54,068 bases of DNA. Origin: a virus. Its lineage: Duplodnaviria > Caudoviricetes. The notes beneath the pieces are model-generated. The model was not told the DNA's origin. It was given only the letters and a program-made list of their open reading frames with translations, and did not search any database. The stretch is from positions 1-54,068 of the IMG/VR virus record IMGVR_UViG_3300044825_001528. One strand, written 5' to 3'. Positions 1-54,068 of this stretch are shown piece by piece. The first letter of the stretch is position 1. The number at the start of each line of letters is the position of its first letter. The position numbers were made by a program, and so were the translations under genes.

Positions 1-3000
1 ATTACTTATGCTTTCTTCATAAGCAGGCAGATAGTTGTATTCATACACTAATCCTGTGTTCGGGAATATATCAATGAATGTAGTGGTGTTGTTATCATAC
101 ACTGTATCATTTTGAACGCAGTCATCAGTATAGTCAAAAGTAGTTTCCGATATTTGTGCTGCCGTTGTGGCGCTGACTAACAGGCCATCACGCTCATTCA
201 TCTTGACTACTCTACCAAATTCGGCAATGCGAGAGTCAATATTATTGTAAATGATTTGCGTTTTTGTGTAGGGAACATAGTTTAATCTATTGAGCACAGT
301 TTGTGTTCCTGTTAGATCAATAATGTTTCCTATAACTTCTTCAGTATCGCTAATCACCGTGATGTACAGAACAGTATTACTTGCTGTTGCTACAATATTG
401 GTAGGAGTAGTAGAGTTTATAGTATCAGCAATGTATTGAGTATTGCTGGAGCTTTCTCCAAATTCAGCTAAATATCCGTCAATGAAAATTCTGTCCCCAA
501 TTTCAACAGTTGGGTTCAAGCAAGTTATAGATCCATAACGCTGCCCGCTGTTTACATATTGATACACAGACCCTTCCACGCCAGCAACTTGATTTACAGT
601 GTTCAAGTCATAGGGTGATCCAACCACTATATTTGAACCATAGCGATTAGTATCGGTTGATATTCCAAACAGTGCTCCAGTTTGTGGATTATCTGTCTGT
701 AATCGTTGCTGTAGCTCTACCTCATTATAACTTACAAGTATGATTGCTCCATCGCTGGGTGGAGTAGTGAATGTCACCGTTTGAAAATCAGTAAGAGTAT
801 AATCATTGGTCAGCACACTGTTGACATAGACATCAAATTGATTAGCCGTTAGTACTCCATTGACTCCAAAATCACTGGTGTTGCCGTCGCCAACAAATCG
901 TTGATATTTGCGACTGTAAACATACGCGACGCCAGCATCATTGAGTCCATTGATTGACTCATTAGGTGCGCCAACAACTAACTTGACACCATCAATACTG
1001 GTAGCCAATGAATGCGCCCATCCGATATTTGTTGCTGGTGCCGCTAATATTGCTGGATCACCGTATTGACCAGTGATGTTGTCCAAATGTCTGATCTCTA
1101 CTTGACCAGCTTGTTGCTTGCCGATGTAGAGCCAGTTTCCATCGTTGCTAACAGCAATGCTGCTTATGATGTCTGTTGATGGCACAACTGATATTGATTG
1201 CGCCAACAATGTTAATCCAAAACTGTCTATCTCATAGTAGTGTACAGTACTGTTGCTTGCGATATACAGCCCGCTCTTGACCACTACAATCTTTGAGCCA
1301 AACCCAGCATCACCAGTAAGCGTGGTTACTGATCCGTCTCGGTCAATGTAGACAGTATTGGTTGTGCTGTTGCCTACTATTGTTCCAATGCGACTGTCAT
1401 ATGCTACTGCTGTACCAAGATTTGGTGATTGTGACAGTGATAGATTGACCTCTTCAAACACAGGACTTGATCCCCATACTGCCCAGTTGCCGTCGGTGTC
1501 ATAATCAACCCACTGACGAGTTGAGTATAGATCAATGACAGGATAACTGCTGCTGGCTATGTCGCTGGCCTGTGTGTATCGTGCGCTAACGAATCGCATT
1601 GCTATGCCGTTGCCCGCTATAACGGTCGTTGTTGATAGCAACAAATCAACAACCACCGAAGTCAGGCCACTAACGCTCTTTACACGATAGAATCCGTTGA
1701 TCAAGCTATCAAAACTTGAGATAGCAAATGGGTCGTTAGCAGATAAGTTGTGTGCTCCACTAAAGTTGACGGTGACGGTATTGTTCTGATTGTTGACTAT
1801 GCCAACTACTTGTACACCTAAACTCTGTGCTGTTAGTACTGCCCAACTGCTGTCATACTTGGCGATCCAAATGTTGTCACCAGCATACAGTGTGTCAATA
1901 GTTGTAGTGTCATCGTTTAGATTCTCATATTCAAACACATAGAACTTGACATCGCGCTTGTCAACATAACCAGCAGTGGGTAGACCCACTTCAGTTGTGT
2001 ATGGCAAGGTGTACTTGGGCAAGAAGCTCTGACTTGTAGGAGGACGCTCCCAGTTGATTAGTTGTGATAGCAACACTGTCTGATTGGCTAGAGCTATGTT
2101 GCCGCTGCTACTAAATCCAAGTAGTGTTGGGTTACCTGTGAGCAAGTGTTGATTCAGTTCTGCCTCTACATAGTTGCTGTTGAGAACTTTTCCAAAGCTG
2201 GCGCTGTTGATAGCCCAGTTCTCGTAGATGTCGTAGTTGATAGCACCCTGATCAAAGTTGGCGTTCTTGAAGCCCTCTGCTATCTGTACAGTGCCCTTCT
2301 CCTTGATCAGGTTCTTGTAGACATTGATCTGGGTGATGTCAGACAAATCTGCGGCAGTCATATACTCGCGTGGACGATAGCCAATCAAGCTGAACGATAA
2401 CTGATCAGCGTCAAGCTCAAGATTGGCTCTGTTGGTGTCGTAGTAGTACTGACTCTCTGCTGCCATAGTGCTTGGGTTAGGAAGCAGTCCACGCTTGATC
2501 TGATCGTAGTCAACTCTCAACCACAAGTTGGTATCAAACTCCAAGCTGGGTTCTATCAGTGTGCTTGCTACCCAGTATAGGCTCTTGTACAGCACAATGC
2601 TGCCCTTGGCATACTTGAGATTGCTCTGCCATTCCTGTATGTTGTTCTCGTTCAGTATGAAGCCTGCGGTGTCAACGAATCCAGACCATAGTGCCGTCTT
2701 GTACCCCTTGAGTAGCAGTCGTGGCTGACGCAGACCAGTGATCAAGTTGTAGATCACATCGTTGAACACGCTACTATTGTCAAACACGATTGCGTGCTCC
2801 ATACTGCTCAAGTTTAGACTGGTGTAGCTAACAGTGTCACCGTCGTTTAGCACCTTGATGCTGAAACTCTCGTTCTCACGAATCACGGCACTGTTCTGAC
2901 TCTGTATCGGTATCAGGTTCTGATTCAGCACAAAGTTCTGATCCTGTATGGTCAGTGGCTGAACAACCAGTCCAGGTCTGTACACTGTGAAGTACTGTGC

Positions 3001-6000
3001 GTTAGGGTTCAATGCTATGACACTGCCAACATCCCAGTCCTGCTCGCTCCAGGCCAAGAACTCCTGTATCATCCGATCCCAGTCGTACACTATGCCCTCA
3101 CTGGAGTTCTCAAACACTGCGCCCTGTTGTATCAGATAGTGCCCATAGTTGTTCAAGAAGTCAGCCACCGTGTCGCGACCATATAGCAGTGCTCCATAGG
3201 GCACTATGTACTCGCGATCAGTGTACCAGTCGTTCCAGACCTTGACTGTGGTTCCATTGACGCTGATGTTTCTATACAGTCCATTCTGCTTGGGTTGTGC
3301 CAGTGTAAAGTACTGACGGTTCACGCTGTTGCCCCATACTCTCCAACCGTTAGCATCACGCTGTACGATCACGCTGCTGTAGTATAGCTGCTCCTCTGGT
3401 GGATTGTCGTATAGCAGCACCGCATAGCTCTCATCTGGTACCAAGAAGCTGGTGTTCTTGCTGTTGGGAGTAGCGCGCTCAATATAGAACTTCAAGTAGT
3501 CCTTGGCACTGAACCCAGCCATATTGTAGGTCAGTCGCACATCCATATTCTGTAGCAGTGTGCTCACTGTTTCGTAGCCGCTCAAGTTGCGAATATTGAC
3601 ATAATCAACTATCCAGTTGATGTAGCTGTTCTTGGCAGTACCGTTGCCATAGATCTGTAGCGTTCTGCTATCCAAGTGATAGCGATTGTTGTACAGATAC
3701 TGGTTCAGTACGGTGTTGAACTTGTACAGATCCAGATCGGCGAACAAGTTGAAGAACTTGGCTGGCTTGGTCAGTGCCAGTACGCGCATCAGATCAAACG
3801 GCCAGGTGCTGCTCTTGATGTAGCTGCTCTCGGCTGGAGCAACATCACCAACACGCCAGTCACGATTGAAGGTCAAGCGATTGTAGTTGCCTACTATGAC
3901 CTCAAACGGGTTCAATAGTTCACCCGCACTGTTCACTGGCAGTATGTCAAGCAGTTCTGGACGCTCACGCTGTGTATCAACATAGCTGTCACCGTCGTTC
4001 CAGATGTAGCCCTGTGCTATCTCGTTCCACATATAGGTGTTGCCACTGGTGTATGGAGCAGCACCGTAGCGACTGTCCCACCAACTTGGCTTCACTGATA
4101 GACCCAGCATCTCCCAGGGTGCGGTATCGGGGCTATCAGTGTCGTATAGCCAACGATAGATACCACGCCAGTAGCCCTGCTGTAGTGCTGTGTTGGATAG
4201 CTTGTTGCTGCTCTGGTTGTAGTTGTAGCTGAATGGGTTGGCTATGTTGTAGACCTGGGTCTTGTAGTCAATCCTATTGGCACCCACCCAATTTAGAAAC
4301 TCGGTGCTGTAGATGTCAAGGATCTCACTGTTGCTGTAGTCAGTGCTGCGAAACTGCCCTGGAGCCACATCGGCCCAGATCAAGGGTATGTCACCTCCTG
4401 TCTTGATGTTGTTGTAGATGCGTGTCTCAAACTCTAACAGAGCTATGTCTCTGAAGTCAACAAGCTGTCCATCCACATAGGGTCCGTACAGCTTGTTGTA
4501 GCTACCATCGTGACCGCGTATGAAGTAGGTCGCTGGTGTGTAGCTAGTATCGTAGACCACTGCGGGCACATAGGCAGGGTACATACCCATACTGCTTGGA
4601 GTGCTTGGGCAGTAGCTGCCATAGGTCTGGTTGTACTCCTTGACGGTCAGTGTATCACCAGCAACGATTGGATAAGTCACAGTCACACTGGCTGCTATCG
4701 GGCTGACCACATAGTCAACGCCGCGAACCAACTGTTTGGTTCTGACTACGCCATTGATCGTGCGTGACAGATACAGTGCGACCGCATAGTAGTTGGCACT
4801 GTCAGTTGTATAGACACGATCCAAGGTGAAGATGGCAGTAGCAGGGGCAGCACCGAATGTGTAGGTGTTGGTGATGAACGGGCTGCCACTGAACAGCGTG
4901 TCAGTCCAGAAGAAAGTAGTGCTGTTGCTACGAGTAGTTGTAATCTCATATATGATGCTGTCAAGTATTTCGGCTGGACTGTTGATGATGCTGTAGTCGT
5001 TTTTGAATGCCAAGTCAACTATCAGGCTCTTGTAGATGTTGTACTGGTCACGGTTGTACTGTAGAGCACTAAAGAAGTTGACCTGTGGCTTGCGTAAGAA
5101 CAGACCAGGCAACACCAAGCTGGCGCTGTTCTGTATGATGCTGGTACCGTAGCTGTTCAGATTGCCCAGGTCGTGTATGTTGTTGTCACCGAACAGTGGG
5201 CCAGTGACGCCTGGAGCGTTGCTGTAGATTGTCTGGTACTGGTTTCGGATGTCTCCAACATCAACAGTGGTGATGTTGGTGTTGAACGGGTTGCTCTGTA
5301 GGTTGCTTGGAATCTGATAGAAGGCAGTAGCACTGACACTGTTGCTGTAGACCAACACAGTGACCTTGGTGTCAATGCCGACTTGTGCTGCCAGCGTGAC
5401 GGTAGTTGTGCCAGCAACAGTATCAACAGTGACTGTGAACTCATCACCGTTCAGTGCTGTGTCATTGACATAAACCTGTACAGGAGTCCAAGCTGTATCC
5501 GCATCAGCAACAGCAGGAACATCACAGACCACTGTGTTAGTTGGGGTAGTAACGGTGAACTCAAAGGTCTGGTACTGTATGCTTGGAGCAGCAGCGTTGA
5601 CCCAGCCTGAGAGCAGTTCGTAGGTTGTTGGGCTTGTATTGTTGTGTACGAACCCAATATTGATTGCCTGCTCAACGATATCATTGGTAGGAGTCTTGTA
5701 GCTGAAGGTGTCAGTGTTCATATTCACCGTGAAGCTGATGTCCCCGATGTTGGTCACGCTGCTGTAGGTGATAGAGAAGCCCAGCACTGGGTCGTTTGGA
5801 CCACTGCCTGGTGTGTAGCTGAACAACTTGGTGCCGGCAAAGGTGGTGCCACTGTACACAGTGCTGTTGCCTATGCTGATACCCTGGCTGTCATAGATGT
5901 CGAACAGTGGTGCCTGATTGATGGTGGTTTTTAGTTGACACTGCGACCAAGTTTCAGTGTCAACTGTCCAGCGCCAAGTAGTACCCAACCATTCGGAACC

Positions 6001-7185
6001 ATTGAGAACACAGAACTGACTGTTGTTGATAATAGTTGCGCCAGCATCTGTCAGGGCAATCACATCACTGCCACCAGGGCCTGCTGGCACAATGTTGACC
6101 GTGTATACATTCTTACGCACTGACAAATTAGTATCAGCCGCAAATACTATGGTATCGTCCTGCTTCAGCGTGTATCCATCTACTACATAGCTTGCTTGTC
6201 CCTCAATAGTTGTAAAGGCATTAGTTGTTACCGTGTCTAATACAGTGATAGCACCGACACTGTTGTTACCGCTGTTCCATAGCTGTAGATTGCCTCTAAA
6301 CTCAAGTATTGGTCGCAGTGCTCTGGTAACAGGGTTGCTGTTCTCACTGGTTACTGAACCAAGTGCTGTAGTTGTAGTGTCAAGTACATCCTGATGGAAC
6401 CAGCGATTGCTGCGAGTCCAAGCATTATTATCGCTGCTGTTTCTGCTGATTGTCAAGTAATCTGGGTTCACACTTGCCAACAGAGTAGCGTCCCAAGCAA
6501 CTACATCCCAGGGCTCTGCGTCCCATAGTCCATACACGGCGCTACCACTTGCCTCTGGCACCACAAAGTTACCAACGGGTAGCAACACTATGCTGGTACC
6601 AACTCCCTCTACATAGTACTGATTGCCACTATAACTGCTGGGCTCAACAGTTCCAAACTCAACTTTCAGACCGTTGGTGAACTTGATAGCATTGCTGCTT
6701 GTGTACTGTTGCTGTCCCAGTATATCATTGATAGTTCCACTGACAACTACTGGCACGGCATCTGGTCCAAGTGGTATCCAATAGTATTGAGCGTAGTTGA
6801 CTATCTTGTCGTAGTCAACGAACGGGTCCCAACTGTAGAAGTCGTTCTCAAACAATCTGTTCTGATTGTTGACTATGGAACCCTGGTTCTTCAGTGCCTG
6901 TACGATTCCTGGGTAGCTGATAAAGTCCTGTGCTGTCTGCGTCTCTGGTTTCAGAAACACTACACTGGGATCAAGTTGATAGTCAGTGCGAGATTTAGTT
7001 GGCTCTACAACATATTTGTCCCAAGGATCAACGCCATTGCCATATTTGTTGCCAATGAAACCCTCAACACGAGCAAGTTCGGGCTGCTGTGTGAGTACAT
7101 CCAAGCTGGCAGCCAAGAACTGCTTGTTGGTGTCGGTTCTAAAGATCTCGGGTAGAAAGTCAACTGTTCTTACTTTGGTCACCAT
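1..7185 (-). CDS. Giant baseplate/virion structural protein (>2395 aa, gp7-like position), runs off the left edge
   Basis: ATG at 7185 (MVTKVRTVDFLPEIFRTDTNKQFL) just after the gp6 stop. Spot-checked frame is open, and the ORF track lists no stop-terminated ORF in this frame, implying it is open to base 1. Contains GYWRGIYRWLYDTDSPDTAPWEMLG and FG-GAP-like propeller repeats (WAHSLATSIDGVKLVVGAPN). Confidence 0.85.
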   Translation of the reverse strand, partial: MVTKVRTVDFLPEIFRTDTNKQFLAASLDVLTQQPELARVEGFIGNKYGNGVDPWDKYVVEPTKSRTDYQLDPSVVFLKPETQTAQDFISYPGIVQALKNQGSIVNNQNRLFENDFYSWDPFVDYDKIVNYAQYYWIPLGPDAVPVVVSGTINDILGQQQYTSSNAIKFTNGLKVEFGTVEPSSYSGNQYYVEGVGTSIVLLPVGNFVVPEASGSAVYGLWDAEPWDVVAWDATLLASVNPDYLTISRNSSDNNAWTRSNRWFHQDVLDTTTTALGSVTSENSNPVTRALRPILEFRGNLQLWNSGNNSVGAITVLDTVTTNAFTTIEGQASYVVDGYTLKQDDTIVFAADTNLSVRKNVYTVNIVPAGPGGSDVIALTDAGATIINNSQFCVLNGSEWLGTTWRWTVDTETWSQCQLKTTINQAPLFDIYDSQGISIGNSTVYSGTTFAGTKLFSYTPGSGPNDPVLGFSITYSSVTNIGDISFTVNMNTDTFSYKTPTNDIVEQAINIGFVHNNTSPTTYELLSGWVNAAAPSIQYQTFEFTVTTPTNTVVCDVPAVADADTAWTPVQVYVNDTALNGDEFTVTVDTVAGTTTVTLAAQVGIDTKVTVLVYSNSVSATAFYQIPSNLQSNPFNTNITTVDVGDIRNQYQTIYSNAPGVTGPLFGDNNIHDLGNLNSYGTSIIQNSASLVLPGLFLRKPQVNFFSALQYNRDQYNIYKSLIVDLAFKNDYSIINSPAEILDSIIYEITTTRSNSTTFFWTDTLFSGSPFITNTYTFGAAPATAIFTLDRVYTTDSANYYAVALYLSRTINGVVRTKQLVRGVDYVVSPIAASVTVTYPIVAGDTLTVKEYNQTYGSYCPSTPSSMGMYPAYVPAVVYDTSYTPATYFIRGHDGSYNKLYGPYVDGQLVDFRDIALLEFETRIYNNIKTGGDIPLIWADVAPGQFRSTDYSNSEILDIYSTEFLNWVGANRIDYKTQVYNIANPFSYNYNQSSNKLSNTALQQGYWRGIYRWLYDTDSPDTAPWEMLGLSVKPSWWDSRYGAAPYTSGNTYMWNEIAQGYIWNDGDSYVDTQRERPELLDILPVNSAGELLNPFEVIVGNYNRLTFNRDWRVGDVAPAESSYIKSSTWPFDLMRVLALTKPAKFFNLFADLDLYKFNTVLNQYLYNNRYHLDSRTLQIYGNGTAKNSYINWIVDYVNIRNLSGYETVSTLLQNMDVRLTYNMAGFSAKDYLKFYIERATPNSKNTSFLVPDESYAVLLYDNPPEEQLYYSSVIVQRDANGWRVWGNSVNRQYFTLAQPKQNGLYRNISVNGTTVKVWNDWYTDREYIVPYGALLYGRDTVADFLNNYGHYLIQQGAVFENSSEGIVYDWDRMIQEFLAWSEQDWDVGSVIALNPNAQYFTVYRPGLVVQPLTIQDQNFVLNQNLIPIQSQNSAVIRENESFSIKVLNDGDTVSYTSLNLSSMEHAIVFDNSSVFNDVIYNLITGLRQPRLLLKGYKTALWSGFVDTAGFILNENNIQEWQSNLKYAKGSIVLYKSLYWVASTLIEPSLEFDTNLWLRVDYDQIKRGLLPNPSTMAAESQYYYDTNRANLELDADQLSFSLIGYRPREYMTAADLSDITQINVYKNLIKEKGTVQIAEGFKNANFDQGAINYDIYENWAINSASFGKVLNSNYVEAELNQHLLTGNPTLLGFSSSGNIALANQTVLLSQLINWERPPTSQSFLPKYTLPYTTEVGLPTAGYVDKRDVKFYVFEYENLNDDTTTIDTLYAGDNIWIAKYDSSWAVLTAQSLGVQVVGIVNNQNNTVTVNFSGAHNLSANDPFAISSFDSLINGFYRVKSVSGLTSVVVDLLLSTTTVIAGNGIAMRFVSARYTQASDIASSSYPVIDLYSTRQWVDYDTDGNWAVWGSSPVFEEVNLSLSQSPNLGTAVAYDSRIGTIVGNSTTNTVYIDRDGSVTTLTGDAGFGSKIVVVKSGLYIASNSTVHYYEIDSFGLTLLAQSISVVPSTDIISSIAVSNDGNWLYIGKQQAGQVEIRHLDNITGQYGDPAILAAPATNIGWAHSLATSIDGVKLVVGAPNESINGLNDAGVAYVYSRKYQRFVGDGNTSDFGVNGVLTANQFDVYVNSVLTNDYTLTDFQTVTFTTPPSDGAIILVSYNEVELQQRLQTDNPQTGALFGISTDTNRYGSNIVVGSPYDLNTVNQVAGVEGSVYQYVNSGQRYGSITCLNPTVEIGDRIFIDGYLAEFGESSSNTQYIADTINSTTPTNIVATASNTVLYITVISDTEEVIGNIIDLTGTQTVLNRLNYVPYTKTQIIYNNIDSRIAEFGRVVKMNERDGLLVSATTAAQISETTFDYTDDCVQNDTVYDNNTTTFIDIFPNTGLVYEYNYLPAYEESISN

Positions 7186-7203
7186 CGTGTCTATTCCTAT
7201 CTC

Positions 7204-10200
7204 TTATACGCTACGCTGTAGTGCCTGTGGAGTCAAGGCGCTGATTACTATGATGTCGGTCACTGTTGCCCCATTGACAAAGATCTCGTTGGCGGCACTG
7301 CGTATCTCATACAGATCGCCAAAGGTTTGATTAGGGTCATTGGGCACTAACACCACACTGCTGATCAATCCTGCCAACTCAACGTGTAGATAGGCAGTGA
7401 GTTCACTGAAGTAGAAGGTGTCTCCGAAGTCCCACTTGTCAAGCGTGAAGTAGCTGTTCAGTGCTGCCAACACACTGCTGCGTATCTGACTATCGCTGGC
7501 AGTTGTTCCAACACTCTTGATCACTTTGATCTTACCCTGTAGAGCGGGACTGGCTTTGGTTCCAAACAGGGGCTTGAAGGTCACACTGTTCAGTACCACA
7601 CTGTCACTCAACATCTTGAAGTCGTCCACAGCATTGTACTGCTGCTGTAGTTCACTCATAGTTGGCTTTAGTGGTTCTGGTATTGTGCCTGTGCTGTCAT
7701 TGATCCAGTTCTGATACTGACTGTAGTAGGCTTGTGTGACCAAGTACAGATCAATGATATTAGTTGTTGCTGGATCTATTCTGGTTGTGTTGTTGCTGTT
7801 GTGTCTGTACTGAAAGTTGATGGTGCTACGACCAGTTTTTACAGTATAGTTGCTGCTGACATCATTTAGTAGTAGCACTGGAGGTGTTATGCCTATCTGC
7901 TGCTGTGTCTTGTAGAACTTGTTCTCACTAGTAGCATAGAACACTGTGCCTGCTGGGTACTCGTAGATCACATCCTCAATCTGACTTTGAATAGCATAAG
8001 CAGTAATAACCGCACCCTGCGGCAATAGTTGTTGTCTTGTCAACAGTTGTACATCATTGATCAACTCAAAGAACACATAGGCACCACTGCTTGTGCCAAC
8101 AATGTTAGTGAAGAAATCAGGATCAGTGGTCATATCGGTCACAGGATCAATACTGCTGACCTTGACCTGATAGTCATTGGGATAACCATCACTCAATGTT
8201 GGCTGTGCGGTCACATTGAGCACATAATCTACTCCCAGTGTTCCAGTCAGAGTAGGATTACTATTGGTTCTGATGATGTTCACAAAGTCACTCAACACTT
8301 GACCACTCTTGGGATCATACACACGAGCACTGGTATCAAACACAAATCTGACCTCACTGACGCTGCCAAAGTAGTAGTTGGTGTTGCGTATAGTGACCAA
8401 GTAGGTCTGATTGATACTGTTGTACTCAAACTTTACGAACCATAGGGCATCGTTGACTGGTCCAACAGACCAACGATTTTCCACTATGGTCTTGGCATTG
8501 TCATACACCAAGCTAAAGTTTTGTTCGTTTCTGATCAACTCAACTATGGAGTCAACTATCGTGCTATCCAGTGTGTTATCAAAGCTTGGTATGATTGCTG
8601 ATCCAAGAACTCCACTGCTAATAGTGGGATCAAGATATGCTCCAGTAGGAACATAACTATTCAGCGTAATCGGGCCAGTTCCATTGCTAAAGTTTCCACT
8701 GCCGAAGTTTTTACCATCTCCAACCACAGTGTCAACAGATACCCATATGCTCAACTTGTCTCCAGCATTCAAGTCGGGTATTCCAGTTTGTAATCTGTTG
8801 TTGCTGTCAAAGTATCTGGGTGCTCCTGTGACTGGATCAGGACTTGGCAAGAACTTTAGCAGTGCTCCACTGGTGATGTACTTCATTGTATACGCACTGG
8901 AAATACCACTGCTGACTGGTATTGTTCCTCCGCTTATTTTGATGTAGAAGTACCCATTGACATTCCTTCCATCTATTCCACTTGCGTTCCAGTAAGTGTA
9001 GTTGTCAACACTCTCTCCACCAGGATAATATCCAGTATAGCGTGGATAATGTTGTTGATAGTACTGTACTGCGGCTGTATCTGATAGCAACACACTCAAT
9101 GTTTGGCTCAAGAACTCCAGTGCTATGTTGATACTACTGGTGCTAAAGGTGACGGTTCCACTTTGATTGTCAGTGTATAGAGCACCGTCATCAGCAAAGA
9201 TGTTGGCACTGCTGTACTTGAATGTAGGATCAAGTAGGTCAAGATTTCTGCTGACTCCAATACTGCTGCGATTTACAGCAGTGCTCTTGATAATGCTGTT
9301 GTACAATGTGTATGGGAAGTTGCTGTAATCTTCGCCATTGACCATACGATTTTGAGTATAGTAGCGTGCGGGTGCTCGTTGCTTGATAGCTGATAGTGGC
9401 TCGCGCTGTAATGCAGTGCTAACTGTTGTTTGTAAACTCAATGTAATGGTCAGGGTCTCTATACGATTGGTTCTGCTTACATATGGAATGTTGACTACTA
9501 TGCCCTGCATCTCACTTGGGCTAATGGTATATGTCTGTGCGTTACCGCTACGAACATAAGCACGATACAGTCCAACAGGAACCTCACCAAATACTCCATC
9601 TCCAAACTGATATGTGACCTGATCATTGAACCTGCTGCCTACACTGAATACACGACGGGCATTATTTCCCTGTAGATTAGCATTGGCATACACAGTTTCT
9701 ACTTGTGTCCATAGATTTTGTATAGCGCCATTATCATCAAGTTGATATAGCCAAGTATCTGTATTGTTGATTCCTTGAATGTCTATGGGCTGAAGATTAT
9801 TTTGTATGGCTTCAGCAAATCTGAAATCATATGGCTGTAATGTTCCCTGTTTAAAGTAGAAGAAGAATCCAGTGTTGGGGCTTCCAAATCCAAGTTTATC
9901 GCTGCGATAGACCATATTGAATTGATTTGTTGGTGCTGGTGGCAATTCATACAAACTCTCACTATTCACACTGGTAACACTGACCAACTCAAAGTCCATA
10001 ATCAATGCATCTATTTCGGTTCTAAATGGTATAACAGGAAGTTGCTCTGGTGTGGAAATAGTGTACTCATCGGTTTTGATTCCAAGTATACTATTTGTGT
10101 TTCCTGGACGACCAACACGCTGATTGTTTACCAATGCAGCATTTATGATAGTATTGAACTGTTCCTGCCAGTTCTGATTAGCAGCATCATTCCACAGCAC

Positions 10201-10623
10201 GGTGACATTACTCAAATTGACACCATTGATATCAAGCACGCTTTCTGTTGTACTGATTGATTGAACTTTCAACAGTCCTTGGCCTGCTATATTACGCTTG
10301 GGTGTGTAGCTTACAAGATTAGCTAACTTGATTACACTGTCACGACGCTCGGCAGTATCAATAAAGTTCTCACGAGCGTTCAAGTCACCACGAAATGCCA
10401 GTGCTTGACCCATATAGGCGATCACATCAAGCAGTGCTACAAACTCACTACTCTCAATGTAATCGTTGAATGTTTCTGGGTAGTATGTGGTTAGATAGTC
10501 AATAAAGCTCTTACGCAGTGTATCGTAATCGTATGCCTGAAAATCTGCGTCACGATAGCTTTGATATAATCGCTTCCAATCTTGAAGCCCGAATAGAGCA
10601 CTTTGTCTGCTGCTTGTAGCCAT
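7204..10623 (-). CDS. gp6: Baseplate wedge subunit, T4 gp6-like
   Basis: N-terminal DFQAYDYDTLRKSFIDYL...ENFIDTAERRDSVIKLANLVSYTPKR, FGDGVFG and APARYYTQNRMVNGEDY; adjacent to gp25. Confidence 0.88.
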   Translation of the reverse strand: MATSSRQSALFGLQDWKRLYQSYRDADFQAYDYDTLRKSFIDYLTTYYPETFNDYIESSEFVALLDVIAYMGQALAFRGDLNARENFIDTAERRDSVIKLANLVSYTPKRNIAGQGLLKVQSISTTESVLDINGVNLSNVTVLWNDAANQNWQEQFNTIINAALVNNQRVGRPGNTNSILGIKTDEYTISTPEQLPVIPFRTEIDALIMDFELVSVTSVNSESLYELPPAPTNQFNMVYRSDKLGFGSPNTGFFFYFKQGTLQPYDFRFAEAIQNNLQPIDIQGINNTDTWLYQLDDNGAIQNLWTQVETVYANANLQGNNARRVFSVGSRFNDQVTYQFGDGVFGEVPVGLYRAYVRSGNAQTYTISPSEMQGIVVNIPYVSRTNRIETLTITLSLQTTVSTALQREPLSAIKQRAPARYYTQNRMVNGEDYSNFPYTLYNSIIKSTAVNRSSIGVSRNLDLLDPTFKYSSANIFADDGALYTDNQSGTVTFSTSSINIALEFLSQTLSVLLSDTAAVQYYQQHYPRYTGYYPGGESVDNYTYWNASGIDGRNVNGYFYIKISGGTIPVSSGISSAYTMKYITSGALLKFLPSPDPVTGAPRYFDSNNRLQTGIPDLNAGDKLSIWVSVDTVVGDGKNFGSGNFSNGTGPITLNSYVPTGAYLDPTISSGVLGSAIIPSFDNTLDSTIVDSIVELIRNEQNFSLVYDNAKTIVENRWSVGPVNDALWFVKFEYNSINQTYLVTIRNTNYYFGSVSEVRFVFDTSARVYDPKSGQVLSDFVNIIRTNSNPTLTGTLGVDYVLNVTAQPTLSDGYPNDYQVKVSSIDPVTDMTTDPDFFTNIVGTSSGAYVFFELINDVQLLTRQQLLPQGAVITAYAIQSQIEDVIYEYPAGTVFYATSENKFYKTQQQIGITPPVLLLNDVSSNYTVKTGRSTINFQYRHNSNNTTRIDPATTNIIDLYLVTQAYYSQYQNWINDSTGTIPEPLKPTMSELQQQYNAVDDFKMLSDSVVLNSVTFKPLFGTKASPALQGKIKVIKSVGTTASDSQIRSSVLAALNSYFTLDKWDFGDTFYFSELTAYLHVELAGLISSVVLVPNDPNQTFGDLYEIRSAANEIFVNGATVTDIIVISALTPQALQRSV

Positions 10624-10647
10624 ATCAGTTATAGTCCTATGATATAG

Positions 10648-10653
10648 TATTTA
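10648..10653 (-). promoter_or_regulatory. Late promoter (TAAATA) for gp6 and the giant protein
   Basis: GATAAATA on minus strand 24 nt upstream of the gp6 ATG; the motif recurs before most structural genes. Confidence 0.7.
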
Positions 10654-10683
10654 TCATAGTCTAAAACTGCTATTTTATTGACT

Positions 10684-11136
10684 TTATATTTGAGACACTG
10701 GTTGCGTCAATTGACTTTGTTTGTCTAATAGAAAACTAAAATCAACTGGATTGTTGAAGGGCTGAAATGCCATTTGAACTTCTATTAAAACTCCATTGTC
10801 CCAGGGATATGCAGCAACATTGTTGAGTATTATTCTAGTATCCTGACTAGCTATTCTGCGGACCTCGTTCTCTATACTATTAATTACTTCGGTAACATTT
10901 GGATCAAACACATAATCCCAAATAGTAGTACCATAATCAGGCTGCCCAACTTTGTCTCCCTGTCTGATATTAAATGCATTCAGAAAATCTCGCAATACCA
11001 ACTGCTCATCAACCAATCTAAACTTCTTTCCTATCTTGGGTTGTTGAGTAATAGTTCCAACACCATCTTGACCATATTGAGTTAATGATCTGCGTTGGTT
11101 TATTTCTTGTGTACTGAATCCGATGTATGTGGCCAT
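10684..11136 (-). CDS. gp25: Baseplate wedge / sheath initiator, gp25-like
   Basis: FNIRQGDKVGQPDYGTTIWDYVFDP...DTRI matches the GPW/gp25 pattern; lies between gp5-like and gp6. Confidence 0.88.
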   Translation of the reverse strand: MATYIGFSTQEINQRRSLTQYGQDGVGTITQQPKIGKKFRLVDEQLVLRDFLNAFNIRQGDKVGQPDYGTTIWDYVFDPNVTEVINSIENEVRRIASQDTRIILNNVAAYPWDNGVLIEVQMAFQPFNNPVDFSFLLDKQSQLTQPVSQI

Positions 11137-11140
11137 ATTA

Positions 11141-11146
11141 TATTTA
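11141..11146 (-). promoter_or_regulatory. Late promoter (TAAATA) 4 nt upstream of the gp25 ATG
   Basis: Minus strand GATAAATA-TAAT-ATG. Confidence 0.65.
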
Positions 11147-14100
11147 TCAACTTATTAGTCGTGTGTATTCTAGTTCAGCTATTATTAATTGATTTTCAAT
11201 CTCCAATAATTGAGATCTTATATCATTCATTCTAGAAAATTGTTCCCCAGAAGTAGATGATTGAGTTTGAATATAGAGTTGATCCAGTTGTGTTTCTAAA
11301 ATTTGTTGTTTAGCAGTCAACTCCTTGATCTTATTGAGCACTACATTTTGTTCTCGTAGATAATCATCAGGATTTATATCTTTGGATTCAGTTCCAAATT
11401 CAAGAGGAGGAATAATTGGATTATTAAATAATTGTGCTGTTTTGGCATTTTCGGCAACAGTGGTTGAGCGCGCAGTTCCCTCTGCCAATACTGCTTGTTT
11501 TACTCCGCCTCCGCCTATTACTTTTGATAATATCTTTGCCACTGGCTGTGGAACTTTACCTAATAGATTTCCAACTAAATTATTTGGATCTACTAATTTT
11601 TTGACGGTATCTACAGCATTGGTTCCATTACTAACAATGTTAGACACCGACTTATCAACCAAATTGCCAGTTTGTGCTATATCTCCTATAGTTGAGCTAA
11701 CATTTATAGAAGATATTTGTGCATTGATTTGAGCCAGTTGTTGTTTATTTCGTCCTAGCAAGTTTTCTATTTCAATTACTTTAGCTTCATTTTCAGTATT
11801 AGGATTTGTTCTAGCGGCTCTCTTGGCACTGATTAAATCCTTTTCTAATTCTAATATTGTGTTCTGTTTACTGCTTAATGCATCAACAAGAGCAACATAT
11901 TCTGATGTAGTTTGTTCAGGTCTGTTATCTGGATAGTTAGGGACATTTGCTTTTAATGCTTTAAATGAAGCCTGTGCAGCAAGAAAATTCTGTTGAGCAG
12001 ATTGTTGAAGTCCAGCAAGCACTGACCCAATACTTTTAATTTTTCCGCCAAGTCCTCCGAATATTTTACTAACGCCTGCTCCAATAATGCCAGTAGCGAA
12101 ATCAGTGACACCACCGACTAATTTATTTTGCAGATTACTTACAAATTGTCCATTGGTGATACTCTGCGTAAATGTACTTAATTGAGATCCCACTTGAGAT
12201 ATTTGTGTGCTAATACTTGTTCCTATTCCAGATATAGCTGACTGTACATTGTTTACTACACTAGTCACTGTGCTAGCACCTAAATTAGAAGCAGCATTAA
12301 TGATTCCAGCAGTTTGATTTTGATTTCCATTTAATATTGATCGCAGACCATTGGATAATAAATTATTTGTCTCTGTCTGAAGACTTTGACTAATAGTAGT
12401 GACCTGCTGCTGTACATTGTTAATCAGTGATTGTGGAGTAGGTATTCCAGAAGCTCCAGTCATTAATACTTTTCCGGCTTCTGTAAATGATAATCCTTTA
12501 TCTAACAAACTTTTTGCAAACTCTGCACTGCCAGCTTTTATCGCACCACCAGTTTCAGCCTGACGAACTGATAGTCCAGTCAATGTATTTGGAATAGTAC
12601 CTCTGCTAGCAGCTTCACTCTCACTTAATCCACTGGCAGTAGCTGCCTGTTGAGATATCAATGCCCCAACAGTAGATCTACTTAATACAGTATTATTTTG
12701 ACTTACTACTGGAGCTACTCCACTAACGGTTGCTATTGCTGATTCTCTTGTTGGAGTATTTGGCACTGGAGGAACAGCAGCATTAACGGCCATTAGTGTA
12801 GGATCACTAGTAGTGCCAGCACTTGGAGCTACCTGTGAATTAATTTGTATATCAACACCCTTGTTGGCTCCACTATAGGGCTGATGTGTAGTCACTCTAC
12901 TAGCAATACTTACTAATGGATTGGGACTAGGATACATCCACCCAACTTGTTGACTGTACACTGTGTCTTCGTGCTTTGTTGGAGTTAATTCTGTGACATT
13001 ATCAGGTTGCGGGCCAACTCCACTGTTTAGATTTATTTTGAGACCATTAATATAGTTTTGACCTAGTAGAGACATAAAGCTAGCAGTACCAGAACTTTGC
13101 AAACTCATAGTCCCAGCAGCTTTCATACTATATTTTCCGCCGTGTTGTGCAGTGAAGTTGCCGGCAGATAGTAAACTCATATTAGCATCAGATTGTGCTT
13201 TTATATTAGTTCCAAACATATTCAAGTTTCTACCAGCGTGAATATTAACATCGCGATCAGCGTGTAAATTTATATCTCCCAGAGTTCTAACATTAAAGCT
13301 ATTACTAGACCAAATGTCTACAGTGCCCTCTTTACCAAGCTCAACCCAACTCTGACCATTACTGTGTATAACAAATATACTTTGTCCACTGTCGCTCATC
13401 ATAATCATATGACCAGCACTGGTTCTAAATCTCATTAACTGATCTTTGCCGGTAACAGTACCGTCATCCAATACTATTGAATGTCCACCAGTTCTGGCGG
13501 CGACCTGTAGCTTACTTTGATCTGCTGTCTCTGCTGCTTTTGCAATTGTAGAATTAGTATATCCCCCAGTATATATTGTTGATCCTGGAGTACTGATTCC
13601 GAATACTCTACTAGGAGTTTCTCGTTGACTACTACTAGTAATTACTCCGCGTATTGGATCTCTTATCAGTCCTTGTTTACTTAATATTGCTGCCTGATAG
13701 CTATGTACTGGTTTTGGTTGTGTATATATGGATGTGCTATTTCTTATGGAGTTATTAGCAATATTTACTTCGGATACTGGCAATATAGTGGCATCTGCAT
13801 AGGTAGTTGCTTCTACAGTGTTGGGAACGAATCCAGTAGCAGATCCAATAGCAGGAACCATGTGATGTAATCCAGGATTAGGAGTGGCTCCAATATAATA
13901 TCCCTGATCAGGACGACCATCAATGAATATACAGATAACGGTGGATCCTATATCGGGAGCACTTGCCCACATTCCATAGCTAACTGGGTTTCCTATGTAC
14001 TCTCCATACTTATTGTCAGATGAATTTTTACTATTCTTTTTTGGAATCACTGACCCAAACCAAGGGCTCATATAATTGACCCAAATCCAATCTTTGTCAT

Positions 14101-14275
14101 TGTCCGGATCTATTCCCCCAAAGTTTGACACATAAACCCTAATTCTCCCACTATGAACAGGATCTATATTATCTTTGACAATTGCCAAAACTGGATGATT
14201 AATTAGATTGGATTTTCCTCTATCATCCTTGTATATTTGAGGAGTTCCCTCGTATGATGGATAATCATTTGCCAT
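11147..14275 (-). CDS. gp5: Baseplate central spike, gp5/VgrG-like, with long C-terminal extension
   Basis: OB-fold start (IVKDNIDPVHSGRIRVYV, PDIGSTVICIF), then RTSAGHMIMMSDS and beta-helix repeats (GDINLHADRDVNIHAGRNLNM); Ser/Gln/Gly-rich and coiled-coil tail. Confidence 0.78.
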   Translation of the reverse strand: MANDYPSYEGTPQIYKDDRGKSNLINHPVLAIVKDNIDPVHSGRIRVYVSNFGGIDPDNDKDWIWVNYMSPWFGSVIPKKNSKNSSDNKYGEYIGNPVSYGMWASAPDIGSTVICIFIDGRPDQGYYIGATPNPGLHHMVPAIGSATGFVPNTVEATTYADATILPVSEVNIANNSIRNSTSIYTQPKPVHSYQAAILSKQGLIRDPIRGVITSSSQRETPSRVFGISTPGSTIYTGGYTNSTIAKAAETADQSKLQVAARTGGHSIVLDDGTVTGKDQLMRFRTSAGHMIMMSDSGQSIFVIHSNGQSWVELGKEGTVDIWSSNSFNVRTLGDINLHADRDVNIHAGRNLNMFGTNIKAQSDANMSLLSAGNFTAQHGGKYSMKAAGTMSLQSSGTASFMSLLGQNYINGLKINLNSGVGPQPDNVTELTPTKHEDTVYSQQVGWMYPSPNPLVSIASRVTTHQPYSGANKGVDIQINSQVAPSAGTTSDPTLMAVNAAVPPVPNTPTRESAIATVSGVAPVVSQNNTVLSRSTVGALISQQAATASGLSESEAASRGTIPNTLTGLSVRQAETGGAIKAGSAEFAKSLLDKGLSFTEAGKVLMTGASGIPTPQSLINNVQQQVTTISQSLQTETNNLLSNGLRSILNGNQNQTAGIINAASNLGASTVTSVVNNVQSAISGIGTSISTQISQVGSQLSTFTQSITNGQFVSNLQNKLVGGVTDFATGIIGAGVSKIFGGLGGKIKSIGSVLAGLQQSAQQNFLAAQASFKALKANVPNYPDNRPEQTTSEYVALVDALSSKQNTILELEKDLISAKRAARTNPNTENEAKVIEIENLLGRNKQQLAQINAQISSINVSSTIGDIAQTGNLVDKSVSNIVSNGTNAVDTVKKLVDPNNLVGNLLGKVPQPVAKILSKVIGGGGVKQAVLAEGTARSTTVAENAKTAQLFNNPIIPPLEFGTESKDINPDDYLREQNVVLNKIKELTAKQQILETQLDQLYIQTQSSTSGEQFSRMNDIRSQLLEIENQLIIAELEYTRLIS

Positions 14276-14280
14276 AATTA

Positions 14281-16635
14281 TTAAATCTCAGGAGTAGATC
14301 TGTTTCTATTAAATAAGTTTCGCAGGCGCTGATTAACAGAGCGATTATCTGTTCCACTGTTAAATAAATCAGGAAATCTGAATACTGGCAATTTTTGACC
14401 AGCAGACTGTCTGTTTGCGATAGAAAAAGTATCTTGTGTTTGAATTGGTCTTTCACCTTCAGCACGAAGCAATTCCAAGTTTAAACGAGCAAGTCTATTA
14501 GATTCCACCTCTGACTGATCTTCAGAAATTGGAGGAGTAGTTAACGCAAGTCTTCTGGTTTCAGAATCAAATTGATTTGGCGTTTCAGAACTTCTTTCCG
14601 AACTTGTATTGGATGATTCCGAAACTTCTCTTTGTTCAATCTCCGAATTATTGAATCCAAGCTCTTTTTCTGACACTATTATTGCATCAATCATTTGAGT
14701 AAAACGACCTTTACTTAAAGTACTGACTACTTTAACTATTCTATAAACTATGCCCTTAACTCCAGCTTTTTTTGCGGCCACATTTTTCTCATAGAAACTT
14801 ATAGAATCATTTACATCTAATAATCCATTACTTTGATAATCTTCAGCGGCTTTAAATATTATTTCAATGAAGATCTGCCCTCCATAGGGATTTATACTGT
14901 AACCATCTGTTCCGTACAGGCGTTGATAAAATTCACTGGAAAACTTTGCGGTGGCCGATATTCCCTGCGATAAAAAGTCAGGGTCTCCCATTATCGTAAT
15001 GTTTGCCTTTGCCAAGTCAGCAATATTATTAAGATTTGATTTAACATTTGACGCTATTTCACTTCCTCTGTTTATTTTTCCCTGATTCAACGAACTATTA
15101 GTTCCCCCTTGAGTGTATATATTGACGGCAGGATCTATATTTTGTTTGTTTGGATTATCATTAGTAGTACTAGTTGATTGTATTACATAGAATAATGTAT
15201 TAAATTCTGCCTGATAGCTAATAACTTCGGTGTTGAGTCCAGTAAATATGTAGTTATATTCTTTATGAGGACCATAATAAGCATTGGATCTGTTTTTGTA
15301 TAGAGTTCTTATATATGGAATATAATGCTTTTGAATATTATAGGTAATTTCATATACCCAAGTATTGTTTGTGTTATCCCATCCTATAGGAGTGGCAACA
15401 GGAATCACTGTATACCAAGTCAATTCAGTATTACTCTGCTTATCTCTAGATGCCGTCTCTATAGCCTGATTATTTACGGTGGTCAATCCTTTAGCTACAT
15501 AATCGCTTTTGGCAATGATATTATCAATGACTGACAGAACTGGAGTACCCTCATTAATCGCTATCTGTTTTTTAACATTGTTATAGGTAACTGTTTTTTT
15601 AGATATCTTAATATTTGATTCTTTAGTATTTTTAACACTGGACATTGGCACATTTTTTAAATCATATTCGTCATCATCCAGCAATGTAGAATTTTTTATA
15701 TCGTCATCTATAAAATTAATGTTATATTTGTTTGTTAACTTAATTCTGTTGGTATCTTTTTCGTCAAATTGTTGTTCATTTAAAATCTGAACAAGGCTAC
15801 GAGAACTACTAGTTCCACTAACAGCACTATTACCTAGCAGTGCTTCTCCCACGGTCCCGGCAACTATTTCGCTTTTACTTTTTATAGTCCCTCTAGTAAT
15901 AGAAAATGGTATCAATGATGGAATGTAATATGCTTCAAAATTATATACTACAGCTTTGCCATCTACTACAAAAGTGACTTTTGACACCACTAAAGAATAA
16001 TATTTTTGAAAATGTGCGTATTCTTTTGTGGTCGGATTTTTAGAATTGGTCAGATCGCTCACAGACATTAGATTTCCGTTCTCATCATAACCAAAAAATT
16101 TAATTCCCAATACATAATGTTGCTGGAATAGATTTGGTTTACTTCCTCTTTGCTGAACTACTGAACTTAAATTGTTTATTTGTTTAGCAGCTTCACTCAT
16201 TTTTGTAAGAAGAGTAAAACCCAATGGCTCAACAACTTTGAAATTAAATTTCGTTTCTATCGTAGGTCTACTTCCAGCAGGAGCAAATGATTCAAATACC
16301 AAGTCATCAATATAATAATCGTATCCAGGCCCTGAAGTTCCGTCACTTGTTAATTTACCATCATATGTTAGTGCTCGCAAATCAGTTTCACTTATTCCTC
16401 CGCTTTGAGCAACTATGAAATTTTCTTTTTCATTGGGTGCAAATCTCTCTTCCAAAGCAAATCTGGAAATACATTCTGGAGTACACATATACAATGTTAA
16501 TTGATATACATAGCTACTAAAGTCACTCAATGGATTATTTTTTCTTAATCCAGTAGTTAACATTGTATTATTTGAATTAGTATCATTGGATGATTGTCTT
16601 GCTAGAGCATCATCAGTTTCATTATATGGTATCAT
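14281..16635 (-). CDS. Baseplate hub protein (gp27-like position)
   Basis: 784 aa between gp53-like and gp5-like genes; NPLSDFSSYVYQLTL start, ANITIMGDPDFL and YRIVKVVSTLSKGRFTQ resemble contractile-tail hub proteins. Confidence 0.6.
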   Translation of the reverse strand: MIPYNETDDALARQSSNDTNSNNTMLTTGLRKNNPLSDFSSYVYQLTLYMCTPECISRFALEERFAPNEKENFIVAQSGGISETDLRALTYDGKLTSDGTSGPGYDYYIDDLVFESFAPAGSRPTIETKFNFKVVEPLGFTLLTKMSEAAKQINNLSSVVQQRGSKPNLFQQHYVLGIKFFGYDENGNLMSVSDLTNSKNPTTKEYAHFQKYYSLVVSKVTFVVDGKAVVYNFEAYYIPSLIPFSITRGTIKSKSEIVAGTVGEALLGNSAVSGTSSSRSLVQILNEQQFDEKDTNRIKLTNKYNINFIDDDIKNSTLLDDDEYDLKNVPMSSVKNTKESNIKISKKTVTYNNVKKQIAINEGTPVLSVIDNIIAKSDYVAKGLTTVNNQAIETASRDKQSNTELTWYTVIPVATPIGWDNTNNTWVYEITYNIQKHYIPYIRTLYKNRSNAYYGPHKEYNYIFTGLNTEVISYQAEFNTLFYVIQSTSTTNDNPNKQNIDPAVNIYTQGGTNSSLNQGKINRGSEIASNVKSNLNNIADLAKANITIMGDPDFLSQGISATAKFSSEFYQRLYGTDGYSINPYGGQIFIEIIFKAAEDYQSNGLLDVNDSISFYEKNVAAKKAGVKGIVYRIVKVVSTLSKGRFTQMIDAIIVSEKELGFNNSEIEQREVSESSNTSSERSSETPNQFDSETRRLALTTPPISEDQSEVESNRLARLNLELLRAEGERPIQTQDTFSIANRQSAGQKLPVFRFPDLFNSGTDNRSVNQRLRNLFNRNRSTPEI

Positions 16636-16636
16636 A

Positions 16637-16933
16637 TTACAGCCCCAATGTACTTATTAATGAATCTTTTGTTGGTATAAATATTTTTACTCCTTGAACA
16701 AAGTCAAATAGTGGGTCCTTTAATACATTTGGATTTCTTTGAGCAAATACCCACCATAATTTTCCATCGCTGTATAAGTCATAGGCCAGCAAATCAGGTC
16801 TTAAATGATAGGTAGGAGTTATTGTCCAATATACATCAGTTGGATTGAAGTCAACTGTTCTGTTAATCATCACATCTAAATATTGCTGATTAACTATCGT
16901 TGAATCATAGTATGGGCTAGATGTACTGTACAT
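16637..16933 (-). CDS. gp53: Baseplate wedge protein, gp53/LysM-like
   Basis: YHLRPDLLAYDLYSDGKLWWVFAQRN...IFIP; ATG at 16933 overlaps the upstream TAA (TAATG). Confidence 0.78.
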   Translation of the reverse strand: MYSTSSPYYDSTIVNQQYLDVMINRTVDFNPTDVYWTITPTYHLRPDLLAYDLYSDGKLWWVFAQRNPNVLKDPLFDFVQGVKIFIPTKDSLISTLGL

Positions 16934-18582
16934 TACCAAAATCCTCCAACGCTTTTCTTGGCTGTTAATTTCTTTCTAGTTGGCAGAAGTAAAGCACCAG
17001 TAGCGTATTCTCTCAAGCTGAAGTTATTACTCAAATCATTTCTAGTTACCACTGGCAGTGCCTGTATAGTTATTGATAGTTTTGATGGAACTCTAGTTAG
17101 TTCAGAAGTATTATCTACTGGTGTTCTGAATATTGGAGATGCTCTAACTCCTCCAGTATTTACACCAGTTCTGGACAGATTTAATAATCTTTGAACTCTG
17201 CTAGGAGGGCCTACTACTGGTTTATTATAAGTTGGAGCACCCTGTAATGTACCAATAGGAATTCTGGCATTAACATAATCTACATCTGATGGGTAATTCA
17301 AAGTAAAGCTAGTTATTACACAGGGATGATTATTGAAGGCATATGTTCCGTGACCGTTTATATAGCACAGTGGAGGAGGAATTCCATTTCTAGGATCATT
17401 ATCCTTGCCGTAGAACATTTTAGTGACGCTTCTGAAAAAATGTATTACAGCAAGCATATAATTAGCTTCGTAAGTATCTTGTGCAGTAAAGTCACCAGTG
17501 ATTGATAGATTCTCTACTGAACTATTTCTGTAGTTATAAAACTTATAATTTGAATGAACTATTTCGGTCGCATCATAATTCGCAGTATATGTGACATCTA
17601 CTTTTGGAGTATATGGGAATAGGACTCCATTAGTTGCTTTAAGCGGATATAACAATGAATTCTCAAATGTTATAGATTCATCCATATAAAGATAATTAGC
17701 CTCATTGCTCAAACTAATTCTAAATCGCCAATCAATGCCCTTGACATCTCTAGTCGCAATATTGGAATTTGTAGCCTGTTGAACTCCTCCTGTTATAGGG
17801 ACAACTGCTGGACCACCTGGCGTACCAGCTGGCAAATCAGTATTAATCCCTAGCTCACCAAGATCTGCCTGTTCTCTTGCTACTGCTGCTACCTGTTGAT
17901 CTACTCCAGTGAAGTCGTCAGATACAGTTGTTATATCTCTGGGAACTGGCAAATCAGTATTAATCCCTAGTTCACCAAGATCTGCTTGTTCTCTTGCTAC
18001 TGCTGCTGCTTGAGTATCTACTCTGGCGAATTCGTCAAATGGAGTTGTTATGTCTCTGGGAACTGGCAAGTCAGTATTAATTCCTAATTCACCAAGATCT
18101 GCCTGTTCTCTTGCTACTGCTGCTACTTGAGTGTCTACTCTAGAGAATTCGTCAAATGGGGCATCTTCTAGTAATCCTCCAGTGCCGGTCGGAAGATCTG
18201 TGTTAATTCCTAGCTCACCAAGATCTGCCTGTTGTCTTGGAATTGGGGGAGTTTCTGTAGCTTCACCGGGAATCTGTATTGTTGTTTCAACGATTAACTC
18301 GTTGCGTCGTGGTATAGTATCTCTAGTTAACGGAGTGACTTCTACAGATGTTGGAGGACTATTCGTCTGCGTGCCAGGTTCACCCCGCTCTGCTAGTTGA
18401 ACTTGCTGATCTACAGTCGCCACAGTTTGAGCCTGTGAAGCTCTTTGAGTTTCTGCAACCCCTACTTGTAATGGATCAGCAGATTCCGCAGCACTTTCAA
18501 GATACTGATTGGCAAGATTTAAATTCTCTTGCTGACCAGTTTTAACTAATTTCCAATCATCAGTTGTCTTTCTAATACTCAT
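16933..18582 (-). CDS. Baseplate/tail-tube initiator-like protein with N-terminal tandem repeats
   Basis: C-terminal GVLFPYTPKV...SITGDFTAQ...FFRSVTKMFYG...PPPLC...PCVITSFTLNYP resembles tube-fold proteins; N-terminal half low-complexity with 4 repeats. Confidence 0.6.
   Translation of the reverse strand: MSIRKTTDDWKLVKTGQQENLNLANQYLESAAESADPLQVGVAETQRASQAQTVATVDQQVQLAERGEPGTQTNSPPTSVEVTPLTRDTIPRRNELIVETTIQIPGEATETPPIPRQQADLGELGINTDLPTGTGGLLEDAPFDEFSRVDTQVAAVAREQADLGELGINTDLPVPRDITTPFDEFARVDTQAAAVAREQADLGELGINTDLPVPRDITTVSDDFTGVDQQVAAVAREQADLGELGINTDLPAGTPGGPAVVPITGGVQQATNSNIATRDVKGIDWRFRISLSNEANYLYMDESITFENSLLYPLKATNGVLFPYTPKVDVTYTANYDATEIVHSNYKFYNYRNSSVENLSITGDFTAQDTYEANYMLAVIHFFRSVTKMFYGKDNDPRNGIPPPLCYINGHGTYAFNNHPCVITSFTLNYPSDVDYVNARIPIGTLQGAPTYNKPVVGPPSRVQRLLNLSRTGVNTGGVRASPIFRTPVDNTSELTRVPSKLSITIQALPVVTRNDLSNNFSLREYATGALLLPTRKKLTAKKSVGGFW
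17831..18236 (-). repeat. Four in-frame tandem repeats (117, 117, 126 bp period) encoding (AAVARE)QADLGELGINTDLP
   Basis: Copies begin at about 17831, 17948, 18065 and 18191 on the plus strand, with mostly third-position differences in the core. Confidence 0.93.
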
Positions 18583-18599
18583 AGCATTGTCCTTATTAG

Positions 18600-18616
18600 T
18601 ATTTAGCTGCTAAATA
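18600..18616. promoter_or_regulatory. Back-to-back late promoters forming an inverted repeat (TATTTAGC-T-GCTAAATA)
   Basis: TAAATA on minus (18600-18605, toward the baseplate operon) and on plus (18611-18616, toward gp55). Confidence 0.65.
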
Positions 18617-18652
18617 AAGTAGTAGTTTTTGTGCCGTGATAACTTTTATCTA

Positions 18653-18680
18653 TTGACATAACAAAAAGTTATGTTATAAT
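18653..18680 (+). promoter_or_regulatory. Consensus sigma70 promoter for gp55
   Basis: TTGACA (18653-18658), 16 nt, TATAAT (18675-18680) with extended -10 TGn; 21 nt before the ATG. Confidence 0.8.
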
Positions 18681-18701
18681 ATTTTTTTAACAACGGAATC
18701 T

Positions 18702-19586
18702 ATGACACCAACAATCAAAAAACCCATCAATTATTTAAACAACAAGGATATTCTCAAAGAGATACACTTAAGCAAAAACTCATATTGCAGCTTTGTCAAT
18801 CCAGAATATCATCAATATGACTACATTGTGGATATAGACGACAACAGTGTTCTTGAGAGAAATTTGGAATATGCTTGCAGACCAGAAACGATAAAGCAGG
18901 CAATAGAGTGCAGAGCAGCACGAGAAAAACTAGAAGAATCAGATATAAAAAAGACAGATCTTATATTCAGAGTAATGACCTGGGATCATATACCAGTAGC
19001 TCCAAAAAAGCCCAGAAAATCAGTAAAACAGCGAACAGCCAAAGACATCTTTGAGTTTGAAGACGAAGAACCCAGTTTTGAGGATCTAGAAGACCCAGAA
19101 CTAGCTAAAGAGATGGGCATGAGCGATATGGTCCATATTCGTGTTAATTTCCCTCCATTTCAACATTATAAGTTTGATGACAATGACAATTTGATTTGTG
19201 TGGGCAAATCTCATTGGCGAGGAGACATTAACACTGGAGAATTTTCCAAAGACCATGGAGATGTCACTCCAAAGTTAGCCAAAATGTATTTGATGCTGTG
19301 CGAGAAGTATGCCATGCGATATAACTGGCGCAATTATACCTATAACGATGAGATGCGCGGATCTGCTATTCTTCAATTAACCTATGTTGGCTTGCGTTTC
19401 AATGAAGCCAAAAGTCAGAATCCATTCGCGTATTATACCGCAGCCATCAATAATAGCTTTAGACGAGTATTAAACTCGGAGAAACGCAATCAGAATCTAC
19501 GAGATGATATATTGGAAATGAATAATCTATCTCCAAGTTGGACCAGACAATATAGCGGAGATGGAGGACATCATTATGATGATTAA
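18702..19586 (+). CDS. gp55: Late-transcription sigma factor, gp55-like
   Basis: NYLNNKDILKEI start; RYNWRNYTYNDEM...RFNEAKSQNPFAYYT; precedes gp47-gp46 as in T4-like phages. Confidence 0.85.
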   Translation: MTPTIKKPINYLNNKDILKEIHLSKNSYCSFVNPEYHQYDYIVDIDDNSVLERNLEYACRPETIKQAIECRAAREKLEESDIKKTDLIFRVMTWDHIPVAPKKPRKSVKQRTAKDIFEFEDEEPSFEDLEDPELAKEMGMSDMVHIRVNFPPFQHYKFDDNDNLICVGKSHWRGDINTGEFSKDHGDVTPKLAKMYLMLCEKYAMRYNWRNYTYNDEMRGSAILQLTYVGLRFNEAKSQNPFAYYTAAINNSFRRVLNSEKRNQNLRDDILEMNNLSPSWTRQYSGDGGHHYDD

Positions 19587-19608
19587 CTTTTAGGTAGAAG
19601 TATTACTC

Positions 19609-19640
19609 AAAAGCCTTGACTTGAGTTCAAGGCTTTTGTT
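19609..19640 (+). terminator. Intrinsic (possibly bidirectional) terminator after gp55
   Basis: AAAAGCCTTGA-7 nt-TCAAGGCTTTT inverted repeat with T-tracts on both strands. Confidence 0.65.
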
Positions 19641-19674
19641 ATTGTAGTAATGTTATTGACTTCAAAGGATCTAG

Positions 19675-20691
19675 ATGGCTCAATTATTTCAACGAGCAGC
19701 GGTATTTACGGACCTACATTGGGGACTAAAATCCAATAGTGTTCAGCACAATATGGATTGCACCAATTTCATCAATTGGTTCATAAAGACAGCCAAGCAA
19801 AATGGTTGCGAGACATGCTTCTTTCTGGGTGACTGGAATCATCATCGTGCCAGCATCAACATACAGACATTGCAATTCGGATTGCGTGCTCTGGAACGCT
19901 TGAATGAATCGTTCAAGCATGTATATTTCATTCCCGGAAATCATGATCTGTATTACAAAGACAGGCGCGATATTCATAGTGTGGAGTGGGCTCGTCATCT
20001 TCCAAATGTCTCCATTGTCAATGATTTTTATGAAAAGGATGGTGTAGTGATTGCTCCATGGTTAGTTCATGACGAATGGAAAGTTCTGGAAAAGATGCAC
20101 GGTAAGTATCTATTCGGACATTTTGAGCTACCATATTTCTATATGAATGCTATGGTCGAGATGCCCGATCATGGAGAACTGCAAACCGATCATCTGTATA
20201 GATTTGAAACCGTGTTCAGTGGACATTTTCATAAACGACAGCAAAGAAAAAATGTTGTCTATATTGGAAATTGTTTCCCACACAATTACGCTGATGCTGG
20301 TGACGATGATCGCGGGATGATGATTCTAGAGTGGGGAAGCCCTCCCAAATTCGTGTCATGGCCCGATCAACCTAGATTTCGTGTGTATGATTTGAGCAGT
20401 GTATTGAACGATACTGACAATTTGTTGCAACCAGGAATGCATGTCAAGATCAACATTGATATTGATATATCATATGAAGAAAGTAGCTATGTCAAGGAGA
20501 CATTGATGCCAAAACATAAATTACGAGAAATGACCTTGATTCCTGCCAAAATAGATTTAGGACAGGATGATACGGACTATTCTAATTTGCATTTTGAAAG
20601 CGTTGACAGTATAATCATCAGTCAAATTGAACAGTTGCAGCAAGGATCATTTGACAAGCAACTGCTATTAGATATCTATCGTAACCTATAA
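19675..20691 (+). CDS. gp47: Recombination nuclease, Mre11/SbcD-like
   Basis: Metallophosphoesterase motifs DLH, GDW, GNHD, GHF, SGHFH. Confidence 0.92.
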   Translation: MAQLFQRAAVFTDLHWGLKSNSVQHNMDCTNFINWFIKTAKQNGCETCFFLGDWNHHRASINIQTLQFGLRALERLNESFKHVYFIPGNHDLYYKDRRDIHSVEWARHLPNVSIVNDFYEKDGVVIAPWLVHDEWKVLEKMHGKYLFGHFELPYFYMNAMVEMPDHGELQTDHLYRFETVFSGHFHKRQQRKNVVYIGNCFPHNYADAGDDDRGMMILEWGSPPKFVSWPDQPRFRVYDLSSVLNDTDNLLQPGMHVKINIDIDISYEESSYVKETLMPKHKLREMTLIPAKIDLGQDDTDYSNLHFESVDSIIISQIEQLQQGSFDKQLLLDIYRNL

Positions 20692-20692
20692 C

Positions 20693-22759
20693 ATGCTAAT
20701 AATCAAAAAACTAACACTAAAAAACTTTCTGTCAATTGGCGCAGTGACACAAGAAATAGATTTCAATCGTAAAGACCTGACTCTTATTCTAGGAGAGAAT
20801 CTTGATCTTGGTGGTGATGGTGCTAGAAATGGCACGGGAAAAACCACGATTGTGCAAGGATTGAGTTATGCTCTGTTTGGCTCACCAATCAACAAGATTA
20901 AACAGGATAATTTGATCAACAGAACTAACGGCAAGAACATGCTGGTCACTATTGAGTTCAGCATGCGCGGTGTTGATTACAAAATTGTTCGCGGTCGCAA
21001 GCCTAATGTGCTGAAGTTCTATGTGAACAATCAAGAGCAAGAAGTATCATCTAATGACAGTCAGGGTGACAGTCGTGAAACACAGGATGTTATTGAAGGT
21101 GTTCTGTGCATGACTCCTGATATGTTCAGGCAAGTTGTGGCACTGAATACCTACAATGAACCCTTTCTTGCAATGAAGGTATCAGATCAACGAACCATCA
21201 TTGAAGAATTGCTTGGGATTACACTGTTGAGCGAAAAGGCTGATGCTATCAAGGACTTGAACAAAACTACCAAAGAGCAAATTCAGCGAGAAGAGTTTAG
21301 AATTCATGGAATTGAAGAAGCTAACTCCAAAATTCAAGAGCAGATCGAGAGCTTGAAGAAGCGTCAGCGTTTGTGGTTAGCAAAGCGAGACGAGGATCTA
21401 AACAAACTGGCTGATAGTTATACCGAGTTGAGCAAGATTGATATTGAACAGGAACTGGAGGCTCATCGTCAACTGGCGTTATATAACAGCAAACGCGAGA
21501 AACTTGACAAGTATAACGCATTGCTTGCTCGTCAAACTACCTGGCTAGATCGCAAGAACGCAGACATCTCTACATTAGAGCAGAAGATTTCCAAACTACA
21601 GCGGATTGACATTGCTGCTGAACTTGCGGCACACAAGCAGCTAGCAGTATATTCGCAGCGTGTCAAGGATAATGAGGAACATGCCGCGAAGCTGTCGCGA
21701 CTACAACGAGATCTAGACAAGGAGACTAAACTAGTAAGCAAGCTGGAGGGAGAGATTTCCAAGCTGCGAGCGCATAAGTGCTATGCGTGTGGGCAGGATT
21801 TTCACGACGATAGCCAGGCCACTGTTCTTGCCAAAAAGATAGCTGATCATGACGAGGCTGTTGCTCATGTTAACACTATTGCTGCTGAACTGAAAGAGCA
21901 TGATGCTAATCCAGTTCTAGTGCCACTGCGCCCAACTACGATATACAGCACTGAAGAACAGGCATTCAAGCATAGCAGCGATCTTGCTAATCTGCTACAG
22001 CAGCTAGAGTCAAAGCGTGCGGAGTGTGATCCATATAGTGAACAGTTGTTAGAGAACGCAGTCACTGTAGAAGGTTCTCCTCCAGCTACTCATTATGATA
22101 CCGAGGCAGAGGCACACAAGCACAGTGCTAAACTCACTGCATTGGTAGAACAGATTGAGAGCAAGCACAGTGAATCTGATCCCTATGCTGAACAGATAGA
22201 AGAGATGGGTAGAACTGGTATTCAGACGATCGATTTTGACGAGCTAAACAGATTGACCAAAGTACTACAGCATCAGGAGTATTTGCTTGATCTGCTGACT
22301 AACAAAAAAAGTTTTGTTCGCAAGCGTATCATTGAGCAGAATTTGAGCTATTTGAATGGACGATTGACCTACTATCTAGAGAAGATTGGTCTTCCACATC
22401 AGGTTGTGTTTCAGAACGATTTGAGCGTTGAGATCACTGAACTTGGACGAGATCTTGATTTTCATAATTTGAGTCGCGGAGAGATGAACAGGCTTATTAT
22501 TGCCTTGAGTTTTGCGTTTCGTGATGTATGGGAAAGCTTATACTCATCGTGCAATATGCTGTTCATTGACGAGTTGATTGATAGTGGTATGGATACTATT
22601 GGAACAGAAAACAGTTTGGCATTGTTGAAAGACATGGTCAGACGACGAAACAAAAGTATCTGGCTAGTAAGTCATAAAGATGAGCTAGTTGGACGAGTAA
22701 ACAGTGTATTAAAGGTGATCAAGGAGTCAGGATTTACAAGTTATGATACCAGTGAGTAA
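20693..22759 (+). CDS. gp46: Recombination ATPase, Rad50/SbcC-like
   Basis: Walker A NGTGKT, CYAC zinc hook, LSRGE signature, LFIDE Walker B, VSH. Confidence 0.93.
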   Translation: MLIIKKLTLKNFLSIGAVTQEIDFNRKDLTLILGENLDLGGDGARNGTGKTTIVQGLSYALFGSPINKIKQDNLINRTNGKNMLVTIEFSMRGVDYKIVRGRKPNVLKFYVNNQEQEVSSNDSQGDSRETQDVIEGVLCMTPDMFRQVVALNTYNEPFLAMKVSDQRTIIEELLGITLLSEKADAIKDLNKTTKEQIQREEFRIHGIEEANSKIQEQIESLKKRQRLWLAKRDEDLNKLADSYTELSKIDIEQELEAHRQLALYNSKREKLDKYNALLARQTTWLDRKNADISTLEQKISKLQRIDIAAELAAHKQLAVYSQRVKDNEEHAAKLSRLQRDLDKETKLVSKLEGEISKLRAHKCYACGQDFHDDSQATVLAKKIADHDEAVAHVNTIAAELKEHDANPVLVPLRPTTIYSTEEQAFKHSSDLANLLQQLESKRAECDPYSEQLLENAVTVEGSPPATHYDTEAEAHKHSAKLTALVEQIESKHSESDPYAEQIEEMGRTGIQTIDFDELNRLTKVLQHQEYLLDLLTNKKSFVRKRIIEQNLSYLNGRLTYYLEKIGLPHQVVFQNDLSVEITELGRDLDFHNLSRGEMNRLIIALSFAFRDVWESLYSSCNMLFIDELIDSGMDTIGTENSLALLKDMVRRRNKSIWLVSHKDELVGRVNSVLKVIKESGFTSYDTSE

Positions 22760-22786
22760 TTATTTGCCGCGATAGAGTAGAATTGA

Positions 22787-22792
22787 TAAGTA
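22787..22792 (+). promoter_or_regulatory. Variant late promoter (GATAAGTA) 5 nt before the resolvase ATG
   Basis: One mismatch to TAAATA with the same short spacing seen at other genes. Confidence 0.45.
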
Positions 22793-22797
22793 AAGTT

Positions 22798-23343
22798 ATG
22801 CCATCTGCTAGTAAGATCAAGGGATCAGGGTTTGAGCGAGAGATAGCCAAGTATCTATCCGAGATATACGGCGAGCCTTTCATTCGTGCTCCTGGTTCTG
22901 GAGCCTATACTGGCGGAACTAATAGTCATCGTAAACAGATGCTGCACGAAGGTCAAATAAGAAGCTTCAAGGGAGATATTGTTCCTGGACAAAGCTTTGT
23001 GAACTTCAACGCAGAGGTAAAGTTCTATGCTGACTTTCAGTTTCATCAGTTGTTTGATGAATCCAAGCAATTGGAATCATGGATCAAACAACTAATGACT
23101 GCTAGCGATCCTGATGATCTGAATATCTTATTCATGAAGTTCAATCGTAAGGGTCGCTATGTGGCAGTTCAATCCAATCTAAATTGGAATATATCATATA
23201 ATCATTTTGTGTATCACAGTGATCACTATGACGCTTGGATCATCTGTGAATTGGAAAAATTCTTTACATCAAATCTTTACAAAGTAAAAACTCTATCTGG
23301 CAAAAAAACTCTTGTAGAAAAACTTCCTGAAAACACACTTTAA
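22798..23343 (+). CDS. PD-(D/E)xK nuclease, Holliday-junction-resolvase-like
   Basis: MPSASKIKGSGFEREIA...RAPGSGA...GDI...EVK follows the Hjc-like pattern; ATG at 22798 preferred over the upstream TTG. Confidence 0.75.
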   Translation: MPSASKIKGSGFEREIAKYLSEIYGEPFIRAPGSGAYTGGTNSHRKQMLHEGQIRSFKGDIVPGQSFVNFNAEVKFYADFQFHQLFDESKQLESWIKQLMTASDPDDLNILFMKFNRKGRYVAVQSNLNWNISYNHFVYHSDHYDAWIICELEKFFTSNLYKVKTLSGKKTLVEKLPENTL

Positions 23344-23384
23344 AACATTGTTTACAATACTTAACACACACGCACAAAAATTAT

Positions 23385-23746
23385 TGGGGTTATGACCTGA
23401 CCCACCCGGATATTAGGACTAACACATGTTGTGGACTAATATCACTGCTATAGGATTAATAGCAGGCGGCTGTCCCAGCCAAGGGTATAAAAGGCTGATA
23501 GATGAGCTTCGGTGAAGCGATGTAATTGCTACAATCACTGATGCTCCGGTTAGAGTGATCAACACCGTAAAATAATCTATCCCGAGACGAGAAAGAAGCA
23601 GGCTCTATTTACTCAATAGAGATTGATTCTAGATGGAATCAAACAACTGCGCCGAAGAACACCCTCGTCGGTGATGAGAACACCAATCGGTATGCTGATA
23701 AACAATCGGGGCCTTTGTTATACAGATTTTTTTCTGTAGGTCTTTT
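23385..23746 (+). ncRNA. Candidate large structured non-coding RNA (family not recognised)
   Basis: No ORF; more than 12 helices including nested long-range pairs 23497-23503/23575-23581, 23586-23591/23664-23669, 23581-23585/23706-23710; G-U pairs favour the plus strand. Confidence 0.55.
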
Positions 23747-23838
23747 CATTCTCCGTTTTAAATGACTAGAATACATTATCAGTGAATGAATTAAACATCA
23801 GTTCAACAACTAATAATAACTGCTTGTATTATATTAGT

Positions 23839-23985
23839 AGGTCGTTTCGCTTACTCAACGACCTGAATTGGTCATCAGGCTTCGCTTGATGACCAATTCA
23901 TTTTTATCTCTGATTGATTCTATTCAGTTAGAGATAAAGAAAGCCAGAGGCATTAATGCCTCTGGCTGATGAGCGTTAGCTCATC
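23839..23985. repeat. Array of five abutting hairpins/palindromes (possible origin or cruciform element)
   Basis: Stems 23839-46/23857-64, 23864-77/23887-900, 23903-11/23930-38, perfect 26-bp palindrome 23942-67, 23968-74/23979-85. Confidence 0.85.
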
Positions 23986-24129
23986 GTAGATCCAGGATTT
24001 TATTAAGATGAACTGAAGCAAACATGTATAACAGAGTAGGTTTAATCCTAACAAGAAAACAAGCAGACATTGCTGCTTAATTTTGCTTCTAGGATTTTGG
24101 GCGGAGTATGGTCTCGTGATATACTATGT

Positions 24130-24336
24130 TTAGAAGAAGGGCATCTTGCTTTTCTTGGTAGTTTCTAGATTGTCTTCAATGATTTTATTGAGATTATTGA
24201 ACTCATCAGTGCTCATGTTCAATATATCGTTCATTGAGATGCCACCTCGCATATACCAAGCAAGCCGTTGTGCGGTGAACTTGATATTCATGGCATCTTT
24301 CCACATATCTTCGCCCAGCTTCTTCATCTCATCCAT
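24130..24336 (-). CDS. Small tail/baseplate assembly chaperone segment, probably also the -1 frameshift extension of the upstream gene
   Basis: LAWYMRGGISMNDILNMSTDE resembles C-terminal extensions of tail assembly chaperones; frame is open back to the slippery site. Confidence 0.7.
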   Translation of the reverse strand: MDEMKKLGEDMWKDAMNIKFTAQRLAWYMRGGISMNDILNMSTDEFNNLNKIIEDNLETTKKSKMPFF

Positions 24337-24353
24337 GTTAAGATGAAGAAGCC

Positions 24354-25178
24354 TTAATCGAAAAAATCTACTACATTAATGACTATGGATTGTTTATATT
24401 CGTGACCACAATGTATACACTTAATATCAATTGGTTTAAGAGAATTTTTCTCTTTCATTTCCACACTTTTATCTCTGATTAAGTTATTGACATTTTTATC
24501 ACAATTCAGTAAATATTCCTGAATATATAGCTTATCGGATACGATTGTTTGCGGCGTCATTATGCATTCAATCGTTTGAGCAATCATATCAGTCATCAAT
24601 TCATTCATTCGTTTGAGATTCTGTTTTATCAAATCTTTTTGTTCTTCGGTGTCTTCATAATCTTGCAATATTACTAAAAGTTTTCTAATTTCATATTGAT
24701 TGATATTGACTTTGTTTATTTCTGCAAAAGTTAATGGTTTGAATTTGATCTTTAAATCCCCAACTTGAAGAACATCATCATAATCAACTTCATGTTGTTG
24801 TCCCAGTAGATTTACTAGATTGATTCCATATCTTGATTCTTCCTCGCATGATGGACATTTGGTGTCTAAATCCATTTCTTCACCAGTGCTGGCTATTTTT
24901 ATAGCAATGGTAATAGCGTCTAGATCTATTGAGTTAAGCTCCCATGGATTTTTAACAGAGGGAATGCAACTTTTGATGATTTCTACAAGAGCTACCCCAT
25001 TGTAAAGTGCATCAGGCGTTCTTGCGGTAATCTCGTCAATAGCAGTCATTGGATAAACAGCTAATTGATTATTTGGAGGAATATCTACTGTGCCGCGATC
25101 ATAATATTTTCCCTTGCTCGGAAGCTCAAAGTACATTACTGGGCGACGAAAATATTGTTGTAGGGGGTTAGAACTCAT
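24354..25178 (-). CDS. gp26: Baseplate hub assembly chaperone, gp26-like
   Basis: NPLQQYFRRP...LPSKGKYY...PMTAIDEI; two CxxC pairs (CPSC, CIHC); ends in DFFD. Confidence 0.75.
   Translation of the reverse strand: MSSNPLQQYFRRPVMYFELPSKGKYYDRGTVDIPPNNQLAVYPMTAIDEITARTPDALYNGVALVEIIKSCIPSVKNPWELNSIDLDAITIAIKIASTGEEMDLDTKCPSCEEESRYGINLVNLLGQQHEVDYDDVLQVGDLKIKFKPLTFAEINKVNINQYEIRKLLVILQDYEDTEEQKDLIKQNLKRMNELMTDMIAQTIECIMTPQTIVSDKLYIQEYLLNCDKNVNNLIRDKSVEMKEKNSLKPIDIKCIHCGHEYKQSIVINVVDFFD
24360..24366 (-). other. Putative -1 ribosomal frameshift heptamer T TTT TTC
   Basis: GAT TTT TTC GAT TAA; the -1 frame reads TTT TTT CGA TTA AGG CTT CTT CAT CTT AAC ATG, in frame with 24130..24336. Confidence 0.7.
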
Positions 25179-25192
25179 ATTGATCCTTAAAA

Positions 25193-25223
25193 TAAATATA
25201 CATAAATAGATGTATTGTATTTA
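25193..25223. promoter_or_regulatory. Divergent late promoters
   Basis: TAAATA on plus at 25193-98 and 25203-08, on minus at 25218-23, between divergent genes. Confidence 0.65.
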
Positions 25224-25235
25224 TAGAGAGAAAAA

Positions 25236-27425
25236 ATGGCTGACAATTTTGATGAAATCAGAGACGGGTTTATAAAGTTGTTTGATGATCTTCGTGATCA
25301 TGTTCAATCAACTGGAGACATAATTATAGATTCTAAAAAAGCAAGCGAAAAGGGTGATGCCGACGCCAAAAAACGCTCGCAAGATCTATATGATAAGCAA
25401 CTAAAAGCCGTGAATGCATTGTCCAACGCCGTTGGTGGCACTGTTCGCGCTTTCGGACAGGGATCAGGAAGTTTTCAAGGATTGGCTACAGCAACAGAAG
25501 CCGTTGCTGGAGCAATGGGTGGATTATTAGGAAAGATTCCAGTTTTCGGCGGATTTCTTGAGGGAGCAACAAAAGCTCTCGGGCAAGCTGCTAGTTACAT
25601 AATACAAACTTTTGATAAGTTTTATTCTAATTATCAAGAGCTTTCTAAAGTAGGAATAGTAACCACCACTACTGATTTTAAGAATGCCATGGCGGCTACC
25701 AAACTTAATATTGAGGATACCTCTAAAGTTTTGGGAAAGTACAGTAAAGAATTGGCTTATTTTGGTGGTTCTGCTATCGGAGGTAGAGTTAAATTTGAGG
25801 GTTTAGCTTTTGAAAGCGAAAATGCGCGCAGAGAATTGCAGCGTTTGGGTATGAGCGCCGTCGAATACAGTGAAACACAATTAGATTATTTGAATCTGCT
25901 GGCTAAAACAGGCAGACTAGCTGGGAAAAGCAACACAGAACTGGCAAAGGGTTCCAAAGAATATGCACTAGAAATAGATAAACTTTCTAAACTTACTGGA
26001 TTATCAAGAGAACAAGTCAGAAAAGATTTAGAGTCCAGATTATCAGACGCTAGATATCGTGCTGGAATTGCTACTTTAGGCGATACGGCGCAACAAGGAA
26101 TTCAATCATTTCTGCAACAATTAAGAGTACTTGGTCCAGATATGGAAGAGGGAATGAAAGATTTGATAGCAAGTGCTGGGATCCCATCTACCGACGCTGC
26201 TCAAAAAGCATTTATAGCTCTATCTCAAGGAGGAATAAATGTTCAACAATTCGTGGAAAATTTACGCGCAGGAACACTTGGGGGAACTAAAGCAATGGTA
26301 GACTTGGCAAAATCAACTACCATTACAAAAGATAGAGTACAACAACTTACTTCAATAATAGGAACCGAATCTGCCCCCACGGGACTATATGTGGCACTGG
26401 CTAATATCAGTGATAAACTAAATTCTGGAGCAATAACTCAAGAGGAAGCCGAGGAAAAAATAAAAGAAGCTCAAAAAGCAGCAACGGAAGGAAGAGATAA
26501 AGAAAACAGAGCACTTGCCGACACTAAAAATTCTTTATACAATTTACAAAATAATATTGAGCAATTAACATTATCAGTAAGTACTGTTCCTAAAGTTATG
26601 AAATTCTTTTCAGACTCTCTTGAAGAGATAAGTGACAAATTACTAGAATTCTCTGGAGAACCTTTATCAGAACCATTAAAATTAAGAAAGCAAGAGCGCG
26701 CATTAAGAGCAGAAATATCCTCATTAGAAAAAAGATCTGAATCTGGAACTATGGGATTGGCTCAATCTAAAGATTTAATAGATAAAAAGAAACAATTAGA
26801 ATCAATACAGCAAAGAAGAGCCGAATTAAGAGATCAAGATATATCTGAATACGGATCTGCCGGAATGTCAACTGGATATACTAAAGAAGATCTGAAAAAA
26901 ATGGGATTGAAGATAAAAGATTCTGCTCATAGAGATGGTGCATATATATCTCCGGCTACACTACGACTAGCTAGTACAGTTCAAAATGCACTGAAAGATA
27001 GATTTGATCAGTTCACATCATTCAATGATAATCACCAGCGCGCTCCCGGAAGCAAACACCCACTTGGTGGAGCTTTTGATTTTACGCTTAAGGGAGAGAA
27101 AATAACTCCTGAGGAAGGACAAAATCTAATTGCTCAAATTAAAAATATGGGTGCTGCCAATGTTCTTGACGAATATAACTTTAAAACATCTATGGCATCT
27201 GGACCACATATGCATGTGGAAGCATTCGCGGACGGCGGAACAATACATAATCCTACTTTGAGTCTAATGGGTGAAGCTGGATCAGAAGCTGTTGTTCCTC
27301 TGCCAGACGGACGATCAATTCCAGTGTCATTGAATAATGCAATCAGTGAAAAATTGGACGCATTGATCAGCGCAACACAGCGTCAAACATCATTGTTAAG
27401 CAATGTTTTTGATAGATTAGCCTAA
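25236..27425 (+). CDS. Tape-measure-like protein with C-terminal M15/LAS-type peptidase domain
   Basis: Long helical Ala/Gly/Leu-rich body; SKHPLGGAFD (H-x6-D) plus HMH; FADGG...GEAGSEAVVPL motif common in tape measures. Confidence 0.68.
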   Translation: MADNFDEIRDGFIKLFDDLRDHVQSTGDIIIDSKKASEKGDADAKKRSQDLYDKQLKAVNALSNAVGGTVRAFGQGSGSFQGLATATEAVAGAMGGLLGKIPVFGGFLEGATKALGQAASYIIQTFDKFYSNYQELSKVGIVTTTTDFKNAMAATKLNIEDTSKVLGKYSKELAYFGGSAIGGRVKFEGLAFESENARRELQRLGMSAVEYSETQLDYLNLLAKTGRLAGKSNTELAKGSKEYALEIDKLSKLTGLSREQVRKDLESRLSDARYRAGIATLGDTAQQGIQSFLQQLRVLGPDMEEGMKDLIASAGIPSTDAAQKAFIALSQGGINVQQFVENLRAGTLGGTKAMVDLAKSTTITKDRVQQLTSIIGTESAPTGLYVALANISDKLNSGAITQEEAEEKIKEAQKAATEGRDKENRALADTKNSLYNLQNNIEQLTLSVSTVPKVMKFFSDSLEEISDKLLEFSGEPLSEPLKLRKQERALRAEISSLEKRSESGTMGLAQSKDLIDKKKQLESIQQRRAELRDQDISEYGSAGMSTGYTKEDLKKMGLKIKDSAHRDGAYISPATLRLASTVQNALKDRFDQFTSFNDNHQRAPGSKHPLGGAFDFTLKGEKITPEEGQNLIAQIKNMGAANVLDEYNFKTSMASGPHMHVEAFADGGTIHNPTLSLMGEAGSEAVVPLPDGRSIPVSLNNAISEKLDALISATQRQTSLLSNVFDRLA

Positions 27426-27429
27426 ATCA

Positions 27430-27435
27430 TAAATA
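27430..27435 (+). promoter_or_regulatory. Late promoter (TAAATA) for portal
   Basis: CATAAATA 17 nt before the ATG. Confidence 0.7.
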
Positions 27436-27452
27436 CGATACTGGCAGAAAAT

Positions 27453-29213
27453 ATGGCATATAAGCGTAAATTTACAAATCCACACGGCTCGTTAAGTCCT
27501 ATAAGTGGAACTAACAGTACTACTGGTGCATGGAATGCAGGAATGGGCAATGCTCAAACTGGAGCATGGACCAATGACTTTGCATACAGAAATTATCAGA
27601 GTAGATTACCAGAGGTATACACTGGACATCCAAATCGTATTGAGCGTTATAATCAGTATGAAATGATGGATGTGGATCCTGAAATCAACGCATGCTTGGA
27701 TATTCTGGCAGAATTCTCAACACAGAGTAATGAACATAACGGCACTCCATTTGATATCAAGTTCAATGAAGAACCAACTACAACAGAAGTTGAACTAATC
27801 AGAAAGCAACTTAAACAATGGTGTACTCTGAATGAATTAGACACTAGAATTTTCAAGATTTTCAGAAACACTGTTAAGTACGGTGATCAGGTATTCGTTC
27901 GCGATCCAGAAAACTTTAAGCTATACTGGGTTGATATGACCAAGGTAGTCAAAGTCATTGTCAATGAAAGTGAGGGCAAGAAACCAGAACAGTATGTAAT
28001 CAAGGACATCAATCCTAATCTACAGAACTTGACAATGGCCGAAAAGACCACTACTGATTTTCAGGCTCAACCACCTACCGCTGGTTACAGTGCTCCATAC
28101 AGCTATACCGTTCCAAATGAACCATACGGAACTACTGGATCTAGATTCAGTTTGGGTATAAATGAAAATGCCATTGATGCTAAACATGTGGTTCATCTAT
28201 CACTAACAGAGGGTCTTGATAGATACTGGCCGTTTGGACAAAGCATACTAGAGAACATATTCAAAGTATACAAGCAAAAGGAATTGCTAGAAGATGCTAT
28301 TCTTATCTATAGAATAGCTCGTGCTCCAGAGCGTAGAATCTTTAAGATTGATGTTGGAAACATGCCTAGTCATATGGCTATGCAATTCGTCAACAGAATC
28401 AAAGACGAAATACATCAGCGTAGAATTCCAAGCATACACGGTGGACAGGCAATAGTTGATGCAACATACAATCCATTGAGTATCAATGAGGATTACTTCT
28501 TCCCAGTGACCGCCGATGGTCGTGGTAGTGATGTTACCACTCTACCTGGTGGACAAAATCTTGGCGAAATTGATGATCTAAAATACTTCAACAACAGACT
28601 AGCTCGTGGTCTTCGCATTCCTAGTAGCTATTTGCCAACAGGCCCAGAAGACAGTGAGCGCCCACTAGTAGATGGAAAAGTAGGTACAGCACTGATTCAA
28701 GAGTATAGATTCAATCAGTATTGCGAAAGATTGCAGGGCTACATAGATAGAAAATTGGACGAAGAGTTCAAACTATTCATGCGTTGGAGAGGATTCAACA
28801 TAGACAGTGGTCTGTTCAGCTTGCGGTTCAATCCCCCACAGAACTTTGCCGCATATCGTCAAAGCGAACTAGATAGCACTAGAGTTCAAACATTTACTCA
28901 AATGGCTGCTCTACCATATATCAGCACTAGATTTGCTCTTGAGAGATTTCTAGGATTGAGTCAAGATGAAATCAAGAAGAATGAGAAGCTATGGGAAGAA
29001 GAGCGTATCAAACCAGATGAGCTTGAACCAAAAGGAACTGACTTACGCAGTGTTGGATTAAGCACAGCCGACATTGAAAGTGATTCCGAAGCAGCAGAAG
29101 CTATATCAGCAGAAGGAACTCCTGAAGCTGAAGCTGGATTAGCTCCAGAAGTTACCGCGCCAGTGGCAACGCCTCCAGCAGCAGGTCCTGAGGTAGCGCC
29201 CCCTCCAGCTTAA
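27453..29213 (+). CDS. gp20: Portal vertex protein
   Basis: LLEDAILIYRIARAPERRIFKIDVGNMP, EDYFFP, TLPGGQNLGEIDDLKYF, LRIPSSYL. Confidence 0.96.
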   Translation: MAYKRKFTNPHGSLSPISGTNSTTGAWNAGMGNAQTGAWTNDFAYRNYQSRLPEVYTGHPNRIERYNQYEMMDVDPEINACLDILAEFSTQSNEHNGTPFDIKFNEEPTTTEVELIRKQLKQWCTLNELDTRIFKIFRNTVKYGDQVFVRDPENFKLYWVDMTKVVKVIVNESEGKKPEQYVIKDINPNLQNLTMAEKTTTDFQAQPPTAGYSAPYSYTVPNEPYGTTGSRFSLGINENAIDAKHVVHLSLTEGLDRYWPFGQSILENIFKVYKQKELLEDAILIYRIARAPERRIFKIDVGNMPSHMAMQFVNRIKDEIHQRRIPSIHGGQAIVDATYNPLSINEDYFFPVTADGRGSDVTTLPGGQNLGEIDDLKYFNNRLARGLRIPSSYLPTGPEDSERPLVDGKVGTALIQEYRFNQYCERLQGYIDRKLDEEFKLFMRWRGFNIDSGLFSLRFNPPQNFAAYRQSELDSTRVQTFTQMAALPYISTRFALERFLGLSQDEIKKNEKLWEEERIKPDELEPKGTDLRSVGLSTADIESDSEAAEAISAEGTPEAEAGLAPEVTAPVATPPAAGPEVAPPPA

Positions 29214-29216
29214 TGA

Positions 29217-29222
29217 TAAATA
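29217..29222 (+). promoter_or_regulatory. Late promoter (TAAATA)
   Basis: GATAAATA right after the portal stop, followed by AAGGA and ATG at 29239. Confidence 0.68.
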
Positions 29223-29238
29223 GCTAAAAGGAATAAGC

Positions 29239-29460
29239 ATGCTTCTGCTTGAATTTTACGATAAAGCCCCAACTGATTTTCAAGATGTTCAGAGTGATCA
29301 TAGTCAGGTTCGTTGGGGCGAACTACGCAAAACTCGTTTAACATTGAGCGAGATAAATAAAATTCGGAGAATGAACGAAGTTCAGGCATATGAACGCGCA
29401 AAAAATCTTAAGAAGATAAGAAGACAATATAGTCCTCCAGCAGCAGGTCCAGGACTATAA
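29239..29460 (+). CDS. Small basic prohead-associated protein
   Basis: SD and late promoter; RKTRLTLSEINKIRRM; sits between portal and core genes. Confidence 0.72.
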   Translation: MLLLEFYDKAPTDFQDVQSDHSQVRWGELRKTRLTLSEINKIRRMNEVQAYERAKNLKKIRRQYSPPAAGPGL

Positions 29461-29482
29461 ATTTAGAATAGTACTACTATCG

Positions 29483-29523
29483 GCGTAAAAACTGCAAAAA
29501 AACAGCAGTTTTTACGCTTTTTT
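29483..29523 (+). terminator. Intrinsic terminator
   Basis: 13-bp stem GCGTAAAAACTGC/GCAGTTTTTACGC followed by T6. Confidence 0.72.
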
Positions 29524-29535
29524 ATTTGCATTTGG

Positions 29536-29541
29536 TAAATA
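29536..29541 (+). promoter_or_regulatory. Late promoter (TAAATA) for the core/protease/scaffold/capsid operon
   Basis: GGTAAATA just after the terminator; AAGGAG SD before ATG 29576. Confidence 0.68.
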
Positions 29542-29575
29542 CATACAGCGTAAGCCATTTAGCCAAGGAGAAAAA

Positions 29576-30421
29576 ATGTCTACAGCAAAATTTGAAAAGT
29601 TAATTGATCTCATTCTGAATGAGGATCAAGAACGCGCAGAACAACTGTTTCATGACATCGTAGTTGAAAAGAGTCGTGAAATTTATGAGAGCCTAATGTC
29701 AGAAGACAGCCAAGTAGAGGATCTAATGCAAGAAATTTCGCATGAAGAGGAGGGCATACAAGAAGCCGACGAAGAAATGGACATGGATATGGACATGGAA
29801 ACTCCAATGGGCGACGAGGAAGTTGATGTTGACGCCGAAATGGATGACATGGGTGATGAAGATATGGACATGGAAATGGACACCGATATGGGTGACGAAG
29901 ACATGGACATGGATGACGAAGATATGGGCGATACAGAGCCAGCCACTAAAGAAGACATTATGAATCTAGAAGACAAACTAGACGAACTAATGTCTGAATT
30001 TGAGGCTCTTATGAGCAAAGAAGAAGACGAATCTGCCGAGCTAGATGACGAGGAAGAGGAAGAAGAGGAAGAGGAAGAAGTAATGGAGTCTGTAGAAATG
30101 AAGCCAGCTCCAAAGCCAAAGCATGAAGATCACAAAGCTCACAGTCCAGTTGCTGGAAACAGTGGACAAACTGGAATGGCAAGCAAGCCAGTAAAATTCA
30201 GCGGTGATCATGAAGCTACTCCAAATGGTCCAAAAGCTCCACACAATGCTTACACCAAGGGTGAAGGACAACTACCAGGTGCTGGTAAGTTCAAGAATGC
30301 TCCAGGCGGTGGAAGCAATGTAGACAAGGGCGAGAGTGCTCCAAAGCCAAAACATGAAATGGTTAAGGCAAAGAGCCCAGTTCCCGAGAGCAGAACTTCC
30401 AAAAAGAAGATCATCAAGTAA
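29576..30421 (+). CDS. Highly acidic prohead core-like protein
   Basis: Asp/Glu/Met low-complexity centre and basic Pro-rich tail; lies between portal and protease like T4 gp67/gp68. Confidence 0.68.
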   Translation: MSTAKFEKLIDLILNEDQERAEQLFHDIVVEKSREIYESLMSEDSQVEDLMQEISHEEEGIQEADEEMDMDMDMETPMGDEEVDVDAEMDDMGDEDMDMEMDTDMGDEDMDMDDEDMGDTEPATKEDIMNLEDKLDELMSEFEALMSKEEDESAELDDEEEEEEEEEEVMESVEMKPAPKPKHEDHKAHSPVAGNSGQTGMASKPVKFSGDHEATPNGPKAPHNAYTKGEGQLPGAGKFKNAPGGGSNVDKGESAPKPKHEMVKAKSPVPESRTSKKKIIK

Positions 30422-30436
30422 GGATCAGACATTAAA

Positions 30437-31069
30437 ATGTCGCGATATCTACGAGAAAACTTGACTTTCGACCGCGCTAGTATGGTGGTCGAAAGCGTCA
30501 AGGAAGGAGAAATGAAGGCTCTATACATGAAGGGCATCTTCATTCAGGGTGGGGTAAAGAACGCCAATGAGCGTGTTTATCCCGTTTCCGAGATTGAGCG
30601 TGCTGTAGAAGATCTCAATACTCAAATCAGAGAAGGTCATAGTATTCTGGGCGAAGTAGATCATCCAGACGATCTTAAAATCAACTTGGATCGTGTCAGT
30701 CACATGATTAACAACATGTGGATGGATGGTCCAAATGGTTATGGAAAACTGAAAATATTACCGACTCCAATGGGCCAACTGGTATCTACTATGTTGGAAA
30801 GTGGAGTCAAACTAGGTGTGAGTAGTCGCGGAAGCGGTAACGTAGACGATACTACTGGCAAAGTAAGTGACTTTGAAATCGTCACAGTGGACATTGTAGC
30901 TCAACCAAGTGCCCCAAACGCTTATCCAAAAGCAATATACGAAGGACTAATGAACATGCGTCATGGTCATCGTGTATTGGATAATCTAAAAGGTGCTGGT
31001 TCAGATGCAAAGGTCCAAAAATTCTTGAAAGAAGAAGTAATTCGTCTTATCAAGGATTTGAAAATCTAA
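30437..31069 (+). CDS. gp21: Prohead core protease
   Basis: GIFIQGGVKNANERVYP, GEVDHP, GVSSRGSG, DIVAQPSAPNAY. Confidence 0.95.
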   Translation: MSRYLRENLTFDRASMVVESVKEGEMKALYMKGIFIQGGVKNANERVYPVSEIERAVEDLNTQIREGHSILGEVDHPDDLKINLDRVSHMINNMWMDGPNGYGKLKILPTPMGQLVSTMLESGVKLGVSSRGSGNVDDTTGKVSDFEIVTVDIVAQPSAPNAYPKAIYEGLMNMRHGHRVLDNLKGAGSDAKVQKFLKEEVIRLIKDLKI

Positions 31070-31086
31070 CAAGGGGAAAGCATAAA

Positions 31087-32187
31087 ATGCTAGATGCTAT
31101 CAAACCATTACTTGAAAGCGGAATCATCAACGAAGATGTTGGAGTCGCCATAAACGAAGCCTGGGAATCAAAGTTGAACGAAGCTCGTGAACAAGTTCGT
31201 GCAGAATTAAGAGAAGAATTCGCACGCAAATATGAACATGACAAAAATGTAATGGTGGAAGCCCTAGATCGCATGGTAACTGCTGGTCTTTCTGCGGAGA
31301 TTGCAGAATTCAAAGAAGAAAGACAAGCAATGAACGAAGATCGTGTTAAAGCTCAACGTAAACTACGCGAAGCAGCCGCAAAGTTCAATAACTTTATGGT
31401 TACAAAGCTAGCAGAAGAAATCAAGGAACTTCGTGATGATCGTAAGAATCAGTTCGAACATCGCGAAAAGCTTGAAACATTCGTTGTTGAGTCATTGGCT
31501 CGTGAAATTCGTGAATTTGATCAAGACAAGCGTGCAGTCGTGGAAGCAAAAGTTAAACTAGTTGCCGAAGCAAAAGCACAGCTACAAGCACTAAAGAGCA
31601 AGTTCATTGCTGAAAGTGCAAAACGCTTGAATGCAAATATTACCAAGCATCTGAAGGGTGAAATTGGACAGTTGAAAGAGGACATCAAACTAGCTCGTGA
31701 GAGTCAATTTGGTCGTCGTCTATTCGAAGCCTTTGCAGCAGAATTCAGTGCCACTCATTTAAATGAGAAGGCAGAAACCAGAAAGCTGCTACAAAAGTTA
31801 TCAGAAAAAGACAAGCAACTATCTGAATCCATCAGTACACTCAAGAAAGCACAAGTGCTTATTGAGAACAAGGAACGTGAAGTTCGCATAATCAAAGAAA
31901 GCAATCTTCGTGAAAAGACCATGACAGAACTGTTAGGTACACTAAACGAAGAAAAAGCAAGTGTTATGCGTGATTTACTAGAAAGCGTCCAGACACCAAA
32001 ACTGAAGGCCGCTTTCGACAAGTATTTGCCAGCCGTACTAGACACAAAGAAAGGAAAATCAGTAGCTGATAAAAAGCAAATGATTTCTGAGAGTGTAGTC
32101 ACTGGTGATAAATCTGCCATGAGAAATGAAGTTGACGCCGAGGAACGTGATAACGTGATCGCGATTAAACGTCTGGCAGGGCTTTAA
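31087..32187 (+). CDS. gp22: Prohead scaffolding protein
   Basis: Coiled-coil Glu/Lys/Ala-rich protein between protease and capsid; ends in IKRLAGL. Confidence 0.85.
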   Translation: MLDAIKPLLESGIINEDVGVAINEAWESKLNEAREQVRAELREEFARKYEHDKNVMVEALDRMVTAGLSAEIAEFKEERQAMNEDRVKAQRKLREAAAKFNNFMVTKLAEEIKELRDDRKNQFEHREKLETFVVESLAREIREFDQDKRAVVEAKVKLVAEAKAQLQALKSKFIAESAKRLNANITKHLKGEIGQLKEDIKLARESQFGRRLFEAFAAEFSATHLNEKAETRKLLQKLSEKDKQLSESISTLKKAQVLIENKEREVRIIKESNLREKTMTELLGTLNEEKASVMRDLLESVQTPKLKAAFDKYLPAVLDTKKGKSVADKKQMISESVVTGDKSAMRNEVDAEERDNVIAIKRLAGL

Positions 32188-32214
32188 TTAGACATTAACA
32201 AGGAGATAAGATAA

Positions 32215-33435
32215 ATGTCAAAAGTACTATTAGAGAGCCGTTGGGGCGAAACAAAGGAAGCCCTCCTAGAAGGTCTCCAAGGAACTCGCCGTTCAACAAT
32301 GGGTGTGATTCTAGAGAACACCCGCAAGCAGCTACTACAAGAAAGCAGTGCCGGAACAACCACAGCAGGTAACATCGCAACACTAAACCGTGTTATTCTA
32401 CCAGTTATCCGCCGTGTGATGCCAACCGTTATCGCTAACGAACTAGTAGGTGTACAGCCAATGACTGGTCCAGTTGGTCAGATTCATACTCTGCGTGTTC
32501 GTTACGCACAGAATCTAGGCCCATACGGTGCTAGCGATCCACAAAACGTCGCTAGTGTTGTAGCTGGTGAAGAAGCATTGAGCCCATTCAAGATTGCTCA
32601 AGCATACTCACGCACTCCTGCTGCTACTTCCACGGCCGCTGGAACACCTCCATTCTACACTGCTGCTGATACAGCAACACTAGAAGGCAACGGTGGCAAG
32701 CAGATCAGCGTTCAGATTCTGCGTCAAGCAGTTGAAGCCAAGAGCCGTAAGCTCCAGGCTCGTTGGACATTTGAAGCCGCTCAAGATGCACAGAGCCAAC
32801 ATGGTATCGACGTTGAAGCCGAAATCATGGCTGCTCTAGCTCAAGAGATCACCGCTGAAATCGACCAAGAGATTCTATTGAGCCTACGCAGTCTAGCTGC
32901 AACAGAGTTCACATACAATCAGGCTACCGTTAGCGGTACCGCAACATTCGTTGGTGACGAGCACGCTGCTCTAGCTGTTCTAATCAATCGTGTTGCTAAC
33001 CTGATTGCCCAGCGTACCCGTCGTGGTGCTGGTAACTGGACCGTTGTTTCAAGTGAGGCTCTAACTGTTCTACAGAGCGCCACAACTTCAGCATTTGCTC
33101 GCACAACAGAGGGCACATTTGAAGCTCCAACTAACACCAAGCTAGTTGGTACACTGAACAACGCAATGCGCGTATTCGTTGACTCATATGCTCCAACAGG
33201 AACTCCAGTTCTAGTTGGATACAAAGGTTCAAGCGAAACTGATGCTCCAGCATTCTACTGCCCATACATTCCATTGATGAGCAGTGGTGTTGTGTTGGAT
33301 CCAAGCACTTTCGAACCAGTCGTAAGCTTCATGACCAGATATGGATACATTGAGCTTACCAATACTGCCAGTTCGTTTGGCAATGCAGCCGATTACGTTG
33401 GTGAAATAAATATAACTAACGTAACTTTCCAATAA
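32215..33435 (+). CDS. gp23: Major capsid protein
   Basis: IRRVMPTVIANELVGVQPMTGPVGQI, AKSRKLQARWTFEAAQD, FYCPYIPL, MTRYG. Confidence 0.97.
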   Translation: MSKVLLESRWGETKEALLEGLQGTRRSTMGVILENTRKQLLQESSAGTTTAGNIATLNRVILPVIRRVMPTVIANELVGVQPMTGPVGQIHTLRVRYAQNLGPYGASDPQNVASVVAGEEALSPFKIAQAYSRTPAATSTAAGTPPFYTAADTATLEGNGGKQISVQILRQAVEAKSRKLQARWTFEAAQDAQSQHGIDVEAEIMAALAQEITAEIDQEILLSLRSLAATEFTYNQATVSGTATFVGDEHAALAVLINRVANLIAQRTRRGAGNWTVVSSEALTVLQSATTSAFARTTEGTFEAPTNTKLVGTLNNAMRVFVDSYAPTGTPVLVGYKGSSETDAPAFYCPYIPLMSSGVVLDPSTFEPVVSFMTRYGYIELTNTASSFGNAADYVGEINITNVTFQ

Positions 33436-33485
33436 TTATTGGAATTTATGTGCTCATAAAAATGAGACAGAAATGTCTCTAAAAC

Positions 33486-33510
33486 AAAAGGGACCTTCGG
33501 GTCCCTTTTT
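33486..33510 (+). terminator. Intrinsic terminator with cUUCGg loop after gp23
   Basis: AAAAGGGACC-TTCG-GGTCCCTTTTT. Confidence 0.9.
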
Positions 33511-33543
33511 ATATCGTATTTTATCTAAGTTCGCTCAAATTGT

Positions 33544-33573
33544 TTGACTTGTTAGTAAATGTTGTATTATTAT
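33544..33573 (+). promoter_or_regulatory. Possible sigma70-type promoter for the HNH gene
   Basis: TTGACT at 33544 and TATTAT 18 nt downstream, in an AT-rich spacer. Confidence 0.4.
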
Positions 33574-33618
33574 TATTATGTACATAATATTACTGAAAAG
33601 TAACATTTTGAATGACGA

Positions 33619-34386
33619 ATGATATATACGTATATGGAAAATCACGCAATCTTCAACAATACAAAATACACTAGATGGTATTGGGCCATTATCAAAAAAC
33701 GAGCTATCAGTGATCATAAACTGCCTGGCGAAGTTCATCACATTATTCCTAGAAGTTTGGGCGGAACTGACGATAAGAGCAATTTGGTCAAACTAAGCGG
33801 ACATGATCACGCTTGGTGTCACTGGCTACTAACAAAAATGACTGACGGCGAGAATAGATCCAAGATGATCTACGCATTCAATATGATGGGTGTTTATGGG
33901 GAACACATGAGACGAACAAAATCATACGCTATTGTTAGAGCTTATGAAAGAAATCGCGACGAATGGAGAAAGATGCACAGCGAGAAAATGACTGATCGTG
34001 AGCCTTGGAATAAGGGCAAGAAGTTAGACGACGAGAAATATAAAAAGGCCGGCCGAAGCAACAAAGGCAGAGTACTATCTCCAGAAGTTGCGGAGGCTAA
34101 GCGTTTGCGACAGATTGGAAGAACTATGAGCGCGGAATCTAGTCAAAAGAAGCGTGACGCTATGATAGGTTTTGTTAGAGGTCCTATGAGCGAAGAAGAA
34201 AAACAGAAGAGAAGAATACCTCTAATAGGAAAGAAAAAGAAAGAGGGACACGCGGACAATGTTAGAAATGCAGTTTTGGGAAATATATCCATAAACAAAG
34301 ACGGAATAGAAAAGAAGATAAAAAAAGACGTTTTACAAGAATATCTTGACTCTGGGTGGCAATTGGGAGGAAGAAAGAGAAAATGA
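33619..34386 (+). CDS. Free-standing HNH homing endonuclease with NUMOD3-like basic repeats
   Basis: EVHHIIPRSLGGTDDKSNLVKLSGHDHAWCHWLL; PWNKGKK and MSEEEKQKR-type repeats. Confidence 0.88.
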   Translation: MIYTYMENHAIFNNTKYTRWYWAIIKKRAISDHKLPGEVHHIIPRSLGGTDDKSNLVKLSGHDHAWCHWLLTKMTDGENRSKMIYAFNMMGVYGEHMRRTKSYAIVRAYERNRDEWRKMHSEKMTDREPWNKGKKLDDEKYKKAGRSNKGRVLSPEVAEAKRLRQIGRTMSAESSQKKRDAMIGFVRGPMSEEEKQKRRIPLIGKKKKEGHADNVRNAVLGNISINKDGIEKKIKKDVLQEYLDSGWQLGGRKRK

Positions 34387-34946
34387 AAATCAATGAACTA
34401 GATGAAATGACCATGCGTGGTCCTGAATTATCCAATCAAGCAGAACAGTTTGCTAACAAACATAAGGATCACTGGTTATCTCATGGCAAACATATAGCAG
34501 ATATTGAAAACTATCGAGTTCTGCTGGATGGAATATATTATTCACTGTGGGACAACGATGTATTAGTAGCATGCTGTTCATTATCCAACAGCAATAATGA
34601 AGTAGATGATGTTTATGTTGCCGCAAAATATCGCAACAAAAAGATATTTTCAATGATTCTATGGTTCTTCAAAACAAGATTAAACAGATCTCCATTAATG
34701 CTAGGATCTGTGCATTCTAAAATGATGATGGAAGTAGTTAAGGGATTAAGTAGATTCAACAAATACTGGTACAACATATCAACTAATGAAAAACGTCCAT
34801 TTTCAGTAGATACATTAGATGACTATTATAGTTATCTACAGCCAACCTCTTGGAGATTGATGCTTGAAAATTCTGGAGACTTTAATTGGCCTATGCATAA
34901 TACTGGTGGATATGTGAAGGAATCATATTCTTCGTATATAGAGTGA
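34383..34946 (+). CDS. Hypothetical protein with MKINELDE leader, possible GNAT-like fold
   Basis: ATGA overlap with the HNH stop; VDDVYVAAKYRNKKIFSMIL resembles GNAT motif A. Confidence 0.55.
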   Translation: MKINELDEMTMRGPELSNQAEQFANKHKDHWLSHGKHIADIENYRVLLDGIYYSLWDNDVLVACCSLSNSNNEVDDVYVAAKYRNKKIFSMILWFFKTRLNRSPLMLGSVHSKMMMEVVKGLSRFNKYWYNISTNEKRPFSVDTLDDYYSYLQPTSWRLMLENSGDFNWPMHNTGGYVKESYSSYIE

Positions 34947-34966
34947 TCAACTCGGTTTTGTCTATC

Positions 34967-34986
34967 AAAGGGACCTTCGGGTCCCT
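34967..34986. repeat. Exact 20-bp copy of the gp23 terminator hairpin
   Basis: AAAGGGACCTTCGGGTCCCT identical to 33487-33506 but without the plus-strand T-tract. Confidence 0.88.
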
Positions 34987-35020
34987 ACTCTATTGCCATA
35001 TACATATTTGTCATAGCAGA

Positions 35021-35026
35021 TAAATA
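35021..35026 (+). promoter_or_regulatory. Late promoter (TAAATA) for the tail-fibre cluster
   Basis: GATAAATA 20 nt before ATG 35047. Confidence 0.7.
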
Positions 35027-35046
35027 CTACAATACGGGTAAAAACT

Positions 35047-38000
35047 ATGACTCAACAGATAATCAATGTAGGCGAACTTCCAAATGATGGATCAGGAGAT
35101 CCACTACGATTAGCTTTTCAGAAGATCAACGATAACTTCACACAGGTGTTCACGGCCCCAGGCGCTGCTGGAACGGATGGAAGCTTTCAGTATAGAAGCC
35201 TGAATAGCTTGACAGCAGCAGCGTACTATGACACACTATGGGTACTAGGCGGCATCACTCAATGGTGGACCAGTGTAGACGCGGTTACTTGCGAGCCACT
35301 GACCACATACACACCAACATCAGCAGTCAAGCAGATATATGCTGCCGCAACTGGATTCATAGCAGTGGGTGCGGACTCAATGTTGCTGACCAGTGGTGAT
35401 GGTCTGATATGGACTGCTCGCTCACCTGCTGATCCTAGCAACTTCAACGGTGTCGCACAATATGACGGAGGACGATATGTCATAGTTGGTGATGCTGGAG
35501 CTATACAAACTAGTTTAGACGCAATCACTTGGACCAGTGTAGTCAGCGGGACAAGCCAACATCTAAACTCTGTTGCTGTGTCAAGCATTGGATGGGTAGC
35601 AGTAGGTGACAATGGAACTATTGTGTTCAGTAGCAATGGAACAACTTGGGTATTGGTCACTCCTACTGGAACCAGTGAGAACCTGAACAGCGTGGTCTAC
35701 GATGGTAGCTACTATGTGGCAGTTGGAGACGGTGGCACCATACTACGCAGCGCCGATGGAACAGTGTGGGTTCCAATAGTTACCACTATCACAGAGAACT
35801 TGACCAGTGTGACCACAGGAGTGTTTGACGGGGACACCATTGATGTTGCTGTTGGAGACAGTGGAGCTATCTATACAAGCACAGACTTCAGCACCACTTG
35901 GGAGCAACCACTGGGTTATACCAGAGTAGCAAGCAATCTGACCAGTGTTTGTCGCTACAACAATCTATTCTTGGCAGTTGGTCTCAATGGAACCGTGCTG
36001 ACTAGCCCTGATGCGGTAGATTGGTCCAATGTGACCATAGCAGGCGTAATGGTCGGCAGCACACAACTAACCTACAACGACTTGACAGAACAATTGACGG
36101 TTGACAGTACAACTATTAGCATCACTGGCAACACTGACATCAACACTGACAGCACCAAATCACTGAACATTGGATACACTGATGTGTCCAATGTCAATGT
36201 CAGAAGCAGTACCACTATCAACGGACGCTTGCGCCTGCCAGTATACAACGCAAACCCTAACACAGCACACAGTGTTGGTGGAGACATCTTCTACAATGCC
36301 AACACAGGGTTCTTGGAGTGGTTTGACAGTGTGAGTGGTCTTTGGAAGGTAGTCAGTGATGGCAACCCTGACCCAAGCAATACATTGATCAATGGCAACG
36401 CGGTGTTCACGCTGGAAAGCAGTGGTAACACTAGCGTTCCCGGCAGTATGATACCAACAGTTGCCAACAGCTATGACTTGGGCAGTGTTGATAGTCCTTG
36501 GCGCAGCCTGTATGTGTCCAACAACACCATCTACATAGACAGCGTGCCCTTATCAGTGTCTGGCAATACGCTGACAGTAGCTGGCATCCCAGTAATCACT
36601 AGCGATACAACTGACCCAGTTATCACCAGCAACACTGTGACTTCTGCTGGATTGGTGTTGACTACAAACACTGGCATCCAGTTCAGCGACAACACCGTAC
36701 TGACCAGCACTGACAGCATAGGAACAGTCAAGAGTGTTGACATCAGTGGCGGCAACACTGGGCTCACAACTGCTGACGGTCCAATCACTAGCACTGGAAC
36801 CATCACACTGGAGGGAACACTGAACATAGAGCACGGGGGCACTGGTCAGACAACAGCACAGCTAGCATTTGATGCCTTGGCACCTACTACCAATACTGGA
36901 GACATCATCTACAATGATGGGTCTAACAACACTAGACTTCCAATCGGAGAGGACGATCAAGTACTGAAAGTAGTTGGTGGTGTTCCTAGTTGGGCTAACA
37001 ATCAAACAGCTAACACTGGTGATGTTACTTTCTCAACCAATGTTGTACAGGGAACAGGGTATGAACTAGGATTGAGTCCTGGCACTGGATTCACTGATGA
37101 CTATCAATATTTCCGTGTCAGAGGAGGCGATGTTCCAGAGCATCTACACTTCGACACAACTAACAGCAATGCTTACGATCTGTATGTTGGAGACGATCAA
37201 AAGTTCTTCAAGTTGAGCAAAGACGGTCCTGCTATCATTCAATCGCTGGACGCAAATACTGCTACTGGATACACTTGGACATTCGGCATAGACGGCAAAC
37301 TAACACTACCAGTTGATGGTGATATAGTAAACAGCAATGGCAGTTCAGTATTGAGTGTGGGAACAGTGACCAGCATAGACATCAGCGGTGGAGACACAGG
37401 TCTACTCACAGTAGGCGGACCCATCACCAGCAACGGCACTATCACTATAGGTGGAACTCTGAATGTTGCCAATGGCGGCACTGGAGCTACAACAGTAGCG
37501 GCAGCATTTACCGCACTGGCTCCAAGTCAAGCAAACAACGCGGGCAAGCTTCTAACAACCAATGGAACCACTGCTAGCTGGAGTTCATTGGGCATTACCA
37601 ACGAGATCTATGTAAGCAAGGGTGGTAATGACAGCACTGCCGACGGTAGCATTACCAAGCCCTTCCTGACTATCAGTGCCGCGATCAACTATCTGAACAC
37701 CAACTACCCAGTAGCAAACAACAGCGGCACACAGTTCGTGATCGTAGTAGGCCCAGGACTCTACAGTGAGAATGTCAACATCAACAGACTGCTGACACAC
37801 CTATGGGCCTATGAGGGTAAGCTAAAGACCACACGCATCAGTGGAACAGTGACTGTCACCAGTGCTGTTGATTATCAGGGCATATTTCAGAATGTAGTGT
37901 CACTGAACAATCTATTCATTGACAACACAACTAACAATGCGCTAGAGGTCACAGGCAGCATACCAATCAGTATTGACATCAACAACTGTGCGCTGTATAC

Positions 38001-39096
38001 TGATAGCACTGGTGTCCCATTCGTAATGACCAACACTGCTCTAGGCGGTAACAGGCTACGATTGATAGGCACTGATCTAACCGCAGCGGGGAACGCAAGT
38101 GCTCTAGACATCACCAATGTAACCAATTGCTTCATCAACGATATCAACACAAGCAGCGCCAAGGTGGGTGGCAGTGCTTGGAAGATAGCTGATTCGGTAA
38201 TGACCATAGGAACCGTCCAACTAGTTGGAAGTGGAACTAACGGTCCCGCCAATCTGCTAGAGGTCACAGGCGCTACCAGCATAGTGTCTGTGGGCTATAG
38301 TAGCTTCACAAGCGGCACTACCAATGGCAACGGCATCTATATCGGTGCTGGTGCTCGTGTGATTGCTGGTGCCAACTTCTACAACATCCCGCTGGGCACT
38401 GGCTACAGCGTGACTGGTGCTGCTGGCGGCATCTATGTTCGCGGTGGCAATCAGGCTGTACCTGGTACTAACAATGGCGTGAACCCATTGTTGTCACTGT
38501 CAACATTCAATATGAACACGCATATCGCTGCTAGTGATATAGTTGGCGCTGTTGCTATTGCCAATGGAGGCACTGGGCAGACAAGTAAGACAGCAGCGTT
38601 CGACGCACTGGCTCCTACTACCACTGCTGGCGACTTGATCTACTACAACGGTACCGACAATGTTCGTCTACCCGCTGGCAGCAACAATCAAGTACTGTCT
38701 CTAAATGGTACTACTCCAACTTGGGTCAACGGCGTTAGGAAAACCACTGGTAGCTGGACAGTGACACCAGGGTCTAGCACATATAGCTTCAGTGTTCCAG
38801 ACAACAATACCTATACGATGTGGGTCAGAGGAAACATTCCCAATGGCATCATCGTGTGGAACGCTACCGTTTCGCTGTCCAATGCCAATGTTCCAGCGAT
38901 AGGCACGCAGTACGGTTGGTATTATCTAGCCGGAAATCAGTTAGTGCTAACATCAATGCCCGATCAGATAATAGGCACGGCAGGTAGCATTAGCACGGCA
39001 ACTGTAGCTACTACCACAGCAAACACCTTCACATTCGGCATAACAAACAACAGTGGGTCTAACTGTACCATTGAATATGGATACATAACACTATGA
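35047..39096 (+). CDS. Multi-domain tail fibre / receptor-binding protein
   Basis: INVGELPNDGSGDPLRLAFQKINDNF (T4 gp9/gp10-type attachment motif), VAVGDxGTI propeller repeats, repeated GGTGxTT fibre modules, YVSKGGND...GSITKPFLTI beta-helix start. Confidence 0.8.
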   Translation: MTQQIINVGELPNDGSGDPLRLAFQKINDNFTQVFTAPGAAGTDGSFQYRSLNSLTAAAYYDTLWVLGGITQWWTSVDAVTCEPLTTYTPTSAVKQIYAAATGFIAVGADSMLLTSGDGLIWTARSPADPSNFNGVAQYDGGRYVIVGDAGAIQTSLDAITWTSVVSGTSQHLNSVAVSSIGWVAVGDNGTIVFSSNGTTWVLVTPTGTSENLNSVVYDGSYYVAVGDGGTILRSADGTVWVPIVTTITENLTSVTTGVFDGDTIDVAVGDSGAIYTSTDFSTTWEQPLGYTRVASNLTSVCRYNNLFLAVGLNGTVLTSPDAVDWSNVTIAGVMVGSTQLTYNDLTEQLTVDSTTISITGNTDINTDSTKSLNIGYTDVSNVNVRSSTTINGRLRLPVYNANPNTAHSVGGDIFYNANTGFLEWFDSVSGLWKVVSDGNPDPSNTLINGNAVFTLESSGNTSVPGSMIPTVANSYDLGSVDSPWRSLYVSNNTIYIDSVPLSVSGNTLTVAGIPVITSDTTDPVITSNTVTSAGLVLTTNTGIQFSDNTVLTSTDSIGTVKSVDISGGNTGLTTADGPITSTGTITLEGTLNIEHGGTGQTTAQLAFDALAPTTNTGDIIYNDGSNNTRLPIGEDDQVLKVVGGVPSWANNQTANTGDVTFSTNVVQGTGYELGLSPGTGFTDDYQYFRVRGGDVPEHLHFDTTNSNAYDLYVGDDQKFFKLSKDGPAIIQSLDANTATGYTWTFGIDGKLTLPVDGDIVNSNGSSVLSVGTVTSIDISGGDTGLLTVGGPITSNGTITIGGTLNVANGGTGATTVAAAFTALAPSQANNAGKLLTTNGTTASWSSLGITNEIYVSKGGNDSTADGSITKPFLTISAAINYLNTNYPVANNSGTQFVIVVGPGLYSENVNINRLLTHLWAYEGKLKTTRISGTVTVTSAVDYQGIFQNVVSLNNLFIDNTTNNALEVTGSIPISIDINNCALYTDSTGVPFVMTNTALGGNRLRLIGTDLTAAGNASALDITNVTNCFINDINTSSAKVGGSAWKIADSVMTIGTVQLVGSGTNGPANLLEVTGATSIVSVGYSSFTSGTTNGNGIYIGAGARVIAGANFYNIPLGTGYSVTGAAGGIYVRGGNQAVPGTNNGVNPLLSLSTFNMNTHIAASDIVGAVAIANGGTGQTSKTAAFDALAPTTTAGDLIYYNGTDNVRLPAGSNNQVLSLNGTTPTWVNGVRKTTGSWTVTPGSSTYSFSVPDNNTYTMWVRGNIPNGIIVWNATVSLSNANVPAIGTQYGWYYLAGNQLVLTSMPDQIIGTAGSISTATVATTTANTFTFGITNNSGSNCTIEYGYITL

Positions 39097-39461
39097 GAGC
39101 ACGAGAGTTTATCAGTGAAGTAAAGAAAACCCAGATGCGTAAGGATCACGAGAACGCTACTACTGGTCGTCATACATTTACTGATGCTCCAGCCGATAGA
39201 TTTTATGTGCTGGGTAAAGTAATGAGTGCTGCTGCTTGTGCTAATGGTTACGATCCACTGAATGTCCCGGCAGAAACTTGGGTAGGAAAACGAAACACTG
39301 CTCATCCATACACAGATGTTGAAGACAAGATGATGAAGCAAGCATATAAAGCGGTAGGAGTCAAATGGAAGGATCACAATCACGGTGATTTACGCAGTAT
39401 GGAGCCAGAAAGCACCAATAGCACTAGTCCAATAAAGCCATTCAAGGGATACAAACGATGA
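39093..39461 (+). CDS. Hypothetical protein with MRAREFISE leader, ending SPIKPFKGYKR
   Basis: ATGA overlaps at both ends; paralogous to the last module of 41088..41972. Confidence 0.78.
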   Translation: MRAREFISEVKKTQMRKDHENATTGRHTFTDAPADRFYVLGKVMSAAACANGYDPLNVPAETWVGKRNTAHPYTDVEDKMMKQAYKAVGVKWKDHNHGDLRSMEPESTNSTSPIKPFKGYKR

Positions 39462-40318
39462 AAATCACGGAGATACTCACTGAAGCTCCGATTACTGATT
39501 ATGTGCCCATTGGAGATTTCAGCAAGGACCTACAGTTTAGAGGACCAGATGTTAAGTTAGCGGTTCACCCAACTAACATCCAAAAGGCTCGTGATTTTTT
39601 CTCTAACTCACCCTACAACTTCAGATTCTTCGTTGTTAATAGTCCCAGAGTGCGACAGCATCGCGAAACTGGCGAAGCGAGTCCTGAAAAAATCCGCGAA
39701 ATATTTCCCAAACAGGCAGATGCTATACTCAAAAATCACGAGAATGCCATCACCGTGATATACATTGGTAACTACGGTCAAGACAAAGTGATGTTCACGC
39801 CGTGGACTATGGCACATAGAGTAGGTCACGCAATCGTGGCAAGTGGAAGATATGATGCGCGAAAATTCAATAACAGCGCCTGGTATAAGCTAGAACAAGA
39901 TTTTCTAGAGAGTATGGGTCTGATATTACAGAACTTCTATGGACTTCAACTTGAGCGTAGAGCATACGGGTCATATTCAGTGTGGGGTAAAAATCGTCAG
40001 CATTTCAACGCACTATTCAACAAAATAGGAACTCAACGCAGCAGTCGTGAAAATCAGATTACCAGACCCTATGAGTTCTTATACGAACTATTCGCGCAAT
40101 TCATTCAGACAGGTGATGTAAAGTTTAATCCACTGCCTATCACCGCATCTTACGGTCGCAAAGCTTGGGGCAGACCAACCAACTATATTGGTTTAAAACA
40201 GCAATATAGAACTCCTGAATTTGATAGAGAAGCTAACCTGAATAAAGTTCGCGAGCAACTAATTAGAAACTTTAATGCGGTATTACAGGACGCTATGGGT
40301 AAAATTTATCTGATGTAA
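39458..40318 (+). CDS. Hypothetical protein with MKITEILTE leader and degenerate zincin-like HRxGH motif
   Basis: TPWTMAHRVGHA with downstream YELFAQ. Confidence 0.7.
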   Translation: MKITEILTEAPITDYVPIGDFSKDLQFRGPDVKLAVHPTNIQKARDFFSNSPYNFRFFVVNSPRVRQHRETGEASPEKIREIFPKQADAILKNHENAITVIYIGNYGQDKVMFTPWTMAHRVGHAIVASGRYDARKFNNSAWYKLEQDFLESMGLILQNFYGLQLERRAYGSYSVWGKNRQHFNALFNKIGTQRSSRENQITRPYEFLYELFAQFIQTGDVKFNPLPITASYGRKAWGRPTNYIGLKQQYRTPEFDREANLNKVREQLIRNFNAVLQDAMGKIYLM

Positions 40319-40322
40319 TGCT

Positions 40323-41078
40323 ATGAGATATCGCGAACTAATCACTGATGCTAGAAAGAATAAAAACGATCCGAAATATCCATTTCACGCTGGATGGGAT
40401 GAGTTGAATAGAATTAAACACAGAGCCAAAATGGTGGGAGATGATTTAGCTGATACATATCAGTTATTCATACCTAAAACTAATCTAGCGGGAATGACCA
40501 GACGAGAAAGAAGATTATCCAATCTTGCCAACAGATATGCCTATGATGAACGGGGTAATTTGCGACCACGATATAAAGATTGGGAAGAGAAAGGGCCAAT
40601 TAGCGAAGCGATACCAATATTGCCGACTGGAAAACCTAATATAGAAGCAGGCGGTAATAAACCAGGTCGAGCATTTTGGACAAGCACTGCGTATAAACAG
40701 AATGGTAGTTGGACTAGCGAATGGAATGAATGGGTAAAGGGTAATATGTCGCACTGGTCTAGTCCCATTGGATATCTGTATCGTGTTCGACCAGGCGCGC
40801 TATTATTGCCGTTTGATAATACATACGATGCCGAAAATATTCAACACGCATTCGCTGATTTAGAAGTTGCCAAACATCCTGAATTTGGTGGATTCGGCTA
40901 CACTACTGATTTTCCTTGGAATCAGATAGTCAAGCATTTTGACGGAGTTCATCACTATAATAGCGGTCGCCGTTTTGATGATTTCACCTATGGCTGGGAT
41001 GTTGAAAGCACTGCGTGGTTTAACACCGACTTCTTACAATTTGCTGGCGAAGTTAAGGTAAATACTTCTAAAGATTGA
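40323..41078 (+). CDS. Two-module hypothetical protein with MRYRELITD leader
   Basis: Basic N-module, PISE-A junction, then a KPGRAFWTST...FDGVH...GWDVES module. Confidence 0.7.
   Translation: MRYRELITDARKNKNDPKYPFHAGWDELNRIKHRAKMVGDDLADTYQLFIPKTNLAGMTRRERRLSNLANRYAYDERGNLRPRYKDWEEKGPISEAIPILPTGKPNIEAGGNKPGRAFWTSTAYKQNGSWTSEWNEWVKGNMSHWSSPIGYLYRVRPGALLLPFDNTYDAENIQHAFADLEVAKHPEFGGFGYTTDFPWNQIVKHFDGVHHYNSGRRFDDFTYGWDVESTAWFNTDFLQFAGEVKVNTSKD
41059..41064 (+). promoter_or_regulatory. Late promoter (TAAATA) for 41088
   Basis: GGTAAATA within the end of the upstream gene, 23 nt before the ATG. Confidence 0.5.
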
Positions 41079-41087
41079 GAATATAAT

Positions 41088-41972
41088 ATGAGAGCCAGAC
41101 AACTACAAGAAGATACCACAACGCTAAAACAGATATACGGCGACGAATATCCCGATGATTATGAGCGTATTTGGCTATATGTGACCTTGCGTGACTTTAA
41201 TATTCCCTTTACAATATTCACTATTCGTCCGCGTGAATTAGAACAACGACTAATATCTCAATACAGAGTAGAGGATTTAGATGAATTAACTGATAAATTG
41301 AAACCAGAACAACGACAGATACTCAAGCGATATATTCGCGATCCTAGATTATCAGACAGTATTATCATCGTTCACAACGATATGATAATTGACGGTAATC
41401 ATCGTGCTTTTGCCGCCGCTCTAAAGGGAGTTCCCGTTAGAGCGATTGATTTGGCAGAAACTGACGCAGAGCAATTGGACGAGAAGTGGAGCAAGAGTTA
41501 TAAGCGTAGTATTGATTGTAATAATCCCAAAGGATTTAGTCAGCGCGCTCATTGCGCCGCTCGCAAAGCTCGTCAGACTGGCAAAAAGACCAAGAGTGCC
41601 AGCGTTAATGAGGGCAGAACAGGAACATTAGCACCAGATGTGGCACGAGCATTACCCGCGGTATATGCTCTACCAGAGTTGCTCAATCAGGATCCCTATC
41701 TACAATACAGATTTGGTGTTGCTATTGCTGGTGCTAAAGGAGCCAAAAAGAGAGCAGAAGACGGAGTTCCTGATTATGGTAAAGAAAGTGCTTGGGGAGA
41801 GAACGAGATTATCGTAAGCTTTGATCCCGACATAGAAACATACATAGATGATGCACTAAAAGCAATGGGTATGAGTGGAAAGAAACTTATAAGCACCAGA
41901 AAGAGCGAAGAGGCAGAGGATGTTTCCAAAAACAGTCCAATCAAGCCTTTCAAGGGTTATCGGCGTCGTTAA
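41088..41972 (+). CDS. Three-module protein: ParB/Srx-like domain, small basic Cys module, paralog of 39093
   Basis: IIDGNHRAFAA (ParB-N-like); QLDE-KWSKSYKRSIDCNNPKGFSQRAHC; SVNE-GRTG...SPIKPFKGYRRR. Confidence 0.72.
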   Translation: MRARQLQEDTTTLKQIYGDEYPDDYERIWLYVTLRDFNIPFTIFTIRPRELEQRLISQYRVEDLDELTDKLKPEQRQILKRYIRDPRLSDSIIIVHNDMIIDGNHRAFAAALKGVPVRAIDLAETDAEQLDEKWSKSYKRSIDCNNPKGFSQRAHCAARKARQTGKKTKSASVNEGRTGTLAPDVARALPAVYALPELLNQDPYLQYRFGVAIAGAKGAKKRAEDGVPDYGKESAWGENEIIVSFDPDIETYIDDALKAMGMSGKKLISTRKSEEAEDVSKNSPIKPFKGYRRR

Positions 41973-43537
41973 TTGAATACTATGGTTCCACTTCCTGTAA
42001 AAGTATAAATTCTATATCCTCCTGACACTGTTATTGTTGGGCTTCCGGTAGTAGTAGCAGCAGAAATAGAGTCAGAAATGCGAAGTATTACAATACCACT
42101 ACCACCGCCTCCTCCAATACTGCTTCCGGAACCTCTTCCTCCACCACCGCCCCCGCTATTTGCTATCCCGGAAGTAGGATTAGAATCTCCAGCGGTTCCA
42201 CCTCCACCACCGCCACTACCACCACTCCCGGGAGAAGACCCTGTTATACATCCCCCTCCACCACCGCCCCCATATATCGCAGGAGATCCAGAAATTGAAG
42301 TCAATAATCCGCTACCACCTGCTCCCCCGACCCCATATCCAGAATTCGCTCCTACGATAGATGCTCCACCGCCTCCACCTCCGCTTCCGCCCACAGAATC
42401 TCTAACGCTAGACCCTCCATTATTTCCTTGTCCTAATATCCCGCTACCACCGCCACCTCCGTAGCCTCCTCCTCCACCGCTTCCTCCGTTGCTTCCATTG
42501 GACAAATTTTGTGGAAGATTTCCACTTCCACCCCCACCCCCAACAGATATTAAAATAGAAAAACGACTATCAGCGCCGTTCAATCCCCCAGAAACTGTGG
42601 CGGCTCCTCCGGCTCCGACCACTATATTGTAAGATTGCGCGGTTAATAATGAAACTGATCCGGCTCTAACTCCTCCGCCTCCTCCGCCTCCGCCAGCAGT
42701 CGTTCCTCCTCCGCCTCCTCCAGCAACAATTACATAATCAACTCCAATTGTCGGCGCTGGCCCAGCATTATCAGGAAAGGACGACCCCGGAGCCCAAACT
42801 ATTCTTACTGCTCCGCTCGCTCCAGCCGAAGACCCTGGATTATCTCCAATTACTACACCACCTCCCCCTCCTCCACCATATAACCCTCCAGGTCCTATTG
42901 GCTGTCCATCACCGCCCGGAGTAATACTACCATATAATCCAGTTCCCCCACCTCCGCCAGAGAAACTTGAAGTTATTATGCTTGATCCTGATCCACTACC
43001 TCCAGGAACTCCATAGCCACCCGCACCACCTCCACCACCCTGTCCATATCCTTGTGGTGTTGAACCACCGACGCCTCCACCTCCCCCATTACCGTCTCCA
43101 GCTCCTCCACTGGGTGCACCAAAAACGGAATATCCTCCAGATCCTCCATTATAACCAACATAACCAGACAATCCGCTAGCAACTCCTCCGGGGTTGGGCA
43201 CTACATTGCCATTGTTACCTCCTCCTCCTTGTACAATTGTTGTAGATCCATCTTTAACAAAGCTGGCAGTAGCAGCCCCGCCAACTTGAACAGACAAACT
43301 CTGTCCTGGAATAACTGGATAATTATTGTAATAAGCTAATGCTCCACCACTACCACCAGCCCAAGGATTTCCTGCCACCCCTCCAAATCCAGTACCGCCC
43401 CCACCTATAGCAACCATAGATACATTTGCTACATTACTTGGAACAATAAAAGTATAGCTTCCTGGAATATTATAGACAATATCTTGTCCTGTTGGAGCCT
43501 CTGATGGATTTCTTCTTCCTATTGGGTTTAAAAACAT
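41969..43537 (-). CDS. Glycine-rich virion/fibre-associated protein with two Gly-rich domains
   Basis: PGSYTFIVPSNVANVSMVAIGGGG...GASGAVRIVW and VDYVIVAGGGGGG...GGSGIVILR...YRIYTFTGSG; AAGGA SD and minus-strand TAAATA upstream. Confidence 0.82.
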   Translation of the reverse strand: MFLNPIGRRNPSEAPTGQDIVYNIPGSYTFIVPSNVANVSMVAIGGGGTGFGGVAGNPWAGGSGGALAYYNNYPVIPGQSLSVQVGGAATASFVKDGSTTIVQGGGGNNGNVVPNPGGVASGLSGYVGYNGGSGGYSVFGAPSGGAGDGNGGGGGVGGSTPQGYGQGGGGGAGGYGVPGGSGSGSSIITSSFSGGGGGTGLYGSITPGGDGQPIGPGGLYGGGGGGGVVIGDNPGSSAGASGAVRIVWAPGSSFPDNAGPAPTIGVDYVIVAGGGGGGTTAGGGGGGGGVRAGSVSLLTAQSYNIVVGAGGAATVSGGLNGADSRFSILISVGGGGGSGNLPQNLSNGSNGGSGGGGGYGGGGGSGILGQGNNGGSSVRDSVGGSGGGGGGASIVGANSGYGVGGAGGSGLLTSISGSPAIYGGGGGGGCITGSSPGSGGSGGGGGGTAGDSNPTSGIANSGGGGGGRGSGSSIGGGGGSGIVILRISDSISAATTTGSPTITVSGGYRIYTFTGSGTIVFN

Positions 43538-43560
43538 AGCCGTGTTTCCTTAATATTGTC

Positions 43561-43572
43561 TAAATATATTTA
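43561..43572. promoter_or_regulatory. Perfect palindrome TAAATATATTTA, i.e. two opposed late promoter boxes
   Basis: Plus TAAATA 43561-66 faces ATG 43572; minus TAAATA 43567-72 faces ATG 43537. Confidence 0.68.
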
Positions 43573-43763
43573 TGAATGAATTAGAAACTATATTACATTT
43601 GGCTGGGGTCAAAAAACAGGACAATAGTTATGGCAAGAGTATTACGCTGACTTCCAGCGATAAAGCTAGAATAATGCGTGAGAATAATATTAGACCAGGA
43701 ACTGATGCTTGGTTCAAGTTATGGTTCTCAAAACCCTACTTAACGGGAGAGAAACCAGTATGA
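43572..43763 (+). CDS. Small protein coupled to terminase
   Basis: MNELETILHLAGV...NIRPGTDAWFKLWF; ATGA overlap with terminase. Confidence 0.7.
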   Translation: MNELETILHLAGVKKQDNSYGKSITLTSSDKARIMRENNIRPGTDAWFKLWFSKPYLTGEKPV

Positions 43764-45328
43764 GCAACGATAATCAGTTTATTAGGTCTAAAGGCCAGAT
43801 AATAGAGCTTACTACTGAACAAATAGATGAAGTCATAAAATGTGCTGATCCTGATACTGGATATCACTACTTTATGACCAACTATTTCTATATTCAGCAT
43901 CCTACGCTTGGACAAACACTATACGATCCCTATGCCTATCAAGTTGATCTGATCAAGAACTATCACGAAAACAGATTTAGCGTATCACTGCTTGGGCGTC
44001 AGCTAGGTAAAACTACCAGTGCTGCTGGTTATCTACTATGGTTTGCAATGTTCCAATACGATAAGACCATATTGATTGCAGCACACCAATATAGTGGCGC
44101 TCAAGAGATTATGCAGCGTATTAGATACGCATATGAAATGTGCCCAATGTGGTTGAAACCAGGAGTAGAAGCATATAATCAGGGCAATATTGACTTTGAG
44201 AATAAGAGTAGAATAGTAGCCAGAGCAACTACAGAAAAAACTGGTCGTGGTATGTCTCTATCACTATTATATTTGGACGAGTTTGCGTTTGTAAGACCAA
44301 CTATAGCAAAAGAGTTCTGGACAGCAATATCACCAACGCTAGCTACTGGTGGTAAATGTATTATCACCAGCACTCCCAATAGTGATGAGGATCAGTTTGC
44401 TCAAATCTGGAAACAAGCTAATAAGAAAATAGATGAGTGGGGGAATCCTACCAAAGTTGGCAAGAATGGATTCAGCCCCTATAAGGCAATATGGAATCAG
44501 CATCCAGACCGAGATGAAGCCTGGGCTAATGAAGAGCGATCAAAGATTGGTGAAGAAAGATTTCTACGCGAACATTGCTGTGAGTTCATAATCTATGAAG
44601 AAACATTGATTAATGGTATTACATTAAGCGATTTAGAAGGTATTAATCCCATTAGCAAAACTGGTCAAGTTCGTTGGTATAAAAAACCCACTAAAGGTCA
44701 CATATATGTAGTGGCATTAGATCCTAGTTTGGGAACGGGCGGAGATAATGCTGCTATACAAGTGTGGGAAGCAGATACCACCACTCAAGTAGCAGAATGG
44801 GCACATAATAGAACAACAATACCAGAGCAGATCAAGCTATTAGCAAATATCAATAAGCAGATATTAGAAGAAACTAATGAGCCAAACAATCTGTATTACT
44901 CACTTGAAAACAACACCATTGGCGAAGCAGCACTAATCAGTTTGTTTGAGTATGGTGAAGAGAATATCAAGGGTTATATGTTAAGTGAGAATAAGTCCGC
45001 TGGTAATGCTCGTAGATTTCGTAGAGGATTCAATACTACTCACAAGAATAAACTATCAAGCTGTGCAAAATTGAAACATCTGATAGAAAGCAAAAAAATG
45101 AAGATAGCCAGTAGTAATCTTATCAGCGAACTGAAAACTTTTGTTGCAAGCGGTGGTAGCTATGCTGCTAAACAGGGAGAAACTGATGACTTGATTATGG
45201 CTACTCTACTTGCGGTCAGAATGTTGCAGCATTTACAAAGTTATAATGTTGATTTAGATCAGCATATTAGAGATCATAATGAGATCATTGAGCCATTGCC
45301 GTTCATTATGACAATGAGTGTAGCATAA
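43760..45328 (+). CDS. gp17: Terminase large subunit
   Basis: GRQLGKTT Walker A, LLYLDEFAFV Walker B, ITSTPN, FLREHCCEF, ALDPSLGTGGD, ENN, DDLIMA; start at ATG 43760. Confidence 0.95.
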   Translation: MSNDNQFIRSKGQIIELTTEQIDEVIKCADPDTGYHYFMTNYFYIQHPTLGQTLYDPYAYQVDLIKNYHENRFSVSLLGRQLGKTTSAAGYLLWFAMFQYDKTILIAAHQYSGAQEIMQRIRYAYEMCPMWLKPGVEAYNQGNIDFENKSRIVARATTEKTGRGMSLSLLYLDEFAFVRPTIAKEFWTAISPTLATGGKCIITSTPNSDEDQFAQIWKQANKKIDEWGNPTKVGKNGFSPYKAIWNQHPDRDEAWANEERSKIGEERFLREHCCEFIIYEETLINGITLSDLEGINPISKTGQVRWYKKPTKGHIYVVALDPSLGTGGDNAAIQVWEADTTTQVAEWAHNRTTIPEQIKLLANINKQILEETNEPNNLYYSLENNTIGEAALISLFEYGEENIKGYMLSENKSAGNARRFRRGFNTTHKNKLSSCAKLKHLIESKKMKIASSNLISELKTFVASGGSYAAKQGETDDLIMATLLAVRMLQHLQSYNVDLDQHIRDHNEIIEPLPFIMTMSVA

Positions 45329-45331
45329 ATA
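45326..45331 (+). promoter_or_regulatory. Late promoter (TAAATA) overlapping the terminase stop
   Basis: CATAAATA-7 nt-ATG 45339. Confidence 0.65.
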
Positions 45332-45338
45332 ATAGATT

Positions 45339-46379
45339 ATGCGTATATCTGAAATACTTAATGAAGTTGATCGTAGAGGGTTTTTGAAGAAATTAGCAGG
45401 AGGTGCTGCGGCTGGAGCGGCAGCAGTTGGTGCTCTAAAAGCACCCTGGGAAAAATTCTTCAAAGGTGACGAGGTATCAGATGATTATGGTAAAGAAGCA
45501 GAACCAGTAAATATTCCCAGACAGGCAATGCTAATCAATTTAGCTAGAAGACAAATGGAAAATCTGCGATCAATGAATATTATTAATTCGGCTACATTAC
45601 AGCAGTATTCAGAAAGAGCATTAATTAGAGCATTATTATCGGCTAAACCATATGCTTCAAATCAAGAAATAGCACAATTTTTGGCACAATGTAAGGGAGA
45701 AACTGGAGCTTTTACTAGTCTAGACGAGAGATTAGAATGGAAAACTCCCGAGAGAATGTTTAGGCATTTCACAAAGAAACTCAATCCAAATATCAAGAAT
45801 GTGGATAATATTAGTCCTGAAGAACGACAGATCGGTATGGAAAAAGCACAAGAGCTAATATCAAACCCAGAAGATTTTAAATCACCCTATCTTGCCAATT
45901 TCATCTATGCTAATGTCATTGGAAACGGCCCAGAAGATACTGGTGATGGTTGGAATTACAGAGGAAAAGGATTCTTGCATTTGACTGGAAAAGCTAATTA
46001 TAGAGATATTGGCGGAGAATCATTGGTTGCTAATCCAGATTTATTGCTTACTGATATGAATTGGGCGATATTTACAGCAGTTAATTATTGGCTAAAAAGA
46101 GTAGCGTCTAAATCTAATGATTGGGCAGATACAGCAAAAATTACTAAACTAGTTAATCCAAACACAGGTGCCGATGCAATAAGCAAAAGAGATCGTTATT
46201 TCAAAGAATATATGAAGATAATAGGTTCTGTTGCTGATGAAATAAGAAAAGAACTACACATTAGACAACCACATCTTCCAAAAAATCGTCCGCATCCAAG
46301 CACAGAACGCCCAACTCTTAAGACTCCTCCAAAGACTAAAACTAAAAAACCAGCTATTAAAAAGCCAACAAGGAAGTAG
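45339..46379 (+). CDS. GH19-family peptidoglycan hydrolase with twin-arginine-like N-terminal signal
   Basis: AQFLAQCKGETG, ANFIYANVIGNG, GDGWNYRGKGFLHLTGKANY, NPDLL, ITKLVN; N-terminus MRISEILNE-VDRRGFLKKLAGGAAAGAAAVGAL. Confidence 0.85.
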   Translation: MRISEILNEVDRRGFLKKLAGGAAAGAAAVGALKAPWEKFFKGDEVSDDYGKEAEPVNIPRQAMLINLARRQMENLRSMNIINSATLQQYSERALIRALLSAKPYASNQEIAQFLAQCKGETGAFTSLDERLEWKTPERMFRHFTKKLNPNIKNVDNISPEERQIGMEKAQELISNPEDFKSPYLANFIYANVIGNGPEDTGDGWNYRGKGFLHLTGKANYRDIGGESLVANPDLLLTDMNWAIFTAVNYWLKRVASKSNDWADTAKITKLVNPNTGADAISKRDRYFKEYMKIIGSVADEIRKELHIRQPHLPKNRPHPSTERPTLKTPPKTKTKKPAIKKPTRK

Positions 46380-46401
46380 AATAACAATAGGCTCTATTTG
46401 A

Positions 46402-46407
46402 TAAATA
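46402..46407 (+). promoter_or_regulatory. Late promoter (TAAATA)
   Basis: GATAAATA 25 nt before ATG 46433. Confidence 0.68.
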
Positions 46408-46432
46408 GTAGATAATATGGATTTTTATCACT

Positions 46433-47908
46433 ATGCCAAAATCAGCCGATACTATATTGCCAGAGCTTTATGATCTATTGAAGACCAAGGGATTTAATCC
46501 CAAATCATTTAAATCTGGTAAAAAATCTGTAGTTCCAGGTGAAGCTACACTGATTAGCTTTCGTTTCAAAGATGATGATAAGGAGTATGGAACTAGTCAT
46601 GTGGCTATTGACAATCTGCGTCAGCTTATTCTGTTTTATAATAGAGCAGCAATGCGTGATGCTAAAACAGCCTGGACTAGCTTTATCAAAGAACTTAAGA
46701 ATTGGGGAATGCGTAGAGGAATTCAAAAATTTGATCTAGATACTGTTGATAATCTTCAAGATTATTTGGAGCGTAGAGAAAGTTCAGAAAGATTGGACGA
46801 AAGTTATCACGGCACAAAATATACTAGCTATAGTGACAAAACTCCCAAAACAGTTAAGCTTATAATCAAACATAATAAGGCTCTTGAAGAAACTGATAAA
46901 CGCTACAGACATGTAGATAAGATATTCGTTGAGAATGAACAGGGTGAAAGATTTATATTGCCAACCAAGAAACCCAGTGTGGGTTATGTTTATGCTAGAT
47001 TGATAGCAGAGGGTGGTAATCCCTATGATGAGCGTGGTAAGCATATAGCTGAAATCAGTGAAGATATATCACGATTGGCTGGTTTTGTTCGCGCAACCAA
47101 ATCAAAGCAATTCAATGAGAGCATTCAATCATTAGTCAGTGAGGCAACAGAACAATACTATAAACTGCGTGAGACATTACATAAATTGCGTGGCTCACGA
47201 GGGTTTCGTGAGTATTTTGAAAACTGGCAGCCTACTCTAATGGAAAATGATACTGATATTGATAGACTTAAATCAGCATTTGAAAACTCAAGCATTGATC
47301 CAAGAATAGAACAAGCACTGCCAACATTGAGTAAGTTCAACATTAATGTCTCTGAAATGACCGAAAGCTATCAATTTGAGGATTGGGCAAATGATTTCTT
47401 GAATGAGGAACTAAAGCCAAATCTACAGGGTCAGGTTGATGAACTGATAGAACTATTAGGAGCGGATAGTGATCCACTACCATTAGGTCCTGATGCTACT
47501 AATGTGCTTGGAGTATTAGAGAACTTGATTGATGACGACAAATTGAGTCAGAGATTAATCAGAGCGGCTGAAGCAGATCCAAATAACGATGCTCGCCCAC
47601 TTATTATAGGATGGATGAGTGAGCACAGTGATGACGATATGTATAGAGAGGTTTTGGACAGTGTAAACCCAGAAGAGGAAGAATCAATGCCTCAAGAAAC
47701 TCCTCCAGCAGAACCTTCTGATGCAAATAACAATGCTGCTGATGCTGCTGCACCCATTGAACAACCTAATATAGAAATGCCACCAGAACAAGAAGAACCT
47801 GCACCTGAATTGCCTGGATTACCTGGATCTGCACCTAAACAACAAAAACCACTTAAAGAATCAGCAGATTTACAGCGCCTTCGTGTATTGAGTGGATTGA
47901 TCAAATAA
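46433..47908 (+). CDS. Head-associated/internal protein of unknown function
   Basis: GTKYTSY...KLIIKH...IFVENEQGERF...GGNPYD; many x-x-E-S sites; ends LQRLRVLSGLIK like the scaffold terminus. Confidence 0.7.
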   Translation: MPKSADTILPELYDLLKTKGFNPKSFKSGKKSVVPGEATLISFRFKDDDKEYGTSHVAIDNLRQLILFYNRAAMRDAKTAWTSFIKELKNWGMRRGIQKFDLDTVDNLQDYLERRESSERLDESYHGTKYTSYSDKTPKTVKLIIKHNKALEETDKRYRHVDKIFVENEQGERFILPTKKPSVGYVYARLIAEGGNPYDERGKHIAEISEDISRLAGFVRATKSKQFNESIQSLVSEATEQYYKLRETLHKLRGSRGFREYFENWQPTLMENDTDIDRLKSAFENSSIDPRIEQALPTLSKFNINVSEMTESYQFEDWANDFLNEELKPNLQGQVDELIELLGADSDPLPLGPDATNVLGVLENLIDDDKLSQRLIRAAEADPNNDARPLIIGWMSEHSDDDMYREVLDSVNPEEEESMPQETPPAEPSDANNNAADAAAPIEQPNIEMPPEQEEPAPELPGLPGSAPKQQKPLKESADLQRLRVLSGLIK

Positions 47909-47918
47909 GGAAGTAGTA

Positions 47919-49700
47919 ATGAAACAGTTAAAAGAGTTTGAAAACTGGACTGATAGCATAATCAAATCAACTGTATTTGAGAAGAAAGACACACGCGACG
48001 AGCGAGCCATTGAGCGTCAGCGTGATATAGTTTATAAAGCAAAGCAGGCATTTCCTGAGTATCCAGAATCTCAAGCTATTGAATTGTTCCTAGCCGATAA
48101 GCTATCTGACATTGAGCAGCGTGATTTTGAGCAGAACAAAGTCATCAATTTGCAGCGTAGAGAGAATGATAAACTTAAAGGTAATCTACAGGATCTACAA
48201 TCAGAGATTCAGAATATTGAAGCGGGCGGTCAGGAAACTGATCGAGAAATAGCAAGACTCAAACAATTGAGCGGTAAGCTTCAAACTGATGTAGAACAGC
48301 GTAGAGTTGGTGGTCGCGAAGTAAATGAACTATTAGCACAAGTTGAACAACTTAAAAACAAGCCTGGGGTTACTCCAGAACAATATAAAGACATCAAAGA
48401 TAAAGTAGAGGATTTTTCTAAACAAAAAGTCAATCCAGAAGAATTCAAAAAGTTTGAGAATCAACTGAAGACGCTTGCTGCTAGCGAAGCAATAGATAAA
48501 GAACAAATATCCAATTTACAATCAGCGATAGATTCTGTAACCAGAAGACAGGAAAAAATAGGCGATATCAGTGATGTTGCTGGCAAACTTCGTGATTTGG
48601 AGTCTAAACAAAGTGAAATTGAGCAAGTAGCAACTGCCAATAAAGAATTGGTTGGTGATTTAAATCAACGACTAGAAACTCTCGGTGCTGCTGATCGTGC
48701 TGATATTGAGCGTGCATCAGAATTGCTGCGAGATTTACAGGGGACTAAACAAGAGCTTGATGCTAAACAACAAGAACTGTCAGACTTCGAACGCAATCTA
48801 CAGACTCGTGTGGATAAAGAAATTGAACAAGAAAAAGCTACAACCAAGAAAAGAATGCAGGATTATTTTCGTCGTGCTAAAAAACGCAGCGCACAAGCAG
48901 CCACTAAAATCAATGCTCTTGTTGGAAAAGATGCTGGTATAGAAAAAATTCGCGAATTAGGTAGAACTATTACTGATCTTCAAAACAAAGATTTTGAAGA
49001 CATGACAATTTATCCTTCGATAGACGATATATCGTTAGAATTGAGTGGATTGGAAGGATGGCAAGAACTGACAGAGAGAAGAAGAAAGAGAATAGAAGCC
49101 GAAATAAAAAAATTGAAAAGCACTGTTGATTTTCTTCTTAAGAGATTAGTACAGCCGGATCTTCCTAATATTCCTTCTCCTGATCTTACATCGGAATTAG
49201 AACTTTCTCCTGAGCAAAAAAAAGAAAAGGATTATCAAGAATATGTACAACAAGCTAAAGATATAATGAAAAAAAATAACCTTGAACTTGATCTTAAAGA
49301 GGATGCATCTCAGTATGTAAATATAGAACCTGAATATTCAAAGATTATTGAATATTTAAAAGATAAATGGCTCAAATCATCAGATGGTTATCGCGAGACT
49401 GCTTTACTAGCCAATAAATTTCTTGATTTATCTTATCTTGATAGAATTATATATTATTATCTAAAAAAATCCAAAATCGATATTACTTCTATTAATAATG
49501 CCGACTTAGAAAAAGAATTTACTGAAATTTATCTTCCTTTAATCATAAAAAAAACAAATCAAAAAGCAAATCAAAAAGCAAATCAAAAAAAAGATTATTT
49601 GAATCAACCAACTAATCCGATAGACAAAGGATTATCAGAACTGGAAGAATCATTGGACAGAATCATAGGTAAAGATGTAGCAACTTGGATAAAACGATGA
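47919..49700 (+). CDS. Long coiled-coil hypothetical protein
   Basis: AAGGA SD; heptad-rich E/K/Q/L composition; AT-rich C-terminal segment. Confidence 0.75.
   Translation: MKQLKEFENWTDSIIKSTVFEKKDTRDERAIERQRDIVYKAKQAFPEYPESQAIELFLADKLSDIEQRDFEQNKVINLQRRENDKLKGNLQDLQSEIQNIEAGGQETDREIARLKQLSGKLQTDVEQRRVGGREVNELLAQVEQLKNKPGVTPEQYKDIKDKVEDFSKQKVNPEEFKKFENQLKTLAASEAIDKEQISNLQSAIDSVTRRQEKIGDISDVAGKLRDLESKQSEIEQVATANKELVGDLNQRLETLGAADRADIERASELLRDLQGTKQELDAKQQELSDFERNLQTRVDKEIEQEKATTKKRMQDYFRRAKKRSAQAATKINALVGKDAGIEKIRELGRTITDLQNKDFEDMTIYPSIDDISLELSGLEGWQELTERRRKRIEAEIKKLKSTVDFLLKRLVQPDLPNIPSPDLTSELELSPEQKKEKDYQEYVQQAKDIMKKNNLELDLKEDASQYVNIEPEYSKIIEYLKDKWLKSSDGYRETALLANKFLDLSYLDRIIYYYLKKSKIDITSINNADLEKEFTEIYLPLIIKKTNQKANQKANQKKDYLNQPTNPIDKGLSELEESLDRIIGKDVATWIKR
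49555..49589 (+). repeat. 12-bp tandem repeat (CAAATCAAAAAG x about 3) encoding NQKA
   Basis: Directly visible; in frame. Confidence 0.85.
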
Positions 49701-50095
49701 AGATCAAACATATCATAAGAGAAAACACTGTGCTTGATCGTAAGCCAACAGTGAAGCCAGAGGAAATAGAACTCAATGAACCAGGCGGGTTCAATATAGT
49801 AATCCTGAATGATAATGTGACTCCATATCAGGTGGTAGTAGAGGCTATTATGCATGCAGTAGGACTTTCTGAACACGAAGCATTCAGTAGAATGATGCAG
49901 GCACATCAAATAGGATGGGGAGTAATTGCAACCTATGCCAGCAGAGATATTGCTGAAACTGTAGCCAACAAACTAGAGCAGCATGCTCGTGCCAATACTA
50001 ACTGGGATCATTATAGACCAATGATACCTCCACGCGGTTACTACAGACCCTGGCCACTAACAGCAGAAGTTATGGAGGCTGGTGATGCGTCTTGA
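49697..50095 (+). CDS. clpS: ClpS-like N-degron adaptor with MKIKHIIRE leader
   Basis: FNIVILNDNVTPYQVVVEAI...AFSRMMQAHQIGWGVIATYASRDIAET; ATGA overlap at 49697. Confidence 0.85.
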   Translation: MKIKHIIRENTVLDRKPTVKPEEIELNEPGGFNIVILNDNVTPYQVVVEAIMHAVGLSEHEAFSRMMQAHQIGWGVIATYASRDIAETVANKLEQHARANTNWDHYRPMIPPRGYYRPWPLTAEVMEAGDAS

Positions 50096-51992
50096 TGAGT
50101 TTGTGAACAGAAGATTCAGCAATACTCTATTAGAAGCCAAAGGTCATCTAGATCATCCTGAGGATCTGGTCTTTATTGGCGGTCGTGATGGTATGTTGCG
50201 AGCTATTCAGGCTATACAGCAAACAGCACAAACACCCAAGAACATTACCATAAAGTGGGACGGTTATCCAGCACTGATATTTGGTCGTGGGCCTGATGGT
50301 AAGTTCACGATTATGGACAAGCATATGTTCAACAAACAGGACAGTGCTGTTCGCCAATTGCATAGTCCGGAAGAATGGATGAGATATGAAAGTGCTCGCG
50401 GAGACAAGCAACGCACTGGTCTAATGAACATAATCAACAATATTTGGACAGGATTAGAAGCAGCAAGCACCAAGCCTGGATATTATTGGGGAGATCTATT
50501 GTTCAGCAGTCCTCTACAGGAACAAAACGGACTCTATAGATTCAGAGCCAATCCAAATGGTATTACTTATACAGTTGATGTTGATAGTCCAATTGGGCGA
50601 TTATTATCAAACAAAGTAGCTGGAATAGCAGTGCATCAGTATCTAGATCCAAATGCTATGTCTACTGACGAGGCCAAATCATTGGATGGCACAGTAGGGA
50701 ATCTAAAAAATGCAGGCAATGTTGCTATAGTTCCCAGTGCCATGCCGCAAACTCCTAGAGTAGTTATACCACAGGCTATGTTTACGCGAGCACAAGAATT
50801 GGTCAATAGATATGCCGACGATATAGATAAGTTCTTCAACAATGCTCCACAGGCCAAAAGTGCCTTTACTGGATTATTCACTACCTATATCAATAACAAG
50901 ATAGTCAGTGGAGATCTCAAGAACTTGGTCGCAGACTTCTATCGTTGGGTAGATAGTAGACCAATGACCGAGCGTATGCGTGCTAAAATCAACGAGTATC
51001 TAAAGAATAATCGCAGTGCTATCGTTGCCATATTCACAGTATGGGCAGCAATCTACAACTTGAAAAACAGTGTGGTCAAACAGTTGGACAGAGCAAGCAG
51101 AACCAGTCCAGTCAAGGGGTATCTACAAAGTGGCACACAAAGTCAAGAAGGATTCGTAAGTCAGGGATTGAAGTTTGTCAACAGATTAGGATTTGCTCGT
51201 CAGAATCTTGCCGTCAAACAACAGCAGCCACTATCAGAAGCCATTGATAACAAGCAAGTATTGATCATCTATCCAGGAGGATTTCATCCATTTCATCTTG
51301 GACATGCCAGTGTGTTTGATCACTTGGCCAAAAAGTTTCCTGATGGTGAAGTATTCGTAGCAGCAACCGATACTAAAACAGAACGCCCATTTGGATTTGA
51401 TGACAAGAAGTTCTTGGCCAATCAGAGTGGCGTTCCGAATGACAGATTTGTGCAGGTCAAAAGTCCCTATCGTAGTGAAGAGATAACCAAAAACTATGAT
51501 CCAAATAATACGATACTAGTGTTTGCAGTCAGTGAAAAGGATCGTGACAGAATCGGATTCAAGCCAAAAGCAGATGGATCTCCAAGCTACTTTCAGCCAT
51601 ACAAGGATGATGTTAGTGCCCCAATGAAGCAACACGGATACATCTATGTGGTTCCAAAGATTGATTTTGAGATTGGTGGCAAAGTGATTGACAGCGCCAG
51701 CAAGATTAGACAGATGTATCAGAATGCTGATGATAGCAAACGCAAGCAAATCATAGCTGATCTGTATCCACTTGGTCGTGCTCCAAAACGCATCAAGAGC
51801 ATATTGGATTCGGTACTGGGCCATTCCACATCATCAGATGTCAAAGAAGCCGATAATCCAAACTATTTTGGTGCCAGCAGTATGAGTCCTATTCCAGGCA
51901 CTCCACAAAGTCTACAGCCACAACCAACCATCAAAAAGAAAGCTCGTGAACGCGCCGAACAGGCAGCACTGCAACGCTTTATGGGTCACTAA
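50085..51992 (+). CDS. Fusion of a ligase-like KxDG domain (DUF6267-like) and an HxGH cytidylyl/adenylyltransferase-like domain
   Basis: HLDHPEDL, TIKWDGYPA, WGDLLF, QEGFV, LKFVNR; after PLSE-A comes IYPGGFHPFHLGH, KDRDR, SASKIR. Confidence 0.75.
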   Translation: MRLDEFVNRRFSNTLLEAKGHLDHPEDLVFIGGRDGMLRAIQAIQQTAQTPKNITIKWDGYPALIFGRGPDGKFTIMDKHMFNKQDSAVRQLHSPEEWMRYESARGDKQRTGLMNIINNIWTGLEAASTKPGYYWGDLLFSSPLQEQNGLYRFRANPNGITYTVDVDSPIGRLLSNKVAGIAVHQYLDPNAMSTDEAKSLDGTVGNLKNAGNVAIVPSAMPQTPRVVIPQAMFTRAQELVNRYADDIDKFFNNAPQAKSAFTGLFTTYINNKIVSGDLKNLVADFYRWVDSRPMTERMRAKINEYLKNNRSAIVAIFTVWAAIYNLKNSVVKQLDRASRTSPVKGYLQSGTQSQEGFVSQGLKFVNRLGFARQNLAVKQQQPLSEAIDNKQVLIIYPGGFHPFHLGHASVFDHLAKKFPDGEVFVAATDTKTERPFGFDDKKFLANQSGVPNDRFVQVKSPYRSEEITKNYDPNNTILVFAVSEKDRDRIGFKPKADGSPSYFQPYKDDVSAPMKQHGYIYVVPKIDFEIGGKVIDSASKIRQMYQNADDSKRKQIIADLYPLGRAPKRIKSILDSVLGHSTSSDVKEADNPNYFGASSMSPIPGTPQSLQPQPTIKKKARERAEQAALQRFMGH

Positions 51993-52017
51993 AATCCTCA
52001 GTTTTACCAAAATCTGA

Positions 52018-52069
52018 TAAATACTATTGATCTACCGTGCTGGTGATGTATACTAGCACGGTAGATCAA
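52018..52069 (+). promoter_or_regulatory. gp32 control region: TAAATA plus a sigma70-like promoter inside a 15-bp inverted repeat
   Basis: TAAATA 52018-23; TTGATC 52027-32, 16 nt, TATACT 52049-54; arms 52027-41 and 52055-69 are perfectly complementary. Confidence 0.65.
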
Positions 52070-52140
52070 CTGTCTCCGGACAACAAAACTTTACAACTTG
52101 GTTTACAGTACACTTTTTGACACAACTTTAGGAGAACAAC

Positions 52141-53214
52141 ATGTCAACACTAGCAGCACTTCGTGCCAAACTACAGGCACAGGAAAGCCGCACCGCGGCC
52201 AATCAACAAGCAGCACAATCCAACGGTGACAACAGCATCTATGCCTTCTGGAATCTACAGGAAGGTCAGAGCAGCACCGTGCGATTCCTTCCAGATAAAG
52301 ATCCAAACAACAGCTACTTCTGGGTAGAGCGAAACATGATTCGCTTGCCATTCCCTGGCGTCAAAGGTCAGAATGAGAACAAGGAAGTAGTGGTACAGGT
52401 ACCATGCATTGAGATGTTTGGCGAGAACGAAAAGTGCCCAATTCTGGCAGAAGTCAGAACCTGGTACAAGGACAACAGTCTGAAAGAGATTGCTGACAAG
52501 TACTGGAAGAAGCGTACCTACATCTATCAGGGCTTTGTTCGTCAGAATGGTCTTGCTGATGATGTTCCGCCAGAGAACCCTATTCGTCGCTTTATCGTGA
52601 AGCCACCAATCTACAAGTGCATCAAGGGCCCATTGCTTGATCCAGACTTTGACATCATGCCAACTGACTATGATCGTGGTCTAGACTTCAAGCTACAGGC
52701 GACCAAGAACGGCAAATGGATTGACTTCGTGACTAGCAACTGGTCTCGTCGTGAAAGTGCTCTCACAGAAGTTGAGCGTGCTGCCATTGATAACTATGGT
52801 CTGTTTGATCTGAAAGAGTTCTTGCCAAAGCGTCCTAGCGATAGCGAACTACGCATCATGAAGGAGATGTTTGAGGCAAGCGTTGATGGTAAGCTCTATG
52901 ATCCAGATCGCTGGGCCGCATACTTCAAGCCATGGGGTCTGCAAGTAGCAGGCAACAGTGCTCGCGACGAGGTAGATGAAGATGCCCCACGCAGCAAAGT
53001 ATCAGTTCCTGTTCGCAACAATCCAGTGGCAGCACAGGAACAGGAAGAGGACACTGCAATCAACAGTGCTTCCAAGAGCAGCACTCCTCCTTGGGAAGAT
53101 GAACCTGAAGAGCCAGTAGTAGCCAACGAAGTCAAGATTCCTAGCAAGCCTGCCAGTGGCAAGGCACAGGATATCTTGGATCTGATTCGTGCTCGCCAGG
53201 CAAAAGCTAGCTAA
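52141..53214 (+). CDS. gp32: Single-stranded DNA-binding protein
   Basis: VRFLPD, PCIEMFG...CPI, YWKKRTY, PTDYDRGLDF, SNWSRRE, acidic tail; AGGAG SD. Confidence 0.88.
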   Translation: MSTLAALRAKLQAQESRTAANQQAAQSNGDNSIYAFWNLQEGQSSTVRFLPDKDPNNSYFWVERNMIRLPFPGVKGQNENKEVVVQVPCIEMFGENEKCPILAEVRTWYKDNSLKEIADKYWKKRTYIYQGFVRQNGLADDVPPENPIRRFIVKPPIYKCIKGPLLDPDFDIMPTDYDRGLDFKLQATKNGKWIDFVTSNWSRRESALTEVERAAIDNYGLFDLKEFLPKRPSDSELRIMKEMFEASVDGKLYDPDRWAAYFKPWGLQVAGNSARDEVDEDAPRSKVSVPVRNNPVAAQEQEEDTAINSASKSSTPPWEDEPEEPVVANEVKIPSKPASGKAQDILDLIRARQAKAS

Positions 53215-53225
53215 TATCACTAGCA

Positions 53226-53255
53226 CAACAGTCCATGTCTAGACATGGACTGTTG
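53226..53255. repeat. Perfect 30-bp palindrome after gp32
   Basis: CAACAGTCCATGTCT/AGACATGGACTGTTG with no loop. Confidence 0.9.
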
Positions 53256-53276
53256 ACATCACAACAAGGAGGACAT

Positions 53277-53522
53277 ATGACACTACCCGACGAGAGATAC
53301 ACTGCTCTCAAGTATGGCAAGAAGCTACTTGAGGAGTTGTGTGATCCAGGAAAAACGCCGCGTGTTCCAGCAGCGATCAGAGGCAGAGCACGATCAATAC
53401 TGCGACACTATCCCAACGATTACGAGTTTGATCGCTTGGCAGATATGTGTCCAGAACTTCTTGACAAGCAGCGATTCAGCATCTATGATGTTATCAAGAA
53501 GCAAGCACATAGTAAAGAATAG
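53277..53522 (+). CDS. Small phage protein (BPSL0761-like)
   Basis: AGGAGG SD before ATG 53277; MTLPDERY...TPRVPAAIRGRARSILRHYP. Confidence 0.75.
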   Translation: MTLPDERYTALKYGKKLLEELCDPGKTPRVPAAIRGRARSILRHYPNDYEFDRLADMCPELLDKQRFSIYDVIKKQAHSKE

Positions 53523-53530
53523 GAGAGACA

Positions 53531-54068
53531 ATGGCAAGACCGTTTGATGTAAGTAAGTTTCGCAAAACCCTGACAAAGAGTATCGAGGGTTTGAGTATTG
53601 GCTTCAATGATCCAACAGACTGGATCAGCACTGGTAACTACGCACTGAACTATCTGATTAGTGGCGACTTCAAAAAGGGCATTCCGCTAGGCAAGGTCAC
53701 TGTATTTGCAGGTGAAAGTGGAGCAGGCAAGAGCTACATCTGTAGTGGCAACTTGGTTCGTCATGCTCAACAGCAGGGTATTTTCGTTGTCTTGATTGAC
53801 AGCGAGAACGCACTGGATGAAGATTGGCTGCGAGCACTTGGAGTAGACACAGATGAATCCAAGCTGCTCAAGCTCAACATGGCAATGATTGACGATGTGG
53901 CAAAGGCTATCTCAACATTCGTCAATGACTACCGACTACTACCAGAGGAGGATCGTCCAAAGGTTCTGTTCGTGGTTGATAGCTTGGGCATGCTACTAAC
54001 TCCAACCGATGTCAATCAGTTTGAATCGGGTGACATGAAGGGCGACATGGGTAGAAAGCCAAAGGCAT
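53531..54068 (+). CDS. uvsX: RecA/UvsX recombinase (partial, runs off the right edge)
   Basis: MARPFDVSKFRK...STGNYALNYLISG...GESGAGKS (Walker A), DSENALD, VVDSLG (Walker B); AGGAG SD; absent from the ORF track. Confidence 0.93.
   Translation, partial: MARPFDVSKFRKTLTKSIEGLSIGFNDPTDWISTGNYALNYLISGDFKKGIPLGKVTVFAGESGAGKSYICSGNLVRHAQQQGIFVVLIDSENALDEDWLRALGVDTDESKLLKLNMAMIDDVAKAISTFVNDYRLLPEEDRPKVLFVVDSLGMLLTPTDVNQFESGDMKGDMGRKPKA

Follow-up and report, generated by a model that had tools for sequence, protein, structure and literature searches.

A candidate new class of structured RNA encoded after a nuclease gene in uncultured freshwater jumbo phages

A fragment of an uncultured phage genome probably carries a genuine gene for a structured RNA of a new class, on the + strand at positions 23386-23751 of the window, by which we mean the whole stretch of DNA that was analysed (54,068 bases, from a source contig with a completeness estimate of 16%). 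This RNA, which we call type A, would share its slot with two classes unrelated to it in sequence, types B and C, in more than 80 uncultured freshwater jumbo-phage contigs. Natural classes of RNA that exceed 300 nt and have complex conserved folds are few, and earlier examples have turned out to be ribozymes or ribonucleoprotein cores and, of late, cages that assemble by themselves. The position of the type A RNA ties it to DNA replication and recombination genes, and for phage biologists it is a testable lead to a part of jumbo-phage DNA metabolism that has gone unrecognised; for RNA biochemists there are three defined targets, of which type C shows very strong covariation.

Genomic context

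The contigs related to the window are 230-364 kb in length and come from freshwater samples, and the window is therefore taken to be a piece of a jumbo phage. Upstream of the RNA a + strand block runs in the order SbcD-like gene, SbcC-like gene and, last, the PD-(D/E)XK nuclease gene, a trio matched by phrog_244, phrog_77 and phrog_100; on the other side two - strand reading frames converge on the RNA gap (Table 1). With ORFs of at least 60 aa counted in six frames, 23344-24129 is the sole ORF-free gap of at least 200 nt in the window, just as an earlier sequence-only reading of this DNA had held, and the RNA core lies inside it. That reading placed the RNA at 23385-23746, which was approximately right, the limits having since shifted slightly to 23386-23751. 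The first half of the gap has a GC content of 0.44-0.45 against 0.31-0.39 in the flanks, and the spacer 3' of the RNA is AT-rich (GC ~0.35-0.39). Among GenBank phages, DNA similarity to type A, B or C was absent, and a search for relatives by way of the hub-like protein of the other flank returned zero.

No convincing promoter was found before the RNA in the window; a TACAAT at 23353-58 may be a -10 box, which would put the 5' end of the transcript near 23365. An 'AAAAATT' box was considered as a general phage promoter and discarded, as it has 14 matches in 54 kb, most of them inside genes; in type C loci the box contains the nuclease stop codon. The weak terminal hairpin ACAGA/TCTGT (23722-26/23733-37) and the T-run after it (23743-46), both described from the sequence beforehand, are present, and this hairpin is not listed by a simple terminator scan, which does list H2 and the terminator of the convergent genes. 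Counterparts of hairpins H1 and H2, alike in their loops but altered in their stems, are present in L003, L012, L139, L204, L004 and L002.

Table 1. Features of the RNA gap and its surroundings in the window
Feature	Position	Strand	Remarks
PD-(D/E)XK endonuclease gene	22783-23343	+	186 aa; T5 D14-like; PF24608, E 3e-27; PHROGs 'RusA-like resolvase'
Probable type A RNA gene	23386-23751	+	~366 nt; MFE z -4.98, homologues, compensated pairs, G-U strand bias
P1 hairpin	23387-23403 (23387-92/23398-403)	+	conserved loop ..UGACCU..
P2 helix	23404-07/23483-86	+	closes four-way junction; independent folds agree; compensated pairs
P2a hairpin	23409-16/23436-43	+	inside P2
P2b hairpin	23445-51/23459-65	+	inside P2
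P2c hairpin, GGCTG/CAGCC	23468-72/23476-80	+	inside P2; kept in all homologues
Hinge GGGUAUAAAA (GGGAAUAAAC in relatives)	23484-23493	+	partly unpaired; columns invariant in alignments A4, A7, A10
Domain 2, closed by P3 GATAGAT/ATCTATC	23497-503/23575-81	+	P3 has compensated pairs
P3a long hairpin	23504-46	+	within domain 2
P3b hairpin, 4 bp	23547-50/23564-67	+	13-nt loop UAGAGUGAUCAAC; compensated pairs
Domain 3	23581-23710	+	P4-P7 helices, from MFE fold
P4 helix, CCCGA/TCGGG	23581-85/23706-10	+	closes domain 3
P5 helix, GACGAG/CTCGTC	23586-91/23664-69	+	nested in P4
P6 helix, GCAG/CTGC	23598-601/23647-50	+	nested in P5
P6a hairpin, 7 bp	23603-21 (23603-09/23615-21)	+	same fold in 5/5 sequences
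P6b hairpin, 7 bp	23623-42 (23623-29/23636-42)	+	loop UAGAUG; same fold in 5/5 sequences
P7 hairpin and further hairpin	23670-84; 23686-99	+	domain 3
Conserved motif CUGAUAAAC	23695-703	+	domain 3
Terminal hairpin ACAGA/UCUGU, lower stem GCCU/AGGU, tail AGGUC, U-run	23711-23751	+	likely intrinsic terminator
H1 hairpin	23840-63	+	loop UCGCUUACUCA
H2 hairpin then T-run	23864-900 (to 23905)	+	strong + strand terminator; listed by terminator scan
Terminator of convergent genes	23942-23967	-	listed by terminator scan
68-aa ORF	24130-24336	-	converges on RNA gap
Baseplate-hub-like gene (T4-type)	24354-25178	-	PF12322 match; converges on RNA gap

Predicted fold

The + strand of 23385-23746 folds with an MFE of -115.1 kcal/mol, compared with a mean of -90.5±4.9 for shuffled sequences (z -4.98; 0 of 100 shuffles as good), so that the shuffle comparison proposed with the sequence-only reading came out in its favour; the fold of the - strand is weaker (z -3.75). 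From 5' to 3' the plan comprises the P1 hairpin, a four-way junction, a hinge, a three-way domain, a large 3' domain and a terminal hairpin with its U-run. The 5' and 3' ends lack a terminal helix, and P1 pairs locally.

Much of this plan had been anticipated. Hairpins P2a and P2b are borne out by both the sequence and the MFE fold, the GATAGAT/ATCTATC helix is present and closes the three-way domain, and the nested series CCCGA/TCGGG, GACGAG/CTCGTC and GCAG/CTGC with its two 7-bp hairpins was found as proposed. A third simple hairpin, suggested at 23476-80/23493-97, competes with P2c, which is kept together with P2 by all homologues, and is a possible alternative pairing. The suggested pseudoknot CGGTG/CACCG is unconserved and was rejected: homologues have no matching partner, and CACCG takes in the 3' half of the P3b stem, whose two strands covary with each other. 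The 13-nt loop of P3b (..GUGAUmAAC) is almost invariant among homologues and is followed in the window by the segment UAAAAUA.

Homologues, covariation and selection

Using the nuclease protein, 328 related stretches were found in a viral collection and the best 80 were compared; among these best 80 of 328 loci, nhmmer with the window RNA matched L012 (E 1.5e-15) and L003 (E 4.4e-7). A motif scan of metagenome contigs yielded 62 stretches with three true members among them, namely L123 (the same contig as L003), L139 and the incomplete L106; the same scan of prokaryote genome assemblies yielded 32 stretches with one true member, L204, which is a 1.5-kb contig filed in a Rhizobium bin (nhmmer E 1.9e-62). 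There are five distinct full-length type A sequences (the window, L003, L012, L139 and L204), with an extra ~60 nt in the 3' domain of L012, L139 and L204. All type A homologues are located 3' of the same PD-(D/E)XK nuclease gene in uncultured freshwater jumbo-phage contigs, and a small unrelated ORF stands between the gene and the RNA in L003, L012, L139 and L204, with none in the window. R1, a covariance model of domain 2 alone, matches type A members only, at 75-99 bits (98.5 bits for the window, by construction, as this is a seed sequence), and L204, a non-seed member, scores 70.2 bits (E 4e-14).

We define type A by the P1 loop UGACNU, the P2 junction, the hinge GGnAUAAA, the P3b loop GUGAUmAAC followed by UAAAAU, and a terminal hairpin whose tail is complementary to the P1 loop. 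The window has every one of these features, and in P1, P2 and the hinge the alignment columns either do not vary or carry compensated changes; within P1, columns G1-G4, U8, G9, A10, C11, U13 and C16-18 are invariant across six sequences.

When the window, L003, L012 and L139 were folded separately, the helix plan was identical in domains 1 and 2, which make up the first 200 nt. A five-sequence alignment of these two 5' domains has 92.9% of its cells forming standard pairs and shows changes on both sides in 16 of 35 pairs. Shuffled alignments have 6.5±1.8 such pairs, none of 500 being as high as the real one, and one to four are left when partners are slid by 1-3 columns; these controls flatter the result to the extent that there are five sequences, two of them ~85% alike, and that the structure was derived from the same sequences. 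A four-sequence version has 15 of 35 pairs changed on both sides. The interval after the 'resolvase' gene of related phages, where the sequence-only reading had advised looking, holds homologues at the same place with compensating changes above the level of shuffles. The strands of P3b covary (CGGU/ACCG, CGCU/AGCG, GGGU/ACCC), P6b has five of its eight pairs compensated and none broken below a loop UrGAUr, and the terminal hairpin is retained with altered letters in L012, L139, L204 and L003; by eye, P5 and P7 are kept with different letters too. The MAFFT alignments are imperfect, that of domain 3 being poor with an unfavourable covariation term (+1.99). The individual folds of relatives vary, from z -2.62 for L003 to unremarkable full-length values for L012 (z -1.49; 7 of 100 shuffles as good) and for the variant L206 described below (z -1.21; 23 of 200).

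G-U pairs are present in P3, P3a and P6b, one P6b pair being U-G in four of five sequences, and the + strand is favoured, since the opposite strand would have an A-C mismatch at each of these places. L012 and L139 differ by 65 substitutions, which split 25/23/17 by position modulo 3, and by indels of 1, 1, 1 and 2 nt; the lack of codon periodicity together with the 1-2-nt indels argues that the region is noncoding. Near-identical strains, represented by contigs of the lake metagenome runs X5 and X6, have 0 differences inside 23386-23751, whereas the 335 flanking bases compared contain eight differing sites across runs X4, X5 and X6; at this low depth we take the pattern as a hint of purifying selection on the RNA in such strains. 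A contig covering the stretch was absent from run X9. The sequencing runs found to contain the sequence included no RNA run. Elsewhere in the window, no targets complementary to the conserved loops stand out.

A shorter variant

Patterns built on P1 and the hinge led to five more phage contigs with a mini variant of ~190-245 nt, which has its 5' core and its 3' end in common with type A and measures ~190 nt in L212, L213, L215 and L219. The ~190-nt form is composed of an identical P1, a P2 that surrounds the third hairpin only, the hinge GGGAAUAAAC, three small hairpins, CGAUAAACGAGAACA and a terminal hairpin; relative to it, L206 carries a clean 57-nt insertion that corresponds exactly to P2a plus P2b, and it is matched by nhmmer over domain 1 (E 5e-5). 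L205 and nine P1-pattern loci (L207-L211, L214, L216-L218) were dismissed as chance matches.

In L215 the RNA has a sigma-70-like promoter, TAGAAA-16-TACAAT, which stops 8 nt short of the G that opens P1, and the neighbouring divergent gene matches replication-initiation PHROGs; this promoter of its own indicates that the type A core is an independent transcription unit, again near replication functions. In the same contig the mini RNA and two terminator-like hairpins lie 5' of a 62-aa ORF on the same strand, a layout compatible with a 5' leader. With its own promoter, the ~190-nt minimal variant makes a convenient experimental entry point.

Tests against known RNA families

The whole window gave 0 matches at gathering score to the 4227 models of Rfam 15, and a sensitive scan of 23200-24400 gave nine matches at E values up to 10, none of them inside 23386-23751 and all far below gathering. 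Ten relatives' loci had 0 Rfam matches at E up to 0.1, four more homologue loci had two sub-threshold chance matches only, one of these on the wrong strand, and Rfam riboswitch matches were absent from the homologue loci. ARAGORN found 0 tRNA and 0 tmRNA genes in the 54 kb. The cmscan check proposed in the sequence-only reading therefore returned zero families at gathering score, and ARAGORN and Rfam 15 agree with its remark that hallmarks of tRNA, tmRNA, RNase P and introns are absent; its description of the region as an undescribed structured RNA is supported by the absence of an Rfam 15 family and by retention of the fold in four more distinct full-length homologues, and the roles that it listed (ribozyme, scaffold, decoy or replication primer) are all still candidates.

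Several particular identities were rejected. A tmRNA has a tag reading frame and a tRNA-like domain made by its two ends; here ARAGORN was negative and the 5' end forms the local hairpin P1. RNase P RNA is recognised by its P4 pseudoknot, by the conserved regions CR-I and CR-V and by a P1 helix in which its two ends pair; its model is unmatched at E up to 10 or in the homologue loci, and the ends of the type A RNA do not pair with each other in such a helix. Group I introns interrupt a gene and have a P3-P9 core with a guanosine-binding P7, and here Intron_gpI is unmatched, the upstream ORF has its own stop codon, and terminators and convergent genes lie downstream. A riboswitch or other 5' leader belongs in the 5' UTR of a same-strand gene and has an expression platform; for the window it was likewise rejected, because no + strand gene intervenes between the RNA and the terminators (23864-23905) with the convergent genes beyond them.

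Types B and C in the same slot

In all of the best 80 of the 328 nuclease loci the nuclease gene is followed by a structured noncoding region, which is of type A in two, type B in nine and type C in 69. In 79 of these 80 the gene is followed by 250 nt or more without an ORF of at least 80 aa, and L029 ends at a contig edge. Type C RNA begins ~8-10 nt after the nuclease stop codon, from which we conclude that it is co-transcribed with the gene. In an alignment of 25 non-redundant type C sequences, 98.0% of cells are paired and compensation is seen in 39 of 79 pairs. The compensated cells number 281, where shuffled alignments have 83.6±8.7 and none of 500 does as well, a count that includes the helix CUCC/GGAG and the candidate pseudoknot UCCC/GGGA.

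Neither nhmmer profiles nor the R1 covariance model revealed any similarity among A, B and C, and local alignment of 32 pairs against shuffles gave two with z >3, which were inconsistent between members. A search with R1 for the type A domain was negative in the 100% complete type C genomes G001 and G002 and also in G003 and G004, and gave one match with E 0.28 in G005; conversely, type C DNA in the type A genomes G000, G006 and G007 amounted to chance matches of 14-19 nt only. As no second type was found elsewhere in the genomes examined, the types replace one another, either as diverged homologues or as unrelated substitutes, and to judge from position alone A, B and C may have the same function.

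Relation to described phage RNAs

GOLLD and ROOL, which are marked by homo-oligomeric cage assembly and whose usual neighbourhood is tRNA genes in phages or prophages, are the nearest known kind to the type A RNA. Like them it is a large, multi-domain phage RNA with many conserved junction nucleotides that emerged from comparative analysis; unlike them it lies in a replication/recombination module with tRNA neighbours absent, it is smaller (366-435 nt), and their models do not match it. Both this lack of a model match and the tRNA neighbourhood, with 0 tRNA genes in the window, speak against membership of either class. GOLLD and ROOL are Rfam families of large, ornate RNAs borne by phages or prophages, with function unknown, and are the subject of a cryo-EM paper (PMC12286853).

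The Pseudomonas jumbo phage PA5oct is among the nearest cultured relatives by nuclease gene (42-44% identity), and in its published description two noncoding RNAs, ncRNA001 and ncRNA002, are defined by RNA-seq rather than by conserved structure and placed in the terminal repeat region, at 8263-8498 and 21951-22401 (PMC7318152). Like these, the type A RNA is noncoding, belongs to a jumbo phage and is a few hundred bases long, but it adjoins the nuclease gene and they do not; as relatives they were rejected, nhmmer similarity to type A or C being absent.

A 2023 catalogue of candidate structures from IMG/VR, named 'DNAVirus_X', covers elements of 29-151 nt upstream of genes and mentions candidates near resolvase and RusA genes (PMC10690425). 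The type A RNA has in common with these the IMG/VR source and covariation in phage intergenic regions, and it is unlike them, by the text descriptions, in being multi-domain, ~360 nt in length and located after a nuclease gene; the full listing of the catalogue may already include individual hairpins from type A, B or C. Our literature search turned up no account of a large RNA that follows a jumbo-phage nuclease gene. ColE1 RNA II and phage origin transcripts are structured or origin-linked and are encoded beside replication functions, as here. The type A RNA differs from them in its lack of iterons, in having a terminator of its own and in showing much more conserved tertiary-looking detail.

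Alternative explanations

We consider it unlikely that the RNA is an origin transcript that primes or licenses DNA synthesis, in parallel with ColE1 RNA II and the T4 origin transcripts, with the AT-rich stretch 23752-23835 serving as the unwinding element. Both contexts, SbcCD-nuclease and replication-initiation gene, are replication/recombination modules, the AT-rich spacer does follow the more GC-rich RNA, and origins are often swapped between relatives, which would fit three unrelated types in one slot. Yet the RNA's own terminal hairpin and U-run precede the AT-rich stretch, iterons were not found (TGATmAAC occurs nine times in 54 kb, with just two of these in the RNA), transcription at the locus in the window is convergent rather than divergent, and a primer needs neither ten or more conserved helices nor invariant loops. 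The size and the invariant loops similarly go beyond the needs of a 3' stabiliser, and it is quite unlikely that type A is a cis-acting mRNA element, that is, a 3'-UTR structure of the nuclease operon that in the mini variant would act as a 5' leader (riboswitch or attenuator). Such an element would account for the start of type C RNA so close to the nuclease stop codon and for the 62-aa ORF after the mini RNA of L215, and a 3' tail able to pair with either the lower stem of the terminator or the P1 loop has the logic of a switch; but the jumbo-phage members have no + strand gene before H2 and the convergent genes, the gene immediately upstream is inconstant (small unrelated ORFs in four of the homologues, none in the window), and no Rfam riboswitch matches.

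An explanation at the level of DNA, with single-stranded hairpins, a recombination hot spot or a cassette boundary in place of an RNA, or else a chance fold in a spacer, is very unlikely. In its favour, the fold of the - strand is good as well, unrelated sequences are swapped between relatives at this slot as at a hot spot, and simple hairpins cluster on the flanks, but pairs are retained through G-U intermediates that would be mismatched on the other strand, nested multi-branch helices survive indels of at least 60 nt, promoter and terminator are correctly placed around the mini variant, and close strains that vary in the flanks are unchanged inside the RNA. We regard as extremely unlikely a very divergent member of a known family, whether RNase P RNA, tmRNA, group I intron, GOLLD or ROOL: a size of 350-430 nt and a multi-domain fold with conserved junctions are in the right range, and GOLLD and ROOL are phage-borne (PMC12286853), but no model matches within the RNA even at E up to 10 or in the 10 plus four homologue loci, there is no tmRNA by ARAGORN, no terminal helix and no interrupted gene, and tRNA genes number 0 in 54 kb.

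Proposed mode of action

The reading that we prefer is that of a structured RNA gene of a new class, and type A is most likely a stable trans-acting RNA. We infer its expression, ends and processing as follows: it would be made along with, or just after, the nuclease operon, and most transcripts would stop at the weak terminator of the RNA itself, the remainder at the strong hairpin H2. We propose tentatively, as a mechanism with a reasonable chance of being right, that this stable, compact RNA acts in trans, its conserved unpaired loops and hinge binding a protein or nucleic acid, and that the partner is probably linked to phage DNA replication or recombination. A more far-reaching idea, which we think improbable, is that the RNAs of this slot are interchangeable RNA subunits or ribozymes of the phage replication/recombination machinery. 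An RNA of this kind might, for instance, direct, restrain or shield a Mre11/Rad50-like nuclease complex, or it might initiate DNA synthesis. If true, it would place a new functional RNA class at the heart of jumbo-phage DNA metabolism.

The trans-acting RNA might also have its two ends tied together, through pairing of the P1 loop with the 3' tail. The loop sequence GACCUA is complementary to UAGGUC in the tail after the terminal hairpin, and loop and tail are complementary in seven of seven distinct members; the same 3' tail can alternatively extend the terminator stem. Such a pairing may constitute a pseudoknot or a switch, for which the covariation amounts to one compensated event, the change on both sides seen in L003, where GACUUA occurs with UAAGUU.

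RNAs of the nuclease locus and a short type A variant

Among the nuclease loci that were compared (the best 80 of 328 relatives matching the nuclease protein), the slot after the gene is occupied by the type C RNA at 69 loci and by the type B RNA at nine. Type C is a stronger discovery target than the type A RNA of the window. It starts 8-10 nt beyond the nuclease stop codon, pairing is present in 98% of the cells of its alignment with 39 of 79 pairs compensated, and it contains long unpaired stretches that are invariant. No Rfam match was found when the loci of 10 relatives were scanned (E up to 0.1), and GenBank phages also lacked a match. Type B has a complex fold, and its conserved segments include GGACAAUACUAAG and CGAACGUUCUUCCC.

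Type A also occurs as a short variant, which has its own promoter and adjoins a replication-initiator-like gene.

Features at the nuclease locus of the window and in other phages (L numbers are loci or contigs of other phages; P2 is the helix closing the type A four-way junction)
Feature	Position	Strand	Remarks
Type C RNA	L017:3595-3950	+	~350 nt; same type at 68 other loci
Type B RNA	L004:3621-3926	+	
Type B RNA	L009:3620-3924	+	
Type B RNA	L002:3844-4202	+	
Short type A RNA variant	L215:1766-1960	+	same variant in L212, L213 and L219
Short type A RNA variant of L206	L206:134-350	+	two extra hairpins at P2 junction (57-nt insertion)
Very basic protein ORF, 62-67 aa	L003:3571-3759; L002:3629-3832	+	
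93-aa protein ORF	L012:3535-3816; L204:451-710	+	also in L139; weak QSregVF_b match
First tandem hairpin	window 23840-23863	+	
Second tandem hairpin	window 23864-23905	+	strong terminator (terminator scan)
Terminator	window 23942-23967	-	terminator scan; within hairpin run
Hairpins	window 24060-24079		within hairpin run

Sequences flanking the RNAs

At L002, L003, L012, L139 and L204 the RNA is separated from the nuclease gene by one of two different small ORFs; the window has none. The C-terminal tail of the window nuclease is similar to the end of the very basic protein encoded at two of the other loci. Within the 3'-terminal part of the nuclease ORF, one contig of X6, a sequencing run containing a near-identical strain, lacks one base at window position 23302, which reflects either a strain with an altered C-terminus or an assembly error (depth 4.6).

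The tandem hairpins downstream of the window RNA are also found 3' of the RNAs at four loci with type A homologues (L003, L012, L139 and L204) and two with type B (L004 and L002); their stems vary among phages, and the loops share a motif like CUCGCUnCGCUCA. A loop similar to this motif is seen at type C loci, apparently read on the opposite strand. Further simple hairpins follow in a run at 23906-24129 of the window, as indicated by the terminator scan.

Other stretches

In the cultured Pseudomonas jumbo phage PA5oct, the annotated ORFs in the 1.5 kb from the baseplate-hub neighbourhood to the nuclease gene (75,666-77,180; L103:1979-3490) number only four and are 38-50 aa long. ORFs of at least 100 aa are absent from the first 6.7 kb of the window (1-6700), a stretch that is covered by ORFs of at least 60 aa and probably represents a cluster of small early genes.

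Follow-up and report, generated by a model that had tools for sequence, protein, structure and literature searches.

In bacteriophage T4, the capsid targeting sequence (CTS) is given as MKTYQEFIAE (PMC8442874), a peptide which can also be read from ipII and ipIII in the T4 record, and the prohead protease gp21 is described as cutting after the Glu of I/LxE (PMC12991175). In phiKZ-like giant phages, exemplified by SPN3US and its gp245 protease, many head-internal and ejected proteins are reported to be cut by the prohead protease during maturation (PMC5694885, PMC7411985, PMC10052503). Polyvalent proteins of phages and conjugative elements, in which ADP-ribosyltransferase, GNAT, peptidase and nucleotide-targeting domains are strung together, are thought to be delivered with the DNA (PMC7824862).

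Here, we analyzed a DNA stretch of 54,068 nucleotides (hereafter the window), a 54-kb piece of an RaK2/PA5oct-like jumbo phage in which a T4-type head module is present. The initial annotation of this DNA had quoted nine N-termini as variants of one short leader, and all nine could be read from the sequence as listed in Table 1, where proteins are identified by the first coordinate of their gene.

Table 1. Head-module genes and leader-bearing (tagged) or candidate genes of the window.
Feature	Coordinates	Strand	Basis
Small head-module protein, 73 aa, starts MLLLEF (loose leader)	29239..29460	+	directly after portal gene
Head-module protein, 281 aa, very acidic then basic; [IL]xE site from residue 14	29576..30421	+	sequence
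Prohead protease, T4 gp21 type (Peptidase_S77); proposed leader cutter	30437..31069	+	Pfam PF03420 1.8e-27
Scaffold-like coiled-coil protein	31087..32187	+	22 [IL]xE sites vs 7.8 expected from composition
Major capsid protein (Gp23 family), N-terminal propeptide	32215..33435	+	Pfam Gp23 5.6e-98 from residue 54
Tagged protein 1, MKINELDE, weak GNAT-like	34383..34946	+	ATGA overlap with HNH gene
Tagged protein 2, MRAREFISE, 122 aa, no assigned function	39093..39461	+	pattern match
Tagged protein 3, MKITEILTE, widespread domain of about 277 aa	39458..40318	+	pattern match
Tagged protein 4, MRYRELITD, 251 aa, no assigned function	40323..41078	+	phrog_8582 6.5e-5
Tagged protein 5, MRARQLQE, modular	41088..41972	+	sequence, AF2, fold comparison
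Tagged protein 6, MRISEILNE, then twin-arginine signal (residues 10-32), GH19 muramidase-like domain	45339..46379	+	TIGR01409, phrog_181
Further candidate, 593-aa coiled-coil protein, MKQLKEFEN (T4 leader spacing)	47919..49700	+	strict pattern unmatched
Tagged protein 7, MKIKHIIRE, ClpS-like plus conserved C-terminal extension	49697..50095	+	Pfam ClpS 6e-16
Tagged protein 8, 17-residue leader MRLDEF..NTLLE, DUF6267 plus cytidylyltransferase-like domain	50085..51992	+	Pfam DUF6267 9.9e-41

The leader comprises nine residues with the consensus M-R-A-x-E-F-I-x-E and closes in [IL]xE in eight of the nine listed proteins, the 40323 leader closing with I-T-D (Asp, not Glu). Scanning all ATG-started open reading frames (ORFs) of at least 50 aa on both strands with the strict pattern ^M[KR]..[EQDH][ILFVM].{1,2}[ED], we obtained exactly seven matches in the window, all among the starts listed earlier and all real gene starts; two further proteins (29239 and 50085) carry a loose form, and one with T4 spacing (47919) is a possible additional member. 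The pattern is thereby found on 7/35 window genes against 0.078 expected (binomial P of about 2e-12, an optimistic value because the pattern was written after the data were seen), the expectation being based on 31 occurrences of the pattern without its Met at 13,991 internal positions of the window proteins. Similarly, among ORFs of at least 60 aa counted from the first Met, the leader is present on 7/74 in the window versus 2/520 in PA5oct, 4/668 in Vibrio phage 2.275.O and 2/680 in RaK2, such that the scan of related proteomes proposed in the initial annotation revealed an enrichment in the window over the 0.3-0.6% of ORFs seen in these three cultured relatives. Within the window, the leader is confined to accessory late genes and is absent from the tail, recombination and SSB genes.

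The leader closely resembles the T4 CTS and ends in the gp21 cut motif, and the window encodes a gp21-type protease, in agreement with the T4 comparison drawn in the initial annotation. In both cases, a peptide of about 10 residues closing in (I/L)xE stands at the N-terminus of non-essential proteins with no other relationship, whose genes are hypervariable among relatives, and the phage encodes an S77 protease together with a T4-type portal and a capsid protein of the Gp23 family. However, the leader analyzed here is spaced one residue shorter and occurs in an RaK2/PA5oct-group jumbo phage of about 350 kb; its predicted cargo consists mostly of larger enzymes and multi-domain proteins, one of them with a twin-arginine (Tat) signal, whereas the T4 cargo consists of small basic inhibitors; and the motif is also found at internal polyprotein joints. 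The SPN3US/phiKZ-like phages belong to another phage lineage. Their cut motif and propeptides differ, and they are not known to have a short universal N-terminal tag. A further parallel is offered by encapsulin cargo-loading peptides, short portable peptides which likewise send unrelated enzymes inside an HK97-fold shell but which are usually C-terminal, uncleaved and found in cellular compartments, not virions.

The head module is consistent with a T4-type maturation pathway at several points. The 30437 protease aligns with the T4 gp21 structure 5jbl (E 6.3e-16), including its His (GEVDHP) and Ser (SSRG) motifs, H85 and S140 being the gp21 residues named in PMC12991175. In the capsid protein, the four [IL]xE sites all begin in the N-terminal 41 residues, the other 365 having none, and an [ILVM]x[ED] site followed by N near residue 34 is conserved in five phages. 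The 31087 scaffold-like protein is kept in four relatives, and the 29576 protein has homologs at the same position in PA5oct and in the complete relative G002. Counterparts of the 29239 protein start with MKINDIITE in PA5oct (EST35_0150, with an ESI-MS/MS flag in the record), MKLVELFE in the Vibrio phage and MNIFELF in G002.

Homologs at 45-60% identity retain the leader, and it is seen again on hundreds of metagenomic homologs; it is carried by 22/35 ClpS-like homologs of 49697, by 65 of the 120 listed homologs of 41088 and by 69/137 anchored representatives of the 39458 domain. In G002, the ortholog of 39093 (42.6% identity) starts with MKIREIITE, and the leader core is present on 12/413 ORFs, seven of these in one array, and on 0/264 ORFs between 40 and 260 kb. 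Untagged homologs were found for ClpS (PA5oct, Vibrio phage, G002), GH19 (G002 and other phages) and DUF6267 (Vibrio phage), and their first residues coincide with the predicted post-cleavage starts of the tagged proteins, the Vibrio phage DUF6267 homolog starting at the residue aligned just past the LLE of 50085. At the sequence level, the leader thus behaves as the portable tag that had been proposed, standing ahead of domains whose untagged homologs begin right past the leader. The tagged proteins had also been called otherwise dissimilar, which is mostly the case in an all-against-all BLASTP comparison; the sole match is a C-terminal stretch which 39093 and 41088 have in common (39 aligned residues, 46% identity, E 4e-5).

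These data also bear on whether the leader reflects selection on late-gene translation starts, with Lys/Arg at position 2 and favoured codons, and no protein signal. The tagged genes do all lie in late-type operons, and in bacterial genes the initial Met is commonly followed by Lys or Arg. However, no leader is seen on the tail, baseplate, portal, capsid and terminase genes that share these late clusters; the 30 nt upstream of the tagged starts are 30% identical, i.e. at random level, and the codons of the conserved leader residues vary. Moreover, in a set of 165 unique metagenomic proteins selected on residues 1-6 only, 119 have Glu at residue 9 and 116 have I or L at residue 7, and the earliest hydrophobic-x-E closes at residue 9 in 110 proteins and at residue 8 in 19. 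As judged from the sequences, the leader is therefore conserved as protein and not as a DNA cassette, and with the motif also recurring internally, an origin in translation-start selection is exceedingly improbable.

The internal occurrences follow a regular pattern, as the hydrophobic-x-E motif also links modules inside longer polyproteins. Among internal copies of the 39458 domain, 58/65 have V, L or I three residues before the domain, then x-E, then A or M, and hydrophobic-x-E precedes 42/46 copies of a basic Cys module. In the 41088 protein, a ParB/Srx-like domain (residues about 7-124) is followed by a joint at QLDE before K, the basic Cys module (about 134-172), a joint at SVNE before G and a C-terminal domain; in the AF2 model, the leader and first joint are of low confidence and flexible, beside confident domains. 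The conserved Glu before the modules could be part of the fold instead of a cut site. As the same motif joins modules in longer relatives, one chain would yield several cut proteins. Motifs at module borders would be left unexplained by an N-terminal degron, and this applies to the idea that the leader serves another phage-controlled process, e.g. delivery to an AAA+ protease or chaperone (ClpX, ClpA, ClpP, FtsH) for timed turnover or unfolding. Such a process would find its machinery in this phage group, since PA5oct encodes ClpX, ClpS, ClpP, ClpA, FtsH and DnaJ homologs and a ClpS-like protein is encoded in the window. This ClpS-like protein is, however, itself tagged, and the motif agrees with the gp21 cut rule and the T4 CTS, which makes AAA+ delivery very improbable.

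Since the leader closely resembles the T4 load-then-cut signal, its presence on seven to ten unrelated late proteins probably represents an address label by which enzymes are packed into the capsid, and we consider a T4-type targeting and propeptide signal its likely identity. By analogy with T4, M-(K/R)-x-x-E-(I/L/F)-x(1-2)-E would be the local form of the CTS, a short flexible N-terminal peptide fronting unrelated accessory late proteins and drawing them into the scaffolding core during prohead assembly. The gp21-type S77 protease would then cleave after the closing hydrophobic-x-Glu, cutting longer relatives at their module joints into several proteins, and the trimmed cargo would remain in the head with the DNA, to be probably delivered into the next cell. 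We infer core binding, retention in the head and ejection, and head loading, cleavage and injection are likewise modelled on T4. In the window, the predicted cargo would comprise the ClpS-like adaptor, the ParB/Srx-like protein, a ligase-like nucleotidyltransferase, the GNAT-like protein, the GH19 enzyme and unassigned domains.

A processing propeptide could, in principle, account for the same N-termini by marking substrates of the prohead protease (or another protease) for cleavage in the absence of targeting, the proteins then being core- or scaffold-associated assembly factors which are degraded or expelled and not injected. The scaffold-like and small head-module proteins have the same type of N-terminus and many cut motifs, and cut motifs are about as frequent in the tagged protein bodies as expected (14 observed versus 14.2 expected, i.e. 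no avoidance), as they would be in degradation-bound proteins. However, the equivalent T4 peptide suffices for targeting, as described in PMC3012670 and PMC8442874. In addition, the cargo consists of folded enzyme domains maintained across distant relatives, which is hard to square with proteins that are simply destroyed, and a purely processing role is thus unlikely.

Other observations bear on the proposed capsid delivery from the side of the cargo. Many tagged relatives are NUDIX, 5'-nucleotidase, dCMP deaminase or HD enzymes, which usually act in the cytoplasm; a need for their injection is not obvious, and these relatives complicate the injection reading. Further domains on tagged relatives include ADP-ribosyltransferase, nucleotidyltransferase and M48 peptidase, and together with NUDIX these recall the polyvalent proteins, which differ in that the proteins studied here have a defined leader and hydrophobic-x-E joints fitting a prohead protease, a code not mentioned in the consulted passages of PMC7824862. 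Head genes within 10 kb of the tagged arrays were found in none of 80 metagenomic loci. In PA5oct, the virion MS data flag the leader-bearing small head protein and not EST35_0271 (MKIKEIILE); because ribonucleotide reductase and thymidylate synthase are also in the list, it is not specific and is uninformative as a test of packaging.

The 45339 protein raised the question of how the leader relates to protein export. Directly after its leader, residues 10-32 match the Tat signal model TIGR01409 with 21 bits (curated cut-off 16.7), consisting of RRGFLKK followed by a Gly/Ala-rich hydrophobic stretch as in twin-arginine signal peptides, from which it differs in that the phage leader occupies the nine residues ahead of RR. 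A precomputed PF10518 assignment on P0039 was also found in this check. The three closest GH19 homologs (90, 47 and 49% identity) retain both leader and RRGFL, and RRGFL(K/R) with the hydrophobic stretch persists at 47-49% identity. Signal-anchor-release endolysins provide a known parallel for this arrangement. A Tat signal placed right after the leader is easier to reconcile with export out of the producing cell than with packaging. The N-terminus of the GH19 protein and of a few RRxFL, Gly/Ala-rich tagged proteins might accordingly be the n-region of a twin-arginine or signal-anchor sequence on exported lysis enzymes, with its likeness to the leader having another cause; besides the TIGR01409 score and the persistence of the signal, the occurrence of a GH19 and a Peptidase_M48 case among the 165 metagenomic proteins and the PHROG class endolysin speak in favor of this. 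However, the nine residues ahead of RR fit the leader pattern exactly and are retained in homologs, rendering such an n-region quite improbable, and it cannot account for the leader generally, because so few tagged proteins (2/165 metagenomic proteins, and GH19 alone in the window) have such a signal.

A rather unlikely extension of the capsid address label would also cover the Tat signal. Across a large clade of uncultured jumbo phages, leader and joints might serve as a general code for delivery, directing dozens of enzymes and module strings to the prohead, where the head protease would cut them apart before their injection with the DNA. This cargo would include a ClpS-like adaptor able to act on the Clp machinery of the host at the very start of infection; for GH19 and M48, clipping of the leader would expose the Tat signal, and the Tat system of the new host would pass the enzyme to the periplasm, making it a two-step label. 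If capsid delivery holds true, the three-protein curiosity of T4 would become a widespread programmable route by which giant phages bring a large, fast-changing enzyme kit into the cell before gene expression. Leader and joints would then constitute a sequence rule predicting injected proteins from genomes alone, hundreds of unannotated domains would become candidates for early-acting effectors or counter-defence proteins, phage capsids could be loaded with foreign proteins by means of new tags, and the ClpS-like adaptor or the Tat-signal enzyme as injected cargo would become testable.

With regard to gene context, the tagged genes stand as accessory insertions with conserved core genes on either side, 6/8 tagged proteins are without counterpart in PA5oct, Vibrio phage 2.275.O or RaK2, and four tagged starts (34383, 39093, 39458 and 49697) form an ATGA overlap with the upstream stop codon. 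The initial annotation had placed them in late clusters driven by TAAATA. This hexamer is indeed enriched 5-60 nt upstream of gene starts, on the plus strand with 10/25 copies versus 0.7 expected and on the minus strand with 5/13 versus 0.11 expected; an own copy is present only at 41088, 45339 and 29239, the remaining tagged genes lying downstream in the same orientation.

The domain labels assigned initially fared differently. The GNAT-like label of 34383 is weak, at 19.4 bits under the Pfam Acetyltransf_1 (PF00583) cut-off of 20.7 (E 0.0014, partial model coverage 25-82 of 116). For the ParB-like label of 41088, no match was obtained at the sequence level (no Pfam match of the N-domain at E<=10, empty PDB sequence search; Foldseek best E 0.23), and a moderate match was seen at the fold level, as in the VIA comparison of residues 41-123 the top 20 matches were all ParB, KorB, Noc, Srx, Osa or PadC (Z 6.4 to 3.7). 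The GH19 label of 45339 falls just under the Pfam cut-off (PF00182, 24.9 versus 25.5 bits), but the protein matches the phrog_181 endolysins (1.5e-31), and PF00182 is precomputed on close homologs. An Atlas lead suggests an ADP-ribosyltransferase for 40323. The 39458 domain, found in 868 representative clusters at E<=0.001, was modelled by AF2 with a pLDDT of 92.2 (about 51 in the leader), and a PDB search gave no match to a known fold. Finally, the ClpS label of 49697 is solid, with 58.4 bits over residues 28-101 against a gathering cut-off of 23 (PF02617), and N38, D39, T42, P43 and H70, which we take to be pocket residues, are invariant in an alignment of 36 ClpS-like sequences.

The window (54,068 nt) spans the entire record of its genome and carries a T4-type structural block (see table), whose capsid protein is 76% identical to its counterpart in G002, a complete IMG/VR genome of 355 kb. 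Its identity to the capsid proteins of three jumbo phages of 290-470 kb (Sinorhizobium phage Phosso, Vibrio phage 2.275.O and Pseudomonas phage PA5oct) is 63-66%. The window therefore derives from an uncultured jumbo phage of the RaK2/PA5oct-like kind, of whose genome it is a fragment. PA5oct carries a Hef-like homing endonuclease at the position held here by the HNH gene.

The initial annotation had noticed that otherwise dissimilar proteins share a leader, M(K/R)xxE(I/L/F)xxE, and all nine of the N-termini that it quoted were found where it had placed them; for four of the tagged genes, which are named here by their start positions, the start codon is further supported by an ATGA overlap with the preceding stop codon. 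Running the strict pattern ^M[KR]..[EQDH][ILFVM].{1,2}[ED] on all ATG-started ORFs of at least 50 aa on both strands returned exactly seven ORFs, all from that first list and none spurious. With the Met left off, the pattern has 31 matches at 13,991 positions inside proteins, which gives 0.078 expected against 7 observed among 35 gene starts, although the resulting enrichment probability is optimistic because the pattern was written after the data had been seen. Cross-phage controls are independent of this bias: among ORFs of at least 60 aa read from the first Met, the pattern was matched by 7/74 in the window, compared to 2/520 in PA5oct, 4/668 in the Vibrio phage and 2/680 in RaK2. Within the window, the leader is absent from the tail, baseplate, portal, capsid, terminase, recombination and SSB genes.

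Features of the window and of two metagenomic loci (L080, L101)
Feature	Position (strand)	Evidence or character
Baseplate genes, gp6-, gp25-, gp5- and gp53-like		
Recombination nuclease genes, gp46/gp47-like		
T4-type portal		PF07230, 2.4e-102
S77 prohead protease	30437-31069	PF03420, 1.8e-27
Gp23-family capsid protein		5.6e-98
T4-type large terminase		
gp32-like SSB		
Region of deviating composition	1-7200	GC 42-50%; mostly short plus-strand ORFs with GTG or TTG starts; leader-bearing ORFs absent
Head-module protein	29576-30421 (+)	Long Asp-Met and Glu runs, then basic Lys/Pro-rich tail; gene between small head protein and protease
HNH homing-endonuclease gene	33619-34386 (+)	Directly 3' of capsid gene
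Gly_rich_2 protein	41969-43537 (-)	522 aa
GH19 protein, tagged	45339-46379 (+)	Twin-arginine signal at residues 10-32
ClpS-like protein, tagged	49697-50095 (+)	Pfam, 6e-16
DUF6267 plus cytidylyltransferase-like domain, tagged	50085-51992 (+)	GGFHPFHLGH signature in C-terminal part
GH19, leader then Tat	L080:9375-10004	
Peptidase_M48, leader then Tat	L101:7016-7705	

The tagged genes had also been described as lying in late clusters driven by TAAATA. This element behaves as a promoter-like one, with 10 of 25 plus-strand copies and 5 of 13 minus-strand copies located 5-60 nt upstream of gene starts (0.7 and 0.11 expected, respectively). Only 41088, 45339 and 29239, the last a small head-module protein with a loose leader, have a copy of their own; the remaining tagged genes follow further downstream and point the same way. 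The Gly_rich_2 gene is the sole minus-strand gene within the late plus-strand block, in a region of strongly negative GC skew (-0.32).

A DNA cassette shared around the start codons was ruled out as the origin of the leader, since the 30 nt upstream of the seven tagged starts share no more than a random level of identity (30%) and the codons used for the conserved residues differ. Untagged homologs begin where the tagged ones would start after a cut: the leader is lacking from ClpS in PA5oct, the Vibrio phage and G002 and from GH19 in G002 and in other phages, and the first residue of the Vibrio phage DUF6267 homolog aligns just past the ...NTLLE of the window protein. Homologs at 45-60% identity still carry the leader: it was found on 22/35 ClpS-like homologs (14 strict, 4 core and 4 with T4 spacing, e.g. 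MKTLREYIDLI.E), on the three closest GH19 homologs (3/3), on 65 of the 120 listed 41088 homologs (1,359 at E<=0.001), one of which starts MKTYQEFISE, on 69 of the 137 representatives of the 39458 domain that could be anchored, and on the 39093 ortholog in G002. In a set of 165 unique metagenomic proteins selected solely on residues 1-6, 116 have I or L as residue 7 and 119 have Glu as residue 9; the first hydrophobic-x-E closes at residue 9 in 110 of the set and one residue earlier, at residue 8, in 19. Conservation of the leader's end is therefore independent of the choice of proteins. The leader is portable, and it is a signal at the protein level.

The proteins that bear it are diverse. The ClpS-like protein belongs to a distinct family, in which a C-terminal extension of ~30 residues is conserved and present in 35/35 homologs; the phage ClpS proteins of PA5oct and G002 are shorter, ending soon past the ClpS domain without the conserved tail. 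The PA5oct region 160000-196000 (locus L021) encodes ClpX, ClpS, ClpP, ClpA, FtsH and DnaJ homologs. The DUF6267 part of 50085 contains a K-W-D-G stretch reminiscent of motif I of nucleotidyl-transferring ligases, and its C-terminal signature is that of cytidylyltransferase-like enzymes. The likeness of 34383 to GNAT enzymes, proposed from the sequence alone, is weak. Searching Pfam at E<=10 gave no match for 39093, 39458, 40323 or 41088. The ParB-like label given to 41088 found no sequence-level match, but its predicted N-domain moderately supports a ParB/Srx-like fold, all top 20 rows of a VIA fold comparison (Z 6.4-3.7) falling in the ParB/Srx superfamily. For 40323, an Atlas lead points to ADP-ribosyltransferases, as a lead only. 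In 39458, residues W116, H120, R121, H124 and E206 do not vary across 49 sequences; its fold, although confidently modelled, had no match in the PDB (Foldseek best E 0.11; VIA wide best Z 4.4) and, given these weak scores, none is assigned. A weak Atlas lead to the ATLF family (17% share of one cluster), together with weak Foldseek rows, points to zincin-like metallopeptidases, again only as a lead.

The hydrophobic-x-E that closes the leader also appears as a joint between modules of longer proteins. The 39458 domain occurs in 868 representative clusters at E<=0.001; it either stands alone, directly after the leader, or closes a longer protein (400-1,050 aa). Among 150 listed representatives, an anchor pattern placed 65 copies internally and 72 at the N-terminus, with 13 unanchored and at least three internal placements false by eye. 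In the internal copies, the residue at -3 from the domain is V, L or I in 58/65 and the residue following the Glu is Ala or Met in 60/65; the joint Glu itself is not independent evidence because it is part of the anchor pattern. The leader also stands at the start of 32 of these 65 long proteins. A second example is a small basic module with two Cys at residues ~134-172 of 41088, unrelated to the 39458 domain and with no Pfam family match: among the 120 listed homologs, a hydrophobic-x-E ends one residue ahead of it in 42/46 copies, 37 of them internal. Hundreds of proteins contain this module, some with two copies, and its fusion partners are lysozyme, SleB/LysM, cytidylyltransferase-like, dCMP deaminase and nucleotidyltransferase domains. 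The conserved Glu could instead be part of each fold rather than a cut site. The AF2 model of 39458 (pLDDT 92.2, pTM 0.90) averages 51 over its first ten residues, and that of 41088 is confident at residues 7-124 and falls below 50 at 1-6 and at 125-134, the stretch containing the QLDE|K joint; the models thus agree with joints that may be flexible.

The closest known system is that of T4. The T4 capsid targeting sequence (CTS) is MKTYQEFIAE (PMC8442874), and the prohead protease gp21, with catalytic residues H85 and S140, cleaves after the Glu of I/LxE motifs (PMC12991175); the same peptide was also read at ipII and ipIII in the T4 record. Against 5jbl, the solved structure of gp21, the window protease gives an alignment at E 6.3e-16 in which its His and Ser motifs are in place. 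The distribution of cut motifs is as in T4: of the four [IL]xE sites in the capsid protein, every one starts in the first 41 residues, leaving the other 365 free of them; the scaffold-like protein holds 22 where 7.8 are expected; and five phages share an [ILVM]x[ED] with a following Asn near residue 34 of the capsid propeptide. Peptide kind, cut rule and head machinery are common to both. In contrast to the T4 CTS, the spacing here is one residue shorter, the cargo is much larger and more varied, the motif doubles as a polyprotein joint, the leader is combined with a Tat signal, and the host lineage is another one.

For six of the eight tagged window genes, PA5oct, the Vibrio phage and RaK2 all lack a counterpart, and these genes are sited between conserved core genes. 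Scanning IMG/VR for close relatives with single proteins turned up no locus through 39458 and a single weak one through GH19. The 39458 alignment led to 80 metagenomic loci (767 kb), in which 244 of 1,576 ORFs of at least 60 aa, a denominator that includes spurious ORFs, start with the leader core, often in head-to-tail arrays. When 150 tagged proteins were scanned, 49 had a Pfam family at E<=1e-5 and 101 had none; the families were GP88 (12), GH19 (7), DUF6321 (6), NUDIX (4), NT5C, Pol-beta-type nucleotidyltransferase, DUF6267 and DUF3920 (3 each), dCMP deaminase, amidoligase and DUF6934 (2 each, one DUF6934 with Pol-beta on the same protein), and HD, Peptidase_M48 and ADP-ribosyltransferase (1 each). 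The S77 protease is present in two complete IMG/VR genomes bearing the 39458 domain. In G002, the leader core is found on 12/413 ORFs, seven of them in one array at 27-41 kb, and on 0/264 between 40 and 260 kb, and the tag therefore marks a distinct gene class rather than a general start-codon habit.

Several observations speak against, or complicate, reading the leader as a signal for packaging and cleavage: many tagged relatives are nucleotide-metabolism enzymes, and the tagged arrays of relatives do not adjoin head genes, none of which was found within 10 kb across the 80 loci. Avoidance of the cut motif by tagged proteins was also rejected, their bodies holding 14 [IL]xE against 14.2 expected. 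PA5oct proved unsuitable as a proxy for virion mass spectrometry (MS): the pattern matches only two to four times in its whole genome, the tagged genes lack orthologs there, and its MS list is not specific. In its record, the small leader-bearing head protein is MS-detected and the gene EST35_0271 is not flagged; the flags include ribonucleotide reductase, thymidylate synthase and other metabolic enzymes, so they are not proof of virion location. The text of the PA5oct paper nowhere mentions cleavage or leaders. Phage ClpS and injected polyvalent proteins come up in a review of jumbo phages (PMC7824862), from which the terms 'prohead protease' and 'internal protein' are absent. Outside T4 and phiKZ-like phages, the non-subscription literature covered yielded no account of such leaders, neither for RaK2/PA5oct-like nor for environmental phages, which does not show them to be unpublished. 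Weighing this evidence, we consider it reasonably probable that the leader serves as a targeting-and-cleavage signal; injection of the tagged cargo, as originally proposed, appears less likely.

The tagged GH19 protein has, directly after the leader, a twin-arginine signal that scores above the curated cut-off and consists of RRGFLKK and a Gly/Ala-rich stretch, a layout kept in homologs at 47-49% identity. This, too, complicates the packaging reading, since such a signal ordinarily implies that a protein leaves the cell in which it is made; the layout is compatible with Tat export, with a signal-anchor lysin or with re-export following injection. The leader-then-Tat layout recurs in the metagenomic loci, on a GH19 protein and on a Peptidase_M48.

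Follow-up and report, generated by a model that had tools for sequence, protein, structure and literature searches.

Hydrophobic-x-Glu sites at module boundaries and capsid-targeting-type leaders in a T4-type phage contig: probable head-packaged, protease-processed cargo proteins

The 54-kb contig analysed here (the window, 54,068 nucleotides) belongs to a T4-type jumbo-like phage and encodes a portal, an S77 prohead protease, a scaffold, a major capsid protein, TerL, gp32, UvsX and a gp55-like late sigma factor. It also encodes several proteins, among them 40323, 41088, 47919 and 50082, which a first-pass annotation had proposed to be polyproteins with modules joined at prohead-protease-type sites, and the question raised is whether these are ordinary multidomain proteins or cargo destined for the phage head. 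The explanation that best accounts for the whole, to which a probability of about 0.6 is assigned, is that of modular head cargo loaded by means of a leader and cut by the gp21-type protease. Feature coordinates are collected in Table 1, an arrow marking the position after the Glu of each hydrophobic-x-Glu (hxE) site.

Table 1. Features of the window bearing on the proposed packaging and processing
Feature	Position	Strand	Support
gp21-type prohead serine protease	30437..31069	+	Pfam Peptidase_S77 1.8e-27; PHROG 207 head maturation protease 1.9e-60
gp22-like scaffold, dense in [ILV]xE sites	31087..32187	+	site count; PHROG 10922
gp23 N-terminal propeptide region, four sites	32215..32343	+	Pfam Gp23 domain begins at residue 54
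122-aa leader-bearing protein 39093, MRAREFISE↓V; distant paralog of 41088 module C	39093..39461	+	hhalign 99.1%
286-aa leader-bearing protein 39458, MKITEILTE↓A, no known family	39458..40318	+	
Leader of 40323, MRYRELITD, with Asp in place of the final Glu	40323..40349	+	
PISE site of 40323, residues 92-95, between N-terminal part and conserved C-terminal domain	40596..40607	+	
Leader of 41088, MRARQLQE	41088..41111	+	
Module A of 41088, residues 9-132, ParB/sulfiredoxin-like, DGNHR motif	41112..41483	+	fold and standalone relatives
Module B of 41088, residues 133-175, small basic Cys module WSKSYKRSIDCNNPKGFSQRAHC, SVNE at end	41484..41612	+	
Module C of 41088, residues 176-294, tail SPIKPFKGYRRR	41613..41969	+	standalone gene in L007, L008
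Leader-like N-terminus MRISEILNE↓V of GH19-like lysozyme or chitinase protein	45339..45365	+	
Internal leader-like stretch MKKNNLELDLKE, residues 450-461 of 47919, before variable C-terminal part	49266..49301	+	
ClpS homologue, leader-like start MKIKHIIRE↓N	49697..50095	+	Pfam ClpS 6.3e-16
Leader of 50082, residues 1-18, ending TLLE↓AKGH	50082..50135	+	AF2 pLDDT 39-43
Ligase-like DUF6267 domain of 50082, KWDG motif	50136..51224	+	Pfam DUF6267 1e-40; AF2 pLDDT ~90
PLSE site, linker between ligase-like and transferase domains	51228..51239	+	
HxGH nucleotidyltransferase-like domain of 50082, GGFHPFHLGH, ending DVKE	51240..51848	+	
Conserved tail of 50082, ADNPNYFG...FMGH	51849..51989	+	

Site numbers, head machinery and leaders

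Every site that the first-pass annotation had named was found in its place, and the richness it had noted in gp22 and the gp23 N-terminus was borne out: measured against counts expected from 500 shuffles, the gp22-like scaffold carried 25 [ILV]xE sites versus 11.0 expected (z 5.05), while gp23 carried sites at residues 7 (LLE↓S), 19 (LLE↓G), 34 (ILE↓N) and 43 (LQE↓S). Equivalent counts for the proteins claimed as polyproteins were 6 versus 4.0 expected in 41088 and 7 versus 4.3 in 50082, neither being counted as enriched, and 1 versus 2.0 in 40323, again not enriched; 47919 was depleted (9 versus 14.2). Since site number in these four proteins was at chance and that in TerL, a non-substrate control, was higher (18 versus 8.4), the polyprotein claim has to rest on where the sites lie.

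The gp21-type protease is presumed to be the processing enzyme. Of the ten occurrences of TAAATAC, seven were followed within 45 nt by a start codon in the same orientation, among others those of gp20, 29576, 35047 and 41088; the exact T4 late promoter, TATAAATA, was not enriched (2 found versus 3.16 expected).

Standalone modules begin with leaders such as MRAREFITE, the EFIxE core of which is common to the capsid-targeting sequence (CTS) of T4 IPII and IPIII (both MKTYQEFIAE; T4 IPI starts MKTFKEFTSTTTPVSTITE), and the last three leader residues align with the internal hxE of fused forms. Among the best 150 of 2319 relatives of 41088, 64 start with M[RK]xx.[FILVM]xx[ED], MRAREFITE being the commonest form. 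The same pattern fitted seven of the 368 Met positions of the window with an open frame of at least 50 aa downstream, and six of the seven were gene starts located between 39 and 50 kb.

The ligase-like and transferase fusion, 40323 and 47919

In 50082, for which Pfam returned DUF6267 and CTP_transf_like only, sites are located at residues 18 (TLLE↓A), 386 (PLSE↓A) and 589 (DVKE↓A). The module boundaries of this protein, like those of 41088, were set independently, from the start and end points of standalone relatives. In a structure search with the DUF6267 domain, each of the top 20 VIA matches was an RNA or DNA ligase of the ATP-dependent class (Z 5.2-7.5). The transferase half yielded no usable AF2 model, and the HxGH domain matched Pfam CTP_transf_like at E 0.0042 and 17.7 bits (below the 21-bit cut-off) and PPAT chains at E 0.06-0.8; its cyanophage homologues are annotated as cytidylyltransferase.

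All three sites were kept, with varying residues, in 8/8 fused relatives inspected, the linker site taking the forms PLSE↓A, KLTE↓A, QVSE↓A and TLKE↓N and the leader end that of hxE↓A(K/A)GH in every case; the N-termini of these relatives are CTS-like (MRAYQFLFE↓AKGH, MLSRELILE↓N..LLLE↓AAGH). One relative, L011, carries an extra ~105 residues between GLTE↓F and DIKE↓A, just before the tail. The expectation that the modules would also be found standing alone held for the ligase-like and transferase parts and failed for the tail, which was not found by itself. The DUF6267 domain was standalone in 72 of 80 loci, with an N-terminal extension that is longer and less CTS-like, and in 3/3 cyanophages examined the two halves are adjacent, in-frame, separate genes beside gp41 and MazG, the PLSE linker site corresponding to the stop/start codon position of two such genes. 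Of the separate cyanophage genes only the transferase has a leader (MRFLDFIKE↓A, MITFHVFITE↓A or MRFRQFIIE↓A), the ligase-like one opening straight with AKNTHLEHLED. According to the accessible text of the relevant papers, the leader-bearing SSZBM1_140 is listed in a CsCl-purified virion proteome (PMC9146016), the leaderless SSZBM1_141 is not named in that text, and virions of S-CREM2 (PMC10665884) and other cyanophages (PMC9602691) were found to contain related transferases.

The 47919 sites are QLKE↓F at residue 6, DLKE↓D at 461 and LSE/LEE at 574/577, and it was at LKE and LEE that a split had been proposed. The sites exist and the N-terminal hxE↓F is kept in 10/11 relatives, but the proposed split is weakly supported, site 461 being kept in 6/11 and the C-terminal site in 6-7/10; two relatives have MKLTKINE↓D or MKLTKVNE↓D at the stretch spanning residues 450-461.

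It is a serious, if minority, possibility that 50082 is a plain fusion of coupled enzymes acting in the infected cell, and 47919 a coiled-coil structural or scaffold-like protein rather than a polyprotein. The cyanophage gene arrangement described above is what such a fusion would draw on, and 50082 of the window lies between ClpS and gp32/UvsX, gp41 and MazG being the corresponding replication-type neighbours in cyanophages; 47919, for its part, is depleted in sites, has its N-terminal 350 residues conserved as a single unit, keeps its later sites in only 6/11 and 6-7/10 relatives, and within the window gave only weak coiled-coil matches, to 29576 and the scaffold. Weighing against this reading are the CTS-like leaders and full set of sites in the fused relatives, the L011 stretch inserted exactly between two sites, the transferase homologues detected in virions, and the N-terminal site of 47919. 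The plain-fusion reading is compatible with the head-cargo explanation for 39093-41972.

For 40323 the sole [ILV]xE is PISE↓A at residue 95, where a split had been suggested; an hxE lies within four residues of this position in 50 of 59 family members, yet the two halves co-occur in most of 58 relatives, and the site is mostly not a shuffling breakpoint. The claim that domain boundaries coincide with sites is upheld for 41088 and 50082 and has weak evidence behind it for 47919. Relatives of 40323 have MRAKEFLSE, MISFKQFILE and similar leaders; according to the accessible text of PMC9026906, an Asp in the final CTS position of T4 prevents processing while leaving targeting intact, which speaks against processing of the 40323 leader.

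Module shuffling in the 41088 family

The sites of 41088 are QLQE↓D at residue 8, DLAE↓T at 124, QLDE↓K at 132 and SVNE↓G at 175. Module A (AF2 pLDDT 91.5) ends with the DLAE and QLDE sites, where its standalone relatives stop, and its top 10 structural VIA matches were all of ParB/Srx type (Z 3.2-5.1), while Pfam ParBc matched 0/24 module A members. Module B was preceded by hxE in 27/28 instances; phage Bellamy encodes the Cys module as a 51-aa protein with the start MKSFKQFQE↓SW, and in S-SM2 it follows an internal KTFEEFRE↓SW. Because a tblastn search of 41088 against 50,697 phage records found the Cys module only, and in cyanophages only (17 records), no cultured relative carries modules A or C. 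Among the best 150 of 2319 relatives, module C was standalone in 27 of 46 instances and C-terminal in 18; in L007 and L008 it is encoded separately, as a 134-aa protein that has a leader of its own (MRAKEFIIE), and these two loci, which also contain standalone homologues of 39093, have modules swapped behind the same leader, the joints fitting Q(D/G)V(A/T/S)E. That module C is a paralog of 39093 was not evident from BLASTP, which aligned only 22-39 C-terminal residues, and was recovered by comparing the module C family with 39093 by hhalign (probability 99.1%, E 4.7e-19, 121 columns).

A phmmer search of 41088 against 1.84 billion representatives gave 2319 matches at E<=1e-3, the best 150 of which range from 75 to 1406 aa in length. 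In these 150, module A occurred alone in 75, B in 24 and C in 45, with A+B in three, B+C in one and none assigned in two; neither A and C together nor all three modules were present in any. The anticipated occurrence of modules alone or in other combinations was therefore clear (148 of the best 150 of 2319), as was the location of the breakpoints at Glu sites. When [ILVFMY]xE was sought within -6 to +1 of each aligned module start, it was present at 68 of 85 internal starts versus ~14 expected (A 32/46, B 21/21, C 15/18; absent at 17), these 85 junctions being drawn from related proteins and not independent events. Positions drawn at random from these proteins averaged 7.9 (A), 3.7 (B) and 2.8 (C), and 0/500 draws reached the observed count for any of the three modules; at the same 85 junctions, control motifs numbered 11 (hxD), 4 (hxQ), 14 (hxK), 13 (hxN), 8 (hxS) and 5 (hxT). 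Upstream contexts differed at 85/85 junctions. The conserved hxE could be part of the module fold or linker, inherited along with the module.

One unlikely reading is that the proteins are packaged with at most the leader removed, the internal hxE being leader fossils and the proteins remaining whole and polyvalent. Gene fusion retaining a leader end is directly visible in the likeness of the internal S-SM2 sequence to the Bellamy N-terminus, 47919 carries its internal MKKNNLELDLKE, and the polyvalent-protein paper, in its accessible text, cites proteins transferred or packaged unprocessed (PMC5512222). Fossils would be expected to decay, yet Glu is kept at 68 of the 85 junctions in 85 different contexts with P2 and P4 varying, and the three 50082 sites persist in all fused relatives inspected despite differing linkers.

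It is similarly improbable that these are ordinary multidomain cytoplasmic proteins in which the shared N-terminus and hxE would serve as linkers or helix caps, or reflect recombination hotspots or a preference at translation starts. Site counts at chance, with TerL higher, would suit such proteins; no Pfam or PHROG family annotation assigns any of the modules A, B and C to virions, and the hxE of module B followed by W at +2 could form one helix face. The motif, however, stands before five or more units unrelated to one another (the HxGH transferase, DUF6267 and modules A, B and C), whereas a cap specific to one fold would not recur in this manner; the leaders have the EFIxE core of the T4 CTS, late-type promoter motifs precede the genes, fibre and terminase genes adjoin them, and it is the leader-bearing transferase homologue, not its leaderless neighbour, that is listed for purified virions in the accessible text of PMC9146016. 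Chance coincidence of sites and boundaries, for which the frequency of [ILV]xE (~4 per 300 residues) and the in-window counts might speak, is contradicted by the random draws and by the control motifs (4-14/85 versus 68/85) and can be discarded.

Proposed processing and relation to known systems

The head-cargo explanation would run as follows. The products of 39093, 39458, 40323 and 41088, and probably 50082, would be loaded into the prohead by an N-terminal leader, short and of the kind that targets T4 proteins to the capsid (common form M-R/K-x-x-E-F-I-x-E), which the phage's own gp21-type S77 protease would then remove by cutting after hydrophobic-x-Glu. In multi-module proteins the same enzyme would also separate the modules, releasing the ParB/Srx-like, the small basic Cys and the 39093-like module of 41088, and the ligase-like module, HxGH nucleotidyltransferase and tail of 50082; we infer that the freed parts would remain within the head and reach the host along with the DNA. 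As an interpretation, polyprotein cargo draws on the modularity of 41088, the EFIxE leaders, the S77 protease of the contig and the transferase homologues in cyanophage virions, and is held back by the co-occurring halves of 40323, the weak split of 47919 and the position of 50082 among replication genes.

Judged from the sequences, these proteins are probably a variant of the T4 internal-protein and polyvalent-protein themes. As here, T4 IPI, IPII, IPIII and Alt, which gp21 processes, have a short N-terminal leader ending in hydrophobic-x-Glu, variable cargo follows a conserved leader in the T4 internal proteins, and a T4-type protease, scaffold and capsid protein are encoded in the same genome; the leaders MRAREFISE and MRAREFITE share the EFIxE core of MKTYQEFIAE and are one residue shorter. 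T4 CTS propeptides are of 10-19 residues, with residues 8 and 10 needed for processing, according to the accessible text of PMC3012670 and PMC9026906. The T4 internal proteins, however, are single modules cut once, whereas the chains described here appear to hold several modules with a site before each, include enzyme-sized domains (ligase-like ~360 aa), and have modules shuffled among thousands of proteins.

Polyvalent proteins, as presented in the accessible text of Iyer et al. 2017 (PMC5512222), similarly combine unrelated domains, ParB-type included, in one polypeptide; their genes lie among those for late or virion functions, they are presumed to be injected along with the DNA, and processing into parts has been proposed for them. 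In that text the processing is assigned to embedded zincin-like metallopeptidase domains, and 'Prohead protease' occurs once, in the reference list; here the motif of a separate head protease is located at the joints, a T4-type leader is present, the modules are smaller, and no Pfam family, metallopeptidase included, matched 39093, 39458, 40323 or 41088. In phiKZ, 201phi2-1 and SPN3US a gp21-related protease cuts head and ejection proteins; in many head proteins cleavage follows the Glu of a short motif, frequently more than once per protein, and some fragments are ejected (PMC9026906, accessible text); the motif is S/A-x-E, however, the cuts mainly remove propeptides, and neither shuffled one-site-per-module cassettes nor a T4-like CTS is described in that text. 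Closest to 50082 are the virion-carried NMNAT-like or cytidylyltransferase proteins of T4-like cyanophages, homologues of its HxGH domain, each encoded by a separate gene in three cyanophages and fused behind the ligase-like domain in the window. The accessible text of the corresponding virion papers (PMC9146016, PMC10665884, PMC9602691) mentions no leader or protease site, and a full-text literature search for 'capsid targeting' with 'cyanophage' returned a T4 review only.

With its own site at the N-terminal edge of each module, genes of this kind could be fused, split or reshuffled without loss of processing and, if the head-cargo explanation is true, the phage could send a changeable protein kit into the host with its DNA.

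Gene content, leaders and a putative late promoter motif

The head machinery expected for T4-type gp21 substrates bearing a capsid-targeting sequence (CTS) was present in the window, a 54,068-base contig, namely a gp21-type prohead protease together with a scaffold (31087–32187) and a capsid protein containing the same hydrophobic-x-Glu (hxE) sites, the putative cut motif of this S77 enzyme. These three, along with the portal, an acidic 281-aa protein and TerL, make up a T4-type morphogenetic core. Baseplate genes, a gp46/47-like SbcCD, gp32 and UvsX were also encoded. Because the capsid protein exhibited 63–66% identity to its jumbo-phage counterparts (genomes of 285–470 kb) and the head-gene DNA gave a ~67% match to Rak2/121Q-type phages, the window is taken, on these sequence comparisons, to be part of the genome of a large phage that is related to T4 and belongs to an uncultured lineage.

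Features of the window and their coordinates (nt)
Feature	Position	Remark
gp55-like late sigma factor	18702-19586	
Portal gp20	27453-29213	T4-type morphogenetic core
Acidic 281-aa protein		T4-type morphogenetic core
S77 prohead protease	30437-31069	
gp22-like scaffold		T4-type morphogenetic core
Major capsid protein gp23	32215-33435	
HNH homing-endonuclease gene	33619-34386	Immediately after the major capsid gene
C-terminal domain of 40323	40608-41075	FWTSTA and GWDVESTAW are invariant
522-aa glycine-rich protein (Pfam Gly_rich_2, 8.8e-23)	41969-43537	Minus strand, flanked by the candidate cargo genes and TerL; overlapped in antisense by a proline-rich frame of 128 aa
TerL	43709-45328	
GH19/lysozyme-like protein (45339)	45339-46379	
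ClpS homologue (Pfam 6.3e-16)	49697-50095	Between 47919 and 50082

Leaders resembling those of the T4 internal proteins (IPs), as judged by visual comparison and pattern matching, were recognised in five window proteins, each named by the start coordinate of its gene: 39093 (MRAREFISE), 39458 (MKITEILTE), 40323 (MRYRELITD), 41088 (MRARQLQE) and 45339 (MRISEILNE). The corresponding T4 starts are MKTYQEFIAE for IPII and IPIII, and MKTFKEFTSTTTPVSTITE (MKTFKEF...ITE) for IPI. The pattern M[RK]xx.[FILVM]xx[ED] was matched at 7 of the 368 window Met positions with an open frame of at least 50 aa behind them, these being the starts of the same five genes, the likely ClpS start and an internal stretch of 47919. 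The leader ends in hxE in 39093, 39458, 41088, 45339 and 50082, the last a ligase-like and transferase fusion; that of 40323 ends in Asp, not in hxE.

According to the available parts of two accounts of T4 (PMC9026906, PMC3012670), its propeptides of 10–19 residues are capsid-targeting sequences in which targeting is assigned to residues 4 and 7 and processing to residues 8 and 10, and an Asp at position 10 stops processing without stopping targeting. The best reading of the window genes is a T4-style load-and-cut system widened to chains of cassettes, in which the cargo proteins would be packaged, cleaved and delivered. What was observed directly is the sites, the leaders, the shuffling of modules, the coincidence of sites with module borders and a resident protease; packaging, cleavage and delivery are inferred from these. 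A main rival holds that the proteins are packaged with their internal sites uncut.

Neither the exact T4 late promoter, TATAAATA, in the window nor TAAATAY or TAAATAC in number proved to be enriched (TAAATAC: 10 copies against 8.3 expected, 10647–52024); the informative property is placement before start codons. TAAATAC, which we take to resemble the T4 late promoter core, has 7 of its 10 copies no more than 45 nt ahead of a start codon on the same strand, including those before gp20, 29576, 35047 and 41088, and is probably the late promoter core of the window phage.

The ClpS homologue has the leader-like start MKIKHIIRE↓N (↓ marking a predicted cut), and the predicted cuts QLKE↓F in 47919 and RLDE↓F in 50082 would leave an N-terminal Phe, presumably of the N-degron class read by ClpS; the proximity of ClpS to predicted Phe-exposing cuts may be coincidence. 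In the GH19/lysozyme-like protein 45339, the leader-like start MRISEILNE↓V is followed by RRGFLKKLAGGAAAGAAAVGAL, which to us looks like a twin-arginine export signal, and the protein has a Lys/Pro-rich tail.

Site numbers and the modules of the 41088 family

Every hxE site named in the first-pass annotation, which had described 40323, 41088, 47919 and 50082 as polyproteins with modules joined at such sites, was found in the window proteins. When [ILV]xE was counted per protein and compared with 500 shuffles, observed and expected numbers were 1 and 2.0 for 40323, 6 and 4.0 for 41088, 9 and 14.2 for 47919, and 7 and 4.3 for 50082; TerL, which is no protease substrate, contained 18 against 8.4. 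The sole clear enrichment was that of the gp22-like scaffold (25 against 11.0), which had indeed been described as rich in sites. Raw counts were rejected as evidence, the four proteins being indistinguishable from chance or from TerL, and since the number of sites is unremarkable, the polyprotein claim depends on site position, judged against independently defined module borders.

For 41088, such borders were supplied by a phmmer search of 1.84 billion representative proteins, which gave 2319 relatives at E ≤ 1e-3; the best 150 of these, the set analysed, split the protein into modules A (residues 9–132), B (133–175) and C (176–294). Among these best 150 of 2319, 75 contained A only, 24 B only and 45 C only, with A+B in 3, B+C in 1 and 2 unassignable; A and C were together in none. 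In the same set, module A was placed alone in 14 cases, N-terminally in 20, internally in 23 and C-terminally in 21, and module C alone in 27 and C-terminally in 18.

In these best 150 of 2319 relatives, hxE, counted from −6 to +1 residues around the aligned module start, was present at 32 of 46 internal junctions for A, 21 of 21 for B and 15 of 18 for C. For positions drawn at random from these proteins the mean counts were 7.9, 3.7 and 2.8, respectively, and none of 500 draws matched the observed counts. Substituting Asp, Gln, Lys, Asn, Ser or Thr for Glu in the motif accounted for 4–14 of the 85 junctions, as against 68 for Glu itself, the 85 not being independent events because the proteins are relatives of one another. 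Their upstream contexts were all different. At 66 of the 68 hxE junctions the P3 residue was L, V, I or M, P1' was mainly S, D, A, G or K, and hxE also preceded 54 of 63 N-terminal module starts in the wider family, again among the best 150 of 2319. A second main rival is that the motif has an unrelated purpose. The expectation that modules should occur standalone or in other combinations, with breaks at the Glu sites, was borne out for 41088.

The first-pass description of module C as a paralog of 39093 could not be recovered by BLASTP, which aligned the C-terminal 22–39 residues only, but a profile of 39093 and two homologues matched module C with 99.1% probability (E = 4.7e-19; 121 columns), and the statement is therefore upheld. 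The label ParB-like for module A was matched by no family model: 0 of 24 members gave a Pfam ParB-type match at E ≤ 0.1, the module profile found no ParB chain among PDB sequences, and Pfam and PDB-sequence searches with the module or with 41088 produced no usable family. The ten best VIA structure-comparison rows for its AF2 model (pLDDT 91.5) were, however, all of ParB/Srx type (ParB-N, Osa, KorB, Spo0J, sulfiredoxin), with modest Z scores of 3.2–5.1, rmsd of 3.0–5.8 and 56–84 aligned residues; the best Foldseek rows were ParB-N, Noc and Srx at weak E values of 0.2–2. Module A also conserves DGNHR, a motif we take to be typical of the ParB/sulfiredoxin superfamily. ParB-like is therefore a reasonable model-based label at the level of fold, short of demonstrated membership. 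An alignment of 71 whole proteins was left unused, module A being misaligned in it (17–21% identity). As in polyvalent proteins, disparate domains (the ParB/Srx-like module, the Cys module B and module C) are combined in 41088 among virion or late genes, its neighbours being a fibre-like gene and TerL.

In two closely related IMG/VR contigs, L007 and L008, module C stands as a gene of its own (134 aa, start MRAKEFIIE), and the gene preceding it encodes a 127-aa homologue of 39093. The same contigs encode proteins of 619 aa (L007, 7735–9594) and 629 aa (L008, 7762–9651) that share the leader MKITQILSE and their C-terminal half, differ in their N-terminal modules, and have Q(D/G)V(A/T/S)E recurring at their joints. 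In Synechococcus phage Bellamy the small basic Cys module is found as a protein of 51 aa (gp122; start MKSFKQFQE↓SW); it is preceded by an internal KTFEEFRE↓SW in SSM2_108 of S-SM2, which also has a leader and an N-terminal part, and lies behind DVKE↓GW within a 665-aa protein of DSL-LC02; the cyanophage module is located among tail-fibre-like, TerS and TerL genes, and the window copy is likewise just upstream of TerL.

A second small Cys module, CW(D/K)GYK...KKKGGK.VPNC, often followed by KE↓ (L001 4785–6152, L091 5831–7204, L005 1428–3425 and L008 7762–9651), recurs in cyanophage proteins and in IMG/VR relatives. It is carried, among others, by SSZBM1_139, a protein named in the available part of a virion proteome report (PMC9146016).

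The 50082 fusion and the 40323 and 47919 families

Residues 19–381 of 50082 correspond to Pfam DUF6267 (E = 1e-40; 140.8 bits, cut-off 27). Within this first domain, KWDG (K57, D59, G60) was invariant in 34 sequences, KxDG being presumably the lysine motif of ligase nucleotidyltransferases; the AF2 model of the DUF6267 part was confident, and its 20 best VIA rows were all ATP-dependent RNA/DNA ligases (Z 5.2–7.5; 161–211 aligned residues). Foldseek on the whole model returned only unrelated rows and nothing clear. The second domain carries the HxGH motif GGFHPFHLGH. Its CTP_transf_like match lay under the curated cut-off (E = 0.0042; 17.7 bits against 21) and its matches to PPAT chains were weak (E 0.06–0.8); in P-TIM40 and P-RSM6 a tblastn match extended into the gene for the cytidylyltransferase, and FGRFNPPHAGHG was seen. 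With this motif and homology to annotated phage cytidylyltransferase/NMNAT-like genes, the domain is read as HxGH transferase-like, and 50082 as a two-domain protein of the disparate composition found in polyvalent proteins. The AF2 transferase half had pLDDT below 50.

In 80 IMG/VR loci, the ligase-like gene was alone in 72, fully fused in 6 and cut by contig ends in 2; the 72 standalone proteins end within a few residues of window residue 377–384, and a second scan added three more fused forms, two of them read. P-TIM40, P-RSM6 and S-SZBM1 have the two parts as adjacent separate genes, each pair adjoining gp41 and MazG, and in P-TIM40 and P-RSM6 the pair is in the same frame, per annotated coordinates, with only a stop codon between. 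The cyanophage ligase-like proteins begin at AKNTHLEHLED, the N-terminus expected of 50082 after a cut at TLLE↓AKGH, and the N-termini of the cyanophage transferases read MRFLDFIKE↓A, MITFHVFITE↓A and MRFRQFIIE↓A.

Standalone DUF6267 proteins of the loci L017–L089 have an N-terminal extension of 20–30 residues (MNLSESLALL...) with hxE at its end, followed immediately by the conserved (A/D)KGHLDHPED; the next gene encodes ~125 aa starting MAQFTRVNGD.

Three sites of 50082 were kept in all 8 fused relatives read, the adjoining residues varying: the leader site reads TLLE, QLKE, FLFE or LLLE, then A(K/A)GH; the linker site PLSE, KLTE, QVSE or TLKE; and the site ahead of the tail DVKE, DIKE, GLTE, GITE or GLNE, then (A/S)DNP. 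Two of three non-junction sites compared were kept as well, and conservation by itself is therefore not decisive. In one fused relative (L011, 616–2847), ~105 additional residues lie exactly between GLTE↓F and DIKE↓A. The remaining main rival, confined to 50082 and 47919, takes the first to be simply a fusion of enzymes and the second a coiled-coil protein with a structural role; the insertion bounded by two sites in the 50082 relative counts against it.

The 58 relatives of 40323 were mostly of equal length, 36 covering at least 89%, and hxE occurred in the first 14 residues of 45 of the 59 proteins (40323 included). As for the proposed split at PISE, hxE lay within 4 residues of that place in 50 of 59, and the site is therefore a conserved feature of the family, but the two halves usually travel together. 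A scan of IMG/VR gave one relative of 40323 and none of 47919, and Pfam and PDB-sequence searches of the 40323 family gave no usable family. For the C-terminal domain of 40323, identity as an ADP-ribosyltransferase, suggested by its nearest named Atlas clusters (AcrIF11 0.85, ART-PolyVal 0.84), was not borne out, as Pfam matched none of 36 members to an ART family and the PDB-sequence search gave no chain, and is a lead only. In P0210, a relative of 40323, this C-terminal domain is fused to a NUDIX domain.

For 47919, which had been divided at LKE and LEE, 10 relatives were found. The N-terminal hxE↓F was kept in 10 of 11 proteins, but the site at 461, which has the leader-like MKKNNLELDLKE before it, in 6 of 11 and the C-terminal LSE/LEE in 6–7 of 10; a split into parts, as suggested by these sites, is unproven.

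Virion proteomes, known systems and a possible cargo grammar

For CsCl-purified particles of S-SZBM1, the available part of the virion proteome report (PMC9146016) names the cytidylyltransferase S-SZBM1_140 and the neighbouring S-SZBM1_139; the leaderless ligase-like protein S-SZBM1_141 is absent from that text. The S-CREM2 virion proteome also includes a cytidylyltransferase, encapsidation of which was suggested by its authors (PMC10665884, in the part available), and neither report, to the same extent, links the virion transferases to a leader or a protease. Detection of homologues of one module in cyanophage virions gives indirect support to the presence of such proteins, with the leader removed, in mature heads. 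Only the T4 review came up when full texts were searched for capsid targeting in cyanophages, and no paper describing these leaders, joints or arrangement was found in a literature search that covered subscription journals sparsely.

In its loading and cutting, the window system would work like that of the T4 internal proteins, and differs from these and from polyvalent proteins in that a chain holds several modules, each joint has one motif of the head protease, and the leader is of T4 type. Polyvalent proteins, in the available part of their description (Iyer et al. 2017, PMC5512222), likewise include ParB-type domains, but their processing is ascribed to embedded metallopeptidases; sequence-only Pfam searches at E ≤ 0.01 gave no match of any kind for 39093, 39458, 40323 and 41088.

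In its general form, to which we assign a probability of about one half, the load-and-cut reading is that, in uncultured aquatic lineages, T4-type phages and jumbo phages may use a general cargo grammar of leader, module, hxE, module, hxE. Under it any module, whether a basic peptide of 40 residues or a ligase-like enzyme of 360, could be joined to others, separated or exchanged and still be loaded into the head and freed by a single head protease, a polyprotein strategy for an injected arsenal that would span thousands of unannotated protein families. The scale may be gauged from the 2319 representative relatives of the three 41088 modules alone. If true, the grammar would explain the NMNAT-like transferases of virion proteomes, give many unannotated phage proteins one shared explanation (capsid-loaded, protease-released and delivered with the genome), and give the polyvalent-protein concept a specific protease and motif. 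T4 capsid targeting, which serves a few individual proteins, would then be widened into a combinatorial system of cassettes, the cargo of which would be a likely seat of first-minute counter-defence and takeover functions. Leader plus hxE joints would provide a simple sequence rule for predicting injected proteins in uncultured phages, and suggest a natural design for packing several foreign proteins into T4-type heads.

Follow-up and report, generated by a model that had tools for sequence, protein, structure and literature searches.

A GH19 wall hydrolase encoded at 45339..46379 on the plus strand of a phage sequence carries, one after the other, a leader like the T4 capsid tag, a twin-arginine (Tat) type signal and the catalytic domain. 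Across its GH19 relatives, a cleavage motif of the gp21 type is paired with an export-type signal, even when both lie deep inside long proteins. On computational evidence throughout, we read the product as a second, virion-borne wall hydrolase, which would be packed into the head, trimmed, injected and exported by the host Tat system; we rate this reading as nearly even in probability, though short of that. The window, meaning the whole stretch of DNA analyzed, is the complete IMG/VR virus record IMGVR_UViG_3300044825_001528:1-54068 with 54,068 bases. Because it is estimated to be 16% complete, the phage genome would measure about 340-350 kb, and, judged from its sequence, the window is a fragment of the genome of a T4-headed jumbo phage.

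The ORF begins with the ATG at 45339 and ends with the stop codon at 46377-46379, and its protein opens MRISEILNEVDRRGFLKKLAGGAAAGAAAVGALKAPWEK. The N-terminus MRISEILNE with the sequence after it, followed by GH19 and a Pro/Lys tail, had been described before and is reproduced exactly in the 346-aa translation. The parts of the gene are as follows.

45339..46379, plus strand: whole ORF (346 aa and stop), made up of leader, Tat signal, linker, GH19 domain and Lys/Pro tail
45339..45365, plus strand: leader MRISEILNE (aa 1-9), similar to the head-targeting tag (CTS) of T4 and ending in L-N-E
45366..45443, plus strand: Tat-type signal (aa 10-35), VD-RR-GFLKK, then the h-region LAGGAAAGAAAVGAL, then KA
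45372-45377, plus strand: twin arginines R12 and R13 (aa 12-13), invariant in 10/10 subfamily representatives
45444..45650, plus strand: linker (aa 36-104), helical in part, with S-E-Y-x-K-P-A-x-P conserved in the alignment
45651..46262, plus strand: GH19 muramidase domain (aa 105-308), matched by PHROG and by profile
45699-45701 and 45726-45728, plus strand: catalytic Glu pair, E121 and E130, invariant in 10/10 subfamily representatives
46263..46376, plus strand: basic tail rich in Lys and Pro (aa 309-346), with 13 K+R, 9 P and a pI of 12

For the GH19 domain, PHROG_181 ('endolysin') matched the window protein at 1.5e-31, and a profile built from 10 sequences matched the solved GH19 phage endolysins 8p8e (1.6e-29), 9ms6 (3.2e-24) and 4ok7 (2.1e-23), with E121 and E130 aligned to the E-S-G-G...E of 8p8e. 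The Pfam model PF00182 covered residues 203-259 only and scored 24.9 bits, narrowly missing its gathering cut-off of 25.5. The AF2 model, in which the linker helices span residues 61-78 and 84-102, has a mean pLDDT of 63.9; residues 1-57 are below 50, and the model is silent on the signal region. When this moderate model was used in Foldseek, the best seven matches were GH19-type phage or T6SS proteins, with only one match at E ≤ 0.001 and TM-scores of 0.35-0.67. The basic tail is shared only by the window protein and a 90%-identical relative and is missing below 90% identity.

The Tat consensus consists of S/T-R-R-x-F-L-K and a weakly hydrophobic Gly/Ala helix, and the Tat system exports folded proteins. 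A signal of this kind had been claimed for the window protein, and the NCBI Tat model TIGR01409 bears the claim out, since its score over residues 10-32 is 21.0 bits and the curated cut-off is 16.7; in D-R-R-G-F-L-K, only the residue before RR (Asp) is off the consensus. At E ≤ 0.01, PF10518 was not listed for the window protein; it is precomputed for the relative P0004. The h-region LAGGAAAGAAAVGAL is weakly hydrophobic, with a mean hydropathy of 1.64 over 15 aa, and stays under the 1.6 threshold over 19 residues.

When 1.84 billion representatives were searched exhaustively with a profile, 8,106 GH19 matches came back, and the best 150 of them were examined. The window subfamily comprises 10 representatives that are 33-90% identical overall; R12 and R13 are present in all 10 and the leader in 9. 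The conservation of RR that the original prediction called for thus held within the subfamily but did not extend to a sister group of 21 proteins, where a W-K/R signal without RR occupies the same place. The combination of leader and RRxFL was found again in four full-length relatives obtained by a word-based search, all of which carry the leader and RRGFL. In two members, the leader is set apart from RR by some 30 additional residues, which marks leader and signal as separate modules. Of 25 RR-bearing relatives, 18 scored above the TIGR01409 cut-off, compared with 0 of 12 that have the Gly/Ala helix but no RR. The other RR-bearing relatives are two at 16.3 bits and five with no TIGR01409 match, and these five count against our preferred reading. 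The RR group fits the full x-R-R-G-F-L-G/K consensus and not just two positive charges. In the related genome G002 (354,680 bp, estimated complete), the leader-bearing GH19 protein is the only plausible, non-spurious ORF of at least 80 aa that combines RR with a hydrophobic N-terminus.

The c-region differs among the relatives. A group including L022, L029, L035, L036 and L039 has A-Q-A|K, whereas an A-x-A site is not conserved in the window subfamily, and the best site in the window protein is L-K-A|P. Pro at +1, as in this site, blocks signal peptidase I. With no conserved A-x-A in the subfamily either, it is uncertain whether the enzyme is released into the periplasm. A TatA gene was sought in five related phage records and found in none, with the control search positive in 11 of 14 reference genomes; for this reason, host Tat would be needed, and export may depend on TatABC and on the RR pair.

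The leader and the signal are set in a head-gene context with the following features.

11147-14275, minus strand: gp5-like hub, without a Pfam lysozyme match at E ≤ 0.001
27453..29213, plus strand: T4-type portal gp20 (PF07230, 2.4e-102)
30437..31069, plus strand: gp21-type prohead serine protease, Peptidase_S77 (PF03420, 1.8e-27)
32215..33435, plus strand: T4-type major capsid protein gp23 (PF07068)
39093..41972, plus strand: four leader-bearing ORFs in tandem without a family match, opening MRAREFISE, MKITEILTE, MRYRELITD and MRARQLQED
43709..45328, plus strand: large terminase TerL (Pfam and PHROG matches), adjoining the GH19 gene upstream
45325..45331, plus strand: ATAAATA heptamer, which overlaps the stop codon of TerL and lies 14 nt upstream of the GH19 ATG
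46433..47908, plus strand: virion structural protein (PHROG_13484), adjoining the GH19 gene downstream

The T4-type morphogenesis set of the window comprises the portal, the S77 protease, a scaffold-like protein, the gp23-type capsid protein and the large terminase, and gp25-like and hub-like baseplate proteins are also encoded (Pfam). The S77 protease, which shares 36% identity with T4 gp21 (E 1e-22), would be the expected enzyme for removal of the leader. The window gp23 has the L/I-x-E motifs ILE34 and LQE43 in its N-terminal part, ahead of the conserved core. Two related genomes, G001 (192 kb) and G002, also code for an S77 protease, and their major capsid proteins are 81% and 76% identical, respectively, to that of the window.

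The GH19 gene lies between TerL and the virion structural protein. The window TerL shares 51% identity with its counterpart in PA5oct-type jumbo phages and 46% with the one in Yersinia phage fHe-Yen9-04; the true start of the window gene is probably the ATG at 43760, because TerL alignments start only from residue 18. The gene next to TerL on its downstream side in PA5oct and fHe-Yen9-04 is similar in size to 46433..47908, and no GH19 gene, or any other gene, separates it from TerL. It is annotated as 'structural protein, ESI-MS/MS' in PA5oct and as 'hypothetical protein' in fHe-Yen9-04, and it was equated with 46433..47908 by position and size only. The ATAAATA heptamer occurs 11 times on the plus strand and 4 times on the minus strand of the window and 10 of the 36 main ORFs, most of them structural genes, have a copy in the 60 nt ahead of them. 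The heptamer resembles the core of a T4 late promoter, which is weak evidence that it may act as a late promoter of the GH19 gene. Rfam and tRNA scans over the 54,068-base window gave no matches.

With the GH19 protein, five window ORFs open with a leader nonapeptide. The pattern was found at these five N-termini versus no internal position in the 20,792 residues of the window, and at 71 distinct ORF N-termini versus 6 internal positions in the 347,307 residues that make up the window, 41 related loci and G002. Outside GH19 proteins, it stands on 55 ORFs of the same material, and the leader-bearing proteins are mostly unrelated to one another and often form tandem arrays. IPII and IPIII of T4 open with MKTYQEFIAE in the T4 record; the window leader has a like layout and is one residue shorter. 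According to excerpts of PMC9026906, the first 10 residues of IPIII suffice for head targeting in T4 (the CTS), and gp21 cleaves after the Glu of L/I-x-E. The T4-like layout, the L-N-E end and the 71 N-terminal against 6 internal occurrences are the reasons why the window leader is read as a CTS, from which we infer that the protein is packaged into the head.

Several observations on the leader have to be set beside this. Three leader-bearing GH19 proteins (L003, L005 and L008; 580-721 aa, with leader, HAD-like domain and GH19) have no hydrophobic module, and one subfamily representative, P0018, has kept RR and is missing the leader; both count against the preferred reading. A tblastn search with the leader ORF at 39458-40318 against 50,697 phage records gave no match. 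For the leader protein family of L013, cyanophage matches were confined to C-terminal pieces, and the two that were examined had neither leader nor signal module.

We considered whether the gene could be the lysis endolysin of the phage. The earlier remark that there is no holin nearby agrees with our count, in which 0 of the 36 main window ORFs were small with a strongly hydrophobic 19-residue stretch, a coarse test on about 16% of the genome. In addition to their GH19 gene with leader and Tat signal, G001 and G002 each encode another GH19 protein (213 and 210 aa, respectively) that has neither leader nor signal and matches PHROG_181 at 4.8e-76 and 4.3e-75. Its neighbors are of three kinds: one protein weakly matches Rz-like spanins (PHROG_312, 4.7e-4) and has a membrane segment at its N-terminus, a second, encoded by a small ORF, starts with a lipoprotein-like signal (PHROG_456 Rz-like spanin, 4.2e-5), and the others are small membrane proteins. 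Because close relatives carry this separate leaderless GH19 endolysin with spanins, a holin-independent, Tat-exported endolysin, which was one of the two roles originally suggested, is disfavored. A SAR endolysin that serves as the lysis enzyme of its phage is encoded with a (pin)holin; the window has no holin-like ORF, and the leaderless GH19 genes of the relatives lie elsewhere. Going by these relatives, the window GH19 gene would not be the lysis-cassette endolysin, and the phage's own cassette is presumably located outside the 54-kb fragment.

The enzyme could still act within the producer cell, as an auxiliary endolysin or one of SAR-like type. In that case, the full precursor would be exported late by Tat with the leader as its n-region, packaging would be absent or incidental, and the weakly hydrophobic Gly/Ala helix would hold the enzyme at the membrane for a role in lysis. 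We regard this as unlikely, but export from the producer cell has to be reckoned with because the uncut precursor is already a complete, normal-looking Tat signal with an 11-residue n-region. Like SAR domains, the h-region is rich in Gly and Ala, the subfamily lacks a conserved A-x-A, a late-promoter-like ATAAATA lies upstream, and P0018 has RR without the leader. However, a role in the producer cell leaves the leader on the 55 non-GH19 ORFs unexplained, the relatives already have a canonical endolysin-spanin cassette, and no holin-like ORF is present in the window.

The arrangement of cleavage motif and signal was compared in 196 GH19 proteins (163 from protein searches and 33 distinct locus ORFs). 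The GH19 domain was placed by the subfamily HMM, and up to 200 residues upstream were scanned for a hydrophobic stretch rich in Gly, Ala, Ser and Thr. No such stretch was found in 125 proteins, which are mostly plain, endolysin-like and about 200 aa long; it lay behind RR in 24 and behind [GDEAS]-W-[KR] in 21, and the remaining 26 fell into neither class. Just upstream of the signal, [LIVM]-x-E was present in 41 of the 45 proteins of the two classes, and it lay 1-3 residues before the signal in 40 of the 45. In the RR class, the motif occurred within 12 residues upstream in 21 of 24, with the Glu 2 residues before the first Arg in 15 proteins, 3 in five and 7 in one. In the W-K/R class, it was present in 20 of 21, each with exactly one residue between Glu and Trp.

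The signal is internal in 18 of the 45 proteins (3 RR and 15 W-K/R), with the module starting at residues 85 to 1377. These proteins are up to 1,593 aa long and also contain NUDIX, ParB, nucleotidyltransferase, amidoligase and other domains. The only junction Met that might act as an internal start was seen in the near-identical pair L018/L021, and 16 of the 18 internal signals are without a start codon. Since such a signal lies directly behind a gp21-type motif, it would become a functional N-terminal signal only after cleavage in the head, and its burial behind a head-protease motif points to capsid processing and use after injection. Export of the uncut precursor by the producer cell does not account for these 16 signals. 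They also weigh against a dual destination, in which part of the protein would be packaged and part exported by the producer cell, the two signals doing two jobs: both signals are intact in the precursor of the window protein, but the internal signals of the multidomain relatives are unusable before cleavage. We consider a dual destination very improbable.

The strict module was detected in 23 of 40 GH19 ORFs versus 9 of 1,672 others (Fisher p = 3e-34; 1,712 distinct ORFs), where the motif thresholds and definitions were set after inspection of the data, the ORF start was the first ATG/GTG/TTG, and the counts include near-duplicates (L015/L016, L018/L021, L041/L042 and L013/L017/L028). Four or five of the nine non-GH19 ORFs look spurious, and the others encode leader proteins or polyproteins in which cleavage motif and signal are internal. 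On the internal signal of a non-GH19 leader protein, the Pfam model TAT_signal scored 30.4 bits (cut-off 22.7). An RR-type and a W-R-type signal stand before the same small domain in L007:3016-3981 and L018:17191-18108, so the signal types are interchangeable. The Tat-model counts (18/25 versus 0/12), the module counts (23/40 versus 9/1,672) and the leader counts (71 versus 6) led us to reject chance as an explanation.

In the preferred reading, in which the enzyme is packaged and injected, synthesis would be late, and the 9-residue CTS-like leader would bind the scaffolding core so that the protein is enclosed in the prohead. The gp21-type protease would cut after Glu9 (L-N-E|V), giving a mature start V-D-R-R-G-F-L-K-K with the Tat signal at the N-terminus. 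At infection, the protein would leave the head with the DNA, reach the cytoplasm like the T4 internal proteins and refold there. Host TatABC would read the twin-arginine signal and carry the folded GH19 domain to the periplasm, where peptidoglycan would be cut by an enzyme that is either free or held in the membrane by the uncleaved Gly/Ala helix. An early periplasmic muramidase might loosen the wall around the entry site or act as a pre-loaded lytic enzyme, although the benefit from such early delivery is not obvious.

The comparative data, namely the leader, the protease and the motif-signal pairing, favor the packaged, injected and Tat-exported enzyme that the original prediction had offered as its second possibility. 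Its further assumption that the enzyme is pre-folded is unnecessary, because T4 CTS cargo is described in excerpts of PMC9026906 as reaching the host cytoplasm, and CTS-GFP as apparently refolding once delivered.

Packaging would also fit an enzyme that acts during entry. It would be ejected from the head through the tail to the periplasm or inner membrane and cut peptidoglycan locally without use of Tat; the exposed Gly/Ala helix would insert into the membrane from outside, and RR would be a charged flank only. We think this improbable. Lysozyme domains of injected polyvalent proteins have been proposed, in the excerpted part of PMC5512222, to breach peptidoglycan during invasion; the W-K/R subgroup has the helix without RR, the signal is absent altogether from some leader-bearing GH19 proteins, and the gp5-like hub (11147-14275, minus strand) has no Pfam lysozyme domain at E ≤ 0.001. 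On the other hand, the RR group shows the full Tat consensus and is separated from the controls by the Tat model, many RR proteins have a textbook A-Q-A|K c-region, and T4 CTS cargo is reported in the cytoplasm (PMC9026906, in part).

A broader form of the preferred reading is that the clade of T4-headed jumbo phages around the window ships periplasm-bound proteins in the capsid with a masked export signal of the Tat type or a Sec-like type. We hold this generalization tentatively and with less confidence than the route for the window protein itself. The upstream leader, or whole domains, would mask the signal until the prohead protease cuts at the [LIVM]-x-E before it. Only matured, injected copies would then have a working signal and pass from the virion to the cytoplasm and on to the periplasm via host Tat or Sec. 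The cargo would be GH19 muramidases and at least a few other domains (L007:3016-3981, L018:17191-18108, L028:3402-4619 and L038:4852-6888). A tblastn search of 50,697 phage records with the window protein and the 205-aa homologue from L029 matched the GH19 core only, from residue 29 or later; no match in these records covered the N-terminus, and no cultured phage with this architecture was found among them.

The components themselves, namely the T4 CTS, gp21 cleavage, the Tat signal and the GH19 lysin, are known, and their order would imply a route that we did not find described in the literature searched. That search, which left out subscription journals and about 1.7 million PMC articles, yielded neither a natural phage lysin with a Tat signal nor an example of an injected phage protein that host machinery exports again. 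The excerpted literature on endolysins and twin-arginine signals held only an engineered Tat-signal fusion, a speculation on Mu gp25 and a reference to filamentous-phage display. In the jumbo-phage overview PMC7824862, the terms 'twin-arginine', 'signal peptide' and 'capsid targeting' have 0 occurrences. The order of the modules would mean that an injected phage protein is handed to host export with a signal switched on by capsid maturation. If this is true, the periplasm would be a new destination for injected phage proteins, and the C-terminal place of lysozyme domains in giant injected polyproteins would be explained. CTS, signal and cargo would in addition form a testable design for periplasmic protein delivery by T4-type particles. 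Annotators of such phages should be wary of calling a GH19 gene 'the endolysin' when it encodes a signal peptide, since it probably is not.

The window protein can be compared with five known systems. Like T4 IPI, IPII and IPIII, it has a short tag, M-K/R-x-x-(x)-E-F/I-I/L-x-E, which ends in the gp21 motif L/I-x-E, is common to unrelated proteins in arrays and occurs in a genome with a gp21-type protease. It differs from them in that its leader has 9 and not 10 residues, its cargo is a peptidoglycan hydrolase and an export signal directly follows the tag, whereas the T4 internal proteins act in the cytoplasm (PMC9026906, in part).

With bacterial Tat substrates (TIGR01409/PF10518), it shares R-R-x-F-L-K and a weakly hydrophobic h-region of Gly/Ala type, with a basic residue close to the end of that region. 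Host wall amidases such as AmiA and AmiC are themselves exported by Tat. Unlike bacterial substrates, the window protein is encoded by a phage, begins with a capsid leader, has Asp instead of Ser/Thr before RR and lacks a clear A-x-A, and in relatives the signal is buried behind a protease site. SAR and signal-peptide endolysins (P1 Lyz and phage 21 R) are also muralytic, have a weakly hydrophobic N-terminal segment rich in Gly and Ala and do not need a large-hole holin. These enzymes use Sec, are the lysis enzyme of their phage and adjoin a pinholin; the window protein has a twin-arginine signal and a capsid leader, and its relatives have a separate cassette endolysin.

The solved GH19 phage endolysins (SPN1S 4ok7, 8p8e, 9ms6 and 9eoi) have the same catalytic domain and Glu pair, but they are about 180-225 aa long and have no leader, signal or basic tail. 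Virion-associated lysins, the lysozyme domains of polyvalent proteins (PMC5512222, in part) and T4 gp5 are alike in being wall hydrolases borne by the particle, which is predicted here. The relatives that fuse GH19 to NUDIX, ParB, nucleotidyltransferase, amidoligase and other domains also resemble polyvalent proteins. An export signal unmasked by the head protease lies outside the description of that group in the excerpted part of Iyer et al. 2017 (PMC5512222), a text with 0 occurrences of 'signal peptide', 'transmembrane', 'twin-arginine' and 'periplasm'. The window protein is kin to two known kinds, the CTS-borne internal protein and the virion-associated lysin; the relay, if demonstrated experimentally, would be a new kind of delivery route.

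The module of [LIVM]-x-E followed by RR or W-K/R and a Gly/Ala helix, which is carried by the GH19 protein (window 45339-46379, + strand), was also found internally in five non-GH19 proteins of related metagenomic loci (L007:3016-3981, L018:17191-18108, L028:3402-4619, L038:4852-6888, and L017:13982-17743). The C-terminal cargo of these proteins was DUF6321 or had no assigned domain, and in one of the five the signal is preceded by a domain of sigma-70 region 4. A LysM-like stretch directly follows the signal in the RR-less relative P0047, with matches to LysM-containing wall enzymes; this arrangement fits a periplasmic, peptidoglycan-bound enzyme. In other phages, GH19 is fused to gp5/VgrG-like hubs (proteins P0009 and P0108). 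The window encodes a hub of this type, in which no lysozyme domain was found by Pfam (E <= 0.001). This hub and three other annotated products are listed below.

Annotated products of the window
11147-14275, - strand: gp5/VgrG-like hub protein, 1,042 aa, weak OB-domain match only
41969-43537, - strand: extremely Gly-rich protein, 522 aa (PF21722 Gly_rich_2, 8.8e-23)
49685-50095: phage-encoded ClpS-like adaptor (PF02617, 6.3e-16)
50082-51992: 636-aa protein with DUF6267 and a weak cytidylyltransferase-like match

The Gly-rich gene sits on the opposite strand inside the late block of the + strand. The TTG listed as the start of TerL, the large terminase (window 43709), is probably not the true one: residue 18, which is the ATG at 43760, is where the alignments to database proteins start, and this ATG overlaps the stop of a 63-aa ORF (43572-43763) by 4 nt. 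Many structural genes of the window have ATAAATA, which we take to resemble the T4 late promoter core, 11-46 nt upstream of the start codon; the heptamer was recorded upstream of 7204(-), 10684(-), 24354(-), 25236, 27453, 35047, 41969(-), 45339, and 46433. Where it lies only 11-14 nt from the start codon, the mRNA would be almost leaderless. Approximately 700 nt at 23400-24130, with a gene for a PDDEXK nuclease on one side and one for a baseplate protein on the other, lack any ORF of at least 50 aa, and Rfam and tRNA scans of the window returned no Rfam family and no tRNA in this interval.

Two ORFs of the window have leaders, resembling the T4 capsid targeting sequence (CTS), that end in Asp: MRYRELITD (40323-41078) and MRARQLQED (41088-41972). 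In T4, Asp at the last CTS position is reported to block processing while targeting is kept (PMC9026906); by this analogy, both products may be packaged uncut. The 50082-51992 product starts with V/M-M-R-L-D-E-F-V-N, which is leader-like with a final residue that is neither Glu nor Asp.

Small leader proteins of 58-85 aa recur across the related loci (L003:5269-5499, L005:11535-11792, L010:15101-15301, L018:16618-16806, L022:13244-13441, and L039:16946-17152). They combine a very basic C-terminus with an A-T-A-G-A-S-S-A-G-x-I-A stretch, which is similar to the window capsid protein just past its putative LQE43 cleavage site (SSAGTTTAGNIA). In these features, they look like the small basic head proteins of the T4 IP type, to which we liken them.
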